Shown piece after piece: positions 1 to 64,000 of a DNA stretch of 64,000 bases (positions within the stretch are counted from its first letter, which is position 1; every line of letters starts with the position of its first letter). The stretch is from Actinomycetales bacterium (lineage in GTDB: Bacteria > Actinomycetota > Actinomycetes > S36-B12 > UBA5976), in assembly GCA_018969715.1 (NCBI GenBank), contig JAGWXT010000005.1, positions 13,263 through 77,262 of the forward strand, written 5' to 3'. The position numbers and the translations under genes are program-made. Under the pieces are notes generated by a model, which worked only from the letters and a program-made list of their open reading frames with translations, did no database searches and had not been told where the DNA came from.

Positions 1-556
1 TGTACTGCGGTGGGAAGTAGTAGGCCTCCGGCTTGCCTACCCTGCCAAGGGCTGCCACCTGGGCATCCGACTGATGCATGTGGTGCGGAATCGGGCCAGC
101 GTTGTCGAACAGCTTGGCGAACACCGGCCAGCGGCCGTACGCCTGCCACAGGCCCGCGCCGAGCAGGTCCGCACCACCAGCCGCGATCGCCTCCTGCAGG
201 GTGACCCGCTGCCCAGCAGCGATGACGTAGCTGAGGCCCTCATCCGGCTGCCGACCGTCATTGTCGGCGGTCACCGTCGAGGACAGCCAGCGCTCATCGA
301 TGCCACCGCGGGCAACGCCGAAGGGGTACAGGTCATCTGGATGGAGGCGCAGCCGGCGACCCGGCCGGAGGAAGGACCTCGGCACCCAGCAGGGGGCCAG
401 ATGCAGCAGTCCAGAGCCGGCGGCCAGTGCCTCGCCGATGAACCCGGCGACATCCGCGGTGTGGACGGGCAACTGCGCGAGCCGATCACTTCCGGGGGTT
501 CGTCCCTCGGGGGTTGCGGGCATGGCGGGGGTTGGTACCTCGGGGGTTGCGGGCAT
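1..556 (-). CDS. cupin / type-I phosphomannose-isomerase-like protein (N-terminal part; gene runs off the window start)
   Basis: Not in the ORF track because no stop lies in the window. My translation of the minus strand from ATG 556 (alt ATG 523) reads MPATPEVPTPAMPATPEGRTPGSDRLAQLPVH...WPVFAKLFDNAGPIPHHMHQSD...GKPEAYYFPPQY. Third-position GC is high. The KxFD..PIPxHxH string resembles PMI-like cupins from memory. Confidence 0.4.
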   Translation of the reverse strand, partial: MPATPEVPTPAMPATPEGRTPGSDRLAQLPVHTADVAGFIGEALAAGSGLLHLAPCWVPRSFLRPGRRLRLHPDDLYPFGVARGGIDERWLSSTVTADNDGRQPDEGLSYVIAAGQRVTLQEAIAAGGADLLGAGLWQAYGRWPVFAKLFDNAGPIPHHMHQSDAQVAALGRVGKPEAYYFPPQY

Positions 557-629
557 GGCGTGAGGCTATGTCAACGGTGCCAGCGATGCGTTATCGCAGC
601 GGAATGGCCTTGCTTGGCCTCGACCCCAT

Positions 630-645
630 CTGGTACCGTTTCCAG
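630..645. promoter_or_regulatory. candidate LacI-type operator, site 1 (CTGGTACCGTTTCCAG)
   Basis: 16-bp imperfect palindrome with a central CG, 6 of 8 arm pairs. Lies ~100 bp upstream of enolase gene 748. Same motif as sites at 17100, 18812, 37912 and 44699. Confidence 0.45.
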
Positions 646-747
646 CAACTGATCTGACGGCACCCGCGAGTCCCGCCCCGTCGCCCGCCCCGTCCCCCGC
701 CCCCATCCACACCACCGCCCGCCACCGGGCCCTACGCCAGAGATGAG

Positions 748-1872
748 TTGCCCGTGTCGGCCATTGAGCGCATCGAGACGATCCCGCTGCGGGTGCCACT
801 GAAGCACCTGTACAAGGGGTCGTACTACAAGATGCGCAACCGCTGCACGATCATCACCCGGATCCACACCAGTGATGGTCTGATCGGGGAGGCGTACAAC
901 GCCGACACCGATGAGGAGCAGCACGAGGTCCTGGCGATCATCCACGATGAGATCGCACCGTTGGTCACCGGTATGGACGTGCGACAGGTCGAGCGGATCT
1001 GGCACGCCATGCTGCCGGTGACCCTCGACCAGTTGCGTGATCGGGCGATCCCCATGCAGGCCATCGCCTGTGTCGACAGCGCCGTCTGGGATGCGGTCGG
1101 CAAGCATGCCGGCCAGCCACTGTGGCGACTGTGGGGGGGGTATCGGGATCGCATCCCGATGATCGGCATCGGCGGCTACTACGGCTCGAGTGAGGCCGAC
1201 CTTGAGCGGGAGCTCGGGTTCTTCCAGGGTGAGCACGGCATGGTGGGCATGAAGTTCAAGATCGGGGCGAAGCCGCCGGCCGAGGACGTTGCCCGGCTGC
1301 GACAGGCACGGGCCATTGTCGGCGATGACTTCGTCTTCGTTGTGGACGCGAATCAGGGGTACACGGTTGGGGAGGCGCTGGACTTTCTGGCGCGGATCGA
1401 CGGTGAGATCCCGCTGCGCTGGTTCGAGGAGCCCACGCGCTGGCACGCTGACTGGCGGGGACTGCGCGATGTGCGGATGCGGGGCAATGTCAACGTGGCC
1501 GCCGGTCAGAGCGAAATCTCACGGGTGGGTATGCGCGAACTCATGGTCAACGGGGCGATCGACGTGAGCAACTATGACGCCTCGTGGGGTGGTGGACCGA
1601 CCGAGTGGCGCCGCGTGGCGGCCCTCGCCAGCGCCTTCGAGGTCATGCTCGGTCACCATGAGGAGGCACAGGTGGCCTCCCACCTGCTGGCGTCGGTGCC
1701 CCACGGCACCTACGTCGAATCCTTCTCGCCGACCCGCGATCCGATCTTCTGGGGGTTGCTCTCGAACCGGCAGCCACTCATCAACGGTGAACTGGCCCTC
1801 CCCACCGACCCGGGTTTCGGGTGGGTGCTCAATGAGGACTTCATCGACCAATACCGGGTGGACCGCAGCTGA
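748..1872 (+). CDS. enolase-superfamily (mandelate racemase/muconate lactonizing enzyme) protein, acid-sugar dehydratase-like
   Basis: 374-aa ORF (TTG 748 or GTG 754 start). MR/MLE-type strings GMKFKIG, VVDANQGY, WFEEP, AAGQSE. Close paralog of 38023-39144. Confidence 0.8.
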   Translation: MPVSAIERIETIPLRVPLKHLYKGSYYKMRNRCTIITRIHTSDGLIGEAYNADTDEEQHEVLAIIHDEIAPLVTGMDVRQVERIWHAMLPVTLDQLRDRAIPMQAIACVDSAVWDAVGKHAGQPLWRLWGGYRDRIPMIGIGGYYGSSEADLERELGFFQGEHGMVGMKFKIGAKPPAEDVARLRQARAIVGDDFVFVVDANQGYTVGEALDFLARIDGEIPLRWFEEPTRWHADWRGLRDVRMRGNVNVAAGQSEISRVGMRELMVNGAIDVSNYDASWGGGPTEWRRVAALASAFEVMLGHHEEAQVASHLLASVPHGTYVESFSPTRDPIFWGLLSNRQPLINGELALPTDPGFGWVLNEDFIDQYRVDRS

Positions 1873-1972
1873 CCGCCGGTCAGCATCAGCGCCGCCGGAT
1901 TCCACCGGCGCCGTGCGCGCAGGATGGATACTCCGGCGAACGGCGCACCGTGCCAACTGAAGGGAGCCAGCT

Positions 1973-3100
1973 ATGAGCCGTATCGTCGCTGTTGAACCGA
2001 TTCCCGTCGCCTACCCCGAGCCCAATGACTTCGACGCCACGCGCTATCTCTGCCTGGTCAAGATCACAACCGATGACGGCGTGGTCGGCTGGGGAGAATC
2101 CATCACCCAGTTTCCGGAGGCGAATCCGGCGGTTGCCGCGCTGATCACGGGGCTCAGCGAGTTCGTCATCGGCCGCGACCCGCTCGACAACTACAGCATC
2201 TGGCGTGCCATCAAGGAGCGTGCTTGGTGGTACGGCTACCGGGGCGGACTCTTCTCCTATGCCTTGTCCGCAATTGACATCGCACTATGGGACATCAAGG
2301 GCAAGCTCCTCGGCCAGCCCGTGCTGACCCTGCTCGGCGGTCCGGTTCATGACCGGCTGCCCGCCATCGCCTCCTCGCATGCCCACTATGAGTCGCTGCC
2401 GGCCATGGCCGAGGAGGCAGTGGAGTGGCTCAGCACCGGACTGCAGGGAATGAAGGTGGGCTTCGGCAAGCGGGGGGATGCGCGGCTGGGCTATGAGCAC
2501 GACCGCGACGTTGCCTACGTTCGCCTGATGCGCGAGGCCATCGGCGCGGACAAGATGATCATGATCGATCTGGGCTATGCCATCAAGTGGGATGTCGCGA
2601 CCGCGGTCAAGCGAGTGCAGGCCTTCGATGAGTACAACATCGACTGGATCGAGGAACCACTCGGAGCGTGGGATCCGGAGGGCTATCGCACCCTGAAGGA
2701 CAAGACCCGCTGCCTGATCGCCTACGGCGAGCGCGAGTGGACGCTGGACGGTTTCGAGGCGGTCCTGGCGACCGGCACCTGCGATGTGGTCGGGGTGGAC
2801 CCGGGCCGGGCCGAGGGAATCACCGGATTCAAGAAGGTGACCGATCGGGTCGAGTTCTACCGTCGTCAGGCCAATGCCCATGCCTGGTCATCGGCAATCG
2901 TCACCGCCGCCAGCCTTGCGGTGAGCTTTGCAAGCTCGGCCTGCAAGCTGTTCGAGTTCAAGCCGCTGCGAAATCCGATGCAGCACGATCTGGTCACCCA
3001 GCCCTTTGAGCACGTCGACGGCTGGGTCTATCCGCCGCTGCAGGGTCCGGGCCTGGGAATCGAGATCCGCGAGGATGTCGTCGACCGCTACCGTCAGTAG
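1973..3100 (+). CDS. enolase-superfamily (MR/MLE) protein, second tandem member
   Basis: 375-aa ORF with an AAGGGAG RBS upstream. Strings GMKVGFG, MIDLGYA, IDWIEEP, AYGERE fit MR/MLE metal-ligand spacing. Confidence 0.8.
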   Translation: MSRIVAVEPIPVAYPEPNDFDATRYLCLVKITTDDGVVGWGESITQFPEANPAVAALITGLSEFVIGRDPLDNYSIWRAIKERAWWYGYRGGLFSYALSAIDIALWDIKGKLLGQPVLTLLGGPVHDRLPAIASSHAHYESLPAMAEEAVEWLSTGLQGMKVGFGKRGDARLGYEHDRDVAYVRLMREAIGADKMIMIDLGYAIKWDVATAVKRVQAFDEYNIDWIEEPLGAWDPEGYRTLKDKTRCLIAYGEREWTLDGFEAVLATGTCDVVGVDPGRAEGITGFKKVTDRVEFYRRQANAHAWSSAIVTAASLAVSFASSACKLFEFKPLRNPMQHDLVTQPFEHVDGWVYPPLQGPGLGIEIREDVVDRYRQ

Positions 3101-3107
3101 CGGATCG

Positions 3108-3986
3108 ATGCTCGGCCCTATCGGGCTGGACAGCTTCAGCGTCCACCGCTACTTCGGGGAGCACTCCCGCTGGGAACAGCCCTTAACAACCCGGTGGCAG
3201 ACGAGCGACTTCCTCGATCTGGTCGACCGGCTGGACTGTGCGGTCGCCTCATTGGAGACCGTGTACCTGGGCACCGACGACGAGGCCCTGTACGAGCAGT
3301 TGCAGGCATGGCAGGTGCGAACCGGACGGTCCTGCCTCTTCACCTGGGGCCACCCGGATGGCCTGCGGGGGGGCATGAATCCTGCCGCAGCAGATGACGC
3401 GCAGCGATACCTGCACCTGTCCCGGGAACTCGGCGCCACGGACATGCGCATCGTGTGCGGCAACCACCATCAGTGGGATGTCGACCCGGCGCAGCGCCGC
3501 CGGGTGCTGCGGCCACTGCTCGAACGGCTCGCCGATGTGGGAGGTGAAGCGGGAGTCCGGGTGTCAGTGGAGAACCATGCCGACTTCACCGTGACCGCTC
3601 TGGTGTCCTTCCTTGAGGAGATCGGCCACCCGAACCTTGGACTGTGCCTGGACACCGGCAACTGCCTGCGAACTGGTGAGCGCCCGGCAACGGTGCTGGC
3701 CGAGATTGACATGTCGCGCATCTTCATGGTGCAGGCCAAGGACGTCCGACTGCTGCCGGGTGCCGATCATCCGGTGGGATGGTGGCCGACGACCCGTTTC
3801 GGCACCGGGGATGTCGATATGGCCGGCTGCCTGCGCCGACTTGATGAGGGGGCGTTCACCGGCCCGCTGGTGATCGAGTTGAGCAACCTGTGGACGGGCC
3901 TGACGGAGATTGACGAGATCGAGTACGCGGTTGACTTCCTTCACCGGTGGCACCTGCCGGAGTCACCGAGGCACCCGGCTGGCTGA
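3108..3986 (+). CDS. sugar phosphate isomerase/epimerase, xylose-isomerase-like TIM-barrel protein
   Basis: Track ORF 2928-3986 trimmed to in-frame ATG 3108, just after the stop of the previous gene. Strings VSVENHADF and LCLDTGN are typical of the AP-endonuclease-2/xylose-isomerase fold. Confidence 0.65.
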   Translation: MLGPIGLDSFSVHRYFGEHSRWEQPLTTRWQTSDFLDLVDRLDCAVASLETVYLGTDDEALYEQLQAWQVRTGRSCLFTWGHPDGLRGGMNPAAADDAQRYLHLSRELGATDMRIVCGNHHQWDVDPAQRRRVLRPLLERLADVGGEAGVRVSVENHADFTVTALVSFLEEIGHPNLGLCLDTGNCLRTGERPATVLAEIDMSRIFMVQAKDVRLLPGADHPVGWWPTTRFGTGDVDMAGCLRRLDEGAFTGPLVIELSNLWTGLTEIDEIEYAVDFLHRWHLPESPRHPAG

Positions 3987-4106
3987 TCACGCCGATTGAC
4001 CCGCCTTCAGTGGCCCGGTACTGCTTGGATGGGGGCGCACGATCAAGGCCGCAGCAGTGGCACCAAGGCACCAGCATCTGACCACCAGTATTCGAGAGGA
4101 GTTGCC

Positions 4107-5174
4107 ATGACCGCAAAGAATCCGCGCATCGCCGTGGTGAGTGCCGGCTGGTGGGCGACCCAGTTCCACATCCCGTCCCTGCTCGACTACGACGGTGCTG
4201 ACCTGATTGCGATCGTCGATCAGGATGAGCAGAAGTTGTCAGCGGCGGCAACGCACTACGGGGTGACGACGACCTACGCCAGCCTCGCAGATCTCATCCG
4301 CACCGGTGACGTGGACGGGGTGGTGGTGGCGACCAACTCCGCAGCCCACTACGTCGTCGCCAAGGAGGCACTGGATGCTGGGCTGCACGTCATGGTCGAG
4401 AAGCCGATGGTCATCACCACCGCCGAAGCATGGGACCTGGTCGAGACGGCCCGGCGCAATGAGCGCCACCTCGTCGTCGGGCACACCTACCAGTTCGTTG
4501 AGTCGGCCGAGCTGCTTCGGCAGGTGGTCGCCAGTGGCGAGCTGGGCGAATTGGTGATGATGTCGGGTCTGTTCGCCTCCATGGTGGAGTCCTTCTACCG
4601 GGGTCAGCCGCAGGAGTACGCCGAGGTCTTCCAGTGGCCGGTAACCGGTCCCACCAGCCAGACGTACGCAACCGCGGCCTCCGCTGGCGGTGGCCAGGGC
4701 TATACGCAGGTCACCCACCCGATGGGGATGATGCTCCACATCACGGGCGCCCGGACGAGCCGGGTTGCGGCCTTCCTCAACTATCGCGATCTCGCCGTCG
4801 ACCTCGCCGACGCCATCTCCTACGAGTGCACCTCCGGTGCGGTCGGAACCATGGCATCCACGGGCAACATCCGCAAGAACGAGGCCCAGCAGCAGGAGTT
4901 GCGCTACTACTTCAGCCGCGGCTGGGCGACCCAGAACCTCCTCGATGCATCCGTGACCGTTCAGTTCGCCAGCGGCGAGTCCCGCCACTTCACCGCAAGT
5001 GATGTCTATCCAGCCCATGCGACGGCACGGCACCTCGCCGACCTCATCAGCGGCCGGGCAACGGAGAACCTTGCCTCTGGGGAGCATGGCGCGCGAGTGG
5101 TCGAGTTCCTTGACGCGGCCTATCGATCGGCGCACGCCGGACAGGTCGTGGACATCGATCTCAGCCGAGGCTGA
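4107..5174 (+). CDS. Gfo/Idh/MocA family oxidoreductase
   Basis: Track ORF 3996-5174 trimmed to ATG 4107 (GAGAGGA RBS). N-terminal Rossmann strand RIAVVSAGWWA and the EKP motif (HVMVEKPM). Confidence 0.75.
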   Translation: MTAKNPRIAVVSAGWWATQFHIPSLLDYDGADLIAIVDQDEQKLSAAATHYGVTTTYASLADLIRTGDVDGVVVATNSAAHYVVAKEALDAGLHVMVEKPMVITTAEAWDLVETARRNERHLVVGHTYQFVESAELLRQVVASGELGELVMMSGLFASMVESFYRGQPQEYAEVFQWPVTGPTSQTYATAASAGGGQGYTQVTHPMGMMLHITGARTSRVAAFLNYRDLAVDLADAISYECTSGAVGTMASTGNIRKNEAQQQELRYYFSRGWATQNLLDASVTVQFASGESRHFTASDVYPAHATARHLADLISGRATENLASGEHGARVVEFLDAAYRSAHAGQVVDIDLSRG

Positions 5175-6120
5175 GCGAGCCGCTGCGCAGCAGCAGGAAG
5201 ACGCCGCCACAGCAGACCAGGCCGGCCAGGACAATGCGGCGGCTCGGCCAACGCCGCAACCAGATCGACTCGATCGTGATGACCAGCAGCGGCGTCACCG
5301 CTAGCGTGCTCTGGACCGCGACCGGACTGCTGATCCGCACCGCGCTCAGGGCAAGCAGGAAGCCGAGGGTGATCAGCCCGGCGCGGCGGATCAGCACGGG
5401 CAAATCCCGCAGGTGCACCGCTCGCGGCCAGGCCAGCCCGAGGAAGACCAGGCCGGCGAGGGCGGTGCGCGAGACGTACACCTCGGGCAGGCTGACGCCG
5501 CGAACGAAGAGCGCGGCTGCGAGCACGATCAGCACCCCCTGACACACCGCGTAGCTCGTGAGCAGGCCGACGGCAGCCGGGGCGCGGATGCCGGCGAACT
5601 GTCCCCGCAGTGCGATGAGCACTCCCGCCACGAGGGTCAGCGCGCCCCCGGCCAGCCCCCAGGGGATGGCCACAGCGAGCAGCAGCGGTGTGGCCAGCAG
5701 CGTCACAACCGGGCTGAGGGCGGTCCCGATGCTCACCGCCGAGGCCGATCCGCGGTCGATCAGCCGGAAGAACGCCGAGCTCGCCACCACCATCAGCAGC
5801 ACGGAGCAGGCGTGCAGGGCGAGCACCGTCGGATCGAGCAGGTGCCAGGTGCTGCCACCCCCGAGTGAGGGAATGGCGAACAGGGGTGTGGCGAGGGCGG
5901 CGTTGATCAGGAACAGTGGGGCGATCACCTGCCGGGCCGGCAACCGGTTCACGAGGTCCTTGGTGAGGACGGTGCCCAGCGCCGTGGAGGTGCTGGCGGC
6001 CAGCGCCAGGGCTAGCCACACGGCGTGTCCACCCCCCCGGATGTGACCTCGCAGGAACCATCTGGCAACATTCCCGGAAACGTTAGCAACGGGGGCGGCT
6101 GGGGACACCTGGCCGCCCAT
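5161..6120 (-). CDS. EamA/DMT-family membrane transporter
   Basis: Track ORF 5161-6288 trimmed to ATG 6120 to avoid the divergent SBP gene. Highly hydrophobic with about 10 predicted TM stretches. The 3' end overlaps the convergent gene by 14 nt. Confidence 0.6.
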   Translation of the reverse strand: MGGQVSPAAPVANVSGNVARWFLRGHIRGGGHAVWLALALAASTSTALGTVLTKDLVNRLPARQVIAPLFLINAALATPLFAIPSLGGGSTWHLLDPTVLALHACSVLLMVVASSAFFRLIDRGSASAVSIGTALSPVVTLLATPLLLAVAIPWGLAGGALTLVAGVLIALRGQFAGIRAPAAVGLLTSYAVCQGVLIVLAAALFVRGVSLPEVYVSRTALAGLVFLGLAWPRAVHLRDLPVLIRRAGLITLGFLLALSAVRISSPVAVQSTLAVTPLLVITIESIWLRRWPSRRIVLAGLVCCGGVFLLLRSGSLSLG

Positions 6121-6172
6121 ATGCTGACGCCCCCGGGCGCCCGCCCGGGGGATCGACCGAAGGAGTGAATGC

Positions 6173-7162
6173 ATGCGCAAGACCAGACTGTCCATGGTCG
6201 CCGCAGCCGCGGCGGCGCTCGCCTTGGTGCTCGGGGTCCCCGCCGCCGCCAGTGCGGCACCGACCCAGGCCAATAACCAGATCACCATCGGCTACATCAA
6301 CCACATCGCCTCGATCCCCTACATCGCCATCGTGCAGAAGGGCATGGAGGCGGCTGCGAAGAAGGCTGGCGTCAAGCTCATCGTCTGCAACCCGGAGGGT
6401 GACGCGGCCAAGACGGTCGACTGCGCCGCCCAGTTCAAGACGCAGAACGTTGACGGCATCATCTCCTTCAACCCGGTGGAGGCCGCATCCGCTCGTGCCT
6501 GCGCCGCCGGTCCGCAGGTGCCGGTGATCGCCATCGACATCGTCCAGCAGCCATGTCAGACGGTCTTCTACGGCGCGAACAATGCAGCCGCCGGCTCGAT
6601 CGCCGGTCGCCTGCTCGGTCAGCATGCGAAGGCCAACTTCGACTGCAACATCGACGCCTTCATCTCGATGGAGGCACCGGTGGTCGGTGTGGTGAACGAG
6701 CAGCGCATGGGCGGGTTCAAGAAGGGCTATGAGGGCGTGTGCGGCCCGCTCGGCGACAAGTTGATCCGCGTCGACGGCAAGGGTGCAACCGACACCTCCA
6801 TCCAGCCCTGCCGGGACACCCTGACCCGACTGGCGGGCAAGAAGAAGATCTACGTCGGCGGGCTCAACGATGACATGGTCATCGGCTGCATCAAGGCAGC
6901 GGAGTCGGCTGGTCGGCTTGGCGACATCTACGGTGCCGGGCAGGGTGCAGACCCGACCTCGCTGCCGTACATGTGCGGCAAGACCAACTTCAAGAACTGG
7001 ATCGGCGATGCTGCGTACTTCCCTGAGAACTACGGAGCGGATGTCATCCCGACGATGATCTCGCTGATCGAGGGTCAGAAGCAGCCCAAGACGGTCAACG
7101 TCCGGCACCGTGCAGTCACGCCGGCGAACGTCAAGAGCATCTACCCGAACGCCTGCAAGTAG
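6173..7162 (+). CDS. sugar ABC transporter substrate-binding protein (CUT2/RbsB-like), secreted
   Basis: Signal peptide MRKTRLSMVAAAAAALALVLGVPAAASAAP. Periplasmic-binding-protein type I pattern. GAAGGAG RBS. First gene of an SBP-ATPase-permease set. Confidence 0.75.
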   Translation: MRKTRLSMVAAAAAALALVLGVPAAASAAPTQANNQITIGYINHIASIPYIAIVQKGMEAAAKKAGVKLIVCNPEGDAAKTVDCAAQFKTQNVDGIISFNPVEAASARACAAGPQVPVIAIDIVQQPCQTVFYGANNAAAGSIAGRLLGQHAKANFDCNIDAFISMEAPVVGVVNEQRMGGFKKGYEGVCGPLGDKLIRVDGKGATDTSIQPCRDTLTRLAGKKKIYVGGLNDDMVIGCIKAAESAGRLGDIYGAGQGADPTSLPYMCGKTNFKNWIGDAAYFPENYGADVIPTMISLIEGQKQPKTVNVRHRAVTPANVKSIYPNACK

Positions 7163-7179
7163 CCGGCTGAACGGAGCGG

Positions 7180-8682
7180 ATGCAGATGACCACGACAGCG
7201 CTCGCTGCGCGGGGCATCCGTAAGTCGTTCGGTGGCGTCGAGGTCCTCCACGGTGTGGACCTCGACGCCACCGGCGGCTCAATCCTCGCCCTGCTGGGTG
7301 AGAACGGTGCCGGCAAGTCAACCCTCATGAAGATCCTCTCCGGGGACTACACCCCCGATGCGGGGAGCATCGACATCGATGGCACGGTCGTGTCGGCCTT
7401 CGATCCCCGCACCGCTCGTGCGGCGGGGATCCGCATGATCTACCAGGAGTTCCAGGATGCGCCGACCCTGAGCGTGGCGGAGAACATCTCACTTGGCCGG
7501 CTGCCGGCTCGTGGCGGCGTTGTCAACGGCCGCGCCATGCGGGAACGGGCGCGCAGTGTGCTCTCCCTGATGGGTGTCGAGCTCGACCTCGATGCCCCCG
7601 TCGGCGGACTGCGCGTGGGTGAGCGGCAGATCGTCGAGATCGCGCGTGCCCTTTCCGATGACGCGCGGGTGCTGATCCTCGACGAGCCGACGGCTGCCCT
7701 CTCCCAGCAGGAGGTGGATCGGCTCTTCACCTACCTTCGTGATCTGCGTCGTCAGGACATCGCCCTGATCTACATCACCCATCGTCTCGATGAGGTCACC
7801 GAGATCGCCGATCGGGTGCAGGTTCTGCGAGACGGTGATGTGGCCGCGGTGGGACCGGTGGTCGAGTTCGATCGAGGCGCCATGGTGACGGCGATGATCG
7901 GGCGCACGGCATCCTCGGTTGAGCGCCCACTGCCGGTGACGATCCCCGAGGGCACGGCACCGGCGGTGGAATTCCGCTCGGTCAGCGTCCCTCGCGCCTA
8001 TTCCGATGTGAGCCTGATGGTCCGCCCCGGTGAGGTCGTCGCCGTATACGGCAAACTCGGATCGGGTTCGGGGGAGCTCGTCGAGACGCTGTTCGGGCTC
8101 CACACCCCAAGTCAGGGGGAGATCCGCGTCACCGAGCGGCCCTTCCGTCCCAAGGGCCCCGCAGAGGCGATTGCCGGTGGGGTGGGGCTGGTCCCGCCCG
8201 ACCGGAAGCGGGAGGCCATCTTCGCGGTGCGGTCGGTGGCGGAGAACATCGCCGTTGCCTCCTGGCGCCGCCTCGCTGATGCGGGCCTGCTGATCAGGCG
8301 GGCAACCGAGGGACGGGCGTTCGCCCACTGGTACGCAACCCTGGGAATCCGATCCCGCAACGATCCACGACAGGAGATGGGAACCCTCTCCGGTGGCAAC
8401 CAGCAGAAGGTGGTCATCGCGCGCTGGCTGGAGAGAGGCACCCCGATCCTCGCGATGATCGAGCCGACGCGTGGTGTCGATGTCGGTGCCCGCGCGGAGA
8501 TCTACCGGTCCGTGCGGGAGCTTGCCGGCCAGGGCATGGCGATTCTGGTGTCGACCTCCGACTACGAGGAGGTTGTGCAACTGGCTGACCGGGCCCTCGT
8601 CATGTCGCGGGGCCGCATCGTGACTGAACTGACCGACGACCACATCACAACCGGCGCATTGCTCACAGCAGCAGGAGGCTGA
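7180..8682 (+). CDS. sugar ABC transporter ATP-binding protein (fused double NBD, CUT2)
   Basis: 500 aa. Walker A GENGAGKST, second-half signature LSGGNQQKV, RbsA/MglA-like duplicated NBD layout. Confidence 0.9.
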   Translation: MQMTTTALAARGIRKSFGGVEVLHGVDLDATGGSILALLGENGAGKSTLMKILSGDYTPDAGSIDIDGTVVSAFDPRTARAAGIRMIYQEFQDAPTLSVAENISLGRLPARGGVVNGRAMRERARSVLSLMGVELDLDAPVGGLRVGERQIVEIARALSDDARVLILDEPTAALSQQEVDRLFTYLRDLRRQDIALIYITHRLDEVTEIADRVQVLRDGDVAAVGPVVEFDRGAMVTAMIGRTASSVERPLPVTIPEGTAPAVEFRSVSVPRAYSDVSLMVRPGEVVAVYGKLGSGSGELVETLFGLHTPSQGEIRVTERPFRPKGPAEAIAGGVGLVPPDRKREAIFAVRSVAENIAVASWRRLADAGLLIRRATEGRAFAHWYATLGIRSRNDPRQEMGTLSGGNQQKVVIARWLERGTPILAMIEPTRGVDVGARAEIYRSVRELAGQGMAILVSTSDYEEVVQLADRALVMSRGRIVTELTDDHITTGALLTAAGG

Positions 8683-8684
8683 CC

Positions 8685-9767
8685 GTGAATCAGGAGACAA
8701 ACCCCGGAGGCACCCTCTCATCGGACCTCACCACCGGACGCGCAAGCGGATCGCTTGGTGCAGGGGGGACAGCCACGGCCCTCACCTCAGACGCCTCACT
8801 CGGCGTCAGCCATGAGGCAGGCGGCCGAAAGTTGCGCTTTCCGGAGACGGGGGCACTGCTGATCTTCCTGGCGGTGCTGCTCATCGTGTTCGCGTTGCTG
8901 TCGGATGTCTTCCTCACCTACGACAACCTCATCAACGTCCTCGTCACGGCATCCGTCCCCATGATCCTCGCCGTGCCAGCGACCATGCTGTTGATCTCAG
9001 GGCAGTTCGACCTGTCCATCGGCGGCGGTGTGGCACTGATCACGACGATCTTCGCCTGGTCGATCACCAACGCCCAGTTCAGCACCCCGGTGGCGGTGCT
9101 GATCGCGGTCGCCGCCGGGCTGGCCATCGGCGTGCTGAACGGGTTCCTCGTCACGGTCGTGGGAATCAACGCCCTGATCACCACCCTCGGCACGCTCGCG
9201 ATCTTCCGGGGCCTATCGCTCATCATCACCGAGGGACTGCCGATTCAGATCAACGGCTTCAACGCCCTCGGCATCGACCGGCCATTTCTCAACATCACGT
9301 GGAGCACCTACATCTTCATCGCAATCACGCTGCTGGCAATATTCGTGCTGCGCTCAACTGTGTACGGCCGCACGCTGTACGCCATCGGCGCCAATCCCGT
9401 CGCCGCCCGTCTCGCGGGCATCCGCGTGAACAACATCATCTTCATCACCTTCATCGTGTCCGGGCTGGCCGTTGCCCTGGCCGGGCTCATCACCTCCTCG
9501 TACACCGGTCAGGGCAGTGGCCAGAATGCGCTCGGGCTGGAACTGCAGGTCATCACGGCCGTCATCCTCGGCGGCGCCAGCCTGGCCGGTGGGCGCGGCG
9601 CGATTCTCGGCACCCTGCTCGGCGTGCTCATCCTGGGCATCATCAACAATGGCCTCACCCTGCTCAATGTCCAGTCGTTCTGGCAGGACGTCGCCCGCGG
9701 CAGCCTGCTGATCCTCGCGGTGAGTATCGATGTACTCCGCCTTCGACTGGCCTCGCGATCGGGGTAG
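8685..9767 (+). CDS. sugar ABC transporter permease (RbsC-like)
   Basis: 360 aa, multi-TM. Typical C-terminal GGTSLxGGRG-like string (GGASLAGGRGAILGT). Starts 3 nt after the ATPase stop. Confidence 0.85.
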   Translation: MNQETNPGGTLSSDLTTGRASGSLGAGGTATALTSDASLGVSHEAGGRKLRFPETGALLIFLAVLLIVFALLSDVFLTYDNLINVLVTASVPMILAVPATMLLISGQFDLSIGGGVALITTIFAWSITNAQFSTPVAVLIAVAAGLAIGVLNGFLVTVVGINALITTLGTLAIFRGLSLIITEGLPIQINGFNALGIDRPFLNITWSTYIFIAITLLAIFVLRSTVYGRTLYAIGANPVAARLAGIRVNNIIFITFIVSGLAVALAGLITSSYTGQGSGQNALGLELQVITAVILGGASLAGGRGAILGTLLGVLILGIINNGLTLLNVQSFWQDVARGSLLILAVSIDVLRLRLASRSG

Positions 9768-9848
9768 TCGCACCGAGGGCCGGGCTGGTGCCCGCACCGA
9801 GGCACCTGCACTAGTTCACGCACCTGCACCAGTGGAGGAGGGATCTGC

Positions 9849-10892
9849 ATGACGATTCGCGTTGGTGTGATCGGAGCCGGCAGCTGGGCGGTCGCATCAC
9901 ATCTGCCCAATTTGCGTCGCGACCCCGAGGTGGAGTTCGTCGCCGTGGCCCGCAAGGGCCCCGAGCTGCTTGCCAAGATCAAGGACGAATTCGGCTTCGG
10001 GATTGCGTCCGAGGACTACCGGGCAGTTATCGATGCCGGTGTCGATGTCTGCATCGTCGCCAGCCCGTCGGGCCTGCACCATGAGCATGCGAAGGCTGCG
10101 CTGGAGTCAGGTGCACACGTCATGTGCGAGAAGCCGGTCACGATCGACCCAGCGCAGGCGTGGGACCTCGTCGACATCGCGACCCGGGTGAACCGGCAGT
10201 TGGTGATCGCCTTCGGGTGGAACTACCGGCCGATGATCGAGCAGGCTAAGCGGATCATGACGGAGGAGGGAATCGGCACCCTGGAGCACCTCACGGTGAC
10301 GATGGCCTCGGTGACCCGCGAGCTGCTCTCGAATACCGGTGCCTACCCGGATGCCTCCCCGGAAAGCGTTCCGGAGCAGCGGACGTGGACCGATCCGACC
10401 GTCTCCGGCGGCGGCTATGGACAGGCACAGCTGTCACACGCCCTGGGACTTGCCTTCTGGCTGACGGGGGCACGTGTGGCGCAGGGGTTCGCCCTGATGT
10501 CAGCACCCCTGAATGCGCCAGTTGAGCTGCACGATGCCATCGTCTACACCCTTGACGGTGGCGGCATCGGGGTGCTGTCGGGCGCCTCGTGCCACCTCGG
10601 CGCCGGCGGCAATAAGCACGCCCTCGAGGTGCGGGCGATCGGCAGCGAGGGCCAGTTGCTCGTCGATGTCGAACGCGAGGCGCTGTGGCATTTCCGTCAC
10701 GGCAAGGAGACCCGGGTCGATCTCACCCCGGGGGAGGGCACCTACGACTGCGAAGGACCGATCGCCGCGGTGCTGGCGGCTGCTCGCGGTCAGGACGTCA
10801 ACCAGTCACCCGGCGAGTTGGGGGCCCGCACGGTGGAGGCGCTGGCAGTCGCCTACCGAAGCGCGCGCTCCGGTCAGCTCGAGCGGCGATGA
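9849..10892 (+). CDS. Gfo/Idh/MocA family oxidoreductase
   Basis: MTIRVGVIGAGSWA Rossmann start, EKP motif (VMCEKPV), GGAGGAGGG RBS. Confidence 0.8.
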   Translation: MTIRVGVIGAGSWAVASHLPNLRRDPEVEFVAVARKGPELLAKIKDEFGFGIASEDYRAVIDAGVDVCIVASPSGLHHEHAKAALESGAHVMCEKPVTIDPAQAWDLVDIATRVNRQLVIAFGWNYRPMIEQAKRIMTEEGIGTLEHLTVTMASVTRELLSNTGAYPDASPESVPEQRTWTDPTVSGGGYGQAQLSHALGLAFWLTGARVAQGFALMSAPLNAPVELHDAIVYTLDGGGIGVLSGASCHLGAGGNKHALEVRAIGSEGQLLVDVEREALWHFRHGKETRVDLTPGEGTYDCEGPIAAVLAAARGQDVNQSPGELGARTVEALAVAYRSARSGQLERR

Positions 10893-11356
10893 CTGAGACC
10901 CCGGCGGTGACCGGCTTCTTCCACGCCGGTGTGACCGTTCGGGACATGGACGCCTCATTGGTGTTCTACCGGGACGTCCTTGGCCTGCCGGTTGCCTTCG
11001 ATGTCCTCCTGGACGGCCCCTACCTGCCGGTCGTACTCAACCTGTCGTTCACCGAGATCCGGGCGGCCTTCCTCACCATTCCCGGCGGTGGCTACGTCGA
11101 ACTGCTTGAGTACCGCGGTATCGAGCGCCTCCCCGGCCCCGCTCGACCATGTGACTACGGAGCGGGGCACCTCTGCCTGTACGTCACCGGTATCGATGCC
11201 ATCGTCGAACGGGCGGCGCGCCACGGCTTCACTGGTCGCTCCCCGTCACCCGTTGACATCACCCGCGGGCCCAATGCCGGGGCCCGGTCGATCTACCTGG
11301 TTGATCCGGACGGGTACAGCGTCGAGTTGTTCCAGCGGCCGGCTCCGGCCAGCTGA
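10889..11356 (+). CDS. VOC (glyoxalase/bleomycin-resistance/dioxygenase) family protein
   Basis: Track ORF 10685-11356 trimmed to ATG 10889 (ATGA overlap with the upstream stop). FHAGVTVRDMDASLVFYRDVLGL ... HLCLYV ... DPDGYSVELF is the classic VOC pattern. Confidence 0.7.
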   Translation: MTETPAVTGFFHAGVTVRDMDASLVFYRDVLGLPVAFDVLLDGPYLPVVLNLSFTEIRAAFLTIPGGGYVELLEYRGIERLPGPARPCDYGAGHLCLYVTGIDAIVERAARHGFTGRSPSPVDITRGPNAGARSIYLVDPDGYSVELFQRPAPAS

Positions 11357-11372
11357 TCCAGCGGGTACCCGA

Positions 11373-13163
11373 TCAGCCGGTCAGAGTGATCCAGCGAGTC
11401 TCGTAGGCGTCCAGCGTCAGCGGTGAACCATCAGGGAGTTCAGTTGCGGTCTCCTCGTCGGTGAGGTTGGCGATGACGACGATGCTCCCGGTGTCGGATG
11501 CGAAGCCGATGCCCGCGAGGCGATCCGGATCGTCCGCCGCAAGTTGGCGAACTGGGAGGTCCATCGTGGCGATCCGACTTAGCAGCGTGTAGACCGGGGA
11601 AACTGCTGGTGATCCGCCCACCAGTCCACGGCTGCCAACAAGTTCGAACAGGGTGATGGCCGACACGTTCCCGGCGACCAGCGCACTGAGGGCCGCGAGC
11701 GTCCAGGCAGCGCCAATGTCAGTGTGCAGTCGTGGATCGACCTGTGGTGGCGTGCCGTCGGCACTCAGCGGCCCTGCCGGGAACGGACCTTCGTTCCCGA
11801 TGAGATCGAGGGGCGACAGGCAGATGTTGAGACCTGGGTACAGCTGCCGGCAGAAGTCCGCGATATCAATCAAGGCGCGCGGGCTGCGCATCATGGACGA
11901 GGTGTCACATGCATGCACCTGGGGATTGACGGCGAAGACGATTCCCGAAAGACCCGAGTAGTCCGGCCGGTCACGGTTGATGTCGACGAAGAACTGCGTC
12001 GTACCCGAGACCACTGGCACAGCTGCCAGCCCGCATTCCGCAAGGGCGGCCTGCACCGCCCCACCAAACTGCGGCGGGCAGGCACCCCGGAAGGGGCTGA
12101 AGCCGCTGCTCTCAGTGAACACCAGTACCCGCGCCAGCGGCGCTAGGCCCTCACTCAGAACGTCGCACAGCTGGCGGGCGTCATCGGCCGGCGACTCGTG
12201 CCGCAGGAACATCGCCACCTCGAGGGCAGTGGAAAGCTCATCGGCAACGCTGACCGCCTCCCGCCAGACCCGGCGGTAGTCATCCGTCACGTGCAGATCG
12301 ACTCGGATATGCGAGGGGTGCAGCCGCGCGAGTTGCTGGCACTGCGTGGGACTGGGGATCTCGCGCAGCAGGTGGCCAATTGCGGGCAGCCCACCGTCGA
12401 CGCTCCTGTGCCAGCGCAGTCGATTGACCGCTGATGCGGGGGTTGCGGCGCCCGCCGGGCTCGCGATGTCGCGCGGGCTGCCGATACCGCCGGCAATCTG
12501 CAGCCGGATGATCTGGTGGATTCGCATCCCGGCCTCGGCGGAGTGCGGGAAACCAGCTTCAAGGGGCGTACCGTACGTCTTCCAGTTCCCATCCGCCCAG
12601 TTGCGATGGTCCTGCATCTCGAAGCGGTCACCGGCGAAGTCGAAAACGAGTTCGGCGCCGTCGAGGCTGATCTCCAGCCGGTCGAAGTGGGGGGTCATCG
12701 CAGTGAGGGTCCCATCGCGAACGAGTTGCGGAGCAAGGTCCGCCGCGAAGGTCCCGAGGTGTGTTCCGCTCAAGGTGCGACAGCGGAAGGGCCGGCCGGC
12801 ATGTGCCGCGATACCGTGGTGGACATTGAACCCGATCTTGCAGTACTCGAAGGACTGCAGAGCTGCGCCATCCATCTCGAATGTCAGCAGCCCTCGCTCA
12901 CTGAGGTGGACCAACGCCCGCCACCTGAAGTCCATTTCCCGATAGCGGTGACGCGCGTGGAACTCCGCCGTGATGCCGTCACCAGAGGCGCGAACGACTG
13001 GCGATGATAGATGGGCAGGAATGGTGTTCCAGGCAACATCTCGGACGGCAACGTAGAGCCGCTGCACAGTCTCGACGCCGTGCCAGCGGACATCGAAGAG
13101 ATCGCCGTCGGAGAGGACTGCTGAAAGTGGCCCACTGGCCAGCCGAATCGAGCCACCGCTCAC
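11373..13163 (-). CDS. uncharacterized 596-aa cytoplasmic protein (paralog of 41689-43746)
   Basis: GTG start 7 nt after GAAGGAGG and 34 nt downstream of the ABC ATPase gene, so it is the terminal gene of that operon. No signal peptide or TM segment. Conserved strings shared with the paralog: RLYVAVRDVAWNT, QLVRDGTLTAM, GDRFEMQDHRNWAD, VDPRL..GAAW. Confidence 0.75.
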   Translation of the reverse strand: MSGGSIRLASGPLSAVLSDGDLFDVRWHGVETVQRLYVAVRDVAWNTIPAHLSSPVVRASGDGITAEFHARHRYREMDFRWRALVHLSERGLLTFEMDGAALQSFEYCKIGFNVHHGIAAHAGRPFRCRTLSGTHLGTFAADLAPQLVRDGTLTAMTPHFDRLEISLDGAELVFDFAGDRFEMQDHRNWADGNWKTYGTPLEAGFPHSAEAGMRIHQIIRLQIAGGIGSPRDIASPAGAATPASAVNRLRWHRSVDGGLPAIGHLLREIPSPTQCQQLARLHPSHIRVDLHVTDDYRRVWREAVSVADELSTALEVAMFLRHESPADDARQLCDVLSEGLAPLARVLVFTESSGFSPFRGACPPQFGGAVQAALAECGLAAVPVVSGTTQFFVDINRDRPDYSGLSGIVFAVNPQVHACDTSSMMRSPRALIDIADFCRQLYPGLNICLSPLDLIGNEGPFPAGPLSADGTPPQVDPRLHTDIGAAWTLAALSALVAGNVSAITLFELVGSRGLVGGSPAVSPVYTLLSRIATMDLPVRQLAADDPDRLAGIGFASDTGSIVVIANLTDEETATELPDGSPLTLDAYETRWITLTG

Positions 13164-13197
13164 CGTTGAGCCTCCTTCTACTGGATGAGGATGGGCG

Positions 13198-14694
13198 TCA
13201 AGGCGCCGCAGGGATCAGGTCGCTGCCGGCCAGGCCCGCGATGGCCTCCGCCAGTGACTCCGCATCGCCATAATCGGAAACACTCAGGACGTCGGCGATT
13301 CGACCATCCGCCATCACGCACACGCGGTCGGCCACGTCAAAGACTTCGGAGTCCTCTGTGCAGTACATGAGAACCGAAGAGCCGCGGCTGCAGAACTCCC
13401 GAAGCAGCCGATAGATCTCCGCCTTGCTGCCCAGGTCAACCCCGCGTGTGGGCTCCTCGACCGCGAACAGGTGCGGTGCGACTGTGAGCGCGGCTGCGAT
13501 TGCGACCTTCTGCTGGTTGCCGCCGCTGAGGGAGCGAATCGGCAGGCTCAGGCTTGCGGCTTTGACGAGGAACTCATCCTTGGCCTGCGCGGCACCGGTT
13601 TCCGCCTGTCCGCGCCGCAGGTATCCGAGTCTGGTGGTCAGCCGTTTCACAACGCGGAGGTAGAGGTTCTCACCGACGGAGAGGTTGTCGAACAGGCTCT
13701 CACTGCGGTCACCGGTCAGGTACACCACACGATCGCCGCTGCGTGATGACCCGCTCTCCGCAAGCATCATTTGGCCATCGGCACGCTCGAAACCCGCGAC
13801 CGATCGAACCAGCTCCCGACCACCCGAACCCTCGACGCCGACGATGGCCAGCACCTCACCGGCATGAATGCGCAGGTCAAGGTCCCGGAACGCGCCCCCG
13901 CGTTCGGTCCACTTGGTGAGCTCCAGGATCACCTCCCCTCCACCAACTGCGCCGGGGCGCAAAGTTTCCGTTGCGCCCGACCGGCCGACAACAAGTTCAC
14001 GCGCGATGCGCTCCTCAGAGATCTCCTCCCCCGAAAGCTCAGTCTGGGCTCGACCATCGATGATGATCACCACCCGCTGGGCGTACGCGGCCAACTCGCC
14101 CAGTCGGTGACTGACGAGCATGACGCAACGACCGGCATCAGCCAATGCCCGCATTTGGGCAAAAAGCTCTGCTGACTCGTGCTCAGTCAGGGCGGAGTTG
14201 GGTTCATCGAAGAGGAAGACATCGGCACGCTGGACGAGCGCACGAGCGATCTCTACCCGCTGCTGCATTGCCAGGGGAAGGCTGCCCACCGTGTGATCGC
14301 GCACGCCGGCAAGTCCCACTTGTTGGAGGATCTCGTCATCGGCGGGCCGCGAATGGGGCCAGCCGAGCCGGCTTCCCTCCCGACCGACCAGCAGGTTGTC
14401 CGCAACGGTGAGGTTGGGGAACAGTTGCGGTTCCTGGTGCACGACCGCAACCCGATCAATGCCGTCGCGAGCAGTCCACCGCCGACCATCGATGGTGATC
14501 ACGCCGGTATCCGGCGTCGCCTCACCGCTGAGGATCCGCACGAGCGTGCTCTTCCCTGCACCATTGGGCCCGGCGATTCCGAGAATCTGCCCCGGCAGCA
14601 CGGCAAGGTCGAGACCCGCCAGTGCCTGCGTGTCCCCGTATCGCTTCGTCAGTGCGGTGATGGTGATGCCTCGCGGCAGGGCTGCCGTGGTCAT
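13198..14694 (-). CDS. sugar ABC transporter ATP-binding protein (fused double NBD, CUT2)
   Basis: 498 aa. Walker A GPNGAGKST and signature LSGGNQQKVAIA. Confidence 0.9.
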   Translation of the reverse strand: MTTAALPRGITITALTKRYGDTQALAGLDLAVLPGQILGIAGPNGAGKSTLVRILSGEATPDTGVITIDGRRWTARDGIDRVAVVHQEPQLFPNLTVADNLLVGREGSRLGWPHSRPADDEILQQVGLAGVRDHTVGSLPLAMQQRVEIARALVQRADVFLFDEPNSALTEHESAELFAQMRALADAGRCVMLVSHRLGELAAYAQRVVIIIDGRAQTELSGEEISEERIARELVVGRSGATETLRPGAVGGGEVILELTKWTERGGAFRDLDLRIHAGEVLAIVGVEGSGGRELVRSVAGFERADGQMMLAESGSSRSGDRVVYLTGDRSESLFDNLSVGENLYLRVVKRLTTRLGYLRRGQAETGAAQAKDEFLVKAASLSLPIRSLSGGNQQKVAIAAALTVAPHLFAVEEPTRGVDLGSKAEIYRLLREFCSRGSSVLMYCTEDSEVFDVADRVCVMADGRIADVLSVSDYGDAESLAEAIAGLAGSDLIPAAP

Positions 14695-14697
14695 CGG

Positions 14698-15747
14698 CTA
14701 GGCATCCCGACGCCAGCGCTGGGTTGCCTGATCAAGGACGACCGCGCCAATGGTGACCGCGCCGATGAAGATCTGCTGCAGGAATGCCCCCGCAGCGATC
14801 AGGGCAAGCCCGTTGTTGAGAATGGCCAGCAGCAAGCACCCGAGCAGGGTGCCAATCACCGTTCCGCGGCCCCCGGAGAGCGATGCGCCTCCGATGACGA
14901 CGGCGGCGAAGGTCGGGAACAGCAGATTCGCACCAGAGTCGGGTTGGACGGTGCTGATGAATGAGAAGACGAGGACGCCGGCCAGGCAGGCTGCCACGGC
15001 GCAGATGACGAAGGCCCACAACTTGTAGCGCCGGACCGGCAGGTGAGCGAAGTTGGCGGCGATCGGATTGCCACCGATGGCCTTCAAGCGAAAACCAAAG
15101 AGGGACTTGCTCAGCAGGTACCAGAAGATGAGCGCCACCCCCAACATCCAGATCGCGCCCATCGGCAGGCCCAGCGGCAGGTTCTGATTGCTCAGCCCAT
15201 AGAACCAGTCGACCTGCTGCTCGTTCATCGTCCGGCCCGGGCCCGGCTGCCTGGGGGTGTACGTTCCGGAGCCACTGACGAGCAGGGTGAACCCAAAGAC
15301 AAGGATGCTGGAGCCCAAGGTTGCAATGAATGAGGGGATCTTCGTAACCGTGGTGAAGAAGCCATTGAATATCCCGACCACGATGGCGCAGAGGAAGGCA
15401 AAGCCGATGGCAATGCCGACATTCCAGCCCCAGGAGATCCAGGCAACGGCGGTGATCATCCCACTGAATCCGTAGACGGCGCCGAAGGACAGGTCGATCT
15501 CGCCGACAACAAGGACGACCGTCAACCCCAGGCCGACGATTGCAAGGGTGCTCATGTACCGGAGCATCCCCAGCAGATTGTCCGGTTGCAGGAACTTGCC
15601 ATCGGAGACGATTGCGAACAAGGCCATCACAAGAACGATCGTCAGGACGAGCCCGGCGGTCCGGCCAAACTCGCGCAGGGGCAGTCGCGCACCGCCACCG
15701 GGCGAGGCTGAGGAGGCCGAGGGCGAGGAGGTCGCGCTTGCAGTCAT
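14698..15747 (-). CDS. sugar ABC transporter permease (RbsC-like)
   Basis: 349 aa, multi-TM, GGASLSGGRGTVIGT string. 3-nt gap to the ATPase gene. Confidence 0.85.
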   Translation of the reverse strand: MTASATSSPSASSASPGGGARLPLREFGRTAGLVLTIVLVMALFAIVSDGKFLQPDNLLGMLRYMSTLAIVGLGLTVVLVVGEIDLSFGAVYGFSGMITAVAWISWGWNVGIAIGFAFLCAIVVGIFNGFFTTVTKIPSFIATLGSSILVFGFTLLVSGSGTYTPRQPGPGRTMNEQQVDWFYGLSNQNLPLGLPMGAIWMLGVALIFWYLLSKSLFGFRLKAIGGNPIAANFAHLPVRRYKLWAFVICAVAACLAGVLVFSFISTVQPDSGANLLFPTFAAVVIGGASLSGGRGTVIGTLLGCLLLAILNNGLALIAAGAFLQQIFIGAVTIGAVVLDQATQRWRRDA

Positions 15748-15769
15748 CAGGTATCTCGCTTCAGTTCTG

Positions 15770-15809
15770 GATGGTGTGGGGCGGGCATTGCCACCCGCCC
15801 CACACCATC
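15770..15809 (-). terminator. intra-operon GC-rich hairpin directly after the SBP gene (attenuator / mRNA-stabilising stem-loop)
   Basis: GATGGTGTGGGGCGGG-cattgcca-CCCGCCCCACACCATC: perfect 16-bp stem with an 8-nt loop, in the 80-nt gap between the SBP stop (15828) and the permease start (15747). No U-tract. Confidence 0.5.
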
Positions 15810-15827
15810 AGCCAACGTGGGGTGGTA

Positions 15828-17060
15828 CTACTGCAGGATCTGGTTGAGCACCTTGCGGGCCTCAGCCACATTGGCCGAGGTCACGGGCACCAGTTTCTGC
15901 GTGTTGGGCATGACCAGACCGTGCTTGAGGTACATCGCGCACGCGAGCGCACCGTACCCAGCCTGCTGGGACCATGCCTGATCGAGTGCCGCGACCTGGA
16001 TGCCGTCATCAATGCCCTGGAATTGCCCCTCACTGGTGTTCCAACCGATGGTGAAGACCTTGCCAGTGCGCTTCGAATCGGCAATGGCGCGGTTGGCGTG
16101 CTCAGCCCCGATATCGACGTTCTCAATGAACTGCACCTGCGGGTTTCCGGTGAGGAACGCCTTGTAGGCGTCGTAGGTCTTAGCCGGATCGTACGACGTC
16201 ACCAGCGCATCGGAGGGCCCGTTGACGAAGGTAGCGCCCGGAATCAACTCCGTGATCCCGGCGATGAAGCCCTTCATGCGGCCCTGGGCCCATGATGCCG
16301 AGGGGTCACCGCCAGACACAGCGAAGACCTTGAGGTCCTTCCCGTTCTCCGTCGCCCAGTTCGCCACGATCTCGGCCGCCTGGCGGCCCTCCGCCTCGGA
16401 CACCTGCGTGAAGTTGGCGAACTCGTTTGCAGCCGAGGTCACGCCCACGGTGAACACGGGGATTCCCTTGGCCATGACCTTGTTCGTGATGTCGGTGAAG
16501 CTGACGTCATCGAGTGGCTGGATGGCTAGGCAATCAAGAGAGCCGGTGTTCAACTGCGCCTCGATGCCGGCAATCTGGGCCGCCACGTCCTGCCCCGGGG
16601 TGGACGGTGAGACATCGGCGCCCTTCATCGGCAGGATGGACGTCGCCACTGGCAGGGTGTCGTTGTAGCCGATCAGGTACTGCTGCGAGAAGAGCGGAAT
16701 GCTCTTGGATCCGTAGGAGATGACGTAGTTGACCTCCTCCCCGGCGGCGATCTTGGCCGCGATGTCCGGGTTGAGGGTGAAGGTGCTGCCGTCCGCCAAT
16801 GCCCCGGGTGCGGCAGCGGCAGCCAGAAGTGACTCGGCGAGCTGGCTGTAGCCAAGCTGCTCGAGCTCGGCCGCCTGGGCGGCGACGTCGGGGGCGGCGG
16901 CCGTTTCGGCCGGTGCCGCCTCCTCTGCAGGGGCTTCCGCGGCGGCCGTTTCGGCCGGTGCCGCCTCCTCAACGGTCGTCGATCCAGCCGAGCATGCGGC
17001 CAGCAGTGCTGCAGCGCCGACGACGGCAATGGCCGTCACAAGGCTCTTGGTTCTCATCAT
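15828..17060 (-). CDS. sugar ABC transporter substrate-binding lipoprotein
   Basis: Lipobox MMRTKSLVTAIAVVGAAALLAAC|SAG, then the repeated linker EEAAPAETAAAEAPAEEAAPAETAAAPD, then a PBP type I body. Confidence 0.8.
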   Translation of the reverse strand: MMRTKSLVTAIAVVGAAALLAACSAGSTTVEEAAPAETAAAEAPAEEAAPAETAAAPDVAAQAAELEQLGYSQLAESLLAAAAAPGALADGSTFTLNPDIAAKIAAGEEVNYVISYGSKSIPLFSQQYLIGYNDTLPVATSILPMKGADVSPSTPGQDVAAQIAGIEAQLNTGSLDCLAIQPLDDVSFTDITNKVMAKGIPVFTVGVTSAANEFANFTQVSEAEGRQAAEIVANWATENGKDLKVFAVSGGDPSASWAQGRMKGFIAGITELIPGATFVNGPSDALVTSYDPAKTYDAYKAFLTGNPQVQFIENVDIGAEHANRAIADSKRTGKVFTIGWNTSEGQFQGIDDGIQVAALDQAWSQQAGYGALACAMYLKHGLVMPNTQKLVPVTSANVAEARKVLNQILQ

Positions 17061-17099
17061 TAGCGGTGTTCACTCCCTTCATGGGTGAGGTTGATCTTT

Positions 17100-17115
17100 C
17101 TGGATACGATTCCAG
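17100..17115. promoter_or_regulatory. candidate LacI-type operator, site 4 (CTGGATACGATTCCAG)
   Basis: Within TCTGGATACGATTCCAGA, 7 of 9 arm pairs are palindromic around a central CG. Lies ~40 nt upstream of SBP start 17060, inside an unusually AT-rich 213-bp intergenic region. Confidence 0.5.
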
Positions 17116-17273
17116 ACAAAGGGATATTTTTCCCTTCCGTCGACCTCCCAGTCAAGAGAGAAGTGTTTCCGGAAAATGAACGCAGGAAATATCCATCCGG
17201 TGTGATGCGCGGCCGCAACCGCGTTGGTGGAGCCGACGCATTGCCGGAACACACCAGCGCCCACCGGTTGGTG

Positions 17274-18773
17274 TCAGGCGCTGCGAAACTCCGCCCCCAG
17301 GTGGTCAGCGATGCGCTCGATGTCGGCGGCGATAGCCGCACAGGTGAGAGCCGAATGGTGGTTGGCGCCCGACGCCGCCCAGCGCGGCCATGCCTGGGTG
17401 ACCGGACCACTGGCAAAGCGGAACCCCGCGTTCACCGTGCCGGTTTGCGGTGAGCGTCGGCCCGTGGTGCGGCCATCGGCGGCGATGAAGCGCGCGGTGC
17501 CGTCTACGCGCTGGGTGAAGGCGACCAGGCCGGCCGGGCCGGCGGGGACGGTGAACAGGGCACACGGGGCGGTGCGCGCGTCACCGGTGAACCAGGTGTT
17601 GGGGACCATCGCCGGTCGTCCCGCGCACAGGCGCCGGTCATGCTCGCCGGAATTGGCAAGGATGACCTCATCGGCGTCGTAGTCGACCGCTTCGATCTCG
17701 TGGTAGAGCGTCGGCAGCTCCAGTGCCTGCACTGTGGCCATTGCGATGGCGGTCACGACATCACCCGTGCACGTCCATGGCACGCCGGCGGTGGTTGATT
17801 CCCCGAGGGCAAGACAGGGGGTGATGCCCAACTCCGGACCGAATCGGATCTCGGGGACGTGGCAGTTGAAGGCACCGCCGATGAGACCGGACTCACGGGT
17901 CAGGTCAGCCAGTGCCAGCAGTACGCGCACGGAGCGCTCGAAGCCGCCGGGATCAACGTCGCTGGCGACATCGAACTGACTGGCAACGTCGTGCATCGCT
18001 GCGGCCACCCGATCAGTCGGACAGGCCAAGGCGCGATCGCGAACCTCAGTGGGGGTGATGTGCGCGATGCGCAGGCCGAGGCGCTGTGTCAGCTGCTCAT
18101 CGTCGGCATCGACACTGAGGTACCCGGGCAGCGTGGTGCCCACCCGCGCGATCACCCCGGCCCGCAAGCGTCCTGCTGCGATCGCCGGTCGCAGGGCCGC
18201 GCGGGCGACCTCGATTCTGGAGGCAGGGCCCATGCGGATGTCGAAGGGGCGGCCTTCGCGGACGAGGACGTTGGTGAGCAGCGGTCCGCCGACGGTGGCG
18301 CCCTGAGTGGTGATGTCGGTGTGACTGAACTGTGGATTCAAGCGATCGTCGACGTGGACGGCCCACACGACCACCGGGGTATGAGGGATGCGGTGGAGGA
18401 TCGACATCATCGGCCCCGGGGGGGCTGCCATCGAGATGGCGATCAGCACTGCATCGATGGGCGCTGCTGTCGAGGATCCGTTGGATCCCATGATCGGCTG
18501 GTCCGTCAGCTGTGCGGCGATCCGATCGGCATCGGACTGGTCGGCGATGAGGGCATGCAGGACAACCTCAGGTGTGGTGACCCCGACTGCCGGATCATCG
18601 TGCGCACCCGTGGGGGCGGCGGACCTCGCCGGCTCGGTGAGGTCCGCGACGATCCGGGCGAGCAGCGCCGCCCGCTCCGCCCGCAGGTCCCAGGGGACGG
18701 CGGACTCCCAGAACTCCCAGTAGGGCATCAGCACGGCAATCCGTCCCCGCCGGCGACCAGGTACTGGCGACAC
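17274..18773 (-). CDS. L-arabinose/L-fucose isomerase family protein
   Basis: Track ORF 17274-18899. I prefer GTG 18773, preceded by GGGAGGA, giving 499 aa that begin just before the first strand RIAVLMPYWEFWE. This also leaves the operator at 18812 intergenic. The C-terminal half (FNCHVPE..., ANSGEHD, HHSALTCAA) resembles the AraA/FucI family. Confidence 0.6.
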   Translation of the reverse strand: MSPVPGRRRGRIAVLMPYWEFWESAVPWDLRAERAALLARIVADLTEPARSAAPTGAHDDPAVGVTTPEVVLHALIADQSDADRIAAQLTDQPIMGSNGSSTAAPIDAVLIAISMAAPPGPMMSILHRIPHTPVVVWAVHVDDRLNPQFSHTDITTQGATVGGPLLTNVLVREGRPFDIRMGPASRIEVARAALRPAIAAGRLRAGVIARVGTTLPGYLSVDADDEQLTQRLGLRIAHITPTEVRDRALACPTDRVAAAMHDVASQFDVASDVDPGGFERSVRVLLALADLTRESGLIGGAFNCHVPEIRFGPELGITPCLALGESTTAGVPWTCTGDVVTAIAMATVQALELPTLYHEIEAVDYDADEVILANSGEHDRRLCAGRPAMVPNTWFTGDARTAPCALFTVPAGPAGLVAFTQRVDGTARFIAADGRTTGRRSPQTGTVNAGFRFASGPVTQAWPRWAASGANHHSALTCAAIAADIERIADHLGAEFRSA

Positions 18774-18811
18774 GATTCCTCCCGCCTCTGGTGGGACACC
18801 GGCCGCGGCGA

Positions 18812-18827
18812 CTGGTAACGTTTCCCA
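18812..18827. promoter_or_regulatory. candidate LacI-type operator, site 5 (CTGGTAACGTTTCCCA)
   Basis: Divergent region between the isomerase-like gene and ORF 18936. The 13-nt core GGTAACGTTTCCC is identical to the site at 44701. Confidence 0.45.
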
Positions 18828-18935
18828 CCACTCGCGGCAGGCTAGCGCACGCTGCCGCGCGTTGCCGTCCACTGTGCGCCGTCCGGCAATGGCGGGCACC
18901 GACCGTTCACAACCTCTGAGGAAGGGAGTGCGCCA

Positions 18936-20051
18936 ATGACCGCTGTCATGGGCTTCTCCGAGCTACTCCAGCGCCGTGTCCGACTCGGTGACTGGGAGGA
19001 CCAGAAGATCTCCACCTACCGCAAGATCAGCGAGGCGCTGGCCGACGGACGCTGGGACGATGCTCAGGAGTTGGCTGACTACTTCATCGACGAGGCGGCC
19101 GTCTGCTTCTTCCTCTATCGCCAGTGGCGAGCCGATCTGCGTGGCTTCCTTGCCGAGGAGGGCACACCGGAGGCCGAGCTGGTCGCGGTCGACCAGCACA
19201 TAACCGAGGTCACCCGCCTGCCGAACGGCGAGGTATTCCAACCGGAGGCGCACTGGCAGGCCTTCAAGGACCTCATCGGCGAGGTCAAGGCGGCCGCCGC
19301 AGCGCACGATGCGGCAACTGCACAGGCAGCAATGGACAAGGCAAAGGAAACGTGGCGGCAGACGCACGACCGCGATGTCGACTGGACCTACGCCTACATG
19401 AGTGAGATCGCCCAGCGGTACACAGATGACGCCATCCCCCGCATGTACGAGCGCGTACTACTGCCCCTGTTCGCATGGCGGTACGAGAAGTTCGACATCG
19501 ACAAGCACCCCTGGGATGAGGCGCTGGAGACCCTCATGTACGTCGCCTGTGAGGCAATGCGAGGCCACCTCGTGGGCCCCGAGCGCACCGGCGACATGGA
19601 GTTGATCGAGCAGGCCGATCGGTACATCCTGCGCTTCGACGCCTGCGGCTCCGGTCAGCGCACCATCCGGGGCGACTGGGTTGAGAACACCCCAGCGCGA
19701 ATGGAGTCGCCGTACAACTGGCGAGTGGCCACTGAGGAACGGGACTGGAACCACTTCACGAAGGGTGTGTGCCTGTACTGCGCCCACTGCATCATCCTCA
19801 TGGAGCAGATGCCGATCGACCGCTTCGGCTACCCCGTCCGCGTCGTCGATCCGCCCGTCTACCCGGACACCGACCGCGATCCGGCGGTTCGCCAGAAGTG
19901 CCAGTGGATCATGTTCAAGGATCCGACCGCCGTGCCCGAGGAGTACTACACGCGAGCTGGCCGGACCAAGCCGTCGGTCTTCGGCTCGCAGGCCCACGGT
20001 GCCGTCGACCTGCCCGATCCCACGACGTTCACGCTGCCCGGGTCCGGCTGA
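18936..20051 (+). CDS. uncharacterized 371-aa protein with a CxxCxxC motif
   Basis: ATG with a GAGGAAGGGAG RBS. First gene of a 7-gene plus-strand operon. Cys motifs are FDACGSGQ and GVCLYCAHC (19770-19790). I recognise no family. Confidence 0.7.
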   Translation: MTAVMGFSELLQRRVRLGDWEDQKISTYRKISEALADGRWDDAQELADYFIDEAAVCFFLYRQWRADLRGFLAEEGTPEAELVAVDQHITEVTRLPNGEVFQPEAHWQAFKDLIGEVKAAAAAHDAATAQAAMDKAKETWRQTHDRDVDWTYAYMSEIAQRYTDDAIPRMYERVLLPLFAWRYEKFDIDKHPWDEALETLMYVACEAMRGHLVGPERTGDMELIEQADRYILRFDACGSGQRTIRGDWVENTPARMESPYNWRVATEERDWNHFTKGVCLYCAHCIILMEQMPIDRFGYPVRVVDPPVYPDTDRDPAVRQKCQWIMFKDPTAVPEEYYTRAGRTKPSVFGSQAHGAVDLPDPTTFTLPGSG

Positions 20052-20057
20052 CCGGCT

Positions 20058-21092
20058 GTGGAGATTCCCCGCTCAGGGCGGGCGGCACTGCTCCCCGGGG
20101 TCGGTGCCGCCCCTGAGTTCATCGACCTGCCAGTCCAGCCGCCACTGCCCGGTCAGGCGCTGATCCGCGTTCTTGCCTGCGGGGTCTGCGGCTCGGACAA
20201 GTTCCTGCAGGACGGTGGGTTCGGTCACGACAAGCTGCCCGTGGTGCCTGGCCACGAGGCGGCTGGTGAGGTCATCGCGGTCGGTGCGGACGCTGATGCC
20301 CATCTGCTGGGAACGCTCGTCGCGCTCTACTACATCAATGCACCGCAGGAGGGACGGTGGGCACGGTCCGGACGAGAGAACATCGGGCCGAGTATCGAGC
20401 GGATGGGCGTGGACACTGACGGCGCCTTCGCCCAGTTCATCACCCGGCCGGTCCACACCCTTGTCCCCGCGCCGCCCGGCACCGACCCGGCCGCACTTGC
20501 GGTGCTCACCGACGCCGTGGGAACCGGCTACCACGCCCTCGTGCGCATCGCCCGCGTCCAACCCGGTGAGGTGCTCGCGGTGATCGGACTGGGTGGCATC
20601 GGCAGCAACGCGATCCAGGTCGGCAAGCACCTCGGGGCAACCGTCGTCGCGGTGGGTCGCAGCCAGTCCAAACGGGACCTGGCGGGACGACTCGGGGCCG
20701 ACATCATCGTCTCGGCAGCGGATGGGCCGGATGGGATCATCGCGGCCGCTGGCGGACAGATCGATGTCGTACTGCAGTGCGTGGGCAGCGCCGAGATGGA
20801 CCGCCTGGCCGTGGACATCGCCGGCTACGGCTCACGCGTCGTCATGGTCGGCTCCTGCCAGGAGTCCTTCAGCCTGCGCGCGACGGACCTCATCTGGCGG
20901 GAGTTCGCGATCCTCGGCAGTCGCGGATTCACCCGTCAGGACATCGTGGAGGTGATCGACCTGCACCAACGGGGCGTCATCACCACCGACCACCTCACCG
21001 GGCAGCAGCGTCCGCTGGCCGAGCTGGGCGAGGCGCTGGCCGACCTCCGTCAGGGCAGTGTGCTGCGGACCGTCCTACTGCCGTGGGCATGA
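20058..21092 (+). CDS. zinc-dependent alcohol/polyol dehydrogenase (MDR family)
   Basis: CGVCGSD and PGHEAAGEV zinc-ligand motifs, and GLGGIGSNA Rossmann motif. Confidence 0.8.
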   Translation: MEIPRSGRAALLPGVGAAPEFIDLPVQPPLPGQALIRVLACGVCGSDKFLQDGGFGHDKLPVVPGHEAAGEVIAVGADADAHLLGTLVALYYINAPQEGRWARSGRENIGPSIERMGVDTDGAFAQFITRPVHTLVPAPPGTDPAALAVLTDAVGTGYHALVRIARVQPGEVLAVIGLGGIGSNAIQVGKHLGATVVAVGRSQSKRDLAGRLGADIIVSAADGPDGIIAAAGGQIDVVLQCVGSAEMDRLAVDIAGYGSRVVMVGSCQESFSLRATDLIWREFAILGSRGFTRQDIVEVIDLHQRGVITTDHLTGQQRPLAELGEALADLRQGSVLRTVLLPWA

Positions 21093-21158
21093 GCGCCGCC
21101 CCCTAGGGTTTCCGACCACTACCGCCCCGTGCGGGGCGTCCGACGAGAGGGAGAAGTA

Positions 21159-21926
21159 ATGAACGAATGGCGCAGTGACGCCGGATTGCAGGGCCGAGTC
21201 GTGATCGTCACCGGGGCCGGTGGCGGGATCGGCACTGAGGTGGCGCGCGGGTTCGCGGAGGCCGGCTCCCTCGTGGCAGCCGTGGATCGCCCGGGCAGCC
21301 CGGTCGCGGAGGTTGTCCGCGGCCTGCCTGGCCACGGCCATCAGGCGATCGAGGACGATCTCGCCGACCTGGCCAGCCATGATCGGATCCTTGATCGCGT
21401 CAGCGGCATGGGCAGCCTGACGGCCCTCGCCCATCTGGCCGCCGTCCTGCGGCGGCGGGCCACCGTCAATGATGTCACCGAGGAGGACTGGGACATCCAG
21501 CACGGCGTGAACCTGAAGGCGACATTCTTCCTCAACCGATCTGTCCGCAACTACCTCGTCGAGCAGGGCACGCCCGGTGCCATCGTCAACTTCTCCTCAC
21601 AGGGCTGGTGGACGGGTGGCTTCGGCGGCTCCGTGGTGTACGCCGCGGCGAAGGGCGGGGTGGTCTCGATGAGCCGTGGCCTTGCCCGCTCGTTCGCGCC
21701 CGATCTGGTGCGGGTGAATGTTGTCTCCCCCGGTGGGGTCGACACGCAGATGATGACCGGTGGCGTCGACCCGGCCGCCAATGAGGCGTTCATCAAGATG
21801 ATCCCCCTGGGCCGATTCGCTCGACCCGATGAACTGGTCGGCGCGGTGATCTTCCTCGCCTCCGATGCCTCGTCCTACATCACCGGTGCCGTGATCAACG
21901 TCTCCGGCGGGCAGTTGATGTACTGA
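21159..21926 (+). CDS. SDR family oxidoreductase
   Basis: Trimmed to ATG 21159 (GAGAGGGAGAAG RBS). TGAGGGIG motif and YAAAK catalytic Tyr-x3-Lys. Confidence 0.85.
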   Translation: MNEWRSDAGLQGRVVIVTGAGGGIGTEVARGFAEAGSLVAAVDRPGSPVAEVVRGLPGHGHQAIEDDLADLASHDRILDRVSGMGSLTALAHLAAVLRRRATVNDVTEEDWDIQHGVNLKATFFLNRSVRNYLVEQGTPGAIVNFSSQGWWTGGFGGSVVYAAAKGGVVSMSRGLARSFAPDLVRVNVVSPGGVDTQMMTGGVDPAANEAFIKMIPLGRFARPDELVGAVIFLASDASSYITGAVINVSGGQLMY

Positions 21927-21992
21927 CCCGGCCCGCACCGCGGGAAGGGCTCCCGGTGAGCCGATTCCCGATGCGTCACGGAGGTCGGCGCC

Positions 21993-22736
21993 GTGCCGGT
22001 CTCGGACCCGACAGACGAGGAGGAAGCAGTGGAACTCACCGGTTTCGCCGGCCGGACCGCACTGGTCACCGGCGGCAGCCGAGGTATCGGCCTGCGTACC
22101 GCGCAACGGCTGCAGGAACTCGGTGCCACGGTCGCCATCGGCGACCTGGTGACCCCAGAACTCGACGACATCCGATCGGTCCGGCTCGATGTGACCGATG
22201 AGGTGAGCGTTGCGGCGGCAGTTGCTCAGGTCAGCAGGGAGTGCGGACCGATCTCGATCCTCGTGCTCAATGCCGGCATCTTCCGGGTGGAGCCTTTTGA
22301 GACGGTGACCCTTGAGTCATGGAATGCCGCGATCGCGGTCAACCTCACTGGGGCCTTCCTCTGTGCCCGTGCGGTGGTGCCGCAGATGCGCGAGCAGGGC
22401 TATGGCCGAGTCATCACGATCGGCTCAAGTGCCGGCATCACGGGTGGCTCCAAGAGCATGGCAGCCTATGCCGCCAGCAAGGCCGGGGTGATGGCCCTTG
22501 CGAAATCCCTGGCCTCGGAGTACGCCCCTCATGGCATCACCTCGAATGCCCTGGCACCGACGCTGATCGAGACGCCGATGATCGCCGACATTGGCGATCT
22601 GGCCTCGCGCATTCCCGTCGGACGGCTCGGCACGCCCACCGACGTCGCCGATCTGATCGCCTTCCTCGCCTCCGAGCACGCCGGGTACATCACCGGTGCG
22701 GTGATCGACATCAACGGCGGCTTCCTGATCCACTGA
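21993..22736 (+). CDS. SDR family oxidoreductase (FabG-like)
   Basis: TGGSRGIG, NAGI, YAASKAG motifs. Confidence 0.85.
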   Translation: MPVSDPTDEEEAVELTGFAGRTALVTGGSRGIGLRTAQRLQELGATVAIGDLVTPELDDIRSVRLDVTDEVSVAAAVAQVSRECGPISILVLNAGIFRVEPFETVTLESWNAAIAVNLTGAFLCARAVVPQMREQGYGRVITIGSSAGITGGSKSMAAYAASKAGVMALAKSLASEYAPHGITSNALAPTLIETPMIADIGDLASRIPVGRLGTPTDVADLIAFLASEHAGYITGAVIDINGGFLIH

Positions 22737-22795
22737 TCCCCTGCGTCCACTGATCCCCTGATAGCCGCATCCACCACCACCCGAAGGAGGAAACC

Positions 22796-23683
22796 ATGGC
22801 AGGTCACCGTCACCCCATCATCGATACCCACGTGCACTTCTGGGACTTCAAGGATGAGCGCCTGAAGTGGGTCTGGCTGGAGCGCGACTGGATCCACCCG
22901 ATTCTGGGGAACATCGATGCCATGAAGGCCGTGGCGTACCAGATCGATGATGTCTGGGCGGAGGCGCGATTTGCCGATGTCGAGGGTTTCGTGCATGTGC
23001 AGGCGGCGATCGGCTCTGCCGATCCGGTTGACGAGACCCGCTGGCTGCACGAGATGCGCCAGCGGTCGGCGATCCCGTTCACCATCATTGCCGACGCCAC
23101 CCTTGGGGCCGACAATGCGGCGGCGGTGATCGATGGGCACGCCGAGTCCCCCTATTTCGTGGGGGTGCGTGACTTCACCGCAGAGCCGATGCTGGCGGCC
23201 GGCGGCACCAATGCGGCATATGAGCAGTCACTGCGGATCCTTGCCGAGCGGTCCCTGGTCTTCGACCTTGACTGTGAGTGGCCGAATATGGCGGCAGCGC
23301 GGGCCCTGGCCGAGCGCCATCCGGATCTCCTCATCGTGCTGGAGCACATCGGCTTCCCCCGAGCCCGTGACGATGACTACTTCGAGAACTGGCGCAGTGG
23401 CATGCGCACCCTGGCCGGCGCGCCCAATGTCACCTGCAAGATCTCGGGAGTGGGCATGACTGACCCGCGCTTCACCCCCGAGTCACTGCGCCGCTGGGTG
23501 GAGACCTGTGTCGAGGTCTTCGGGCCGGCGCGCTGCGTGCTCGGTTCGAACTGGCCGGTCGATCGCCTCTACAGCTCCTATGACGTCATCATGGATCTCT
23601 ACCGGGGCTATATCGCGGGCCTGGGTGAGACCGAGCAGGTGGCGATCCTGTCGGGCAACGCTCGCCGGCTGTACCGCCTGTGA
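22796..23683 (+). CDS. amidohydrolase-2 family protein, sugar-lactonase-like
   Basis: N-terminal IIDTHVHFWD (HxH metal motif) and a GAAGGAGGAAACC RBS. ~295 aa, as in the PF04909-type L-fucono/rhamnono-lactonases. Confidence 0.7.
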   Translation: MAGHRHPIIDTHVHFWDFKDERLKWVWLERDWIHPILGNIDAMKAVAYQIDDVWAEARFADVEGFVHVQAAIGSADPVDETRWLHEMRQRSAIPFTIIADATLGADNAAAVIDGHAESPYFVGVRDFTAEPMLAAGGTNAAYEQSLRILAERSLVFDLDCEWPNMAAARALAERHPDLLIVLEHIGFPRARDDDYFENWRSGMRTLAGAPNVTCKISGVGMTDPRFTPESLRRWVETCVEVFGPARCVLGSNWPVDRLYSSYDVIMDLYRGYIAGLGETEQVAILSGNARRLYRL

Positions 23684-24435
23684 ATACCGGCCCGCTCGTG
23701 ACCACGGGCACCGCCCTCGTCACCGGCGCGGCCAATGGCATTGGACGTGCGGTCGCCCTGCGCCTGCGGGCGCAGGGCGTCGCCGTTCTCGCGGTTGACC
23801 GCGACGCCGCCGGGCTCGCCGATGCCGCGGCTGCCGGGGCCACGCCGATCGTCGCCGATCTCGCCGATGCGGCCGGCCGTCAGCGCGTGATCGACTCCGG
23901 ACAGGGTGTGGACTACCTCGTCAATGCCGCAGGCGTGATCCGTCTGAAGCCGATTCTCGACTTCACGGCCGAGGACATCCGGGACATCTACGCGGTGAAT
24001 GTCGAGGCGGTCTGGCTGCTGATGTCGCACATCGGCCGCTCGATGCCGGACGGCTCAGCGATCGTCAACCTCAGTTCCGTCTCCGCCCGACTGGCCACCA
24101 CCCAGGAGACCGCGGTCTACGCCTCGTCGAAGACGGCGGTGCTGTCGATCACCCGCTCCTTCGCCTACGCCTTCGCACCCCGCGGCATTCGCGTCAACGC
24201 CGTGCTTCCCGGGATCATCGACACGCCCATGCAGGACAACGTCCTCGACTCCCTGGCCAGGCTGCGCGGGATCAGCCTGGAGCAGATCGCCACACTGCGG
24301 CTGGGAACCGTCCCCCTCGGCCGTACCGCCACCCCGGATGAGTGCGCCGGCCTGATCTGCTTCCTGCTCTCCCCGGATGCGGCCTATCTGACCGGGCAGG
24401 CGATCAGTCAGGACGGTGGGCTGGCGATGTGGTGA
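23680..24435 (+). CDS. SDR family oxidoreductase
   Basis: GTGA start/stop overlap with the upstream gene. TGAANGIG and YASSKTA motifs. Confidence 0.85.
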   Translation: MNTGPLVTTGTALVTGAANGIGRAVALRLRAQGVAVLAVDRDAAGLADAAAAGATPIVADLADAAGRQRVIDSGQGVDYLVNAAGVIRLKPILDFTAEDIRDIYAVNVEAVWLLMSHIGRSMPDGSAIVNLSSVSARLATTQETAVYASSKTAVLSITRSFAYAFAPRGIRVNAVLPGIIDTPMQDNVLDSLARLRGISLEQIATLRLGTVPLGRTATPDECAGLICFLLSPDAAYLTGQAISQDGGLAMW

Positions 24436-25934
24436 GCCCGTTGGTGCTGGTCGGTGCGTTCTCGATCGAGGGCGACAGTTTCGTCCCCGGGGAGACCACC
24501 CTCACTGACTTCCAACGGCAGGTATGGGCAACCGGTGATGAGGTGACCCGCGACTGCTGTGGCAGCGACAGTGAGCTGGCGGGCGCCTGGGATGTGCTGG
24601 TGGCGGCCGGCATCACCCCCATCGGCTCGGTCGCGGCGCGCTCATCACCGGGACCACGGGTTGCGAGGGCGGTATTCGAGCAGGTCTGCCAGGGCATCCT
24701 GAGCAGATGCACCGCAGGCGTCGACGGTGTGTACCTCATGCTGCACGGTTCAGCTCTCGTCATCGGGGAGGACGACCCGGAGGGCTGGCTGCTGACTGAG
24801 ATCCGCGCGCGCGTCGGACCCACGGTGCCGATTGCCATCAGTCTCGACCTGCACGCTTACCTGACTGAGCGGATGCTGGCCAGCGTCGACATCGTCACCG
24901 TGTACCGCACCTGCCCGCATATCGACCTGTATCGCACGGGTGAGCAGGCCGGCAGGCTGCTCACCCGAACCCTGCTCGGCCAGATCAGCCCGGTCTGCCG
25001 CCGGGTCCGGCTGCCGATGATCACGCCACCGGAGCGGCATGACTCCGCCCAGGACCCGTTCGCGCGGCTGCAGGCCGCCTGCACCCAGGCGGAGCAGGAC
25101 GGGGCACTTGCCGCCGGGCTGCTCTCCACACAACCCTGGCTCGACGTCCCCGAGCTCGGGTGGTCCGCAGTGGTCACCACCGATGACGATCCCCTGGCAG
25201 CCGAGGCGGCCGCTGAGCGAATTGCCGACCAGGCTTGGCAGGTGCGCGAGGAATTCCTCCACACGACGGCAATTGGGTGTGAGCAGGCCGTGACCGAGGC
25301 CCTTGCGCAACCCGGAGTGTGCACCATCGCCGACCTTGGTGATGCCACCAATGGCGGCTCCTATGGCGACAGCACCGAGCTGCTGCGCGTGCTGCTGGAC
25401 CGCCAGACCAGCGGCCAGCCCGCGGGCCCGGCGGCGCTCTCGGTGACCGACCCGGTGGCCGCTGCGGCGGCATGGCGCGCCGGTGTCGGGTCGAGGGTCA
25501 CCCTCACCGTCGGGACCGGTGCCGCCGGTGCGTTCAACGAGGCTGTCACCGTCAGCGCCGCTGTTGACCGGCTCTGGCGGGGGGAGATCCGCTACACCCA
25601 CCCGGCCGCCTACGGGCTGCTGGACGACCCCGGGGACACTGCGGTGCTCACCGTGGGCGAGGTGACGGTGATCGTGCACAGCCGGCCAGTGCGGGTCATC
25701 GACCCTGCCATCTATCGCGCCGTCGGTGTCGACCTCGCCGGACTGAGGATCGTGCAGGCGAAGTCCCACGTGTCATTCCGGGCCGGCTTCGAGCCGGTCA
25801 CCGACCTCAGCATCCTCGCGGACACCCGGGGGCCGACGGCGGCGAACCTCACCACGCTGCCCTATGCCAATCGGCCCCGTCCACTGTTCCCGTTCGAGGA
25901 TGCGAAGTGGCCACCCGCGGCCAAGAACCGCTAG
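24429..25934 (+). CDS. M81 (MlrC-like, DUF1485 + MlrC C-terminal) family protein
   Basis: Track ORF 24342-25934 trimmed to GTG 24429/24432, overlapping the SDR stop. Strings MLHGSALV..DPEG, ISLDLHAY and YRTCPHID match the MlrC-family pattern from memory. Confidence 0.65.
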   Translation: MVSPLVLVGAFSIEGDSFVPGETTLTDFQRQVWATGDEVTRDCCGSDSELAGAWDVLVAAGITPIGSVAARSSPGPRVARAVFEQVCQGILSRCTAGVDGVYLMLHGSALVIGEDDPEGWLLTEIRARVGPTVPIAISLDLHAYLTERMLASVDIVTVYRTCPHIDLYRTGEQAGRLLTRTLLGQISPVCRRVRLPMITPPERHDSAQDPFARLQAACTQAEQDGALAAGLLSTQPWLDVPELGWSAVVTTDDDPLAAEAAAERIADQAWQVREEFLHTTAIGCEQAVTEALAQPGVCTIADLGDATNGGSYGDSTELLRVLLDRQTSGQPAGPAALSVTDPVAAAAAWRAGVGSRVTLTVGTGAAGAFNEAVTVSAAVDRLWRGEIRYTHPAAYGLLDDPGDTAVLTVGEVTVIVHSRPVRVIDPAIYRAVGVDLAGLRIVQAKSHVSFRAGFEPVTDLSILADTRGPTAANLTTLPYANRPRPLFPFEDAKWPPAAKNR

Positions 25935-26245
25935 TCGAGGTGCCAGACCTCGTCCATGACCATGAGGTTGCCACGACCGTCAGTGAGATTGACGATGGTG
26001 TCCTTGAACCACTCCGCCCACCGCGCATTGTGCTCGGATTGGCCGACCTTGCCGAAGGCGGTCGCCATATCAGGGTGGCACTCAACGTATCCGACGACCT
26101 GGGTGCCGCGACGGAACAGTGAGTAGTTCTTCAACCCCGCCTGCTGGATGACCTCGACCAGCTCCGGCCAGATCTCATCGTGGCGTCGCTTGTACTCATC
26201 CTGCTGGCCCTCGTAGACCTCGAACGTGAAGCAGACCCGCTCCAT
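25931..26245 (-). CDS. rhaM: L-rhamnose mutarotase family protein
   Basis: 104 aa: MERVCFTFEVYEGQQDEYKRRHDEIWPELVEVIQQAGLKNYSLF... The size and the Y-x-RRH-x-IWPE string are characteristic of RhaM/RhaU (PF05336). Confidence 0.8.
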   Translation of the reverse strand: MERVCFTFEVYEGQQDEYKRRHDEIWPELVEVIQQAGLKNYSLFRRGTQVVGYVECHPDMATAFGKVGQSEHNARWAEWFKDTIVNLTDGRGNLMVMDEVWHLD

Positions 26246-26318
26246 GGCGCCTCCTTGGCTGAGATGGCATGTTCCGGTGCGACTGCGCGGCAGCGTACTT
26301 GACCGGTCGTGTGCGCGT

Positions 26319-26404
26319 CGGGGGTCATGAGCCGGGGGTCATAAGCCGGGGTCACAAGCCCGGGTCACAAGCCCGGGTCACAAGCCCGGGTCACAATTCG
26401 ATAA
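26319..26404. repeat. 6-copy 13-bp tandem array GGGTCAYRAGCCS ending in the 18-nt box GGGTCACAATTCGATAAC
   Basis: GTCA cores at 26323, 26337, 26350, 26363, 26376 and 26389, giving periods of 14, 13, 13, 13, 13. Located in the rhaM / ABC divergent intergenic region. Confidence 0.9.
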
Positions 26405-26437
26405 CAGCGAGAGCGAGGGCCGGCGCTGGGCTTGACA

Positions 26438-26450
26438 GCATGTCTGACAT
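26438..26450. promoter_or_regulatory. 13-bp palindrome CATGTC-T-GACATG next to a TTGACA hexamer
   Basis: Perfect 6-bp arms. TTGACA at 26431-26436 immediately precedes it. Lies 60 nt upstream of ATG 26511. The function (operator overlapping a promoter) is inferred only. Confidence 0.3.
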
Positions 26451-26510
26451 GTTGTTGCCTATGCTCCAAGGCCGCTTGGCCTGTGGGATCGTGAGGCGTC
26501 GGAGGTACCC

Positions 26511-27995
26511 ATGGCGGTAGTGGAGTGCCGGCAGGTCTCCAAGTGGTATGGCACCGCCAAGGTCCTCGACGACGTCGACTTCACCGCCAATGAGGCCGAA
26601 ATCCACGTCATCCTTGGTGAGAACGGTGCCGGCAAGAGCACCTTGGTGAAGGTCATCGCCGGCCTGGTGTCCCCTGATCGCGGCCAGGTCCTGCTGCGGG
26701 GCGCTGCCCTGAAGGCGGGTTCCGTGGCCGCGGCGCAGGCACAGGGGGTTGCCCTGATCCATCAGGAACCGCGGCTCTTCCCGGATCTGTCGGTGATGGA
26801 GAACATCTGGATCGATCAGGGCTCAGGGTGGTGGTCACGCCGGCGCTTCCGGCTCTCTCGGATGGCCGGCCGGACTCGGGAATTGCTGGGCCGGCTGGGC
26901 AGTTCGGTGTCGCCGGATGCGCGGGTGGCGTTCCTGTCGGTTGCTGATCAGCAGATGATCGATATTGCCGCCGCACTCCGCAAGGACCTGAAGGTCCTGA
27001 TCGTGGATGAGCCGACCGCGTCGCTTACCCCCGCGGAGGTCGGCAACCTCTTTCGGGTCATGCGGGAACTTCGCGATCAGGGTGTGGCAGTGATCTTCAT
27101 CGGGCACCGACTTGAGGAGATCCTCGAGATCAGCGATCGCATCACGGTGCTGCGCGATGGTCGGCTGGTGCGGACACTCAGCCGAGATGAGGCGAATGAG
27201 GATGAACTCATTCGGTTGATGATCGGACGTGATATCGAGGCGGTTGCACATGCCCCCACAGCGGCCGTCGGTGAGGTGCTGCTCTCAGTCCGGGACCTCT
27301 CCGCCGCCGGGCACTTCTCCGATGTCTCCCTGGACGTCCGACGAGGTGAGATCGTCGGTATCGGCGGCCTGGTCGGCTCCGGCCGGAGCGAGGTCCTGGA
27401 GGCCATCTTCGGCGTTCGTCCGCGATCCACTGGGGTGGTGTCGGTGGGTGGGCGATCGATCGGCTCGCTGGCACAGGCCGTTGCCAGTGGGATGGGGTTG
27501 GTGCCGGAGGATCGCGGTCGCTATGGCCTTGTCCTGCTGTCCAGTGTGTTGAACAACGTCTCAGCACCCAACCTTGATCTCACGTCCCGCCTGGGAATTC
27601 GACGTCCCCGCCGGGAGCAGCGCAATGCGCAGGACATCGTGGCCCGGCTGCGTATCCGGGTGTCGAGTCTCGCGCAGCTGGCTGGGCAGCTCAGCGGGGG
27701 AAACCAGCAGCGGGTGAGCCTCGGTAAGTGGTTGGTGCGCGACCTCGACATCCTCCTTGTGGACGAGCCGACCCGCGGCGTGGACATCGGATCCAAGCGC
27801 GAGATCCATGGCCTGCTGCGTCAGTTCGCGGACTCCGGTAAGGCGGTGCTGCTGGTCAGCAGTGACATGCGGGAACTGCTTGAAGTGCCAGATCGCATCC
27901 TGGTGATGCGCGAGGGGCGCATCACGGGCGGGCTGTCCATCGATGAGGCCGATGAGGAGTCAGTCATGCGCCTGGCGGCGGGGATCGCGGCATGA
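26511..27995 (+). CDS. sugar (rhamnose-type) ABC transporter ATP-binding protein, fused double NBD
   Basis: Walker A GENGAGKST and signature LSGGNQQRVSLG. 494 aa. Confidence 0.9.
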   Translation: MAVVECRQVSKWYGTAKVLDDVDFTANEAEIHVILGENGAGKSTLVKVIAGLVSPDRGQVLLRGAALKAGSVAAAQAQGVALIHQEPRLFPDLSVMENIWIDQGSGWWSRRRFRLSRMAGRTRELLGRLGSSVSPDARVAFLSVADQQMIDIAAALRKDLKVLIVDEPTASLTPAEVGNLFRVMRELRDQGVAVIFIGHRLEEILEISDRITVLRDGRLVRTLSRDEANEDELIRLMIGRDIEAVAHAPTAAVGEVLLSVRDLSAAGHFSDVSLDVRRGEIVGIGGLVGSGRSEVLEAIFGVRPRSTGVVSVGGRSIGSLAQAVASGMGLVPEDRGRYGLVLLSSVLNNVSAPNLDLTSRLGIRRPRREQRNAQDIVARLRIRVSSLAQLAGQLSGGNQQRVSLGKWLVRDLDILLVDEPTRGVDIGSKREIHGLLRQFADSGKAVLLVSSDMRELLEVPDRILVMREGRITGGLSIDEADEESVMRLAAGIAA

Positions 27996-29005
27996 GCACT
28001 GGGCGCCCTGGTGTGTCGTGGGGGGTGCTGATCCGCGTCCGGGAGGCAGGCATTGCAGCGGTCATCGTCGCGCTGATCGCTGTATTCGGGCTGCTCAACC
28101 CGCGATTCCTCAACGCCGAGAACCTCGGGGCGATCGTGCTGAGCGTCGGCATCCTGATGATCCTCGCCATCGGCCAGATGCTCGTCATCGTCACCCGCAA
28201 CATCGACCTCTCAGTCGGCAGCGTGCTCGGCCTGTCGGCGATGGTCATGGGCATGGTCGGCCGCGACCTGCCGCAGGTGCCGATTCCCCTGCTCATCCTC
28301 ATTGCCATGGCCGTCGGTGCGCTGGCGGGTGCCCTGAACGGGGTGCTCGTTGCGGTGGCGCAGGTGCCGGCGATCATTGCCACCCTCGGCACACTGGCGA
28401 TCTTCCGCGGGTTGACCTTCCTCGTCTCAAACAACGTTCAGGTCGATCCTGAGGACATCGATGACCGAGTTCAGGATCTCGCGGCCGAGGGGCCACTCGG
28501 TATCCCCTGGCTGGTCATCTTCGCCATCATCGTCGTCGCAGTGGCGTGGTGGTTCACCACGAGGACCATGACCGGAAAGCGCCTCTACGCCATCGGCAGC
28601 AACCCCGAGGCGGCACGCATGAGGGGACTCAACGTCCGCGGCTTGACCTTCTTGGTCTTCGTCACGATGGGTGCCCTCGCTGGCCTCGGTGGTGCGATGT
28701 ATGTCGCGCGGTTCGCGACCGTCAATCCGGCCGATGCTGGGCTTGGCTTCGAACTCGCGGTGATCAGTGCGGTCGTCATCGGCGGCACCAATATCTTCGG
28801 CGGATCGGGCACCGTCCTCGGCACCGTCCTCGGCACCGTGCTGGTGGGCATCCTCGCCAATGGGCTGACCGTGGTGGGGGTCAGCGGCTTCTGGCAGCGC
28901 TTTGCCTCCGGCGCCATCATCCTGCTGGCCATCGTTGCCGACGCTTTCGTGCGACGACGCATTGAGGCGCGACAATCACAGGAGACGACGGTGAGAAGTA
29001 CATGA
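27992..29005 (+). CDS. sugar ABC transporter permease 1
   Basis: ATGA overlap with the ATPase gene. Multi-TM. GGTNIFGGSGTVLGT string. Confidence 0.85.
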   Translation: MSTGRPGVSWGVLIRVREAGIAAVIVALIAVFGLLNPRFLNAENLGAIVLSVGILMILAIGQMLVIVTRNIDLSVGSVLGLSAMVMGMVGRDLPQVPIPLLILIAMAVGALAGALNGVLVAVAQVPAIIATLGTLAIFRGLTFLVSNNVQVDPEDIDDRVQDLAAEGPLGIPWLVIFAIIVVAVAWWFTTRTMTGKRLYAIGSNPEAARMRGLNVRGLTFLVFVTMGALAGLGGAMYVARFATVNPADAGLGFELAVISAVVIGGTNIFGGSGTVLGTVLGTVLVGILANGLTVVGVSGFWQRFASGAIILLAIVADAFVRRRIEARQSQETTVRST

Positions 29006-30024
29006 GCCACACTCATGCCGCTGCGGGAGACCTGGTCGAGGTAGGTGGGCTACCGTGGCGGGCTCGGATCGGCCCCTACCTGCCGTCACTGGTCGTTCTC
29101 GTCGCCGCAGTTGTCTACGGCTCGGTCTCCTCGCCGTACTTCCTCAACTTCAGCGCGCTGCTGGTGAACACGGGCCGGTATGTGGAGATCGGGCTGCTCG
29201 CGCTGGCGCTGACGGTGGTCATCATCAATGGCGATATCGATCTTTCCGTTGCCAGCAACCTTGCGGTCAGTGCCGCGACGATGGGTCTACTCGTCGAATC
29301 GGGAGTCGGCATCGAGGTGGCGGCCTTCGCCGCCCTGGCCGTCGGACTGGGGTTGGGGGCGATCAATGCGCTGTTCATCGTCGGGCTGGGGTTGCCGAGC
29401 CTGGTGGTAACACTGGCCACGCTGGCGCTGTACCGCGGCCTTGCCCAGATCCTGCTGGGGGATCGAGCCGTCACCGGATACCCGGAGGCCTTCATCGGCG
29501 TCGATCAGATTTCACTGCTCGGCGACTGGGCGCGTGTCCCGCTGCCACTGGTGCTCTTCCTGGTCGTGGCCCTGCTGTTCAGCGTGCTGTTGACGCGCAC
29601 CAACTTCGGCCTTGCGTGCTATCTCACGGGCAGCAACCAGCAGGCAGCTCGCTTCAGCGGTATCAAAACCGATCACACGCGGGCGGTGGCGTTCATGCTC
29701 TGCGGGCTGATGGCCGGCGCGGCAGCCATCATGCTCACCTCTCGGCTGGGCTCAACGCTGTCGAATGTCGGACTGGGTCTGGAGTTGCTCGCCATCACGG
29801 TGGTCGTCCTCGGCGGCACCGACATCTTCGGCGGGCGCGGCACGATCATCGGCACCGTCATCGCCCTGTTCGCGGTGATGGCGGTACGCGAGTCGCTGGT
29901 CATCTCGAACGTGAACGGGCAGGTACAGGACGCCGTCGTCGGCGTGATCCTGATTCTGGCGATCATCGTTCCGCTCACCGTGGCACATCTGCGAGAACGC
30001 AGCAGTCAGCGAAGACTCCGGTGA
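29002..30024 (+). CDS. sugar ABC transporter permease 2
   Basis: ATGA overlap. Multi-TM. GGTDIFGGRGTIIGT string. The two-permease layout matches RhaP/RhaQ-type systems. Confidence 0.85.
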   Translation: MSHTHAAAGDLVEVGGLPWRARIGPYLPSLVVLVAAVVYGSVSSPYFLNFSALLVNTGRYVEIGLLALALTVVIINGDIDLSVASNLAVSAATMGLLVESGVGIEVAAFAALAVGLGLGAINALFIVGLGLPSLVVTLATLALYRGLAQILLGDRAVTGYPEAFIGVDQISLLGDWARVPLPLVLFLVVALLFSVLLTRTNFGLACYLTGSNQQAARFSGIKTDHTRAVAFMLCGLMAGAAAIMLTSRLGSTLSNVGLGLELLAITVVVLGGTDIFGGRGTIIGTVIALFAVMAVRESLVISNVNGQVQDAVVGVILILAIIVPLTVAHLRERSSQRRLR

Positions 30025-30084
30025 CACCACCGGCAGTTCAGAATCGCACGCGACGGTCGCGGCGATGAACGAAAGGAAACAGCA

Positions 30085-31161
30085 ATGAGGAGAGTGCGCA
30101 GGTCTGCCGTCCTTGTCGCAACTGCGGCATCGATGGCTGTCGTTCTCGCCGCCTGCGGTGGGACGAGTACAAGTGACGAGGCGCCAGCCGAGGCTCCCGC
30201 AGAGGAGGCGCCAGCCGAGGCTCCCGCAGCCGGGGGTGAGGCGCTTCGGGTGACGTACATCCCGAAGAATCTCGGTAACCCCTACTTCGACGCAATCGTC
30301 AAGGGGTTCCAGGAGGCGGCACCGGGCCTGAACATGACCGTCGAGGTGGTTGCCCCAGCGCAGGCGGGTGCAACGGATCAGATCCCCTTCATTGATGCAG
30401 CGATCCAGCAGCAGGTTGATGCGATCGCGATCTCCCCGAATGACGCCGATGCGCTCTGCCCATCGCTCAAGCGGGCGGCCGATGCTGGGATCATCGTGAT
30501 CACGGTCAATGGCGACACCGCAGCGGACTGCCGTCAGGCATCGATCACCCCGGTTGACTTCAGCCAGCTGGGCAAGTACCTCGTCGACCTCACCGCACAG
30601 GTGACCGGTGGTAAGGGTGAGTGGGCATTCCTCTCGGCCACATCGACCGCTCCGGACCAGAACTCCTGGCTGGCCGGCGCCGATGAGTACATCGCTTCCG
30701 GTCAGTCACCTGCGGGTCTGACGCTGGTTGACACTGTCTACGGCGACGACGCTCCGGACAAGAGCGCCACCGAGGCGCAGGCTCTGCTGACGAAGTACCC
30801 GAATCTCGCCGCCATCAACGCCCCGACCACGGTCGGTATCGCCGCGGCGGCCCAGGTGCTGTCACAGTCACCGAAGAAGGGTCAGGTGCAGGTGACCGGC
30901 CTGGGTACTCCGAACCAGATGCGGGAGTTCATCAAGGACGGCACCGTTCAAAAGTTCGCACTGTGGGACCCTGCCCTGCAGGGCACGATCGCAGCGAACC
31001 TGATCGCCGGGATCAAGGCCGGGACCATTGCTCCGGCTGCCGATCTCGAATTCGAGGTGCCGGGCGTCGGTCAGCGCGTGATGGCGGGCGCCGACCGGGT
31101 CATCATCGCTGGGCCGCCGCAGGAGTTCGACGCGTCGAATATCGACAACTTCGACTTCTAG
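30085..31161 (+). CDS. sugar ABC transporter substrate-binding lipoprotein (RhaS/LsrB-like)
   Basis: Lipobox VVLAAC|GG, linker DEAPAEAPAEEAPAEAPAAGGE, then YIPKNLGNPYFDA, which is typical of rhamnose/AI-2-type PBPs (from memory). Confidence 0.8.
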   Translation: MRRVRRSAVLVATAASMAVVLAACGGTSTSDEAPAEAPAEEAPAEAPAAGGEALRVTYIPKNLGNPYFDAIVKGFQEAAPGLNMTVEVVAPAQAGATDQIPFIDAAIQQQVDAIAISPNDADALCPSLKRAADAGIIVITVNGDTAADCRQASITPVDFSQLGKYLVDLTAQVTGGKGEWAFLSATSTAPDQNSWLAGADEYIASGQSPAGLTLVDTVYGDDAPDKSATEAQALLTKYPNLAAINAPTTVGIAAAAQVLSQSPKKGQVQVTGLGTPNQMREFIKDGTVQKFALWDPALQGTIAANLIAGIKAGTIAPAADLEFEVPGVGQRVMAGADRVIIAGPPQEFDASNIDNFDF

Positions 31162-31171
31162 GCTCACAGCC

Positions 31172-31227
31172 CCGCAATGTGGCGGGGTGGACGGTCGCCC
31201 GAGTGACCGTCCACCCCGCCATTGCGG
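31172..31227 (+). terminator. long GC-rich hairpin after the SBP gene (I-shaped terminator candidate)
   Basis: CCGCAATG(TG)GCGGGGTGGACGGTC-gcccgagt-GACCGTCCACCCCGCCATTGCGG: 23 paired bases with a 2-nt bulge, starting 10 nt after the stop codon. No U-tract. Confidence 0.55.
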
Positions 31228-31314
31228 CAACGGCCCGAGGATTCCGGCACCATGCCGGTGGCCCAGTTGGTGGGTGTGGCCGCCCAGTTCCTGAGTAGGA
31301 AACGAGGTTTGAGC

Positions 31315-32097
31315 ATGCGCAGGACAGCCTTCTGCCCGGTCGGCTCCTCAGTGATCGTCACGGGCGCTGGCCGGGGCATTGGAGCCGCCGCAGCGGTCCG
31401 TCTGGCCGCTGACGGCCTGCACGTGGTGGCCTGCGATCTCGATGCGGCGGGGTTGCACGACACCCGCGATCGAATCGTGGCCAATAGCGGGTCCTGTGAG
31501 GTGCTGACAGCCGATGTGACGTCGCCGCAGGACTGTCAGCAGGTTGCCGAGCGGGCAGCGTCAGGGGCGCAGCCCCTGCGTGGACTGGTGAACAACGCCG
31601 CGGTCGGCGCCTTCGCCATGGACGTGGAAAGCACCACCCTGGCGGAGTGGAACCGCATCATCGCGGCCGATCTCACCAGCGTCTTCCTGATGAGCAAGGT
31701 GAGCATTCCGCTCATTCGTGCGGCAGGCGGCGGGGTGATCGTCAACGTCTCCTCCGTCCACGCCTATGCAACCTCACCCGCGGTCGCGCCGTATGCCGCT
31801 GCCAAGGGCGGGGTGCTGGCCCTCACGCGAACAATGGCCCTCGACCTGGCCGTCGACAGCATCCGGGTGATGGCCTTGGTGCCGGGCGCCGTCGACACGC
31901 CAATGCTCCAGTCCCATGCCGAACGCGAGGGCAAGTCACTGGCGGAGCTGGGATTCCCAAGTGGGCCGAATGCGATCGCGCGAATCGCCGACCCAGAGGA
32001 GATCGCTGGCACGATCGCGTTCCTCCTCTCCCGTGACGCAACATTCATGACCGGTTCGGCGCTGGTCGCCGACGGCGGCATGCTGGCGAAGTTCTGA
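31315..32097 (+). CDS. SDR family oxidoreductase
   Basis: Trimmed to ATG 31315 (AGGAAACGAGG RBS). TGAGRGIG and YAAAKGG motifs. Confidence 0.8.
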   Translation: MRRTAFCPVGSSVIVTGAGRGIGAAAAVRLAADGLHVVACDLDAAGLHDTRDRIVANSGSCEVLTADVTSPQDCQQVAERAASGAQPLRGLVNNAAVGAFAMDVESTTLAEWNRIIAADLTSVFLMSKVSIPLIRAAGGGVIVNVSSVHAYATSPAVAPYAAAKGGVLALTRTMALDLAVDSIRVMALVPGAVDTPMLQSHAEREGKSLAELGFPSGPNAIARIADPEEIAGTIAFLLSRDATFMTGSALVADGGMLAKF

Positions 32098-33179
32098 TGT
32101 CCGCAGGTGAGCCCGGCAGTCGCGGGATGCGGGCGCCGGCGGTCCTCGTGGAGCGGCCGGGTGAGGTGACGCTGACGGACGTCGAGCTTGGCGAACCCGG
32201 CGAGGGCGATGTGCTGATCCGAACCTTGGTCTCAGGGGTCAGCACCGGTACCGACCGCTGGGTGGTCACGGGACGGTTCGAGTGGGGGGCCTTCGAATTT
32301 CCGCTGGTGCCGGGCTATCAGCGCATCGGCGTTGTGGCGGCGATCGGCGAATCCGTGTCATCCCTCTCCCCGGGAGATGTCGTCTTCGCTACGAGCAGCC
32401 GGGATTTCGTTGACGCGTCCGCCGGATGGGGTGCCCATGCGGCATGGGCGATCTCCCCAGAGGCAGAGGTGTTCCCCGCGCAGGGAGTGCCCGCACTTTC
32501 CGGTTCACTCGCGGTCAGCCTGCAGGTGGGTGTCAATGCTGCTGCGCGGCTGGTTGATCCGGACGGGGCGCGCATCCTCGTCGTGGGTGACGGGATCATC
32601 GGCACCAGCGCCGCCCTGGCGGCGCAGTTGAGGGGTGCGCGGGTGCTGCTGGCGGGTCATCGCACTCAGCGACTGGCGGCCATCGCCGCGAGCCAGCGAG
32701 CAGCCGAGGCAGATCTGGCGCGCGCAGGTCGTTCGACGATCGAGTGCATCAACTCCCACGAGGATTGGGCGAGCCACCTTGCCGAATGGCAGCCGACATC
32801 GGTGATCGACACCGTCCAGAGTGCGGCGGTGACCAGCGACTACCTTCGATTCCTGCCCTGCACCTGGAATGGGTCGGCATCCGTGCACCCCCGTCATGGC
32901 TCATCCCAGATCGTCTTCGCCGGCCACAGTCCCGATGGGATCACCTGCTGGGCGGACATGGCCGGCCTGCAGCAGCAGGAGGCGACGGTGCACTTCGTAT
33001 CCGGCTGGACTCGGACGCGGATGCACAACACCCTGGAACTGCTCCGCAATGGCGATTTGGTGGTGGACTCGCTGATCAGCGAGATCGCACTGGGCGATTC
33101 GATGACCGAGTTTCTCGGTCAGCTTGCCGATGGATCGGTTGCCCCAGTGGCAGCGTGTCTACGCTGGGCGGATGACTGA
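32097..33179 (+). CDS. MDR-superfamily dehydrogenase (zinc-ADH-like, atypical)
   Basis: GroES-like N-terminus (VLIRTLVSGVSTGTD..PLVPGYQRIGVV) and a VVGDGIIG Rossmann motif. The canonical Cys/His zinc ligands are not obvious. Confidence 0.65.
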   Translation: MSAGEPGSRGMRAPAVLVERPGEVTLTDVELGEPGEGDVLIRTLVSGVSTGTDRWVVTGRFEWGAFEFPLVPGYQRIGVVAAIGESVSSLSPGDVVFATSSRDFVDASAGWGAHAAWAISPEAEVFPAQGVPALSGSLAVSLQVGVNAAARLVDPDGARILVVGDGIIGTSAALAAQLRGARVLLAGHRTQRLAAIAASQRAAEADLARAGRSTIECINSHEDWASHLAEWQPTSVIDTVQSAAVTSDYLRFLPCTWNGSASVHPRHGSSQIVFAGHSPDGITCWADMAGLQQQEATVHFVSGWTRTRMHNTLELLRNGDLVVDSLISEIALGDSMTEFLGQLADGSVAPVAACLRWADD

Positions 33180-33981
33180 TCTGGCACCGGCAGGTGGCCG
33201 ACCTTCCGCCGAGAGTTCCACCACACCCCTTGCCGGTTGCGTCAGCCTCGTCACGGGCGGCGGCAGCGGCCTGGGCTCGGTGATCGCTGAAGGTCTTGCC
33301 CGGGCGGGCTCCGATGTCGCGATCGTGGACGTGGACGAGGCCGGGCTAGCGCAGACGGCCACCCTCATTGAGCAGACGGGCGTGCGTGCCTGGACTGCTG
33401 TTGCCGACGTCGGCGATGAGGTGGCGGCCGCGCGAGCCATCGACAATGCGATCGCCGCCCTTGGTCATGTGAATGTGCTCGTCGCCAATGCGGGAATCGG
33501 TGACCGCTCGCCGGCCGAATCGATGCACATTGACCAGTGGGATCGGGTCATTCGAGTCAACCTGCGGGGGGTGTGGCTGTTCAATCAGGGCGTTGGGCGC
33601 CACCTGATCGAGACTGGGCGGCCCGGCAGCATCATCAACATGGCATCGGTTGCCGGCCAGGTGGGGCTGACCACCGGGATCGCCAACTACTCCGCGAGCA
33701 AGGGTGCGGTCATCGCCCTCACCCGCTGCCTGGCGATGGAGTGGGCTGGTCATGGGATCCGTGTCAATGCCATCGCTCCGACACACTTCGAGACCCCCAT
33801 GGTCGCTGGTGCAGTGCAGGCGAATCCCAGTCTGGGGGAGTACTTCCGTGGCAACATTCCCCTCGGCCGACTCGGTCAGCCTGATGAGATCGTTGGCCCG
33901 GTGGTCTTCCTCGCATCCCCGGCATCGTCCATGGTCACCGGCCATGTCCTCGCCGTGGACGGCGGTCACACCGCGCGCTAG
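33172..33981 (+). CDS. SDR family oxidoreductase
   Basis: Trimmed to ATG 33172 (8-nt overlap with the upstream gene). TGGGSGLG, NAGI and YSASKGA motifs. Confidence 0.85.
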   Translation: MTDLAPAGGRPSAESSTTPLAGCVSLVTGGGSGLGSVIAEGLARAGSDVAIVDVDEAGLAQTATLIEQTGVRAWTAVADVGDEVAAARAIDNAIAALGHVNVLVANAGIGDRSPAESMHIDQWDRVIRVNLRGVWLFNQGVGRHLIETGRPGSIINMASVAGQVGLTTGIANYSASKGAVIALTRCLAMEWAGHGIRVNAIAPTHFETPMVAGAVQANPSLGEYFRGNIPLGRLGQPDEIVGPVVFLASPASSMVTGHVLAVDGGHTAR

Positions 33982-34004
33982 GTGCTCGTGTCGGTAATGC
34001 GTGT

Positions 34005-34362
34005 TTGCTTGGTGGTGCGGGAGAGTGTGTCATAGGGGAACCGCAGGGGGTCGAGCAGTGTGTGTTGATGGATGTTGAGCCGGGTTTTGGGGGTTTGGTG
34101 CGGGCGAGGCGGACGGTGGAGAAGACGTTTCGCCGGTATGACCAGGACCAGCCGATGCTGCTGGCGCCGGATCTGCGGGATTGGCTGCCGGGGGATCATC
34201 CTGCGCGGTGGGTCGATGACCTGGTTTGGGCATGGATTGGACTTGACGGCGTTCTTCGATGATGACACGGTGGCTCGTGGGGCTCCGCCGTATGGCCCGA
34301 GGCTGATGGTGAAGTTGCTGATCTACGGGCTGTGGGTTTCGGCAGTAGTGTTGGCACAGTGA
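34005..34362 (+). pseudogene. IS1182/IS5-type transposase N-terminal remnant (frameshifted, truncated)
   Basis: Two frames read FRRYDQDQPMLLAPDLRDWLPGDHPARWVDDLV and then LDLTAFFDD..ARGAPPYGPRLMVKLLIYGL. This is the DUF772-type N-terminus of IS1182-like transposases. Only ~95 aa remain, with no catalytic DDE region. Confidence 0.6.
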
Positions 34363-35246
34363 CCGTCGAGGATCGGGGACCAGCGGTGCCGGATGCCAGC
34401 AAGGCAAATGCGACGGTCCCGGACCTCCCGCATATCCGCGATGGCCTGCCCATCGACTGGGTGCCCGAACTGGTTGCCATCGACGTCGACGACACGCTCA
34501 CGACCTGGATGGGGCAGGTGCGCCCGGAAGTCACCGCTGCGGTGGCCCGGGCCCGCCGCTCGGGGGTGACGGTGACGCTTGCGACGGGGCGCAGTATCAG
34601 CACGACCCTCCCGGTCGCCCACAGTGCCGGCATCGACGATCTGCTCGTCTGCAGCAACGGCGCGATTCTCGTCTCGGCCCCGACGGGGAAGGTGGTGGAG
34701 GCGATCTCATTTGATCCCGAGCCATTGGTGACGGAGCTGATGGGCTTGATCCCGGATGCCGTCTTCGCGGTCGAGGATCCGCGCGGCAACTTCCGAACGA
34801 CCCATCACTTCGACACCGGTGCCCTCGGGCTGTCGCTGACCGTTGCGCCGCTGGCGGAGATCATCACCGAGCCGGTGATCCGCCTGGTCGTTCGCAGTGA
34901 GGGTCATGCCGAGCAGGGGTTCGCTGAGATCGCCGAGCGGATGGGCTTCCACTCCGTGGTGTTCGGCATCGCCGAGGTGGCATGGATGGATGTCGGTCCG
35001 TGGGGAGTGAACAAGTCAACGATGCTCGCCGAGGTCTGCGCCCGGCAGGGCATCGACCCCTCGCGCACCGTCGCGATCGGCGACTATCTCAATGACCTGG
35101 CGATGCTGCGCTGGGCGGGACTGGGCGTCGCAATGGGGCATGCGCCGCGCATCGTCCGCGAGCACGCCGACGCGATCACCGGAGCCGAGCCCGGATTGGG
35201 CGTTGTCGAGGTGCTCGACGCCGTCACCGCCCGCCGCGGCGGCTAG
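34332..35246 (+). CDS. HAD-superfamily hydrolase, Cof/IIB type
   Basis: Motif I DVDDTL, motif IV GDYLNDLAML. The start is uncertain: GTG 34332 gives a ~45-aa N-terminal extension. Confidence 0.7.
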   Translation: MGFGSSVGTVTVEDRGPAVPDASKANATVPDLPHIRDGLPIDWVPELVAIDVDDTLTTWMGQVRPEVTAAVARARRSGVTVTLATGRSISTTLPVAHSAGIDDLLVCSNGAILVSAPTGKVVEAISFDPEPLVTELMGLIPDAVFAVEDPRGNFRTTHHFDTGALGLSLTVAPLAEIITEPVIRLVVRSEGHAEQGFAEIAERMGFHSVVFGIAEVAWMDVGPWGVNKSTMLAEVCARQGIDPSRTVAIGDYLNDLAMLRWAGLGVAMGHAPRIVREHADAITGAEPGLGVVEVLDAVTARRGG

Positions 35247-35267
35247 CGCACCGAATCGCGGGCTCGG

Positions 35268-36698
35268 CTACCGCGCGAGCGACCTCAGCAGTTCAAGGCT
35301 GGTGTCGACCAGGATGCCGGCTGCGGCGGGTGCGAATGGCGCCGGGTGCGCGTACCCGCGGTGCGAGACCGCTGGCTCGTACCCGCCGAATGGGTGCTCC
35401 TCCGGGGTCGCGACATAGCCGAGCATTCCCTGGCTGTAGCCGGCGAACAGCGTGGTGTCGAAGGGTGAGCCGCCGCGGACCGCGGCGCCGATCTCGTTGA
35501 AGATCTCCCCCGGGGTGCCGACGATGGCGCAGTCGCCCACCCGCATCGCCCACACCTCACCCGGGCTGCTCCGCCACTGGGCGAGAGCCTCCCCCTTGGC
35601 GAGCATCATCGCCAGCCACAGCAGGTGGTAGCGGAGGATGTTGGTGCGGCTGCGGGGGGCCCCGGCAGCGATCAGTGCGTCGTATTCCGCCTGACGCTCC
35701 ACCTGCTCGGCGCGCAACTGCGTCAGCGACGGTGCGGTCAGCAGCGGCAGGTCAACCACCCGGTGGGTCACCTGCAGCAACTGCACCGGCTGCTCGGCGA
35801 CGATTCGCCGGCGGTACCGGGCGATTGGCGTGGCCGATCCCCACTCGAAGCGGTCGATCGTCCACTCCAGGGGGCTGCTGTCGGCCACCGCATGGGCGGC
35901 CTCCAACCCCAGCCGCTGACCGAAGGGAACCTGTGGGCCGTCAACATCGAAGAAGGCTTCAAGGGGGAGGACATTGCCCGCTGCCCCCTGCAGGAACACG
36001 CAGACACCGCCCCCGCGCAGCAGTGAGACACGGTCACGTAGCGGCCCGATGAAGTCACTGCCCGTCAGGTGAACCTCGGGGCCGACGACGACGGGGTGGC
36101 AGCCGAAGGCGACGATGGTGGCGATTGGTGCCCCGGTCAGGTCGTCGATGCGGATCGCCGGCACCTCCTCATCGATCGTGAGCTCGCGATTCCAGCCGAG
36201 GATCGTGCCACCGGCGGCGGTGCGCTCACGCCGGTTCACGGCCAGACCGGGAACCCGGCCGGTTCCCCCGGCCGCCCGGGCCGGGCGCGCGTCGGCCGCC
36301 GCGATCCGGGCCGCACGGGCGAAGGCCTCGGGCATCGCATCGAGGTAGGCCTGCTCAACATCGGTGTACTCGTCGAATTCGCCGCCGAGCTTCGTCCCAT
36401 CCTCACGCAGCCAGGGCGTGGCATGGCTGTGGCTGGCATTGATCAGCACATCACCCCGGGTGACACCGATTGCCGCTGCGACCGCATCGCGTATGCGATC
36501 GGCCATCGTCGGGGAGTAGCCGACGACATCGGCAGCGAGGATGGCGCAGGCGGCACTGTCGGTGCGCAGCACCACGGCGGTGATCAGCAGTGGATCGCCA
36601 TGTCCGTGGGTGCGCGCCGACTGCTCCCGGCGGATGTATCCCTGCAGGTCATGCGGCAGTGGTGGGTCGATCGCGACCGATGCAGCGCCAGCTTCCAT
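35268..36698 (-). CDS. neutral/alkaline-ceramidase-like hydrolase (tentative)
   Basis: 476 aa with a GGGAGGA RBS. The N-terminal pattern ...LQGY...GHGDPLLITAVVL.....AILAADVVG....INASHSHATPW resembles the ceramidase_alk N-domain from memory. Confidence 0.5.
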   Translation of the reverse strand: MEAGAASVAIDPPLPHDLQGYIRREQSARTHGHGDPLLITAVVLRTDSAACAILAADVVGYSPTMADRIRDAVAAAIGVTRGDVLINASHSHATPWLREDGTKLGGEFDEYTDVEQAYLDAMPEAFARAARIAAADARPARAAGGTGRVPGLAVNRRERTAAGGTILGWNRELTIDEEVPAIRIDDLTGAPIATIVAFGCHPVVVGPEVHLTGSDFIGPLRDRVSLLRGGGVCVFLQGAAGNVLPLEAFFDVDGPQVPFGQRLGLEAAHAVADSSPLEWTIDRFEWGSATPIARYRRRIVAEQPVQLLQVTHRVVDLPLLTAPSLTQLRAEQVERQAEYDALIAAGAPRSRTNILRYHLLWLAMMLAKGEALAQWRSSPGEVWAMRVGDCAIVGTPGEIFNEIGAAVRGGSPFDTTLFAGYSQGMLGYVATPEEHPFGGYEPAVSHRGYAHPAPFAPAAAGILVDTSLELLRSLAR

Positions 36699-36713
36699 GG
36701 CGTCCTCCCTGGT

Positions 36714-37868
36714 TCAGGTGCGGTGCGTGGGATTGGGGGCGGGTAGGCGGATCGGCGGCCGGTGGCCATCGAAGGTCAGTGGCAGCGCCGCCAGTTGGCG
36801 TGGGCTGTGTTCGTCGGGGTAGGACTCGAGGATGGCCATCGCCGCCACCTGCGGATCGGTCAGCAGATCCTCGGGGGCGTTCACGCGATCGGCGGGAACA
36901 CCGGCGGTTGCCAGCCGGGCCGCCCAGTGCGCTGCCGATGCCTCGGCGAAGGCGGACTCCAATTCACGGCGGAGTGCTCGGTCGTGGGCAACGCGATCGG
37001 TATTGGTGGTGAAGCGAGCGTCGCCGACCAGCTCCGGTCGGCCGATGGCTGTGCAGAGTCGCTCGAAGAGGGCATCGTTCCCCACACCGATGCATACCTC
37101 CCCATCGGCTGTGGGAAAGATGCCATAGGGAGAGAAGGCAGGGTGCCCACTGCCGTGCCGACCGGAGGCCGCCCCCGTCGCTTGATGTGCTGAGAGGTGG
37201 TAACCAACCCAGGTCGCGCCGGTCTCCAGCAGCGATGTCTCCACCAGGCCGCCTACCCCAGTGCGCTCCCGGCGGTAGAGCGCGGCAATGACACCAAGGG
37301 CCAACCACATCCCCGATCCGACGTCGAGTACGGAGATACCTGCGCGCACCGGTGGGCCATCCGACTGTCCGGTGACCGCCGCAATGCCGGTGCGCGCCTG
37401 GAGCACCGCATCGAAGCCCGGTCGATCCTGCTCGGCTCCGCGGCTGCCGTATGCACTGAGGTGGCCGACGATCAGCCGCGGACGCTGCGCCCGCAACTGG
37501 TCGGCGGTGAGGTGCAGATCACGAATCTGACGGGGCAGCAGGTTGGTGAGGAAGACATCCGCATCGTCGAGGAGAGCGCCCAACTGCTGCTGACCCGCAG
37601 GGCTGCGCAGGTCCAGGGTAATGCCGCGCTTATTCCGGTTGACCACATGGAAGTAGGCCGAGGTGTCGCGGTCGGCCTCAACCGGTGCCATCCGGCGGGC
37701 CGAATCCCCTCCCGGCGGCTCGACCTTGCAGACATCGGCGCCGAGATCGGCAAGCACTGATCCCCCGAACGGACCGGCGATATTCGCCGTCGCATCGATG
37801 ACGCGGATTCCCGCGAGGGGCAACTCCGGTGGCCGGCTGGCCGGGGTGGGCGATGCCGTGGCTGGCAT
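36714..37868 (-). CDS. family III CoA-transferase (CaiB/BaiF)
   Basis: LAGIRVIDATANIAGPFGGSVLADLGADVCKVEPPGGD is the hallmark N-terminus of the family. 384 aa. Confidence 0.8.
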   Translation of the reverse strand: MPATASPTPASRPPELPLAGIRVIDATANIAGPFGGSVLADLGADVCKVEPPGGDSARRMAPVEADRDTSAYFHVVNRNKRGITLDLRSPAGQQQLGALLDDADVFLTNLLPRQIRDLHLTADQLRAQRPRLIVGHLSAYGSRGAEQDRPGFDAVLQARTGIAAVTGQSDGPPVRAGISVLDVGSGMWLALGVIAALYRRERTGVGGLVETSLLETGATWVGYHLSAHQATGAASGRHGSGHPAFSPYGIFPTADGEVCIGVGNDALFERLCTAIGRPELVGDARFTTNTDRVAHDRALRRELESAFAEASAAHWAARLATAGVPADRVNAPEDLLTDPQVAAMAILESYPDEHSPRQLAALPLTFDGHRPPIRLPAPNPTHRT

Positions 37869-37911
37869 GCCGGGAGTCTAGGAGCGCACAGGTCGACCCG
37901 TCCGCTAGGGT

Positions 37912-37926
37912 CTGAATCGTTTCCAG
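37912..37926. promoter_or_regulatory. candidate LacI-type operator, site 2 (CTGAATCGTTTCCAG)
   Basis: In the divergent CoA-transferase / enolase region, ~97 bp upstream of ATG 38023 (site 1 has the same spacing to its enolase paralog). The left half-site is one base shorter than in the other sites. Confidence 0.4.
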
Positions 37927-37969
37927 AGGGGTAGGTGCTGAACTGCCGCCGACAGGCGACTCCTGACCG

Positions 37970-38005
37970 GGGATGGGACCGCCGAGCGGGATGGGACCGC
38001 CGAGC
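37970..38005. repeat. 2 x 18-bp perfect direct repeat GGGATGGGACCGCCGAGC
   Basis: Copies at 37970-37987 and 37988-38005, immediately upstream of the RBS and start of enolase gene 38023. Confidence 0.9.
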
Positions 38006-38022
38006 AGAAATGAGGTGAGGAC

Positions 38023-39144
38023 ATGGCCCCGCTGCCCGATCTCACGATCCGGCGCATCGAGACCGTGGCGATCCGGGTGCCACTGGGACGCGTGTACTCG
38101 GGCAGCCACTACCGGATGACCCACCGCTCAACCATCATCACCCGCGTCTACACCGAGTCCGGGCTGGTGGGTGAGGCCTACGCCGGGGACGAGGACGCGG
38201 GGCTGCTGGAGATCAAGGGAATCGTCGATCACGAGATCACCCCTCATCTCATTGGGGAGGACGCCTTCGCCGTTGAGCGACTGTGGCAGCGAGCGCGCCC
38301 GGCGACGTGGAACATCCTGCGCGATCGCCGCCTCGGCCTTGTCGCGTGCGCCTGTGCCGATGCCGCAATCTGGGACGTGGTCGGCAAGGCACTCGGTATG
38401 CCGCTCTGGCGCCTCTGGGGTGGCTTCCGGCGGACCGTCGGGGTGATCACCATCGGCGGCTACTACCACGAGGACGCCGACATCCCCGGCGAGGTGGCTG
38501 ATCTGGTCGCCCAGGGCTTTGCCGGGATGAAGTTCAAGATCGGTGGGCTGACACCGGAGCAGGACGCGGAGCGCTTCCTCACGGCACGCGCGGCTGCGCC
38601 GGCCTCGTTCCGGATCGGGGTCGACGCCAACCAGGGCTACACCCGCGCGCAGGCCATCGAGTTCTGCCAGCGCGTGGCCGGCAGCGACCTGCTGTGGTTC
38701 GAGGAACCGTGCATCTGGGAGAACGATCGCCGTGACATGCGCGATGTGCGGGCCATGGGGGGCGTTCCAGTGTGTGCCGGCCAGACCGAGTTCTCGGCTG
38801 CCGGCTGCCGGGACCTGATGGCTGCTGGTGCGATCGACTACTGCAACTTCGACTCCTCGTGGTCCGGCGGTCCCACGGAGTGGCGCCGGGCAGCGGGGGT
38901 GGCTGCGGTCTACGGCGTGGCAATGGCCCACCATGAGGAGCCGCAGATCTCATCGCATCTGCTCGCATCGATCCCACACGGTGCCTACGTCGAGTACTTC
39001 CATCCTGACCGAGACCCCATCTGGCACAACCTCATCACCAATCGCCCGCCACTGCGGGATGGGCACATCACGCTCTCCGATGAGCCGGGATTGGGCTGGC
39101 ACCTCGATGCCGACTACATTGCTGCGCACGTGGTCAGTGAGTGA
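38023..39144 (+). CDS. enolase-superfamily (MR/MLE) protein, paralog of 748-1872
   Basis: GMKFKIGG, GVDANQGY, LWFEEP, CAGQTE motifs. Colinear with 748-1872 from the first residues (IRRIETVAIRVPL vs IERIETIPLRVPL). Confidence 0.8.
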   Translation: MAPLPDLTIRRIETVAIRVPLGRVYSGSHYRMTHRSTIITRVYTESGLVGEAYAGDEDAGLLEIKGIVDHEITPHLIGEDAFAVERLWQRARPATWNILRDRRLGLVACACADAAIWDVVGKALGMPLWRLWGGFRRTVGVITIGGYYHEDADIPGEVADLVAQGFAGMKFKIGGLTPEQDAERFLTARAAAPASFRIGVDANQGYTRAQAIEFCQRVAGSDLLWFEEPCIWENDRRDMRDVRAMGGVPVCAGQTEFSAAGCRDLMAAGAIDYCNFDSSWSGGPTEWRRAAGVAAVYGVAMAHHEEPQISSHLLASIPHGAYVEYFHPDRDPIWHNLITNRPPLRDGHITLSDEPGLGWHLDADYIAAHVVSE

Positions 39145-39300
39145 CCCGCAGGGACATCTGATGCACAGCACACCCGCCATCACCAGAGTCAGCACCGCCG
39201 GCGTCAGCTCCGCCGCACTCGGCGCCATGAGAATGCACGCCACCACCAGGGTGGACACCATCCGGGTGGACACCACCACCGCAAGGGAGAAGGTGATCCG

Positions 39301-40317
39301 ATGCCCACGATGAGGGTCAATCAGGCGATTGCCACCGCACTGGCCGACGAGATGCGCGCCGATGCCTCGGTCATGGTCTTCGGTGAGGACATCGCCGAGG
39401 CTGAGGGCCCGTTCAAGACCTCGGAGGGACTGCTCGCCGAGTTCGGCCCGCTGCGCGTGCGCGACACGCCTATCTCGGAGATGGCATTCACCGGTGCGGC
39501 CGTGGGGGCGGCCACCTTGGGCATGCGTCCGGTCATCGAGATCATGTTCGTCGAGTTCCTCGGGGTCGCCCTTGATGAGCTCGTGACGGAGGCAGCGAAG
39601 TTCCGCTATCTCAGCAATGGCGCGCTCTCGGTGCCGATGGTGGTGCGCGCCTCGGTCGGCAGCGGACTCGGCTTCGGCTGCCAGCACAGCCAGACCCTCG
39701 AGAACTGGGTCAGTGCAACCCCCGGGCTGACGGTGGTCACCATCAGCGATGCTCAGTCCGCGTACGGGCTGATGCGCGCGGCGATCCGCGACCCCGATCC
39801 GGTCATCGTGCTTGAGCCGCGCACCCTCTATGCACGTCGCGGTGAGGTGACGACGGGCGAGGCAGGCATCCTGCCGCTGCGTCGGGCCCGCACGGTGCGC
39901 CCGGGCGCGGACATCACCGTGGTCGCAATGGGCCAGACGGTGGGCATCGCCCTCGATGCCGTGGCAGCCTGCGACGTGGACGCTGAGGTGATCGACCTCG
40001 CCACCCTGTCACCGTGGGATCGCAGTACGGTGCTCACCTCCGTGCATCGCACGGGGCGGCTCATCGTCGTCGAGGAGGCACCCCTGACGGGGGGCTGGGG
40101 GGCACAGGTCGTTGCGACCGCCGCCAGTGAGGCCTTCAGTGCGCTGACCGCCGCCCCATTCCGGATCACCACCCCCGATGTTCCCGTCCCCTATGCCAAG
40201 CACCTGGAGGCTCGGTTCGTGCCGACCGTCGAGGATGTCGCACGCCAGTTGCGCACCTATCTCGACACCGGCGCGGTGCCGCAGCCCTGGTGGGTCCTGG
40301 AAGGAGTGTCCGCATGA
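39301..40317 (+). CDS. 2-oxoacid (pyruvate/acetoin-type) dehydrogenase E1 component, beta subunit
   Basis: 338 aa. VFGEDIAE..GPFKTSEGL..FGP.RVRDTPISE and the transketolase C-terminal-like half. AAGGGAGAAGG RBS. Confidence 0.85.
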   Translation: MPTMRVNQAIATALADEMRADASVMVFGEDIAEAEGPFKTSEGLLAEFGPLRVRDTPISEMAFTGAAVGAATLGMRPVIEIMFVEFLGVALDELVTEAAKFRYLSNGALSVPMVVRASVGSGLGFGCQHSQTLENWVSATPGLTVVTISDAQSAYGLMRAAIRDPDPVIVLEPRTLYARRGEVTTGEAGILPLRRARTVRPGADITVVAMGQTVGIALDAVAACDVDAEVIDLATLSPWDRSTVLTSVHRTGRLIVVEEAPLTGGWGAQVVATAASEAFSALTAAPFRITTPDVPVPYAKHLEARFVPTVEDVARQLRTYLDTGAVPQPWWVLEGVSA

Positions 40318-41312
40318 GCGTGCAGCTGGATCGGCGGTCGGAGATTCGCGCGGATGCCCGCGCTGCCTATGCCCGCATGGTGGAGATCCGCTTGTTCGAG
40401 GAGCAGGTGAACGAGTTGTTCGCCGCCGGACTCGTCCACGGCACGACCCACCTGTGCCAGGGCCAGGAGGCGCTGGACGTCGCACTGGCCGCAGTGCTGC
40501 GTGATGACGACGTGGTGGCGGCGACCTACCGCGGTCACGGCATTGCACTGGCGCTGGGGATGACCCCGGCATCCGTGCTCGCCGAGATCATGGGCCGGTC
40601 AACCGGCTGCACCGGTGGTGTCGGCGGTTCCATGCACCTGGCCGACATGTCGATTGGTCTGCTGCCCACATCGGCGATCATCGGCGCCGGCCTGCCGATC
40701 GCCACCGGTGCCGCACTGGCCTTCCAGACCCGCGGGGAGGACCGGGTTGCGGTGGCGGTCTTCGGCGACGGTGCCTCGAATATCGGAGCCTTCCACGAAT
40801 CGCTGAACATGGCGGCGGTCTGGCGCCTGCCCGTGCTCTTCCTCTGCGACAACAATGTCTACGGCGAGTACAGCCGAATCGATCGGACGACCGCTGTGCT
40901 GGACCTGTCGCGGCGGGCGGCGGGCTATGACATCCCGGGCGAGTCCTTCGATGGCATGGATGTCGACACCGCTCGCACCGCGATCGCAGCCGCGGTCGAC
41001 CGGGCGCGCAATGGCGGTGGACCCTCCCTGCTGGAGGCACGGACCTACCGATTCGCTGGGCACTCCCGCGCCGACAAGGCGCTGTACCGCCCGGAAGGGG
41101 AATTGGAGGAGTACCGCAAGCGCGATCCGATCGCGGTGCGCCGCAGCGCCCTGCTGGCCCAAGGAGTGAGCGAAGGCGAGTTGGCCGCCATCGACGCGCG
41201 CGTGGCCGATGACATCGCGGCGGTGGTTGCCACGGTCTCGGCTGATCCCCTGCCCGACCTGGCAGCGATGTTCGCCAACATCTGGACCGAGCCCGCAGCC
41301 GCGGCGCGATGA
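40314..41312 (+). CDS. 2-oxoacid dehydrogenase E1 component, alpha subunit (TPP-binding)
   Basis: Trimmed to ATG 40314 (ATGA overlap). HLCQGQEA, YRGHG and TPP motif GDGASNIGAFHESLNMAAVWRLPVLFLCDNN. Confidence 0.85.
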   Translation: MSVQLDRRSEIRADARAAYARMVEIRLFEEQVNELFAAGLVHGTTHLCQGQEALDVALAAVLRDDDVVAATYRGHGIALALGMTPASVLAEIMGRSTGCTGGVGGSMHLADMSIGLLPTSAIIGAGLPIATGAALAFQTRGEDRVAVAVFGDGASNIGAFHESLNMAAVWRLPVLFLCDNNVYGEYSRIDRTTAVLDLSRRAAGYDIPGESFDGMDVDTARTAIAAAVDRARNGGGPSLLEARTYRFAGHSRADKALYRPEGELEEYRKRDPIAVRRSALLAQGVSEGELAAIDARVADDIAAVVATVSADPLPDLAAMFANIWTEPAAAAR

Positions 41313-41364
41313 GTCCCCGCGGCGCGATGTGCATCCGCGGGCCGATTGCACAAGGAGCGACACG

Positions 41365-41604
41365 ATGAAGATGACGGTCAAGTTGCCCAGACTCGGCGAC
41401 ACCGTCGACGAAGTCCATGTCCTGGAATGGCTCAAGCAGCCTGGTGATGTGGTGGCGGTCGGCGATCCCCTGATGAGCGTGGAGACCGACAAGGCGACCG
41501 TGGATGTGCCATCACCGGTCGCCGGGACGCTTGCGGAATGCCTGGTCACCGCAGGTCAGGACATCGCAACCGGGGATCCGGTCGCGGTTCTTGACGCCGA
41601 CTGA
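41365..41604 (+). CDS. stand-alone lipoyl-attachment domain protein (79 aa)
   Basis: Trimmed to ATG 41365 (AAGGAG RBS). MKMTVKLPRLGDTVDEVHVLEWLK..GDPLMSVETDKATVDVPSPVAG with the lipoyl-lysine ETDKA motif. Stops after the domain, with no PSBD or catalytic domain. Confidence 0.8.
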   Translation: MKMTVKLPRLGDTVDEVHVLEWLKQPGDVVAVGDPLMSVETDKATVDVPSPVAGTLAECLVTAGQDIATGDPVAVLDAD

Positions 41605-41688
41605 CCACGGCGACTGACGACGGCCCGCGACGTGCCCGGCCTCGACGGTGCGTACACCGGTGAGACCGGGTCCCGGTCCTTTGACCCA

Positions 41689-43746
41689 ATGACGGTTGAC
41701 CCCGATCCCTGGCCGGCCATCCCGCCTGACTGGTCGCCACTGATCGGGGTCGATCCGCCGGGTCATTGGGAGGTTCCGATCGCCGCGGGACCGGTCAGCC
41801 TCATCGCACGTGATGGTGATCTCTATCAGGTGACCATCGATGGGACCTGCTGGGCGCAGCGGATCTATGTAGGCGTCCGCGACCTGTCCTGGCACACCCT
41901 CACCTGTCGGACCAGTGTCATCAGCACGCAGCGCGAAGGCGATGTGGTACGGCTGTGGTACACCCTGCATGCCGCAAGTGCCCAGCCGGCGGCGGACGAT
42001 CTCGACGTCCTCATCGACCTGATGGTGACGGCGGGGGTGACACCCGAGGGTGCGGGGGTGACGGTGTCAGCGACGATCCGTCCGCAGGGGCAGTTCCGGG
42101 CCGGAAAGATCGGACTGTGCATCCTGCACGACACTCGGACGCATCTGGGAGCCGCGTACACCGCGGACGGTCCCGGCACTCACGTATCCGGCCAGTTCGC
42201 GGACCGCATCGACCCCCAGCTGTTCCGTGACGGCACGGTGACCGCGATGTTCGACCCCTATGACCGGCTTCGACTCCGGCTGCCCAGCGGTGCCGTCGGA
42301 GAGTGGACGTTCACGGGGGACACCTTCGAGATGCAGGACCACCGCAACTGGGCTGATCTATCGCTGAAGTCGTACAGCACTCCCCAGCGTCTGGGCTGGA
42401 GTCATCCATTCCATCCCGATCATCCGCAGCAGCAGACGGTGCACCTGCGGGCCGAGCGGAATCCGGTGGTCGGGTCTGACCCGGAAGACCCCGGATTGCC
42501 CGATCCCGGGCCGGCGGATGAGCGGGGCGTTCCGGTGACCCTGCGGGTGGGCGACCCCACCGCACCGCGGCTGCGGCTGGGCTGCAACCATCCACCCGGT
42601 TCCTCGCCGGTACCATCCGACCTGCTCGCCGTGCTGTCGCCGGACCACCTGCGGGTTGCGGTGACCGCCGCCGAGGCTGACTCCCTGGGGGCACGGTTCG
42701 ACGCCTGCGCTGGGACGGCGGTGGAACTGGTGCTGCTGCCCCACGACGCCGGGGAGGCGCGACAGCTGGTCACCGCCGTGGCCGATGCACTGCATGCCGG
42801 TTCGGTCGCCCTCACCTCGATCCAGCTCGGCGCCCTCGACGCCGGCGCTGAGCTGGAGGTTCCCGACCCCGAGCTGTTCGCCGCCGCCCGTGAGGTACTG
42901 GTGGCCTCCGGCCTGCCCGCCCCGGACCGCACCGGCACCACCTCGCACTTCTGCGCCCTCAACCGGGCGCCAACGGCGTGGCACCCGGGCACCGCCGCGG
43001 TCATCGGAGTGACCACGCAGTTGCACGTGGCCGACAGTGCCACCGTGATGCTCAACATCCTCAGCCTGGCCGATATTGCCGAGTCAATGCGCCAGCTGGT
43101 CGGCGCCGACACCCCGCGGCACGCCTCTCCGGTGAGCCTGATCGGGCGGGACGGACCCTGTCCCACCGGCCCGATCGGGCTGTGGGGGCAGCCCGCGTGG
43201 GTGGACCCCCGGCTGTTCGGCTGCTACGGGGCGGCGTGGCTGCTGGCGATGATCGCCGGTCTCAGTCGCAGTGGCTTCACCTCCGCCACCGTGCTCGACC
43301 TGGGTGGACCCCGCGGGGTCATCGTGACCGATCGTGCGGTCGTCGGGAGCATGCTGCCCGCGGATGCACGGGTGGTTCCCGCCTACCACGTCCTCGCTGA
43401 TGTCCTCGCGGCGACTGCCCTTGAGCCGGTGGCGGTGAGCCTGCCCGAGCGGCTGGCCGCTGTGGCGCTGCGCGGACCCACTGCCACGCCGATGCTCGCC
43501 TGTGCCAACCTCGGGTCGGCGGAACTGACAGTCGATCTCGATGGCTTGGGTGATCGGGTGCGGGTGCGGGTGCTCGACGCGACCACGGCAAGTGAGGCGA
43601 TCACCGACCCCCTCGGCTTTCGGGGTGAGGCAGGCTGGCGGCTCATCGGCACCCAGCTGACACTCGGCGCCTACGCCACGGCTCTGTGCCAAGCCGAGCC
43701 GGCTGCGCCAGCGCCGCGCACGACCACCGCTGATGACTACCGCTGA
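41689..43746 (+). CDS. uncharacterized ~686-aa protein (paralog of 11373-13163)
   Basis: Track ORF 41632-43746 (GTG). ATG 41689 is also possible. Colinear with the 596-aa protein: RIYVGVRDLSWHT, QLFRDGTVTAM, GDTFEMQDHRNWAD, VDPRLFGCYGAAW. It has extra N-terminal residues and a Pro/Asp-rich insert. Confidence 0.7.
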   Translation: MTVDPDPWPAIPPDWSPLIGVDPPGHWEVPIAAGPVSLIARDGDLYQVTIDGTCWAQRIYVGVRDLSWHTLTCRTSVISTQREGDVVRLWYTLHAASAQPAADDLDVLIDLMVTAGVTPEGAGVTVSATIRPQGQFRAGKIGLCILHDTRTHLGAAYTADGPGTHVSGQFADRIDPQLFRDGTVTAMFDPYDRLRLRLPSGAVGEWTFTGDTFEMQDHRNWADLSLKSYSTPQRLGWSHPFHPDHPQQQTVHLRAERNPVVGSDPEDPGLPDPGPADERGVPVTLRVGDPTAPRLRLGCNHPPGSSPVPSDLLAVLSPDHLRVAVTAAEADSLGARFDACAGTAVELVLLPHDAGEARQLVTAVADALHAGSVALTSIQLGALDAGAELEVPDPELFAAAREVLVASGLPAPDRTGTTSHFCALNRAPTAWHPGTAAVIGVTTQLHVADSATVMLNILSLADIAESMRQLVGADTPRHASPVSLIGRDGPCPTGPIGLWGQPAWVDPRLFGCYGAAWLLAMIAGLSRSGFTSATVLDLGGPRGVIVTDRAVVGSMLPADARVVPAYHVLADVLAATALEPVAVSLPERLAAVALRGPTATPMLACANLGSAELTVDLDGLGDRVRVRVLDATTASEAITDPLGFRGEAGWRLIGTQLTLGAYATALCQAEPAAPAPRTTTADDYR

Positions 43747-43764
43747 TGACCACCGCTGATGAAT
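43726..43764. repeat. 3 x 13-bp tandem repeat ACCGCTGATGAMY spanning a stop / start junction
   Basis: Copies at 43726-43738, 43739-51 and 43752-64. Contains the TGA stop of the 704-aa ORF (43744-46). Places TGATGA in all three frames. Confidence 0.9.
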
Positions 43765-43790
43765 GGACGATGAGGGAGAGGAGCGGGCAG

Positions 43791-44585
43791 ATGACCTCAT
43801 GGCAGGACACGACGATCGTCGTCACCGGGGCCGCACAGGGTATCGGGCGGGCGACGGTTGACCACCTCGTGGCGTGCGGGGCGACCGTGGCAGCGTGGGA
43901 TCTCGATGCCTCGGTGATGGATGTCTTCGCGGGCAACCCGCGGGTGCTGGCGAGTATCTGCGACATCACCAAGGACGCCGATGTCACCGCCGCCACCGCA
44001 GCTGCGGTCGCCCACTTCTGCCCGCCGGGGAGCGCTCGCGGCCCAGGTGGCTCAGCCGGAATCGGTGGCCTGGTGAACAACGCCGGGATCGGTGCCTACT
44101 ACGACCCGGTTGCCATGAGTGAGGCGGAGTGGGACCACGTCATGAGCGTGGACCTCAAGGGGGCATGGATGTGCGTGCGCCGAGTGCTGCCCGAGCTCCG
44201 CAGGAATGGCGGTGGTGCGATCGTCAACATCTCGTCGATCCATGGCCGCATGACGATTGCGGGGATGTTCCCCTATGCGGCGGCCAAGGCCGGCGTGGAG
44301 GGGATGACCAGATCACTGGCCCTCGACCTGGCCGCCGAGGGGATCCGTGTCAACGCCCTGGCTCCGGGATACGTGCGGACGCGCCTCGTGGAGGAGTACA
44401 TCGACCGCTCGGATGACCCAGCGGGGACGCGGGAGACCATTCACGCGAGTATCCCCCTGCACCGGATGGCCGAGCCGATCGAGATCGCCACGACGGTGGA
44501 GTTCCTGCTCTCCGACCGTGCTGGTGCGATCACCGGGGCGGTCATCGCAGTCGACTGCGGCCTGAGTGTGCGCTTCGCCAGTTGA
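43791..44585 (+). CDS. SDR family oxidoreductase
   Basis: Trimmed to ATG 43791 (GGGAGAGGAG RBS). TGAAQGIG, NNAGI and YAAAKAG motifs. Confidence 0.8.
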   Translation: MTSWQDTTIVVTGAAQGIGRATVDHLVACGATVAAWDLDASVMDVFAGNPRVLASICDITKDADVTAATAAAVAHFCPPGSARGPGGSAGIGGLVNNAGIGAYYDPVAMSEAEWDHVMSVDLKGAWMCVRRVLPELRRNGGGAIVNISSIHGRMTIAGMFPYAAAKAGVEGMTRSLALDLAAEGIRVNALAPGYVRTRLVEEYIDRSDDPAGTRETIHASIPLHRMAEPIEIATTVEFLLSDRAGAITGAVIAVDCGLSVRFAS

Positions 44586-44646
44586 CACAGTGACGGCCGC
44601 TGACCGGCCCGGTCGTCGGCCGTGCCCCGTCGCAAGGTGCCGGCGG

Positions 44647-44664
44647 GGGTCACAATTCGATAAC
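44647..44664. promoter_or_regulatory. second copy of the 18-nt box GGGTCACAATTCGATAAC
   Basis: Exact 18/18 match to 26387-26404. Both lie in intergenic DNA 106-134 nt upstream of the first gene of an ABC-transporter operon. AT-rich relative to its surroundings. Confidence 0.5.
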
Positions 44665-44698
44665 GATGCCACCCGGGGCGTGCCGAGGCCTACCGCAA

Positions 44699-44714
44699 GC
44701 GGTAACGTTTCCCG
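44699..44714. promoter_or_regulatory. candidate LacI-type operator, site 3 (GCGGTAACGTTTCCCG)
   Basis: The core GGTAACGTTTCC has 5 of 6 palindromic arm pairs around the central CG. Lies ~87 nt upstream of permease start 44799. Confidence 0.4.
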
Positions 44715-44798
44715 AACCTGTGCTGACAGACGACAGCCAGTGCCGCCGCAGGCGGCGGGAGCATGCGTGAACGAGGCCAGCCGAGGACGGGAGTCGAG

Positions 44799-45803
44799 AT
44801 GAGCACCAGCAAGGCAGCTTCGCGCCGCATCCGGATGCCCGATGAACTCGGTGTCTTCATCGCGCTGCTCGTGCTCATCGGGATCATCGGTGCGCTGCAG
44901 CCGAAGTTCCTCAACATCAACACCTTCCTCAATGTGATGGCGAATAACTCCATCCTTGGGATGCTTGCCCTGGGCACGGTCTTCCTACTCGCCATGCGCG
45001 AGATCGACCTCTCCTTCGGGATGATCCTCAACCTCTCCGGCGTGCTCGCGGGGCTCAGCATGATTGCGGGGGTGCCAGTTGAACTGGGCATCCTGATCGC
45101 GCTCGTGGCGGGTCTGACGATGGGCACCCTCAATGGCTATCTGAGTGTGCAGTTTCGGCTTCCGCTCATCATCATCACGCTCGGCACGGCGTCGATCTAT
45201 CAGGGCACCTCGTTGATCGTCAACAACAAGGGTTCGGTCCTGCCGCCGCCGGAGGTGAAGGCGCACTGGTTCTTCCAGTTCATGGGAGGGCTGACCGACT
45301 TCCCGGTGCCGCCGATCGTCATCGTCTTCCTCGTGCTCGCGGTGGTGCTGCACTTCGTCCTCCACCGCTCGCGGTTCGGCTACCGGATCCTCGCCATCGG
45401 CAGCAACCCCGACTCTGCCCGTCTCGCGGGGATCAATGTCGATGGCTCACGCATCCAGGTCGCCGCGCTGATGGGCGTGATTGCAGGATTCGGGGGTGCC
45501 ATGTTCCTCGGATTCCGTGGCGCTATCGACCCGACCACCGGGTACCAGTTACTGCTGCCGGTGATCGCGGCAGCGATCATCGGTGGCACCCCCCTCTCGG
45601 GGGGTTCCGGCACCATCATCGGTGCTGTCCTCGGAACGCTGGTCGTCGGCGTCATCGCAACCGGTGTCGTCTTCCTCGGCATCGATGCCACCTGGAGCAC
45701 CTTCGTCACCGGCGTTGTCATCGTCGTGGCGGTCGGCATCGATCAGCTGGTGCGAGTCCAGCGCCGCAACCGGGCGGCTGTGGCGTCGGCCGGTGGCCAG
45801 TAG
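44799..45803 (+). CDS. sugar ABC transporter permease (RbsC-like)
   Basis: Trimmed to ATG 44799 (ACGGGAG RBS). Multi-TM. GGTPLSGGSGTIIGA string. Confidence 0.85.
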   Translation: MSTSKAASRRIRMPDELGVFIALLVLIGIIGALQPKFLNINTFLNVMANNSILGMLALGTVFLLAMREIDLSFGMILNLSGVLAGLSMIAGVPVELGILIALVAGLTMGTLNGYLSVQFRLPLIIITLGTASIYQGTSLIVNNKGSVLPPPEVKAHWFFQFMGGLTDFPVPPIVIVFLVLAVVLHFVLHRSRFGYRILAIGSNPDSARLAGINVDGSRIQVAALMGVIAGFGGAMFLGFRGAIDPTTGYQLLLPVIAAAIIGGTPLSGGSGTIIGAVLGTLVVGVIATGVVFLGIDATWSTFVTGVVIVVAVGIDQLVRVQRRNRAAVASAGGQ

Positions 45804-45915
45804 TGCCGGACTCCCACCCCAATGAGCTTCCCGGCCGCGGCCGGGTCGACCCTCCGATCGCAGCCGCGATGGAGGGTGCCGCTAACAGCACCACACCTAG
45901 GCAAGGAGGACAGCA

Positions 45916-47070
45916 GTGCGCAAGCGCGTAGGAATCGCCGCCGTTGCGGCGGCGTTTGCGGTGACCGCAGCAGCATGTGGTGGCACCGCCGACACGGCAA
46001 CTGAGGCACCTGCCGAAGAGACACCGGCCGAGGCACCCGCCGAGGAGGCACCCGCTGAGGCACCCGCCGACGACATCGAGATCGGTTTCGTCACCCACGT
46101 CGTGGGCAACCCGTTCATCCAGCAGATCATCGACGCCGCACTGCAGGCGGGCGAGGACCTTGGAGTCACGGTCACTGTTGCCGGGCCGACCGGTGGCGAG
46201 GCGGATGCCCAGCTCGCCGCAGTGGAGAACCTCGTCGCCGCGGGCGTCGATGGGATCGCGACCTCGGTGCCGTCCAGCTCCATGGACAATGCCCTCAACG
46301 CCATCATCGACAGCGGTATCCCGGTGGCGACCTTCAACCTGCTCTCGCCGGCCGTGAATGCGCCCTACGTTGGGGAGAAGTCGGTTGAGTCCGGCCGCAT
46401 CCTCGGTGCGCGCATCGTCGAGCTGCTCGGTGGTGAGCAGCAGGCCAAGGGCACGGTCGTCGTCGGCATCTGCTTCCCCGGGTTCCCCGTTCTGGAGAAC
46501 CGGGCGAAGGGTGTTCAGGAGGCGCTGGCCAAGGCACCCGGAATCAAGGTGGAGGGCCCCTTCGACGTCAAGGTTGACGCCGCGGAGAACTACTCCAAGT
46601 GGGAGGGCCTCTACCAGGCTAACCCGGACGTTGCCGCACTCGTTGGACTGTGCGCACCGGACGTGGAGAGCCTCGGCCAGCTGAAGGCCAAGAACCCCAA
46701 GGCGAAGTTCATCGCTGGGGGCTACGACCTCACCCCGGGCAACGTTGCGGCGATCGCCAACGACACCGCTCAGGTGAGCCTCGGCCAGACGCCGTTCATG
46801 CAGGGCTACCTGCCGGTGTACATGCTGGTGCAGGCGATCCGGGACGGCGTGAAGCTGGAGCCCGGCTTCGTCGACGCCGGCACTGAGATCGCAACCTCCA
46901 ATCCGCTGCAGGTGATCCAGCCATATGGGCTGCCGCAGCTGACCTTCGACGAGCTGGCGGTCATCGCTGGCGACCCGAAGAAGTCCCGCGAGTTCTACCA
47001 GCCGCTGGTTGACGGCATCATCAAGAACTGGCAGGCAGAGGTGCAGCCGATCGCGAACGAGTCCTCCTGA
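45916..47070 (+). CDS. sugar ABC transporter substrate-binding lipoprotein
   Basis: GTG start with an AAGGAGGA RBS. Lipobox AVTAAAC|GG, linker TEAPAEETPAEAPAEEAPAEAPADD, then a PBP type I body. Confidence 0.8.
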   Translation: MRKRVGIAAVAAAFAVTAAACGGTADTATEAPAEETPAEAPAEEAPAEAPADDIEIGFVTHVVGNPFIQQIIDAALQAGEDLGVTVTVAGPTGGEADAQLAAVENLVAAGVDGIATSVPSSSMDNALNAIIDSGIPVATFNLLSPAVNAPYVGEKSVESGRILGARIVELLGGEQQAKGTVVVGICFPGFPVLENRAKGVQEALAKAPGIKVEGPFDVKVDAAENYSKWEGLYQANPDVAALVGLCAPDVESLGQLKAKNPKAKFIAGGYDLTPGNVAAIANDTAQVSLGQTPFMQGYLPVYMLVQAIRDGVKLEPGFVDAGTEIATSNPLQVIQPYGLPQLTFDELAVIAGDPKKSREFYQPLVDGIIKNWQAEVQPIANESS

Positions 47071-47095
47071 CCTCGTCCGCGCAATAGGCCGGTGT

Positions 47096-47222
47096 GCTGT
47101 GTGGGGGACCCGCGAATGCGGGCCCCCCACACAGCCTGGATCAAGTGTCGGGGGACCCGCGAATGCGGGCCCCCACACAGCCTGGAACAGGTGTCGGGGG
47201 ACCCGCGAATGCGGGCCCCCTA
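47096..47222 (+). repeat. ~2.7 tandem copies (46-47 bp) of a REP-like GC hairpin element between the SBP and ATPase genes
   Basis: Copy 1 (47096-47135) is GCTGTGTGGGGGACCCGC-gaat-GCGGGCCCCCCACACAGC, an 18-bp stem with 1 mismatch. The core GGGGGACCCGCGAATGCGGGCCCCC recurs at 47103, 47150 and 47196. Confidence 0.85.
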
Positions 47223-47259
47223 ACTCGGCATCCCGCCGGGTTCGGAGAGGATTGGACGG

Positions 47260-48801
47260 GTGAACATGACCGCTGAGGCTGCGCCCCCCGCATTGCGGGC
47301 GGTCGGCGTCGACAAGCGCTACGGCGGTGTCCGTGCCCTGCGGAGCCTCGCGATCGAGGTGCGGGCCGGGACGATCCATGCCGTTGTCGGGGAGAACGGT
47401 GCGGGCAAGTCCACGCTCATGAACATCGTCGCCGGTGTCGTCACCCCCGACTCCGGCACCGTCGAGGTCGACGGTCGGCCCTTCGCCCCCCGCGGTGTGG
47501 CCGATGCGCGAGCGGCGGGTATCGGAATCGTCCATCAGGAGTTGCGACTCTTCCCGGATCGGTCGGTGCTGGCCAATCTCTTCGTCAGTGATCTGCCCAC
47601 CCGCCGCGGATTGGTGGACCTCCGGGGCATGGCTGCTCGGTCGGCTGAGATTCGCGCCCAGCTGGGCCTGGACGTGGATCCACTGACGCCCGTCGGGGCG
47701 TTGTCACTGTCGGATCGCCAGTTGGTTGAGCTCGCCCGGGTGCTGCTGGAGCGGCCGCGGCTGCTGATCCTCGACGAGCCGACCTCGGCCCTGAACGCCA
47801 CCGAGACCGCGCGGCTGGCGGCGATCATCCGGGCACTGCCCGCCGGCGGCACGACCGTGCTCTATGTCTCCCATCGGCTTGAGGAGGTCTTCGACCTCGC
47901 CGATGAGATCACCGTCATGCGCGACGGCGAGCGGGTGCTCACCGGTGCCACTGCGGACCTCAGCATCCCCAAGGTGGTCAAGGCGATCGTGGGCGATGAG
48001 GACTTCGAGGCGCCCAGCCGAGCGGCTCGAGGCGATCTGGCTGATGCGGCACCCACCGGCACCCTGCAGGTGACGGGGCTGGCCAGCCGTGGGCAGGTCC
48101 GCGATGTCTCCTTCACCGTGTCAGCCGGTCAGATCATCGGGGTGGCCGGGCTGATCGGATCGGGGGCGGATGAACTGCTGAACCTGCTCTTCGGCGCCGT
48201 TCCCCTGCGGGCCGGCACCGCGGTGTACCCGGATGGGCGAGGGGTCCCGCGATCCCCCACCGAAGCCGCCCGCCGGGGGATCGCCCTGGTGCCGGCTGAC
48301 CGGCGGCATTCCGGGCTGATGCTGGAGCGCTCGGTCAGCGACAACCTCGCACTGGTCACCGTCGGCGCCCTCGCCCAGGGCCCCTTCCTGCTGCAGCCAC
48401 GGCGGTTGCGAGCCGCTGCTGCTGGGATCATCAGCCGGTTCGGGATCAAGGCCGACCGTCCCGACACGATTGTGGGGACGCTCTCCGGGGGGAACCAGCA
48501 GAAGGTGGTGGTCGCCAAGTGGCTGGTCACCGAGCCGCGGATCGTCCTCCTCGATGACCCAACCCGGGGAGTTGACATCGGAGCGAAGGGCGAGATCTTC
48601 GCCCTGATCCGCACCCTGGCCGATGAGGGGCGTACGGTGCTGTTCCGCTCCACCGAACTCGCCGAGCTGGTCGTGCTCTGTGACACCATTCTCGTGCTCC
48701 GCGATGGCCGCGTGGGCGAGGTGCTGAGCGGAGTGACCGAGTCCGAGCTCCTCGCGGCGGTGAACACCGCGTCGGTGCCAGCATCCGCAGGTGCCGCCTG
48801 A
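47260..48801 (+). CDS. sugar ABC transporter ATP-binding protein (fused double NBD, CUT2)
   Basis: GTG 47260 or ATG 47266. Walker A GENGAGKST and signature LSGGNQQKVVVA. Confidence 0.9.
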   Translation: MNMTAEAAPPALRAVGVDKRYGGVRALRSLAIEVRAGTIHAVVGENGAGKSTLMNIVAGVVTPDSGTVEVDGRPFAPRGVADARAAGIGIVHQELRLFPDRSVLANLFVSDLPTRRGLVDLRGMAARSAEIRAQLGLDVDPLTPVGALSLSDRQLVELARVLLERPRLLILDEPTSALNATETARLAAIIRALPAGGTTVLYVSHRLEEVFDLADEITVMRDGERVLTGATADLSIPKVVKAIVGDEDFEAPSRAARGDLADAAPTGTLQVTGLASRGQVRDVSFTVSAGQIIGVAGLIGSGADELLNLLFGAVPLRAGTAVYPDGRGVPRSPTEAARRGIALVPADRRHSGLMLERSVSDNLALVTVGALAQGPFLLQPRRLRAAAAGIISRFGIKADRPDTIVGTLSGGNQQKVVVAKWLVTEPRIVLLDDPTRGVDIGAKGEIFALIRTLADEGRTVLFRSTELAELVVLCDTILVLRDGRVGEVLSGVTESELLAAVNTASVPASAGAA

Positions 48802-48850
48802 GCCCCCTACCTGCCCGCCCCGCACACAGCAACCGAAGGGAGTCGATGAC

Positions 48851-49177
48851 ATGATCCGCCGCGCCTTCACCATGCGCCTCAAGCCCGGTGGCTTGGCCGA
48901 GTACCGGCGCCACCACGACGAGATCTGGGCCGAGCTCGTCGCCGAGATCGAGCAGCAGGGGATCGCCCAGATCACCATCTTCGAGAACGACCCCGTCCTC
49001 GTGCTCTACTCGGAGATCCGCGATCCGGATGCCTGGGATCGCCTCTGGCACTCAGCGGTCCACGACCGTTGGTCGGAGCTGATGAACCCACTCATGGAGT
49101 TCAACAGCGACGGCATCGTCGACTCCTCGGAGTTGCGCGAGGTATTCCACTTGGAGACCTCGCCCACCGGATCATGA
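48851..49177 (+). CDS. L-rhamnose-mutarotase family protein (second copy)
   Basis: Trimmed to ATG 48851 (GAAGGGAG RBS). 108 aa: MIRRAFTMRLKPGGLAEYRRHHDEIWAELVAEIEQQG, same family pattern as 25931-26245. Confidence 0.75.
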   Translation: MIRRAFTMRLKPGGLAEYRRHHDEIWAELVAEIEQQGIAQITIFENDPVLVLYSEIRDPDAWDRLWHSAVHDRWSELMNPLMEFNSDGIVDSSELREVFHLETSPTGS

Positions 49178-50001
49178 TCGGCCCGGTCGACCTCACCGGA
49201 CGGATCGGCCTAGTCACCGGCGCCAGTCGCGGTCTGGGCCGGGCGATCGCTGAGGCGATGGCGGGCTCTGGTGCAACGGTGGTTGCCGTTGCGCGCACCG
49301 AAGTGGCGGGTGCGCCCGGTGGCGACCACGGGCCGGGGCGGATCATCCCGATGACCTGCGATGTGGCCGATGTCGATGCGGTGATGGCGCTCGGTGAGCG
49401 GGTGGCTGCCGATGTGGGGCCGGTGTCGATGCTTGTCAATGCGGCCGGCGTCTTCGGCCAGATCGAGTTGATCGCGCGCACCGATCCCCATGCGTGGGTG
49501 CGCACGATCATGGTGGATGCCGTGGCGTCCTACCTCACGGTGCGCGCCTTCCTGCCGGGAATGCTCGACGCGGGATGGGGTCGGATCGTCAACCTCACAT
49601 CGGCCGCATCCCTGCACCCACCGGGGCCGCTGAACAGCGCCTACGGCACCGCCAAGGTGGCTCTCAACCAGTTCACCCGTCACCTCGCAGCGGAGATCGC
49701 CGGCACCGGGGTGACCGCCAACGTCATCCACCCCGGTGATGTGCAGACCGCAATGTGGGCCGATATCCGCGATCAGGTGACCGCCCTGGGGCCGGTTGCC
49801 GCCGACTACCAGGCCTGGGTGGATTGGGTGGCCGAGACCGGCGGTGACCCCCCGCAGAAGGCCGTCGACCTGGTGCTGCGCCTGGTCTCGGATCAGGACG
49901 GCGTACCGAACGGCGAGTTCTGCTGGATCGATGATCCACTGCAGGCCCCCATCGCCAGTTGGGATCCGCCCAGTGGCGCCCGTCCCTGGCTGGACGAATG
50001 A
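49174..50001 (+). CDS. SDR family oxidoreductase
   Basis: Trimmed to ATG 49174 (ATGA overlap). TGASRGLG and YGTAKVA motifs. Confidence 0.8.
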   Translation: MIGPVDLTGRIGLVTGASRGLGRAIAEAMAGSGATVVAVARTEVAGAPGGDHGPGRIIPMTCDVADVDAVMALGERVAADVGPVSMLVNAAGVFGQIELIARTDPHAWVRTIMVDAVASYLTVRAFLPGMLDAGWGRIVNLTSAASLHPPGPLNSAYGTAKVALNQFTRHLAAEIAGTGVTANVIHPGDVQTAMWADIRDQVTALGPVAADYQAWVDWVAETGGDPPQKAVDLVLRLVSDQDGVPNGEFCWIDDPLQAPIASWDPPSGARPWLDE

Positions 50002-50732
50002 CGGGAGTCCTCGCCGGTCGGGTGGCGGTTGTGACGGGAGCCTCGCGGGGGATCGGGTACGGGATTGCACGGCGGCTGGCCGCGGAGGGGGCGGCGGTCG
50101 GTTTGATCGCCCGATCGCCGGAGCGGTTGGCGGCGGTCGCCGATCGGTTTGACAGCTCACGACTGGCGGTGGCGGCCGCTGATGTGGGGGACTGGTCGCA
50201 GGTGCAGGCTGCGGTCGCGAAGCTGACATCGGCCCTTGGGCCGATCGATCTGGCCGTGGCCAACGCTGGGATGGGGATCATCGGCCCCGTTGCCGAGGCG
50301 GATCCGCAGACCTGGGCGGCGATGATGCAGGTGAACTATCTCGGCACCGCCCACCTGATCCGCGCGGTGCTGCCTGACATGCTCGCACGCGGCCACGGGG
50401 ACATCAGTGCGATCGTGTCGGCCGGCGGGACCCGCGGCTACCCGAACTGGTCGGGCTACTGTGCGAGCAAGCACGCGGTCATGGGCTTTCTGGAATGCCT
50501 GTCACAGGAGGTCACCAGCAAGGGGGTCCGCGTGGGCGCCCTCTGCCCAGGTGGCGTCGACACCCCCTTCTGGGACGACCTCAATGAGGACCTCTACACC
50601 GCAGGCAGCAGTGAGCGCGAGCGCCTGATGAGCCCGGACGATGTCGCAGCGATGCTGCTCGCGCAGGTGACGCTGCCCCGTGGCCTGCTGCTGAAGCAGG
50701 CCCTCTTCTTTCCCGTGAATGAGTGGCACTGA
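49998..50732 (+). CDS. SDR family oxidoreductase
   Basis: Trimmed to ATG 49998 (ATGA overlap). TGASRGIG and YCASKHA motifs. Confidence 0.85.
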   Translation: MTGVLAGRVAVVTGASRGIGYGIARRLAAEGAAVGLIARSPERLAAVADRFDSSRLAVAAADVGDWSQVQAAVAKLTSALGPIDLAVANAGMGIIGPVAEADPQTWAAMMQVNYLGTAHLIRAVLPDMLARGHGDISAIVSAGGTRGYPNWSGYCASKHAVMGFLECLSQEVTSKGVRVGALCPGGVDTPFWDDLNEDLYTAGSSERERLMSPDDVAAMLLAQVTLPRGLLLKQALFFPVNEWH

Positions 50733-50762
50733 GATGCCGATCGGTCGACCACCTGCCGTCGA

Positions 50763-51857
50763 GTGCCGGGCGGTGAACTGATCGCCGTGAACCGGCTCGA
50801 GCAGTCAACGGGGGATGTGGGCGAGCAGGCTCCGGAGGGTCCGGCAAGCATTCGCGACGTTGCCGCACGGGCCGGGGTTGCCCTATCAAGCGTGTCCCGG
50901 GTGCTGTCGGGTCACCCGGACGTCTCCGACCGGATGCGCACCCGCGTCCAGCAGGCGGCGGATGAGCTCGGCTATGAACCCGATCTGCTCGCTCGCGCCC
51001 TGCGGCGCGGTTCGACGATGACCGTGGGCTTCCTGCTGCGCGATATCTCCAACCCGCTGTTCGCGGCGATTGCCAGCGACTGTGAGCGCAGACTGCGCGA
51101 TCGTGGCTACTCGATGCTGCTGGCGAACTCCGACGGTGAGGTTGCGATCGAGGAGGAGAACCTCGGACTGCTGCGGCGACGGCGGATTGACGGCCTGATC
51201 GCCTCACTTGAATCCGAGACCGCCGACACCACCCGTCGGGCACTGTCCGCGTACACCGCTCCGATCGTCCTGCTGGATCGGGAGGTAGCGGGTCTGGTCA
51301 CCGCGGGTGCGGTTCTCAATGACCACTTCACGGGCGTGAGTGCGGCCGCCCATGACCTCATCGCGAAGGGGCACCGCCGGATCGCCCTGGTCACCGGCGC
51401 AACCACCGTCCGCTCCACACGCGAGCGACGTCGGGCAATCGAGGCGGCCCACCGCCGAGCGGGACTGCCGATGGATCCCTCGCTCATGAGCCACACCACC
51501 TTCAACACCGGCGACTCCGAGCGCGCGGTCGCACGCCTGCTGGCACAACCGGATCCGCCGACGGCGCTCGTGGCCGGCGGCATCGGACCGAGTATCGGCA
51601 CTCTCACCGCACTGCGGGACGCTGGACGCCAGCCGGGTCGCGATATCGCCATGGTGGTGCTCGATGAGTGGCCACTGCTGGAGATCACGATGCCGCATCT
51701 GGGATCGGTGGCGCGCGATGCGGCGGCCACCGGCAAGGCTGCCGCGGATGTCCTCATCGAGATGATGGCCGGGGGTGAACCGCGTACGGTCGTCACCGAC
51801 ACCCGCTATGACCCGCGCGGCTCGGTGATCCCGGTTGAGCGCTGCCGGGCCCGGTGA
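50763..51857 (+). CDS. LacI-family transcriptional regulator
   Basis: HTH IRDVAARAGVALSSVSRVLSG...GYEPDLLARALRRG followed by a PBP-type effector domain. The true start may be an internal GTG (50790 or 50817). This is the only regulator gene in the ~53-kb catabolic region. Confidence 0.85.
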   Translation: MPGGELIAVNRLEQSTGDVGEQAPEGPASIRDVAARAGVALSSVSRVLSGHPDVSDRMRTRVQQAADELGYEPDLLARALRRGSTMTVGFLLRDISNPLFAAIASDCERRLRDRGYSMLLANSDGEVAIEEENLGLLRRRRIDGLIASLESETADTTRRALSAYTAPIVLLDREVAGLVTAGAVLNDHFTGVSAAAHDLIAKGHRRIALVTGATTVRSTRERRRAIEAAHRRAGLPMDPSLMSHTTFNTGDSERAVARLLAQPDPPTALVAGGIGPSIGTLTALRDAGRQPGRDIAMVVLDEWPLLEITMPHLGSVARDAAATGKAAADVLIEMMAGGEPRTVVTDTRYDPRGSVIPVERCRAR

Positions 51858-53125
51858 CGGGGGAGCCCGCGTCGCTGACCGCCCGACTGGCGGCGGCAGC
51901 CCACGCCGTTGGCGAACAGGCGCGCGCCGCCGGGCCGAGTGAGCGGTGGACGGAGTACGCGGTGGTCCTGCTTGCCGACTGCCTCGCCGCAGTCACCGCG
52001 GCTGGGGAGCGCATCCCGTCCGTGGGTGGTGTCCGCTCGATGGAACGTGCCGCTGCCCTCGCCCTCGCCGCTCACCATCAGGACCGTGACGACCTGCACT
52101 GGCGGGCTGGGGTGCACCCGGGCTCGATTATCTGGCCGGTGGTCTGCAGCGCCGACCCGGCCATCGATGCCGCCACCCGGCGAGCGGCCGCAGCAGCCGG
52201 CTATGCGGCCATGGTCGGCACGGCGCGAGTGCTCGGCCCCGCCCACGGCCGCCACTGGCACCTCACCGCCACCGCTGGCACCGCAGGTGCTGGCATGGCG
52301 GCGGCCGTGCTCGCCGGCCTCTCCCCGCAGGACTGCGCAACCGCCATGTCCCATGCCCTTGCCACGGCGGGGGGTGTGGGCCAGGTGCTCGTGGAGCGCA
52401 CTGCGGGGGCGGCGGTGAACCGGGCCGGCGCGGTGATAGGCGGGATCCTCGCGGCGCAGGCCGCCGCCGCGGGCCTCACGGCAGCCGAGCAGGTGCTCGA
52501 GGGTCCCCGAGGTCTGCTACCGGCCACCGGCGCCTGGGCTGATCGCGCCGACCCGGATGACCTCGTGCGGGCGATGTCGGAGGCGATCACGTCGATGCCC
52601 GATGCCCTGACGACCACGTCGGTGCGGCTGTATCCCACAACGGGGTTCCTGCAGTCGGCCGTGGCCGGGGTTCGCCGACTTCGGGCGCAGGTCACCGGGC
52701 AGCCGGATCGCATCCTCGTCACCCTGGCGGCGCCGGTGGCCGCCCTCACCGGTGAGCGCGGGGTTCGCGATGAGTGGTGGTCCGCACGTCGCTGCCTTGC
52801 CGCGGCGTGGCTTGCCGAAGACGTGTGGCAGGTGGCGGACCGGGCTGCCGGCCTCGACGCGGAACTGGCCTCCCTGATGGCGCGCGTGTCGGTGGTTTCC
52901 GCCGACCAGCCGCTGTGGTCGGCCGCGGTGCAATGTGAGCCGGGAGGGCAGGCCGGTGTCGCCACCACCGCTGCGGTGACCGTCGCCACCCCGCCCGGCT
53001 GGGATGCGCTCACCGACCGCGCCGGGTGCCTCGACAAGTGGACGGCGATGGGAGTGCGGCCCGAACTCGTCCTCGACCGAGCGCGCGAGCTGCTGATCGG
53101 GCCGGTGACCGCATCCGGTTGCTGA
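51854..53125 (+). CDS. MmgE/PrpD family protein
   Basis: GTGA overlap with the LacI stop. HPGSIIWP..., GYAAMVG..., HWHLTATAGTAGAGMAAAVLAGLS match the PrpD-family pattern. Confidence 0.7.
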   Translation: MTGEPASLTARLAAAAHAVGEQARAAGPSERWTEYAVVLLADCLAAVTAAGERIPSVGGVRSMERAAALALAAHHQDRDDLHWRAGVHPGSIIWPVVCSADPAIDAATRRAAAAAGYAAMVGTARVLGPAHGRHWHLTATAGTAGAGMAAAVLAGLSPQDCATAMSHALATAGGVGQVLVERTAGAAVNRAGAVIGGILAAQAAAAGLTAAEQVLEGPRGLLPATGAWADRADPDDLVRAMSEAITSMPDALTTTSVRLYPTTGFLQSAVAGVRRLRAQVTGQPDRILVTLAAPVAALTGERGVRDEWWSARRCLAAAWLAEDVWQVADRAAGLDAELASLMARVSVVSADQPLWSAAVQCEPGGQAGVATTAAVTVATPPGWDALTDRAGCLDKWTAMGVRPELVLDRARELLIGPVTASGC

Positions 53126-53262
53126 GGCCGAACCGCAGGGCCCTCCGTGCACCCGCCGGAGCCCATCGACCCTTGCTGCGGTCAAGCCCTGGGGGAGTGA
53201 ACGGGACGACGTCGCACGGAGGGCGCCTCTCACTTTAGCGGCCCACCGGGAAGAACGGGGGT

Positions 53263-53276
53263 GGTCACATGTGACC
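53263..53276. promoter_or_regulatory. perfect 14-bp palindrome GGTCACATGTGACC
   Basis: Lies in the convergent gap between the PrpD-like gene (end 53125) and the small membrane ORF (end 53299). Extends to GGTGGTCACATGTGACCGCC with one mismatch. Role unknown: TF site or short bidirectional hairpin. Confidence 0.3.
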
Positions 53277-53298
53277 GCCGGCGGTGCAACCGCCGTCG

Positions 53299-53697
53299 TC
53301 AGCGGTAGCGGCGCGCTGTCTGCCCGCCGCTGACAAGCGCCCAGGCGTAGGCGAGGGCGAAGAGAAGGCCCACCGCGATAAACCCGTAGCGGGTGACCGT
53401 CGCCGGGCCTGGTGCGAGCAGGGTGACCCCGCTCAGGCCGAGGCAGACGGCAATCATGAGCATCGCGAACCCTCGCACGGCGAACGCCGACAGCACCGTC
53501 CGGGCCATCAACAGCAGGGCCGACAGCGGGATGAGCAGCACACCCATCATCCGGAAGGCCCAGTCCGCCTCGACGCCGACTACCCCGATCAGGGTTGCGA
53601 ACAGCCCAGGCACGCTCACGAGGAACACCCCGGTCAGGCCGAAGACCACTCCGCCGGCCGCCATGACGCGCCGGATCCGGTACTGACCAACCGCCAT
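53299..53697 (-). CDS. small hydrophobic membrane protein (about 4 TM), function unknown
   Basis: 132-aa ORF, strongly hydrophobic with periodic charged loops. No recognisable motif. Confidence 0.5.
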   Translation of the reverse strand: MAVGQYRIRRVMAAGGVVFGLTGVFLVSVPGLFATLIGVVGVEADWAFRMMGVLLIPLSALLLMARTVLSAFAVRGFAMLMIAVCLGLSGVTLLAPGPATVTRYGFIAVGLLFALAYAWALVSGGQTARRYR

Positions 53698-53741
53698 GGG
53701 CGCCTACGGTACTGCGCGCCGGCCACGGTACGGCGCGACGC

Positions 53742-54743
53742 CTATGGCACGCCGTCGGCGGGTTGATGTGGGCGCATCCCTCGGGGTGCCGGCGCCAGTC
53801 GTGCGAGATCGGCCAGCACGACCCCGGTGAGGACGAGCAGTCCGCCGAGGATCTGCAGTGCGGTGATCACCTCGCCAAGGACGAGGTACGCGACCGTCGC
53901 GGCGACGACCGGTTCCAGCATCGCAATCACCACTGCCTGTCGCGCGGGCAGGTAGCGCAGAGCGGTGAACGTCACCAGAAAGGGCAGAAAGGTCCCAAGC
54001 ACGATCACCCAGCCAACGGAGAGCCACAGCGGACCAGCCAGCCACGGCAGGGCATCCGATCCGATCGGTTGGCTCAGCTGCTGCCAGGGGACCGTCCACG
54101 GCGGGGTGAGAAACGCCATGGCGACAGCACCGGCAGTCATCGCCCAGGCAGCGGTTGCAACGGGACTGCGCTGACGCACATAGTGCTCGCCGCCGATGAA
54201 GTACAGGGCCAGTGACACCGCCGCACCGGCAGCGGCGAGCACGCCCACTGGATCCAGGGTGGGGCCCTGCCACAGATCGGTCACGAGGGTCAGGCCCACC
54301 ATGGCAAGGGCCAGAGCGAGCCAGACGAGCCGGCGGACCGGCTGATGCTGGACGATGCGCACCCACAGGGCCACCATCACCGGCGCGCTGAACTCGATCA
54401 CAAGGGCAACGGCGATGGGCATGCGCGTGATGGCGATGAAGTAGAGAACCTGGGTGAGCGCGACACCGGCGATGCCGTAGCCGGCGAGCAGCGGCAGTTC
54501 CTGCAGCCGGATGCGCAGATCCCCCGGCGTCATCACCGCGGCTGCGATCATCAGCAGCACCGCGGCGCCGGTGATCCGCAGCGCCGACAACTGCAGCGGA
54601 CCGATCCCGGTAAGCAGGATTCCCTTTGCGACGGTGCCGTTGACGGCAAAGAGGACCACGCCGATGAGTGCCAGGGCGTACCCCCATGGCACGCGGGTGC
54701 CCGCAGTGGCCGGGCTGGCCACTGCCATGACCGGTTCGCTCAC
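53742..54743 (-). CDS. EamA/DMT-family transporter
   Basis: 333 aa with about 10 TM stretches in two EamA-like halves. 4-nt overlap with the upstream glgA-like gene. Confidence 0.7.
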   Translation of the reverse strand: MSEPVMAVASPATAGTRVPWGYALALIGVVLFAVNGTVAKGILLTGIGPLQLSALRITGAAVLLMIAAAVMTPGDLRIRLQELPLLAGYGIAGVALTQVLYFIAITRMPIAVALVIEFSAPVMVALWVRIVQHQPVRRLVWLALALAMVGLTLVTDLWQGPTLDPVGVLAAAGAAVSLALYFIGGEHYVRQRSPVATAAWAMTAGAVAMAFLTPPWTVPWQQLSQPIGSDALPWLAGPLWLSVGWVIVLGTFLPFLVTFTALRYLPARQAVVIAMLEPVVAATVAYLVLGEVITALQILGGLLVLTGVVLADLARLAPAPRGMRPHQPADGVP

Positions 54744-55909
54744 CCAGCGGCCTCAAGGGCGGAGCGGTAGACGTCCACCGTGCGGGCGGCAATGGCCGCC
54801 CATCCGAAGTCCGCGACTGCCCGCTGCCGGCCGGCGACACCGAGTCGGTGTGCGCGCTGTGGGTCGGCGATGAGGTCATTGACGGTGGTGGCAAGCTCCG
54901 CGGCGTATTCGTCCATGGCAGCCGGATCACTGCGGAGCAGGATTCCGGTGCGGCCGTCGGCGACTACCTCCGGAATCCCGCCGACCCGGCTGGCGATGAC
55001 CGCGGTACCGCATGCCATGGCCTCGAGGTTGACGATTCCCAGCGGCTCGTAGATCGAGGGGCAGATGAACGCGGTCGCGTGGCTGAAGAACTGGAGCAGA
55101 TCCGGCCGGGAAACCTGCTCGCCGACCCAGAACACCCCCGATCGCGCGCGCTGGAGCCGCTCGATCGTGCGACCAACCGAGTCACCAAGTTCGGGGGTGT
55201 CCGGAGTGGCGGCGATCAGCACCACCTGCACGGCCGGATCGAAGTGGGCGGCCGCCGCCAGCAGCAGCTCGATGCCCTTCTGCCGGGTGATTCGTCCCAC
55301 GAAGAGGACGTAGGGCCGGTGCGGGTCCACCCCGAGCTGGGTGAGGGCGGTGGCATCGGCGGTCGGCCGCACCGCGACGGTGTCGATGCCGTTGTGCACG
55401 ACATGGACGCGTAGCGGGTCGACCTGCGGATAGACCGCAGCGATATCCCGTGCCATCCCCTCGCTCACGGCGATGATCGCAGCCGCCTGCGCGTAGGCGG
55501 ACTGCTCGATCCACTGCGATACCCGGTACCCGTCCCCGAGCTGCTCCGCCTTCCATGGCCGCAGCGGCTCCAAGGAGTGGGCGGTGATCACGTGCGGCAC
55601 CCCCATCAGCCGACTCGCGAGGTCTCCGGCGAAGTTCGTGTACCAGGTATGGGAGTGGACGATGTCGGCGCCGCTGTGCTCGATGGCAGCGCACATCTGC
55701 AGGTCGACCGCCAGGACACCGAGGACGGACACGGCATTGCGCAGGTTCGCCGGCACCTGGTGTCCCAGCGCCCCCTCGCGGTTCACCCCGAAGGTTTGGA
55801 CGTCCACGTCCACCAGAGCGGCAAGGTGGACGACCAACTGCTCAACGTGCACGCCAGCGCCGCCGTAGACATCCGGTGGCCATTCGCGGGTCAGGACGGA
55901 CGCGCGCAC
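54740..55909 (-). CDS. glgA: actinobacterial GT4 glycogen synthase (GlgA; ortholog type renamed GlgM in mycobacteria)
   Basis: GTG start. MRASVLTREWPPDVYGGAGVHVEQL... and C-terminal GT-B motifs (CPSIYEPLGIVNLEAMACG). Divergent from glgC, as in other Actinomycetota. Confidence 0.8.
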   Translation of the reverse strand: MRASVLTREWPPDVYGGAGVHVEQLVVHLAALVDVDVQTFGVNREGALGHQVPANLRNAVSVLGVLAVDLQMCAAIEHSGADIVHSHTWYTNFAGDLASRLMGVPHVITAHSLEPLRPWKAEQLGDGYRVSQWIEQSAYAQAAAIIAVSEGMARDIAAVYPQVDPLRVHVVHNGIDTVAVRPTADATALTQLGVDPHRPYVLFVGRITRQKGIELLLAAAAHFDPAVQVVLIAATPDTPELGDSVGRTIERLQRARSGVFWVGEQVSRPDLLQFFSHATAFICPSIYEPLGIVNLEAMACGTAVIASRVGGIPEVVADGRTGILLRSDPAAMDEYAAELATTVNDLIADPQRAHRLGVAGRQRAVADFGWAAIAARTVDVYRSALEAAG

Positions 55910-55991
55910 ACCGCCACACTATTGGCCGCGCCGCCGCAGCAGTTTGCACCCGGAACGCCCCGGCGGGGCCCGACCGCAGTAGGTTGCATAG

Positions 55992-57215
55992 GTGACCACC
56001 CAGCCGCGGGTGCTCGCCCTCGTCCTCGCCGGGGGGGAGGGCAAGCGGCTGATGCCGCTCACCGCCGACCGGGCCAAGCCCGCCGTCCCATTCGGGGGCA
56101 GTTACCGGCTGGTCGACTTCGTGCTGTCCAATCTGGTCAACGCCGGCTACCTGCGCATCGGCGTCCTCACCCAGTTCAAGTCCCACTCCCTGGATCGTCA
56201 CATCACCACGAGCTGGCCGTTGTCGCCGCTTACCGGTGACTACATCACGCCGGTCCCTGCTCAGCAGCGACTCGGTCCACGCTGGTACTCCGGCAGCGCC
56301 GACGCGATCCTGCAGAGCCTCAACCTCGTCCACGATGAGGACCCGGCGATCGTGCTGGTCTTCGGGGCCGACCATGTTTATCGAATGGATCCCCGCCAGA
56401 TGGTGGAGCACCACCTGGCCACCGGGGCCGGCCTCACCGTGGCCGTGCAGACGGTGCCGCGGGAGCAGGCGCACGCCTTCGGGGTGGTGCAGATCGAGCC
56501 GGGAACAACGCGGATTGCCCGGTTCTGCGAGAAGCCGGTGGACCCGCCGACGCTGCCTTCAGATCCAGACCGGTGCCTGGTGTCGATGGGCAACTACGTC
56601 TTCACGACAGCCACCCTGATCGATGCCCTGCGTGCCGATGCCGCCGACGAGGCCTCGATCCACGACTTGGGTACGAACATCGTGCCGCTGCTGGTGGCGC
56701 AGCAGGCGGCGCACGTCTATCGCTTCGAGGACAATGTCGTGCCTGGGGCGACTGCCCGAGACCATGGCTACTGGCGCGATGTCGGAACCCTCGACTCCTA
56801 CCACGATGCGAACATGGACCTGGTCTCGATTCACCCCGTGTTCAACCTCTACAACCGCGAGTGGCCGATCCTCACGACCTCGCGGGCACTGCCGCCGGCG
56901 AAGTTCGTCGGCGGCGGGGTGGCGCATGAGTCGATCGTCGGCCCCGGAGCGATCATCGCCGGTGCTCATGTGCGCCACTCGGTTGTCGCCGCCTCGGTCC
57001 GGATCGAGCCGGGTGCCTTCGTGGAGGGGTCCGTGCTGATGGACGGCGTCTACATCGGCCGCAATGCCGTCGTGCGCCGGGCGATCCTCGACAAGGGGGT
57101 GGTCGTCAGCGAGAACGCCCAGATCGGCGTGGACCCGGTGGCGGATGCGATCTCCGCGACGGTCAGCCCGGGCGGGGTGGTCGCGGTCGGCAAGGGGATC
57201 CGGGTCGTCACCTGA
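55992..57215 (+). CDS. glgC: glucose-1-phosphate adenylyltransferase
   Basis: [43 protein letters not shown] is the canonical GlgC N-terminus. 407 aa. Confidence 0.9.
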
Positions 57216-57283
57216 GCACCGCCGCTGAGCCGACCCAACGGGGAACCGGGAAATCAGCGGCCTAGCCGCCGGGAACCGTGGGG

Positions 57284-59380
57284 CTAGCGGCCGACCCGCA
57301 GATGCTTGCGGCGGATCAGCGCCTCCTGAAGATCAAGCAGTGGCTCCCCATCGGCGTCAACCAACTGTCGCAGCCAGGTGCCATCGGGCTGGAGATGCCA
57401 AGCGGATGTGCCCGGATCGAATGCGCAATCGAACAGCCAGCCCAGGTAGGCGCGGTGCTCCGGTGAGCGCAGGCAGACGAGGGCCTCCACTCGCCGGTCC
57501 AGGTTTCGGTGCATGAGGTCCGCACTGCCGATCCACACCTGGGGGTCCCCACCGTTGGCAAACTCGAAGATCCGCGAGTGCTCCAGGAACCGGCCCAACA
57601 CGCTGCGGACCCGGATCCGCTCACTCAAGCCCGCGACACCCGGCCGGAGTGAGCAGGTGCCGCGTACCCACACGTCAACCGGCACCCCGGCCGCCGCCGC
57701 GCGATAGAGCGCGTCGATGATCTGCTCATCGCTGATGGCGTTGCACTTGAACCGGATTCGCGCCGGCTGACCGGCGCGGTGGTTGTCGATCTCCGCGTCG
57801 ATGGCAGCGATCAGACCGGCGCGGACGGACTGCGGTGCGACGAGCAGGCGGCGGTAGTCGCTGGTCGAGGAGTACCCCGACAGTCGGTTGAACAACCGAG
57901 ACACATCATCGGCCACCGTGGCATCGGTTGTCAGCAGGCCGAGATCCTCGTACAGCCGAGCGGTCTTGGGATGGTAGTTGCCGGTGCCGATGTGGACATA
58001 GCGGCGTAGCACGCTGCCCTCCTGGCGTACCACCATCGACAGCTTGGCGTGTGTCTTCAGGCCGACGATCCCATAGACGACGTGGACCCCGACCTCCTCC
58101 AGCTTGCGCGCCCACGAGATGTTCGCCTCCTCATCGAAGCGCGCCTTGATCTCCACCAGTGCGAGCACCTGCTTGCCCGCCTCCGCCGCGGCGATCAGTG
58201 CACTCACGATGGGGGAGTCCCCGCTCGTGCGATACAGGGTCTGCTTGATCGCGAGGACATCCGGATCGGTCGCGGCCTGCTCGAGGAATCGCTGGACGCT
58301 CGTGGCGAAGGAGTCATATGGATGGTGCAGCAGGATGTCGTGGCGGCGCATTGCCTCGAGCACATCCGGGGGGGAGGCACTCTCGATGTCGGTGATGCCG
58401 GGCGAGGTGCGGGGCTGGAAGGCGGGAGCCTTCAGGTCCTCGCGGTTGAGGGCGTGGAGATCCCACAGCCCGCGCAGGTCGAGTGGCCATTCGAGGTGAA
58501 AGACCGCGTCATGGTCGATGTCCAGTTCCCGCATGAGCAGGTCCAGGACGTGCGCATCGATGCTGCGCTCAACCTCCAGCCGCACCGGTGGTCCGAAGCG
58601 ACGGCGGGTCAGCTCCTTCGCCATCGCCTGCAGCAGGTTCTCCGCATCATCCTCCTCGACCTCGACGTCCTCATTGCGGGTCACCCGGAAGGTCTGGTGC
58701 TGGATCACCGTCATCCCGGGGAACAGCAACGTGAGGTGGGCGGCAATGACGTCCTCGAGTGGAACGAAGCGCTGCGTACCGATGCGCAGGAAACGAGGCA
58801 GCAGGGGGGGCACCTTGACCCGCGCGAAGAGATCCTCCTCGGTGTTCGGATTGCGAACGACAACCGCGAGGTTCAGCGACAGTCCGGAGATGTAGGGGAA
58901 AGGGTGCGCGGGGTCGACTGCCAGCGGGGTGAGGATCGGAAAGACGCGCTCACGAAAGATGTGCGCGGCCTCATCCTGCTCAGTAGTGGACAGCTCATGC
59001 CAGCGCAGCAGTTCAATGCCCTGCACCTGCAGGGCGGGACGAACCTCGTTGTTGAAGACAGCCACATGCTCACCCATGAGGACCCGGCTCGATTGCAGGA
59101 CCTCAGCGAGCAGGTCGCGGGGGAGTCGTCCGCTCGTGGAGCGCACGGCGATCCCCGCCTCAATGCGCCGACGCAGTCCCGCAACCCGGACCATGAAGAA
59201 CTCGTCAAGGTTGCTGGCGAAGATCGCAAGGAACTTGGCGCGCTCCAGAAGTGGGCTGGCTGGATCACGGGCGAGGTCGAGTACCCGGTTGTTGAATGCC
59301 AGCCAGGAAAGTTCCCGATCGAGGTAGCGCTCGGCGATGATCGCCCCGCGGGTCGGTGACGCGTCGATGATCGCCGTCAC
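57284..59380 (-). CDS. ppk: polyphosphate kinase 1
   Basis: 698 aa. [17 protein letters not shown] start and two PLD-like C-terminal domains (HAKLSMVVR..., [14 protein letters not shown]). Confidence 0.9.
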
Positions 59381-59392
59381 AGCCGCAGTCTC

Positions 59393-60490
59393 TCACGCCG
59401 GGGCGGCGGGGGTTCCGGGGTGGCTGGCGGTGTAGAGCGTGTCGCGCTCCGTCTCGATGAACCCCACTCGCCGATAAAGCCGGATGGCCGCGGTGTTGGC
59501 CTGGTCGACGTAGAGCAGTGCCGCGGTCATGCCCCGGTTGCGCAGATACTGCAGTCCCCGCATGACCAGCGTGGTGCCCAGTCCGCTGCCGCGGGCGGCA
59601 GCATCGATGGCGAGCACGTACACCTCCCCCACCGGATCGGCGCTGGGGTGGTCGTGGTTGGCGCTGGGGTGGTCGTGGTTGGCGTTGGGGTGGTCGTGGT
59701 CGGCGCTGGGGTGGTCGCGGTCACGCGGCGACCGGTCATGGTGACGGTGCCCATGGCCATCCCCCTGGGCATGAACTTTCGTCCAGTGGAATCCCAGCAG
59801 ATGGTCGGGATCATCGGCGGCTACCGCCAACAGGAATCCCTCAGGATCGAACCAGTCCTGTGCCATCCGCAGACGGAGATCAGCCGGACCCCAGCCACCC
59901 TGATCGGGCAAGTCCGCGAAGGCCTGGGCGTTCAGTGCGAGCACCCGCTCCTCATCGCGGCCGGGTTGGAAGGCGCGAATGTGCACATCGGGCAGGGGAT
60001 CGGTCGTCCTGCCCGCGGGCAGGTCGATCAGTGATCGGCGCATCACCAACAGCACCCGCAGCGGCCGGAACCCGCAGGCATCGGCCAGCCGGGCCGCTGC
60101 CGGCAGGTCACCGTGTGCCCACAGTCGCAGGGGCAGCGGGGCATTCCGCTGCTGCAGGTGGGCGATGACCGCCCGCCCGATGCCGGCGCCGCGGGCGACT
60201 GGATCGACCACGCACTCGGCTGCCGGGCCGTCGGCTGCATCGCACTGGGCGTATCCCACGATCACCCCAGCGCGGCGCACGAGGGTGTGGGTGATGCCCG
60301 CGGTCGCTCCGCCGCGAAGGTGCAGGCGCACATGCTCGCAGAGCGGATCCACCCCATCGGCTGCCGCAGCACGTCCCACGATGGCGAGCACGGCAGCGAC
60401 CTCAGTGTCGGTCAGCGCTGGGGAATCGTCCACGGTCAGCCCACGGGCGGGGTCATCGAGCGCTCCCGGTGCCGGCAGCGGCCGGCTCAT
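59393..60490 (-). CDS. mshD: mycothiol synthase (double-GNAT) carrying a His-rich repeat insertion
   Basis: [36 protein letters not shown] and RLYRRVGF motifs. 365 aa because of an internal repeat (see 59639-59722). Confidence 0.85.
59639..59722. repeat. 4 x 21-bp in-frame tandem repeat inside mshD
   Basis: GGCGCTGGGGTGGTCGTGGTT-like units at 59639, 59660, 59681 and 59702. On the coding strand they encode [21 protein letters not shown] heptads. Confidence 0.9.
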
Positions 60491-61194
60491 GACGGCTCTT
60501 CCGTCCCAGTTGCGCTGAGGTCCTGCTGGAACCGGTAGCCGACATTGCGCACCGTGCCGATCAGCGCCTCATGCTCGGTGCCGAGCTTCGCCCGCAGCCG
60601 CCGCACATGCACGTCCACCGTGCGCGTCCCGCCGAAGTAGTCGAAGCCCCACACCTCCTGCAGCAACTGGGCTCGGGTGAAGACGCGACTGGGATGGTGG
60701 GCGAGGAAGCGCAGCAGCTCGAACTCCTTGTACGTCAGGTCGAGCAACTGGCCGCTGAGCCGGACGGTGTAGGCCGCCTCGTCGATGATCAGCTCACCCC
60801 GGCGGATCAGCTCATCTTCGGGTGTGACCCGCTGCCGACTGCGACCGATCACCAGGCGCAGCCGAGCGTCCACTTCCGCGGGTCCCGCCGTGGGCAGGAT
60901 GACGTCGTCGACACCCCAGTCGGCCGAGACCGCGACCAGTCCACCCTCGGCGAGCACCAGCACCACCGGCAGCAGCAGGCCGGTTGCCCGGATCAGCCGA
61001 CAAATCGCCCGGGCACCAGTGAGGTCGCGCTGGGCGTCGACGAGGACGGCATCACCGGTACTTGGCAGGTTGAGCAGGGCGGCAGGCTCCGCGGGAATCG
61101 CCACGATGGTGTGGCCCAGTAAGCCCAAGGCGGGCAGTGGTTCGGTGTCGGCGCCCGGGGGGCCAAGCAGAATGAGGTGATACACCGTTCCCAC
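60487..61194 (-). CDS. OmpR/PhoB-type winged-helix regulator with a degenerate receiver domain (GlnR-like orphan)
   Basis: The C-terminus [51 protein letters not shown]...TVRNVGYRF is canonical. The N-terminal domain lacks the acidic DD pair and the conserved Lys context. Adjacent to mshD, as GlnR is in mycobacteria (from memory). Confidence 0.7.
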
Positions 61195-61557
61195 TCAGTA
61201 CACGAGCGCCCGAGCGCCCTCAGCCATGATCTCGTCGACGAAGCTCGCCGCCCCCGCAAGCCGGACGTCGGCCAGCAGATCTGCCTCGGTGATCCCTCGG
61301 CGGGCAGCGCAGGGAGCGCACACGGTCACCCGGCCGACTGCGCGAACGGTGGCGAGCAGATCATTGGGGTCCGCCGCCTCGGGTAGCGCGGTGAGCTCCC
61401 CGGTGCCACCGGGGGTGCCCAAGCGCACGCAATCACCGGCGAGCCACAGTGAGACCTCATGCCCACCGGCGACGGCGGCGGCCGCCACCGCGAGCGCCTG
61501 GCCGATGCGCTCGGCATCTGCCAGCGGTGCGGAGACCTTGACGCAGAGCGTGCCCAC
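61195..61557 (-). CDS. DsrE/DsrF-like sulfur-relay family protein (tentative)
   Basis: Track ORF 61195-61680 trimmed to GTG 61557. ~120 aa: VGTLCVKVSAP...VSLWLAGDCV...VTVCAPCAARRGI, a DsrE-like pattern. Confidence 0.5.
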   Translation of the reverse strand: MGTLCVKVSAPLADAERIGQALAVAAAAVAGGHEVSLWLAGDCVRLGTPGGTGELTALPEAADPNDLLATVRAVGRVTVCAPCAARRGITEADLLADVRLAGAASFVDEIMAEGARALVY

Positions 61558-61560
61558 CCT

Positions 61561-62124
61561 GTGCAGACTAACGTTCGAGATGTGGCAGACGGTGTTCCGG
61601 TGGGCCTGCGGTGGCTGCTTGGGATGTGGGAGGGCACCGGGCAGTCGGCGGCGGGAGTCGCCGGTCCGGCAGCCTTCCATTCACGGCTGCACATCACCGC
61701 CGCCGGGCAGGGTCTACTGCGCCATGATGCGTCGCGGTGGGCACTGACGGCGGACGCCGAGCCTGCGGAGCTGGTCGCATCGGAGAGCGGTTTCTGGCGT
61801 GCGGGCAGTACGCGTGAGGGGACGCTCGCCACCGTCGAGGTCGTCCTCACCGATGGTGAGGGCACCGCGGCGGCCTGGACGGGAATCACAGAGGTGCTGG
61901 GAATTGACGCTGAGGCAATCACCTCCGCCCGGGTCCGCCTCGTCACCGATGCCGTCGCCCGCACGCCCACGGCACCGCCGGTCGCTGGTGGCGAACGGCT
62001 CTACGGACTGTTCAACGGCACCCTGATGTGGACCGAGGATGTCGCCACCGATGATGCCCCCCTCGTGAACGTCCGCTGGGGTCAGTTGAGCCGTCGAGAA
62101 TCCCCTATCGATGCCGACCGGTGA
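61561..62124 (+). CDS. FABP-like / nitrobindin-type beta-barrel protein (DUF1794)
   Basis: Track ORF 61459-62124 trimmed to GTG 61561. LRWLLGMWEGTG... is the family N-terminal signature (from memory). The start is uncertain. Confidence 0.55.
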   Translation: MQTNVRDVADGVPVGLRWLLGMWEGTGQSAAGVAGPAAFHSRLHITAAGQGLLRHDASRWALTADAEPAELVASESGFWRAGSTREGTLATVEVVLTDGEGTAAAWTGITEVLGIDAEAITSARVRLVTDAVARTPTAPPVAGGERLYGLFNGTLMWTEDVATDDAPLVNVRWGQLSRRESPIDADR

Positions 62125-63250
62125 CCGCCGGGGGATGCCTCCCCCGCCCACTGCTCCCGATCAGGGGGTGGCCTGGCACTACGGGGATCCGCTGCGCGAG
62201 CAGCGACTCCTGGCCCAGGGGCGGGGAGCGGTTGACCTGTCGCACTGGTCCGTGCTCGAGGTGGCCGGCGAGGATCGGATCGCCTTCCTCGATTCGCTCA
62301 CCAGCCAGCGGTTGACCGGAATCGTCCCTCCGGAAAGCCGGCTCACCCTGCTGCTCTCACCTCATGGCCATGTCGAGTACGTGCTGCGGGTGGTGGCAAC
62401 GCCGCATTCGCTGCTGCTGATCATCGATGAGTCGGCTGCGCCGCCCCGGGGCATCGATGAGTCGGCTGCGCCGCCCAGGGGCATCGATGAGTCTGCTGCG
62501 CCGCCCAGGCGAACCGCAGCGGACCTGCATGCCTACCTGCAGTCGATGGTCTTCCTCAGCCGGGTCACGATCACCGACCGCACCGAAGAGAACGCCGTCG
62601 TCTTCGAGCCGACCTGTCAGCCGGATCCGCTGCTGCCGACGGCGCTGGTCGTCGAGGAGTTCTCCGGTCGACCGGTGCCCGATCGCGGCCGGTCCGCCGG
62701 CGGCGATCCGGCGCGCTACGTTCCCCATCGCCCCGCCCTTCTCATCGGCCGGGAGGTGATACTCCCCCGAGGTGACCTGCCGGCGCGGTTGGGTGCGGAG
62801 CCGGCTGGCACCTGGGCCCTTGAGGCGCTGCGCATCGCAGCGGGCATCCCCCGGCTCGGCCTCGACACCGATGACCGGACCCTGCCGCATGAGGTGGGGT
62901 GGGTCGGTCCGGCGGTTCACCTGGAGAAGGGGTGCTACCGGGGGCAGGAGACGGTGGCGCGCGTGCACAATCTCGGCCGCCCACCGCGCAGACTCGTCCT
63001 GCTCCACTGCGATGGCTCCCACGGTGACCTGCCGCAGTGGCGAGATGCGATTACCGCCGATGGTGCGGTTGTCGGGTCGGTCGGCAGCGTCGTGCAGCAC
63101 TATGAACTCGGCCCGCTTGCGCTCGGCCTCGTGAAGGCCGGCACCGTCGCGGACGGTGACCGGGTGTCCGCCGGGGGGGTGCCCGCGACGGTGGAGTCCA
63201 TTGTTGTGGCGGAGCGCTCCGCCACCCGGCCGCGACCACCGCGTGGCTGA
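62111..63250 (+). CDS. ygfZ: folate-binding YgfZ-type protein (GcvT-like fold)
   Basis: HYGDPLREQR, DLSHWSVLEVAGEDRIAFL and the signature KGCYRGQE. Contains a 3 x 10-aa repeat. Confidence 0.75.
   Translation: MPTGDRRGMPPPPTAPDQGVAWHYGDPLREQRLLAQGRGAVDLSHWSVLEVAGEDRIAFLDSLTSQRLTGIVPPESRLTLLLSPHGHVEYVLRVVATPHSLLLIIDESAAPPRGIDESAAPPRGIDESAAPPRRTAADLHAYLQSMVFLSRVTITDRTEENAVVFEPTCQPDPLLPTALVVEEFSGRPVPDRGRSAGGDPARYVPHRPALLIGREVILPRGDLPARLGAEPAGTWALEALRIAAGIPRLGLDTDDRTLPHEVGWVGPAVHLEKGCYRGQETVARVHNLGRPPRRLVLLHCDGSHGDLPQWRDAITADGAVVGSVGSVVQHYELGPLALGLVKAGTVADGDRVSAGGVPATVESIVVAERSATRPRPPRG
62423..62512. repeat. 3 x 30-bp in-frame tandem repeat inside ygfZ
   Basis: ATCGATGAGTCGGCTGCGCCGCCCCGGGGC x3 with a few substitutions, encoding IDESAAPPRG / IDESAAPPRG / IDESAAPPRR. 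Confidence 0.9.
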
Positions 63251-64000
63251 GCCGGCGGTCCTCGTCCGGCAGTGGCGGGGCGACCTGCTCGAGGGACTGC
63301 ATATCGGCCATGCGGTTGCCCTCGATGCTCACGGCGACGTGGTGTGGTCCGTGGGCGATCCGGAGGCGATCATCCTGCCGCGATCGGCCATCAAGCCGGT
63401 GCAGGCCGCGGCCACCCTCGCGGCCGGGGCCGACCTCAGCGGGGAGCACCTTGCCATCGCGACCTCCTCGCACAGTGGTGAGCCCGCACAGCTGGCGCTC
63501 GTCGCCGAGGTGCTGGCCCGGGCCGACTGCACAACCGAGGCACTGCGCTGCCCGGCCGAACTTCCCTATGGCGCCTCGACGATGGCGGACTGGCTGCGGG
63601 CCGGCCGGCAGCCAACCCCGCTGGCAATGAACTGTTCAGGCAAGCACGCTGCGATGCTCCTCGCCTGCCGGGGCCAGGGCTGGTCGATGGACGACTACCT
63701 GCACGCCGAGCACCCGATGCAGATGACGGTGCGCCGACTACTTGAGCGCGCGGGCGTGCGGATTGCGGGGGTGACGGTGGACGGATGCGGTGCGCCGTTG
63801 TTCGCACTGCCGCTGGTTGACCTCGCCCGGCTGCATGCCACCGCGGTGACTGCCGATGCAGACGACCCCGAACTGGGGGTGCTCCGAAGGGTTGCCGACG
63901 CTGCCCGAGCCCATCCGCAGGTCGTCGGCGGGGTGGATCGTGATGTGACGGCCCTCATGAAGGGCGTACCGGGTCTGCTGACGAAGGAGGGCGCTGCGGG
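63243..64000 (+). CDS. asparaginase family protein (PF06089-type), 5' part; runs off the window end
   Basis: Not in the ORF track because there is no stop. My translation from GTG 63243 (overlapping the ygfZ stop) reads VAEPAVLVRQWRGDLLEGLHIGHAVALDAHGDVVWSVGDPEAIILPRSAIKPVQA...MNCSGKHAAMLLAC... Confidence 0.7.
   Translation, partial: MAEPAVLVRQWRGDLLEGLHIGHAVALDAHGDVVWSVGDPEAIILPRSAIKPVQAAATLAAGADLSGEHLAIATSSHSGEPAQLALVAEVLARADCTTEALRCPAELPYGASTMADWLRAGRQPTPLAMNCSGKHAAMLLACRGQGWSMDDYLHAEHPMQMTVRRLLERAGVRIAGVTVDGCGAPLFALPLVDLARLHATAVTADADDPELGVLRRVADAARAHPQVVGGVDRDVTALMKGVPGLLTKEGAA

Follow-up and report, generated by a model that had tools for sequence, protein, structure and literature searches.

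Does a short palindrome that recurs upstream of catabolic genes tie these genes to one regulator, and if so, to which? In the window (the whole 64-kb stretch of DNA analysed), a sequence-only reading had reported a LacI-type operator in five promoter regions and proposed a single regulon of about 40 genes. We find that the motif, a 16-bp palindrome of about CTGGAAACGTTTCCAG with the consensus CTGG(A/T)A(A/T)CG(T/A)T(T/A)CCAG, is very probably, from its sequence and setting, the docking site of a single nearby LacI-family repressor. The evidence supports a picture of one LacI-family repressor clade, one operator and about 38 genes in nine to ten transcription units.

Enrichment of the palindrome between genes

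Allowing at most three mismatches, CTGGAAACGTTTCCAG matches the window three times against 0.10 expected, and a looser 14-mer version matches seven times against 0.65 expected. When the window was ranked with a symmetrised matrix, the six top scores were the five quoted sites, each present where it had been placed, and a further site at 6074-6089 that had been missed, giving six operator regions instead of the five claimed. All six are intergenic, as had been said of the five, and none of these top matches lies in coding DNA. The 3.3 kb of intergenic DNA in the window contains six matches of at least 14 bits, versus a mean of 0.008 in 1000 dinucleotide-preserving shuffles of that intergenic DNA only, and the 16 intergenic regions without an operator score -0.6 or lower. 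Moreover, an unbiased k-mer count over the window places CGTTTCC in five intergenic regions versus three occurrences in 60.7 kb of coding DNA, and AACGTTTCC in three intergenic regions with none in coding DNA. The flanks of the five quoted sites are unrelated, with only the 16 bp common to them.

Distances from operator to start codon range from 39 to 108 bp, agreeing with the 40-110 bp upstream of a first gene given previously, and all six operators lie between -140 and -30, where more than 75% of LacI-family sites are found (PMC4052901). The scores form two groups, 17.6-22.7 bits and 14.2-14.6 bits, operators 4 and 5 being the weakest of the six (14-15 bits).

Probable operators and the genes they adjoin

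Operator 1 (CTGGTACCGTTTCCAG, 630-645, 22.7 bits) precedes by 102 bp the enolase-superfamily gene for MR/MLE dehydratase A, in a plus-strand target operon (748-5174) that also encodes, by Pfam, MR/MLE dehydratase 2, a xylose-isomerase-like TIM barrel and a GFO oxidoreductase. On its other side, 64 bp away, begins a divergent partial gene (2-565, minus strand), a possible tenth target with no Pfam match and no homologue in 80 related loci, which is probably coding because its third-position GC is 0.80. Within the window, a TTGCTT-18-TACCGT pair places its -10-like hexamer inside operator 1; in orthologues of this region, a conserved promoter-like TTGACC-18-TACCGT pair overlaps the operator, and a near-identical operator copy, CCGGTACCGTTTCCAG, precedes the orthologous genes of Phytohabitans, Dactylosporangium and Asanoa.

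The newly found operator 6 (CCGGAAACGTTAGCAA, 6074-6089, 17.6 bits), accompanied by a weak overlapping partner 12 bp upstream (CTGGCAACATTCCCGG, 6062-6077, 10.2 bits), is situated 83 bp upstream of SBP_1. It adds to the regulon a plus-strand operon (6173-11356) of SBP_1, ABC ATPase, permease, GFO oxidoreductase 2 and a VOC/glyoxalase-like gene, and probably also the divergent gene of an EamA-family transporter, a putative exporter (5161-6021, minus strand), whose likely GTG start (6021) is about 52 bp away. In the longer EamA open reading frame, homology starts near residue 76-103, and 6021-6120 is argued to be non-coding because third-position GC there, counted from the sequence, is about 0.67. 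Operator 2 (CTGGATACGATTCCAG, 17100-17115, 20.2 bits) lies 39 bp upstream of the minus-strand SBP_2 lipoprotein gene, whose operon (11373-17060) continues with a permease, an ATPase and a 596-aa ApnL-like protein; a minus-strand match that resembles a promoter, TTGACT-18-AAAAAT (17155-17126), stops 10 bp short of the operator. Overlap of promoters by operators appears reasonably supported for operators 1 and 2 only, and a -10 hexamer embedded in the operator was not found as a general rule (orientation counts, 11 versus 8). Separately, two transporter promoters have in common an exact 16-mer that is unrelated to the operator.

Operator 3 (CTGGTAACGTTTCCCA, 18812-18827, 19.5 bits) occupies a divergent intergenic region, 83 bp from the minus-strand gene of an arabinose-isomerase-like / sulfoquinovose-isomerase-like protein (17274-18728) and 108 bp from a plus-strand operon (18936-25934) encoding a 371-aa protein, a Zn-ADH, two SDRs, an amidohydrolase_2 (fuconolactonase-like), a further SDR and an M81/MlrC-like protein. 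Operator 4 (TCTGAATCGTTTCCAG, 14.6 bits), also in a divergent region, had been quoted as a 15-mer at 37912-37926; the site is there, but its 16-bp register is 37911-37926, with an imperfect left half that is one base short. It lies 42 bp from a minus-strand operon (35268-37868) for a family III CoA-transferase and a 476-aa protein, and 96 bp from the second enolase paralog, MR/MLE dehydratase B, whose plus-strand operon (38023-44585) further encodes E1 beta, E1 alpha, a lipoyl-domain protein, a 704-aa ApnL-like protein and an SDR. The two paralogs thus have their sites at 102 and 96 bp, matching the roughly 100 bp reported for both. A variant of operator 4, nnAGAATCGTTTCCAG, recurs upstream of E1-beta genes elsewhere (L010 at 981, L040 at 377, L069 at 910) and in Poriferisocius-like loci. 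Finally, operator 5 (GCGGTAACGTTTCCCG, 44699-44714, 14.2 bits) precedes by 48 bp (ATG 44763) or 85 bp (ATG 44800) the permease gene that opens the LacI-containing operon (44763-53125, plus strand), followed by SBP_4, an ATPase, a RhaM-type mutarotase, two SDRs, LacI and a PrpD-like protein.

The set comes to about 38 genes in nine or ten transcription units, beside the earlier estimate of some 40. The cluster at 25.9-35.2 kb (rhaM, a third ABC transporter, SDR/ADH genes, HAD) stands outside, with no operator and a best score of -3.8. The 596-aa and 704-aa paralogs, which had been called unknown, are on sequence grounds distant homologues of the D-apionate lactonase ApnL. The controlled enzymes all score below curated family cut-offs.

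The candidate repressor and its rivals

The proposed cognate repressor is encoded at 50763-51857 on the plus strand and combines a LacI helix-turn-helix with a sugar-binding domain (PF00356 plus PF00532/PF13377); its start is uncertain, as further in-frame GTGs occur at 50787 and 50817. It is the only regulator gene found in the 53-kb region, in line with the earlier statement: Pfam scans of all large open reading frames between 748 and 57215 returned no other transcription-factor gene, and the next regulator gene, GlnR (60487-61194), lies outside that region. Its helix-turn-helix (HTH) segment, IRDVAxRAGVALSSVSRVLS, varies hardly at all within the clade, the Leu of its hinge lines up with the one in PurR and RbsR, and the protein falls below every NCBIfam equivalog cut-off.

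A matrix built from the five previously reported sites only was run over 80 loci (1.35 Mb) from other genomes, chosen solely for a homologue of the window LacI protein. At 16 bits or more, 165 sites were found versus 2.0 in shuffles; 163 lie outside mapped coding sequence and two inside it, and 138 stand no more than 350 bp ahead of a gene homologous to one in the window. At least one such site is present in 70 of the 80 loci, and seven loci have none. Sites precede homologues of both enolase paralogs (MR_MLE_A 25/35, MR_MLE_B 25/30), SBP_1 (13/20), GFO_2 (16/42), SDR_3 (12/21), SDR_2 (13/27), the amidohydrolase (15/35), the CoA-transferase (9/21), the 476-aa protein (7/14) and the isomerase-like protein of 17274-18728 (8/25), and conservation of the motif ahead of orthologous genes reaches other genera, other classes and a second phylum. 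Since loci selected for the regulator also carry target genes, the association of the motif with the regulator is not fully separable in these counts from its association with the genes. In small freshwater Nanopelagicaceae-type (acI) loci, the LacI and MR_MLE_B genes are divergent neighbours and the single site lies between them.

Autoregulation is less clear in this genome. It had been proposed to act 'from site 3', but the site in question is number five of the list (44699), belonging to the third catabolic locus. The matrix scan found no operator adjoining the LacI gene in the window, and autoregulation would need 6 kb of read-through from operator 5; it is uncertain here because an array of three very stable hairpins, and another hairpin that resembles a terminator and has a T-rich tail, lie between that operator and LacI. 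Across the related loci, a site is placed to control the LacI gene in 55 of 80: directly upstream of the LacI gene in 36, and upstream of an operon leading into it in 19 more.

On this basis, we consider it likely that the six sites are operators of the repressor encoded at 50763-51857. A LacI dimer would bind each palindrome, in or just downstream of the promoter, and would repress rather than activate, blocking transcription of the nine or ten units. The repressed set would comprise three ABC sugar importers and the EamA transporter, together with three enolase-superfamily acid-sugar dehydratases, lactonases, GFO/SDR/Zn dehydrogenases, a TPP-dependent E1 plus lipoyl module and a CoA-transferase. 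The repressor would be released when its C-terminal periplasmic-binding-protein-like domain binds a sugar or pathway intermediate, or possibly more than one, where a single effector had been suggested earlier.

Chance similarity, or a dispersed repeat that regulates nothing, has nothing but the shortness of the motif to recommend it and is exceedingly improbable: it is already refuted by the enrichment statistics in the window and across genomes, and the unrelated flanks around a common 16 bp and the conservation upstream of orthologues in other lineages speak against it as well. It is unlikely, though conceivable, that the sites form no single functional unit, with operators 1, 2, 3 and 6 repressed and the half-degenerate operators 4 and 5 barely occupied, or with several effectors or extra regulators creating sub-regulons. 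The two score groups fit such a split, three ABC importers beside three different dehydratases suggest several substrates, and the exact 16-mer found in two transporter promoters could mark a second control element; yet the conservation of the imperfect operator 4 variant in other genera argues for function, and all six sites score far above the remaining intergenic regions.

Quite unlikely, too, is that these are true LacI-type operators bound by another LacI-family protein, a paralogue or a more global regulator encoded outside the window; the window LacI would then govern nothing beyond its own operon, or a different set of targets. In its favour, LacI-family operators have a common AAnCGnTT core (PMC4052901), the genome is seen over 64 kb only and could encode, outside the window, a paralogue whose HTH is the same, two contigs of one MAG (MFD02840.bin.1.278) carry a LacI homologue (L036 and L037), and the window gene has no site beside it. 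Against this stand the presence of the motif in most loci picked solely for this regulator clade, the many sites placed to control the regulator gene itself, the invariance of both HTH and motif across the clade, and minimal loci reduced to the regulator gene, a single divergent target and a single site.

Comparison with known LacI-family systems

The RbsR operator is a CG-centred palindrome with a AAACGTTT core and the Cra/FruR and PurR consensus a CG-centred even palindrome with the same core, and the window motif is likewise CG-centred and even with this core. E. coli RbsR, which is both the nearest solved structure (PDB 9ny7) and the top NCBIfam model for the window protein, aligns over its full length (E 1e-39), with the same LacI HTH, hinge and type-I periplasmic-binding-protein fold. 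However, the window protein reaches 159 bits versus an equivalog cut-off of 531, its recognition helix reads SSVSRV instead of STVSHV, the outer half-site of its motif is CTGG/CCAG, and RbsR controls one operon versus nine or ten units here. The window protein also falls below the cut-offs for Cra (112 vs 385 bits) and PurR (134 vs 501 bits), and all of its targets seen in the 64 kb belong to peripheral sugar catabolism in one 53-kb block, not to central metabolism.

RhaR of Actinomycetales, compared by its published description, is a LacI-type regulator of a predicted L-rhamnose regulon (Rodionova et al. 2013, PMC3870299), and the likeness extends to a palindromic operator, an actinomycete host, deoxy-sugar uptake and catabolism, and the RhaM-type mutarotase of the window regulon. 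In the described actinomycete rha clusters the route is phosphorylative and includes the RhaEW aldolase-dehydrogenase fusion (PMC3870299); among the window genes, neither a kinase nor a class II aldolase fusion was found. The literature searched gave no account of this LacI clade or motif, a weak negative because logos in figures are unsearchable.

Local LacI-family sugar regulons of the RegPrecise type, reconstructed by computation, offer the same kind of evidence: a 16-bp even palindrome with a central CG, 30-140 bp from start codons and almost absent from coding DNA, with frequent autoregulation (PMC4052901). Among these, 93% hold at most 20 genes and 69% one or two operons (Ravcheev et al. 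2014, PMC4052901), whereas the window regulon is unusually large for the family; like Cra/FruR and PurR, it exceeds the threshold for a 'global' LacI regulon, more than 15 genes in at least seven operons (Ravcheev et al., PMC4052901). The controlled enzymes are uncharacterised, and the switch that governs them would be of an ordinary kind, yet unusually large and widely conserved.

Proposed operator sites and their placement

The core claim of the sequence-only reading, a single LacI-type regulon, is supported: the motif is scarce in coding DNA and is kept upstream of orthologous genes. All five operator sequences quoted in that reading were found in place, namely operators 1, 2, 3 and 5 (630-645, 17100-17115, 18812-18827 and 44699-44714) and operator 4, which had been quoted as a 15-mer and whose 16-bp register is 37911-37926 (TCTGAATCGTTTCCAG). 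With at most three mismatches, the consensus CTGGAAACGTTTCCAG matched the window three times against 0.10 expected, and a looser 14-mer matched it seven times against 0.65, exposing an additional site near 6075. In a scan of the 64-kb window with a symmetrised weight matrix, the top six scores belong to the five quoted sites and to this further one (operator 6, 6074-6089, CCGGAAACGTTAGCAA), which raises the number of operator regions from the five proposed to six. Each of the six is 16 bp long with a central CG, all are intergenic and none lies in coding DNA, while the other 16 intergenic regions score -0.6 or lower. At a threshold of 14 bits, the intergenic DNA (3.3 kb, GC 0.67) holds six matches against a mean of 0.008 in shuffles, with operators 4 and 5 the weakest. 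Moreover, a k-mer count that assumed no motif placed CGTTTCC in five intergenic regions, against three occurrences in 60.7 kb of coding DNA.

Two further candidates were rejected as operators, one at 1991-2006 (14.7 bits), which is coding sequence at the N-terminus of the second dehydratase, a gene with a clear ribosome-binding site, and one at 11187-11202, which is coding sequence within a VOC gene. Listing AT-containing near-palindromes in intergenic DNA discriminated poorly, recovering operators 1 and 2 amid unrelated matches.

The operators stand 39-108 bp from the start codons of their flanking genes, in agreement with the 40-110 bp originally estimated. LacI-family sites typically lie some 30-140 bp ahead of start codons and are seldom seen in coding DNA (PMC4052901). 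Operator 1 holds the hexamer TACCGT, preceded at 18 nt by TTGCTT, and orthologous promoters of Phytohabitans, Dactylosporangium and Asanoa carry TTGACC-18-TACCGT within CCGGTACCGTTTCCAG; an overlap of operator 1 with the -10 element is therefore probable. Operator 2 begins 10 bp past a TTGACT-18-AAAAAT match on the correct strand. No convincing promoter was called for the operators other than 1 and 2, and a simple sigma-70 scan of 37.7-53.4 kb gave no promoter-like site. A TAnCGT -10 hexamer inside the operator was rejected as a general rule: across 58 non-redundant unidirectional sites, the TA half points towards the gene in 11 cases and away from it in 8, and because this half shows no orientation bias, promoter overlap is claimed for operators 1 and 2 only. 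In a MAFFT alignment upstream of MR_MLE_A, the gene of enolase paralog A behind operator 1, the window was misplaced owing to an additional C-rich leader of about 50 bp before that gene, absent from the orthologues, and the conserved block was read by eye.

Putative target genes

About 38 genes in nine transcription units, counting those at the sixth site, make up the putative regulon. Coding frames in the window (GC about 67%) were assigned by third-position GC, annotation is from Pfam and NCBIfam, and operon boundaries were drawn solely from strand and gaps. Along the window, the map comprises two MR/MLE dehydratases, a xylose-isomerase-like TIM barrel and a GFO oxidoreductase (748-5174, +); an EamA transporter (5161-~6021, -); a solute-binding protein (SBP), ATPase, permease, GFO oxidoreductase and VOC protein (6173-11356, +); an SBP, permease, ATPase and 596-aa protein (11373-17060, -); an arabinose-isomerase-like protein (17274-18728, -); a 371-aa protein, Zn-ADH, two SDRs, amidohydrolase_2, a further SDR and an M81/MlrC-like protein (18936-25934, +); a cluster at 25931-35246 with RhaM on the minus strand followed on the plus strand by an ATPase, two permeases, SBP, SDR, ADH, SDR and HAD protein; a CoA-transferase and 476-aa protein (35268-37868, -); MR/MLE B, E1 beta, E1 alpha, a lipoyl protein, a 704-aa protein and an SDR (38023-44585, +); and a permease, SBP, ATPase, RhaM, two SDRs, LacI and a PrpD-like protein (44763-53125, +). 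The matrix scan placed no operator site in the 25.9-35.2 kb cluster. A partial gene without a Pfam match (2-565, -), divergent from operator 1 and cut by the left edge of the window, may be a tenth target unit, so that the regulon may extend further.

Enolase paralogs A and B are 50% identical to each other. Paralog A (748-1872) is 78-86% identical to homologues in distant actinobacterial lineages, and among PDB entries it matches 3msy, 4h83 and 3no1 (E about 1e-131), whose annotation goes no further than mandelate racemase/muconate lactonizing enzyme. The 596-aa (11373-13163, -) and 704-aa (41632-43746, +) proteins, 33% identical, had been described as unknown paralogs but are not wholly so, as both match the D-apionate lactonase model ApnL (NF049900; E 1e-46 and 2e-30, respectively), with scores far short of its equivalog cut-off. 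Probably they form a new subfamily of sugar lactonases. At 39301-41604, genes for E1 beta and E1 alpha of the pyruvate/acetoin-dehydrogenase type precede a small gene for a free-standing lipoyl domain. The Pfam matches of the window include neither an E2 catalytic domain nor an E3, and the same trio accompanies the regulator in many other genomes. None of the window enzymes attains an NCBIfam equivalog cut-off.

Several other repeats were observed in this region. An exact 16-mer, GTCACAATTCGATAAC, occurs twice (26390-26405 and 44649-44664; mean in shuffles 0.09), in flanks that are otherwise unrelated. The copies precede two different ABC-transporter operons, at 106 and 99 bp from the respective first gene, and could represent a further regulatory element or a piece of promoter common to both. 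Its first copy ends a tandem array at 26319-26396, with about 4.7-5.4 copies of the 13-bp unit GGGTCACAAGCCC in the divergent promoter region between rhaM and the third ABC transporter; the cluster with this array is the only sugar cluster of the region that lacks a LacI-type operator. At the edge of that cluster, an ORF fragment (33984-34259, …DQDQPMLLAPDLRDWLPGDHPARWVDDLV…) was considered as the N-terminus of an IS-family transposase, an assignment left unsupported as Pfam gave no match. Additionally, intergenic regions and leaders often contain short tandem duplications, whose periods range from 12 to 33 bp (493-560, 672-703, 37970-38005, 39241-39278 and 43722-43762), and the leader of enolase paralog B contains an exact 18-bp repeat in two copies.

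The putative regulator and matching operator sites in related loci

The LacI-family gene (50763-51857, +) is the sole transcription-factor gene detected at 748-57215, in line with the sequence-only reading of one regulator gene in the 53-kb region; the next regulator, GlnR (60487-61194), lies outside the region. The LacI start codon is uncertain, with in-frame GTG codons at 50763, 50787 and 50817. The protein has a PF00356 helix-turn-helix at residues 29-74 (E 1.7e-15; 57 bits against a cut-off of 27) and an effector domain resembling type-I periplasmic-binding proteins (PF00532, 76.9 bits; PF13377, 76.5 bits), and it aligns over its full length with the structures of RbsR, PurR and CcpA. In the hinge helix, LARALR aligns to LARSLK of RbsR and VARSLK of PurR with the leucine matched. 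This hinge leucine (Leu54 in PurR, Leu56 in LacI) inserts at the central CpG step of the operator. Operators of the family are described as palindromes of even length, 16-22 bp, with a central CG (PMC4052901). The putative repressor and its candidate operators display every feature of a LacI/GalR pair that can be checked from sequence. Against NCBIfam, the protein falls far below the cut-off of all 18 models (best RbsR, 159.4 against 531 bits), and it belongs to none of the named orthologous groups RbsR, PurR, CytR, CcpA, GalR/GalS, Cra and UriR. The nearest named homologue, 61% identical, is from Pseudonocardia, and the string IRDVAxRAGVALSSVSRVLS is near-invariant in the best homologues. For the organism itself, a search with polyphosphate kinase points to the vicinity of uncultured actinomycetes of Nanopelagicales or Frankiales type, the best named matches being 70-72% identical.

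Scanning one genome per species yielded 80 loci that encode a homologue of this regulator (41-57% identical); with flanks of at most 10 kb, they amount to 1.35 Mb. By their record titles, these include Micromonosporaceae, Pseudonocardia, Streptosporangiaceae, Euzebyaceae, Nanopelagicaceae (acI), Ilumatobacteraceae and other Acidimicrobiia, Baekduia and a few Chloroflexota. A matrix built from the five originally quoted sites alone found 165 sites scoring 16 bits or more across these loci, against 2.0 in dinucleotide shuffles, and at least one operator site is present in 70 of the 80. Conservation upstream of orthologues was borne out, with 138 of the 165 sites at most 350 bp 5' of a homologue of a window gene, as was rarity in coding DNA, where two of the 165 lie within mapped coding sequence and none of the top six window sites does. 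The 92 distinct external sites give the consensus C-T-G-G-(A/t)-A-(A/t)-C-G-(T/a)-T-(T/a)-C-C-A-G, with the central CG kept in 77. A matrix made from these external sites ranks the same six window sites on top, a check that is partly circular.

Furthermore, tblastn repeatedly places homologues of the window's own genes beside the regulator gene in these 80 loci. Recurrent flanking genes encode MR_MLE_A (78-86% identity), MR_MLE_B (enolase paralog B), MR_MLE_2 (the second dehydratase), CoA-transferase, amidohydrolase_2, GFO, SDRs, E1 beta and alpha, the lipoyl protein, the isomerase-like protein, the 371-aa, 476-aa and 596-aa proteins, RhaM, VOC, EamA and the transporter of SBP_1, the first solute-binding protein. 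Several contigs of about 50% GC (loci L003, L015, L017, L018, L019, L021, L023, L025 and L029) agree with the Nanopelagicaceae (acI) loci in operator and gene order, yet their titles name, for example, Bifidobacterium breve, Streptomyces griseus or Candidatus Fonsibacter; their bins or labels look wrong.

Overlapping operators also recur. Among the window operators, only operator 6 is overlapped by a second, weak site, which is offset from it by 12 bp, and the related loci hold 11 distinct cases of tandem operators that share 4 bp and whose centres are separated by 12 bp (in L001, L002, L004, L005, L010, L013, L045, L054 and L078). No other operator spacing below 80 bp occurs more than twice in these loci. 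Two LacI-type dimers could hardly occupy both overlapping operators at once.

A paralogue encoded elsewhere in the genome is a less likely candidate for the true binder. In this genome the regulator gene has no adjoining operator; in the related loci, an operator site lies directly 5' of the regulator gene in 36 of 80 and 5' of a co-directional gene run into it in 19 more. The proposed autoregulation is conceivable from operator 5, but only by read-through of two structures. Between the SBP and ATPase genes of the LacI-containing operon, a 46-bp unit repeated 2.6 times (47099-47220) forms three very stable GC-rich hairpins (GGGGGACCCGCGAATGCGGGCCCCC); the 189-nt spacer that holds them (47071-47259) folds at -120.5 kcal/mol (z -7.2), and the array could attenuate transcription inside the operon or stabilise the mRNA. 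Some 60 bp ahead of the LacI start codon, still inside the SDR gene at its 3' end, a terminator-like hairpin (50682-50702) of eight pairs, six of them G-C, is followed by the T-rich CTCTTCTTTC and could limit expression of the regulator.

For the regulator and its operators, the standard repressor mechanism of the family is the most likely one. A dimeric repressor would bind the CG-centred palindromes at or beside promoters, and a sugar-derived ligand would free it from the operator. As to the single effector first proposed, which would be one candidate reading, the presence of three importers and three distinct dehydratases points either to more than one substrate or to an inducer that is a downstream intermediate shared between them.

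Reach of the proposed regulon and comparison with known systems

Because this mechanism is textbook, a LacI-type repressor with a CG-centred palindrome, it leaves the view of regulation unchanged; the interest rests on regulon size, lineage breadth and the uncharacterised pathway that is delimited. One short motif links about 38 genes, plus their homologues across several actinobacterial classes, including the 371-aa Cys-rich, 476-aa, two ApnL-like, M81/MlrC-like and PrpD-like proteins, the E1/lipoyl module and three enolase-superfamily dehydratases, all of which lack an assigned function. In practical terms, the sugars consumed can now be sought through a delimited group of genes and one candidate sensor protein, and the regulon is shared by culturable hosts (Phytohabitans, Dactylosporangium, Asanoa and Pseudonocardia acaciae). 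A broader reading, judged somewhat improbable as a whole, is that the regulator clade acts as master switch of a widespread, undescribed oxidative network for the catabolism of sugars or sugar acids. This network would occur in some Chloroflexota and in Actinomycetota, among them sponge-associated Acidimicrobiia and the Nanopelagicaceae (acI) that abound in fresh water. Its unusual steps would fall to three enolase-superfamily dehydratases of uncharacterised function, to ApnL-like lactonases, to a family III CoA-transferase and to TPP-dependent E1 alpha/beta acting with a lipoyl protein that stands alone. If so, the conserved operator would serve as a guilt-by-association map for assigning enzyme functions.

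In the literature, no published description of the motif or the regulator clade was found, which is weak evidence since logos in figures escape text search; the motif strings returned only primers and unrelated text, no work was found on a pathway joining the window's enzyme families, and the apionate literature held no relevant regulon. The LacI-type RhaR of Actinomycetales has been described with rha clusters for a phosphorylative rhamnose route, including RhaEW (PMC3870299). Its type of targets (isomerase, kinase and RhaEW aldolase-dehydrogenase) is not matched by the window regulon, which is without phosphorylative genes; Pfam found no sugar kinase or class II aldolase domain in the window genes. 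Regarding size, 93% of LacI-family regulons comprise 20 genes or fewer, and those termed 'global' have more than 15 target genes in at least seven operons and control multiple metabolic pathways (Ravcheev et al. 2014, PMC4052901). With about 38 genes in nine units at six operator regions, the window regulon reaches this 'global' size and is unusually large for the family, with all targets seen confined to one 53-kb block. CcpA, PurR and Cra aside, it ranks among the largest regulons predicted for the LacI family.

Follow-up and report, generated by a model that had tools for sequence, protein, structure and literature searches.

The tandem array that lies between a rhaM-family gene and a divergently transcribed sugar ABC operon of an uncultured actinobacterium is, very probably, a tandem duplication with a VNTR-like origin, and the part of this region that matters is most likely not the array but a conserved box into which its last unit merges. 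On balance, we favor the account in which the array is a lineage-specific, variable tandem duplication of the left half of this box, with the box itself serving as an activator site. Taken alone, the array is of minor significance: it is a variable promoter-region repeat, the chief use of which is to mark strains and to flag a point at which assemblies break. The 17-bp box, GGTCACRATTYGRTAAC, is the more useful result, being common to two sugar ABC operons and providing a concrete, testable candidate activator site; its distance from a LacI-type operator, 53 nt, is fixed across species, in a lineage without genetics.

Genes and promoter elements around the array

The array resides in a 265-bp intergenic gap (26246-26510; positions are those of the window, the whole 64-kb stretch of DNA that was analysed) between genes that were assigned in the earlier note from the sequence and that are confirmed by Pfam. 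On the minus strand, the gap is bordered by rhaM, a gene of the L-rhamnose mutarotase family (25931..26245; PF05336, E = 3.9e-22), and on the plus strand, divergently, by a sugar ABC operon (26511..31161) that encodes an ATPase (26511-27995), two permeases (27992-29005 and 29002-30024) and a binding protein (30085-31161). In their sources, the homologues of the ATPase are annotated as rhamnose or ribose transport ATPases, and the further neighbours include an M81 peptidase-like gene, SDRs, an amidohydrolase_2 and MR_MLE (mandelate-racemase-type) enzymes. These gene surroundings fit the catabolism of a deoxy-sugar or a sugar acid.

The presumed promoter of the ABC operon includes a -35-like hexamer, TTGACA (26432..26437, plus strand), which is identical in the closest relative, L095, and which is replaced by TGGACT or TGGACC in two of the three orthologous promoters found next to ATPases of 79-82% identity (L123/L124 and L125-L128). 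It is followed by a perfect palindrome, CATGTC-T-GACATG (CATGTCTGACATG), on the plus strand; the earlier note correctly recognized this element after TTGACA but placed it at 26438-26450, the proper coordinates being 26439..26451. The core of the palindrome, TGTCWGACA, is kept in L095 and in the loci with ATPase orthologues (L123-L128 and L146), so that it might be considered a candidate repressor operator. Further downstream, there is a -10-like hexamer of the TANNNT form, TATGCT (26460..26465, plus strand), with TATGCC or TATTCG following the palindrome in the orthologous promoters; its spacing from TTGACA is 22 nt, and its assignment as the -10 element is uncertain. The palindrome core and the TATGCY that follows it probably represent a local repressor operator and the -10 region, respectively. 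A scan of positions 25900-26600 with consensus promoters and terminators scored nothing.

Elsewhere in the window, promoters carry a different kind of operator. With up to 2 mismatches allowed, the LacI-type operator GGAAACGTTTCC occurs at six positions (632, 6076, 17102, 18814, 37913 and 44701), of which one falls just within an ORF and the other five in promoter regions between genes; at the same threshold, 26246-26510 contains none. Since the gap lacks the LacI-type motif, this ABC operon appears to be wired differently, as had been suggested on the same grounds; the other palindrome, with its core conserved in the orthologous promoters, is a candidate substitute for the LacI-type operator at the ABC promoter.

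Structure of the tandem array

Six head-to-tail units of 13-14 bp span positions 26320..26399 of the plus strand, with unit lengths of 14, 14, 13, 13, 13 and 13 bp. In order, the units read GGGGGTCATGAGCC (26320-26333), GGGGGTCATAAGCC (26334-26347), GGGGTCACAAGCC (26348-26360), CGGGTCACAAGCC (26361-26373), CGGGTCACAAGCC once more (26374-26386) and, as the last unit, CGGGTCACAATTC (26387-26399). The GTCA tetranucleotides start at 26324, 26338, 26351, 26364, 26377 and 26390, which gives the spacing of 14, 13, 13, 13 and 13 bp, and units 3-5 carry an identical 13-mer, GGGTCACAAGCCC (26349-26387). The head-to-tail periodicity of the array is far beyond chance: TRF reports a period of 13 with 4.7 copies, 95% matches and a score of 108, and an uninterrupted run of 35 self-matches at lag 13 makes a stretch of 48 bp (26349-26396) perfectly periodic. 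The six copies, the spacing of their GTCA cores and the identity of the three central units, as first described, are thus all present in the sequence; the statement that the array fills much of the gap was generous, as it covers 80 of the 265 bases (~30%).

The hexanucleotide GGGTCA is unchanged in all six units, and each of them repeats the junction AA|GCC. Units 1 and 2 read GTCAT, not GTCAC, and the unit sequences are graded: TG, TA, then CA in each of the three identical central units, and, finally, CA followed by TTCG. The last unit was originally regarded as a degenerate copy, which turned out to be wrong: it belongs to a conserved box of 18 bp that recurs exactly at 44647-44664. Thus, the polarity of the array appears to be the reverse of the one initially assumed, the conserved AT-rich end, GGGTCACAATTCGATAAC, being the ancestral site and the identical, GC-rich units having been copied recently. 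The array is non-coding and ends 32 nt upstream of TTGACA (26432).

The local GC content around the array is ~65%. As single-stranded DNA, the array folds modestly better than its shuffled versions (z = -2.5), through GGG/CCC pairing between the units; with a z of only -2.5, we did not accept it as a structured single-stranded element. The Rfam scan of positions 25900-26700 yielded no family match.

Copy number and distribution of the array

Four contigs span the array, with six units in the window itself and in contigs L001 and L002, and five units in contig L003, which also carries 2 SNPs. In addition, at least 19 short-read contigs from other samples, assembled with k=31 (7 + 4 + 8 Logan), end at 26378 or begin at 26367. 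These breaks are explained by the array itself, because three or more identical units give rise to repeated 31-mers: there are five repeated 31-mers in the six-unit allele and none in the five-unit allele, and repeated 41-mers or 55-mers are present in neither. The five-unit contig, which runs through the tract without a break, is therefore probably genuine, this allele being represented by a single short-read contig. The tract is, then, variable and prone to slippage, as had been surmised: both five and six copies are found among near-identical populations, and a relative with a 97% identical RhaM has a single copy.

This relative, L095, shares the downstream promoter block, GGGCTTGACAGCATGTCTGACATGTTGTTGCCT, but lacks the array and has only a single copy of GGTCACAA / GTGGTCACAATTCGGTAAC. 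The position of the array is occupied in L095 by ~55 nt of unrelated sequence, and a different tandem repeat, of 20 bp in two copies, is located closer to rhaM. We considered whether unit 1 of the array and the single box of L095 are equidistant from a conserved AGCGTAC block, but dropped this correspondence, as the global alignment prefers another one. In a sister lineage, the RhaM of which falls into the same 90% cluster, rhaM faces a creatininase gene and has a 12-bp repeat, CGCAACGGACGT, in three copies upstream. The gene opposite the ATPase orthologues (79-82% identity) encodes a 2-hydroxyacid dehydrogenase. The ATPase orthologues of L123-L128 and L146 are not preceded by the array, and neither is rhaM in L015-L039 and L131-L138.

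Exact matches to both RhaM and the ATPase come from metagenome assemblies and from an NCBI MAG (MBU6147428.1 and MBU6147429.1). In a scan of a genome collection with the RhaM alignment, the nearest species representatives were at most 73% identical; these are for the most part MAGs carrying the label Acidimicrobiia (one Ca. Poriferisocius and one Spongiisociaceae among them), along with Ca. Planktophila. Among these relatives, rhaM is never located beside this ABC operon, so that they provided no orthologous intergenic region, and in several of them rhaM is preceded by a LacI-type operator.

Small tandem duplications are common in the intergenic DNA of this clade. Within the window, other short intergenic arrays are found at 672-703, 37970-38005, 39241-39278 and 47099-47220, and in a sister species a 21-bp duplication that directly abuts the box discussed below is polymorphic, with two copies in L142 and one in L143-L145.

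A conserved box at two sugar ABC promoters

The left half of the box GGGTCACAATTCGATAAC (26388..26405, plus strand), which can be written as GTCAC-n6-ATAAC, is the last unit of the array. The second exact copy (44647..44664, plus strand) lies ~115 nt upstream of another sugar ABC operon (hereafter ABC2), whereas 0.03 matches would be expected by chance. The gene order in ABC2, namely, permease (44763-45803), binding protein (45916-47070) and ATPase (47260-48801), differs from that in the first operon, and these genes are followed by a second rhaM-family gene (48851-49177). Apart from the boxes, the flanks of the two sites cannot be aligned.

The box is conserved beyond the window, both in sequence and in position. 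In L095 it differs by one mismatch and reads GTCAC-AATTCG-GTAAC, and in the sister species (L142-L145) it reads GTCAC-GATTTG-GTAAC, compared to GTCAC-AATTCG-ATAAC in both window copies. At the ABC2 promoter of the sister species, where the permease is 88% identical, the box, GGTCACGATTTGGTAAC, matches at 14 of 17 positions and starts exactly 53 nt before a LacI-type operator, GGTACCGTTTCC; this is the same start-to-start spacing as in the window, where the operator GGTAACGTTTCC is found at 44701..44712 (plus strand). The DNA between the box and the operator is identical at 9 of 36 positions only. The resulting 17-bp consensus is GGTCAC-R-ATT-Y-G-R-TAAC, and a search for it as GGTCACNATTNGNTAAC with up to 2 mismatches in the 976 kb of fetched DNA gave nothing beyond the rha-ABC and ABC2 promoters. 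At the orthologous promoters with 79-82% ATPase identity, there is only a weaker element, ATYAC-n6-nGCAT, located 21 nt closer to the operator.

The conservation of the box together with its fixed position suggests a real cis-element, and we consider it likely, judging from sequence comparison, that the box is functional. It would then occupy a constant distance upstream of the repressor operator and core promoter in two sugar ABC operons, each of which has a rhaM-family gene nearby, an arrangement in which the box would most likely bind an activator.

Candidate proteins that might bind the box

The form of the box, GTnAC-n6-(G/A)TnAC, is reminiscent of the sites bound by GlnR, MtrA and other regulators of the OmpR/PhoB type. 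The box fits the GTnAC-n6-GTnAC pattern, i.e., two pentamers separated by 6 nt (an 11-bp register) with A at position 4, albeit the window's own box has ATAAC, not GTAAC; GTAAC is found in two relatives (GTCAC-n6-GTAAC). Published GlnR boxes have been described as gTnAc-n6-GaAAc, GTnAC-n6-GTnAC and t/gTAAC-n6-Gc/aAAC, with A4 being essential; in this a-site-n6-b-site layout, successive sites are 11 bp apart (PMC10704036). The protomers of GlnR bind head to tail (PMC10235972). MtrA sites follow GtnAcC-n5-GTnAcn in Streptomyces and, in Mycobacterium, take the form of a direct repeat of GTCACAgcg (PMC13189361). The pentamer consensus used in our comparison was taken from PMC10704036, and a match to it carries little information. 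In favor of the lead, GTNAC-N6-NTNAC occurs 7 times in the window, the two boxes being the only intergenic occurrences.

The genomic setting is also compatible with GlnR. The boxes precede sugar ABC operons, and operons of this class are documented targets of GlnR, as 13 of 20 carbohydrate ABC transporters have GlnR-bound promoters (PMC10704036), and the window itself encodes one candidate binder, a GlnR-type orphan response regulator (60487..61194, minus strand; Pfam GlnR_1st 3.9e-38, Trans_reg_C 1.1e-27). There are also differences. The box has a single a-b pair, as opposed to the classic arrangement of two GlnR boxes; and, unlike the sites of the OmpR/PhoB family, the box is located upstream of the -35-like hexamer (by ~26 nt at the rha promoter and 15 nt at the ABC2 promoter of the sister species), without overlapping it. 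The pentamer GTnAC is, moreover, self-complementary, so that a palindrome-binding dimer would fit the box equally well, and a dimer of another family is an equally possible binder. Binding of the box by a regulator of the GlnR/MtrA type is possible but doubtful, and the motif resemblance may serve as a lead only. Should GlnR or MtrA bind the box, the link between nitrogen status and sugar uptake that is known in model actinomycetes would hold for this uncultured group as well.

Several other known sites were compared by eye and rejected: a CRP/GlxR site (TGTGA-n6-TCACA), the left halves of which misfit in every instance, and a lac-operator-like half-site, a DnaA box and a BldD box, all with misfits in spacing or sequence.

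Origin and possible roles of the array

The three identical central units, together with the graded outer ones, form the pattern of a recent expansion. The array probably arose by duplication and replication slippage of a 13-14 bp segment, GYC(C)GGGGTCAYRA, which comprises the upstream half of the 17-bp box with 4-5 flanking bases; only the last copy retains the intact box, the three identical units would be the youngest, and units 1 and 2, with their GTCAT, would have drifted. The extra units would provide additional half-sites and a ~66-bp spacer between the divergent promoters. Considering that the half-sites are out of register, are not conserved and vary in number, a VNTR that is neutral or, at most, weakly modulatory is the simplest reading. 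On this account, the locus shows how tandem duplication can multiply half of a candidate binding site, i.e., produce raw material for regulatory evolution.

The array resembles actinobacterial VNTR or minisatellite loci, for instance, mycobacterial MIRU-VNTR, in being intergenic, head-to-tail and strain-variable in copy number, in having identical, recent central units and older, diverged outer ones, in causing breaks in assemblies, and in showing no sequence conservation across species. It differs from them in that it is seeded on half of a candidate regulatory site and in the length of its unit, 13-14 bp, as compared to ~40-100 bp in MIRUs. This is probably an ordinary VNTR-like locus beside a plausible activator site. 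Two observations do not sit easily with this reading. Against neutrality of the array, GGGTCA is intact in all six units, which could also be produced by selection on the half-sites; against coincidence, two independent polymorphic duplications, the array in the window and the 21-bp one in L142, abut the same box. On a more far-reaching reading, the array would be a copy-number-tunable cluster of half-sites, a local antenna or sink for the OmpR-type activator of the box, that sets the response of the divergent promoters; the protein-bound box would then promote slippage nearby, which would explain the independent duplications by the same box in two lineages. We regard this elaboration as quite unlikely.

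A functional multi-site operator, akin to iterons, in which a regulator would sit on each 13-bp unit and the whole array would control both the rhaM and the ABC promoters, was one of the possibilities raised in the earlier note. The position of the array between two divergent promoters, the invariance of GGGTCA and the sharing of a half-site with the conserved box are in line with such an operator, as is a report of MtrA binding to single half-sites in vitro (PMC13189361). Nevertheless, we deem it unlikely: L095, the closest relative, lacks the array but keeps the promoter block, the orthologous ABC promoters (79-82% identity) have no array either, the copy number varies, units 1 and 2 have already drifted from GTCAC to GTCAT, and the half-site spacing of 14, 13, 13, 13 and 13 bp does not conform to the 11-bp head-to-tail register of the family with similar boxes, the a-site being repeated at 13-14 bp instead. 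The similarity to the iterons of plasmids and phages is limited to the presence of several short direct repeats in non-coding DNA. Iteron units are ~17-22 bp long, whereas those of the array are 13 bp; near the array there are neither genes for Rep or other initiators nor clustered DnaA boxes nor an AT-rich region for unwinding, the setting is one of chromosomal sugar catabolism, and the units are not conserved in relatives, with only the last of them belonging to a conserved element. The iteron-like interpretation is thus not supported. The other suggestion, a contingency tract in which gain or loss of 13 bp would switch rhaM or the transporter on and off in a phase-variable manner via the promoter geometry, is borne out insofar as the tract is slippage-prone: alleles with five and six copies exist, the perfectly periodic 48-bp stretch invites slippage, the single-stranded DNA folds slightly better than shuffled sequences, and the distance from the box to the rhaM side shifts by 13 bp per unit. 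The proposed change in promoter spacing is not supported at the ABC promoter, though, as the array is entirely upstream of TTGACA, rather than within the -35/-10 spacer, and the variation appears modest, with a single variant allele seen and at least 19 contigs breaking as predicted, which suggests one dominant allele; among these contigs there was no sign of frequent switching. Classical contingency repeats have units of 1-7 nt in many copies, so the long unit and the low copy number of the array also set it apart from the contingency loci of Haemophilus and Neisseria, with which it has in common a promoter-region repeat tract polymorphic in copy number. Given, in addition, that comparable small duplications are scattered in the neutral-looking intergenic DNA of this clade, phase variation is a very unlikely role for the array.

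The two remaining alternatives concern the nature of the repeat itself. An assembly artefact, whether in the array as such or in the number of its copies, is hardly credible. The short-read assemblies at k=31 do break at this site, and a loop-skipping de Bruijn path could collapse six copies to five; but two independent ENA assemblies agree with the window on six copies, assemblers using larger k can resolve the six-copy allele, as it is free of repeated 41-mers and 55-mers, and the contig ends read into the array from both sides with the expected sequence. It is also exceedingly improbable that the unit represents a repeat of the REP or MITE kind, generic, dispersed through the genome and unrelated to local regulation. 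A degenerate two-unit pattern did retrieve ~10 independent, similar arrays (e.g., GGGTCATGAGCCC and CAGGGTCACGAGCC) from other high-GC metagenome contigs, but these are unrelated contigs, where the arrays are found beside genes for FolD, TetR, HlyIII or an O-methyltransferase, and we estimate their number to be within chance plus the ascertainment by a tandem pattern. No further copy of GGGTCACAAGCCC, with up to 2 mismatches, is present in the 64-kb window, and the box consensus among the fetched loci is confined to the rha-ABC and ABC2 promoters. The pattern scan of metagenomes returned 24 loci, none of them this one, and it also missed a JGI contig, L010, that carries this locus and does match the pattern, so that the scan has no bearing on dispersal in this organism; its low-GC matches are 7-bp repeats (GTCACGA/GCCACGA), and the high-GC ones are independent arrays.

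Duplications adjoining the conserved box and the rhaM gene

Among loci of the sister species, the promoter of the second ABC operon differs in how often it carries the 21-bp segment CGGTGCCAGCCAGGAAGACCC: one sample (L142, 2294-2336) has two copies, and L143-L145 have one each. The duplication directly adjoins the left side of the conserved box, the candidate activator site, and is the second independent polymorphic duplication that touches this same box. The region upstream of rhaM also differs between close lineages, in this case by a small tandem repeat: L095, a close relative, carries TTGCTGCTGCGTGATTGACG in two copies (141-180), and the sister-lineage loci L131-L137 carry CGCAACGGACGT in three copies, one of them a variant (about 1340-1380).

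The second ABC operon

Directly 3' of the second ABC operon lies a second gene of the rhaM family (48851-49177; product MIRRAFTMRLKPGG...YRRHHDEIW), so that both operons equipped with the box have a mutarotase partner. In the gap that separates the binding-protein and ATPase genes of this operon, the 46-bp unit GTGTCGGGGGACCCGCGAATGCGGGCCCCCCACACAGCCTGGAACAA is repeated 2.6 times (47099-47220), an arrangement that resembles REP-like or intra-operon stem-loop elements. Every 46-bp unit of this array contains a strong GC hairpin.

LacI-type operators and other tandem repeats in the window

LacI-type operators, with up to 2 mismatches to GGAAACGTTTCC, are spread across the window at sugar-gene promoters, at six positions (632, 6076, 17102, 18814, 37913 and 44701). 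Together with a gene for a LacI-family regulator (50763-51857), these six sites suggest a single regulon that spans several ABC operons. The divergent control region between the CoA-transferase and MR_MLE genes harbors, 45 nt past the operator CTGAATCGTTTCCAGA (37913), a perfect two-copy duplication of the 18-bp sequence GGGATGGGACCGCCGAGC (37970-38005).

Another repeat with a 13-bp period, GACCACCGCTGAT (3.2 copies, 92% matches; 43722-43762), is located where the 41632-43746 open reading frame meets an SDR gene beginning at 43746. In-frame tandem repeats of 27 or 45 bp occur in the N-terminal regions of three sugar-binding-protein genes (16870-16968, 30178-30229 and 46003-46070), where they probably encode Ala/Pro/Glu-rich linkers past the lipoprotein signal. 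Two overlapping reading frames (..YDQDQPMLLAPDLRDWLPGDHPARWVDDLV.. and ..GPRLMVKLLIYGL..; about 34005-34362), situated between the sugar genes and the gene for a HAD hydrolase, look by eye as though they encode part of the N-terminus of a putative IS-family transposase, split by a frameshift.

Similar arrays in unrelated contigs

Tandem arrays of their own, with units of 13-16 bp and very similar cores, are present in unrelated high-GC metagenome contigs (L099, L104, L105/L108, L109, L111, L112, L117, L121 and L122, all from the scan with the degenerate two-unit pattern), a recurrence that may be due to chance. The units of these arrays include GGGTCATGAGCCC, GGTCATGAGCCGC (four copies), CAGGGTCACGAGCC (four copies) and GGGTCATAAGCCYTG (three copies), and the adjoining genes, such as those for FolD, TetR, HlyIII and an O-methyltransferase, are unrelated.
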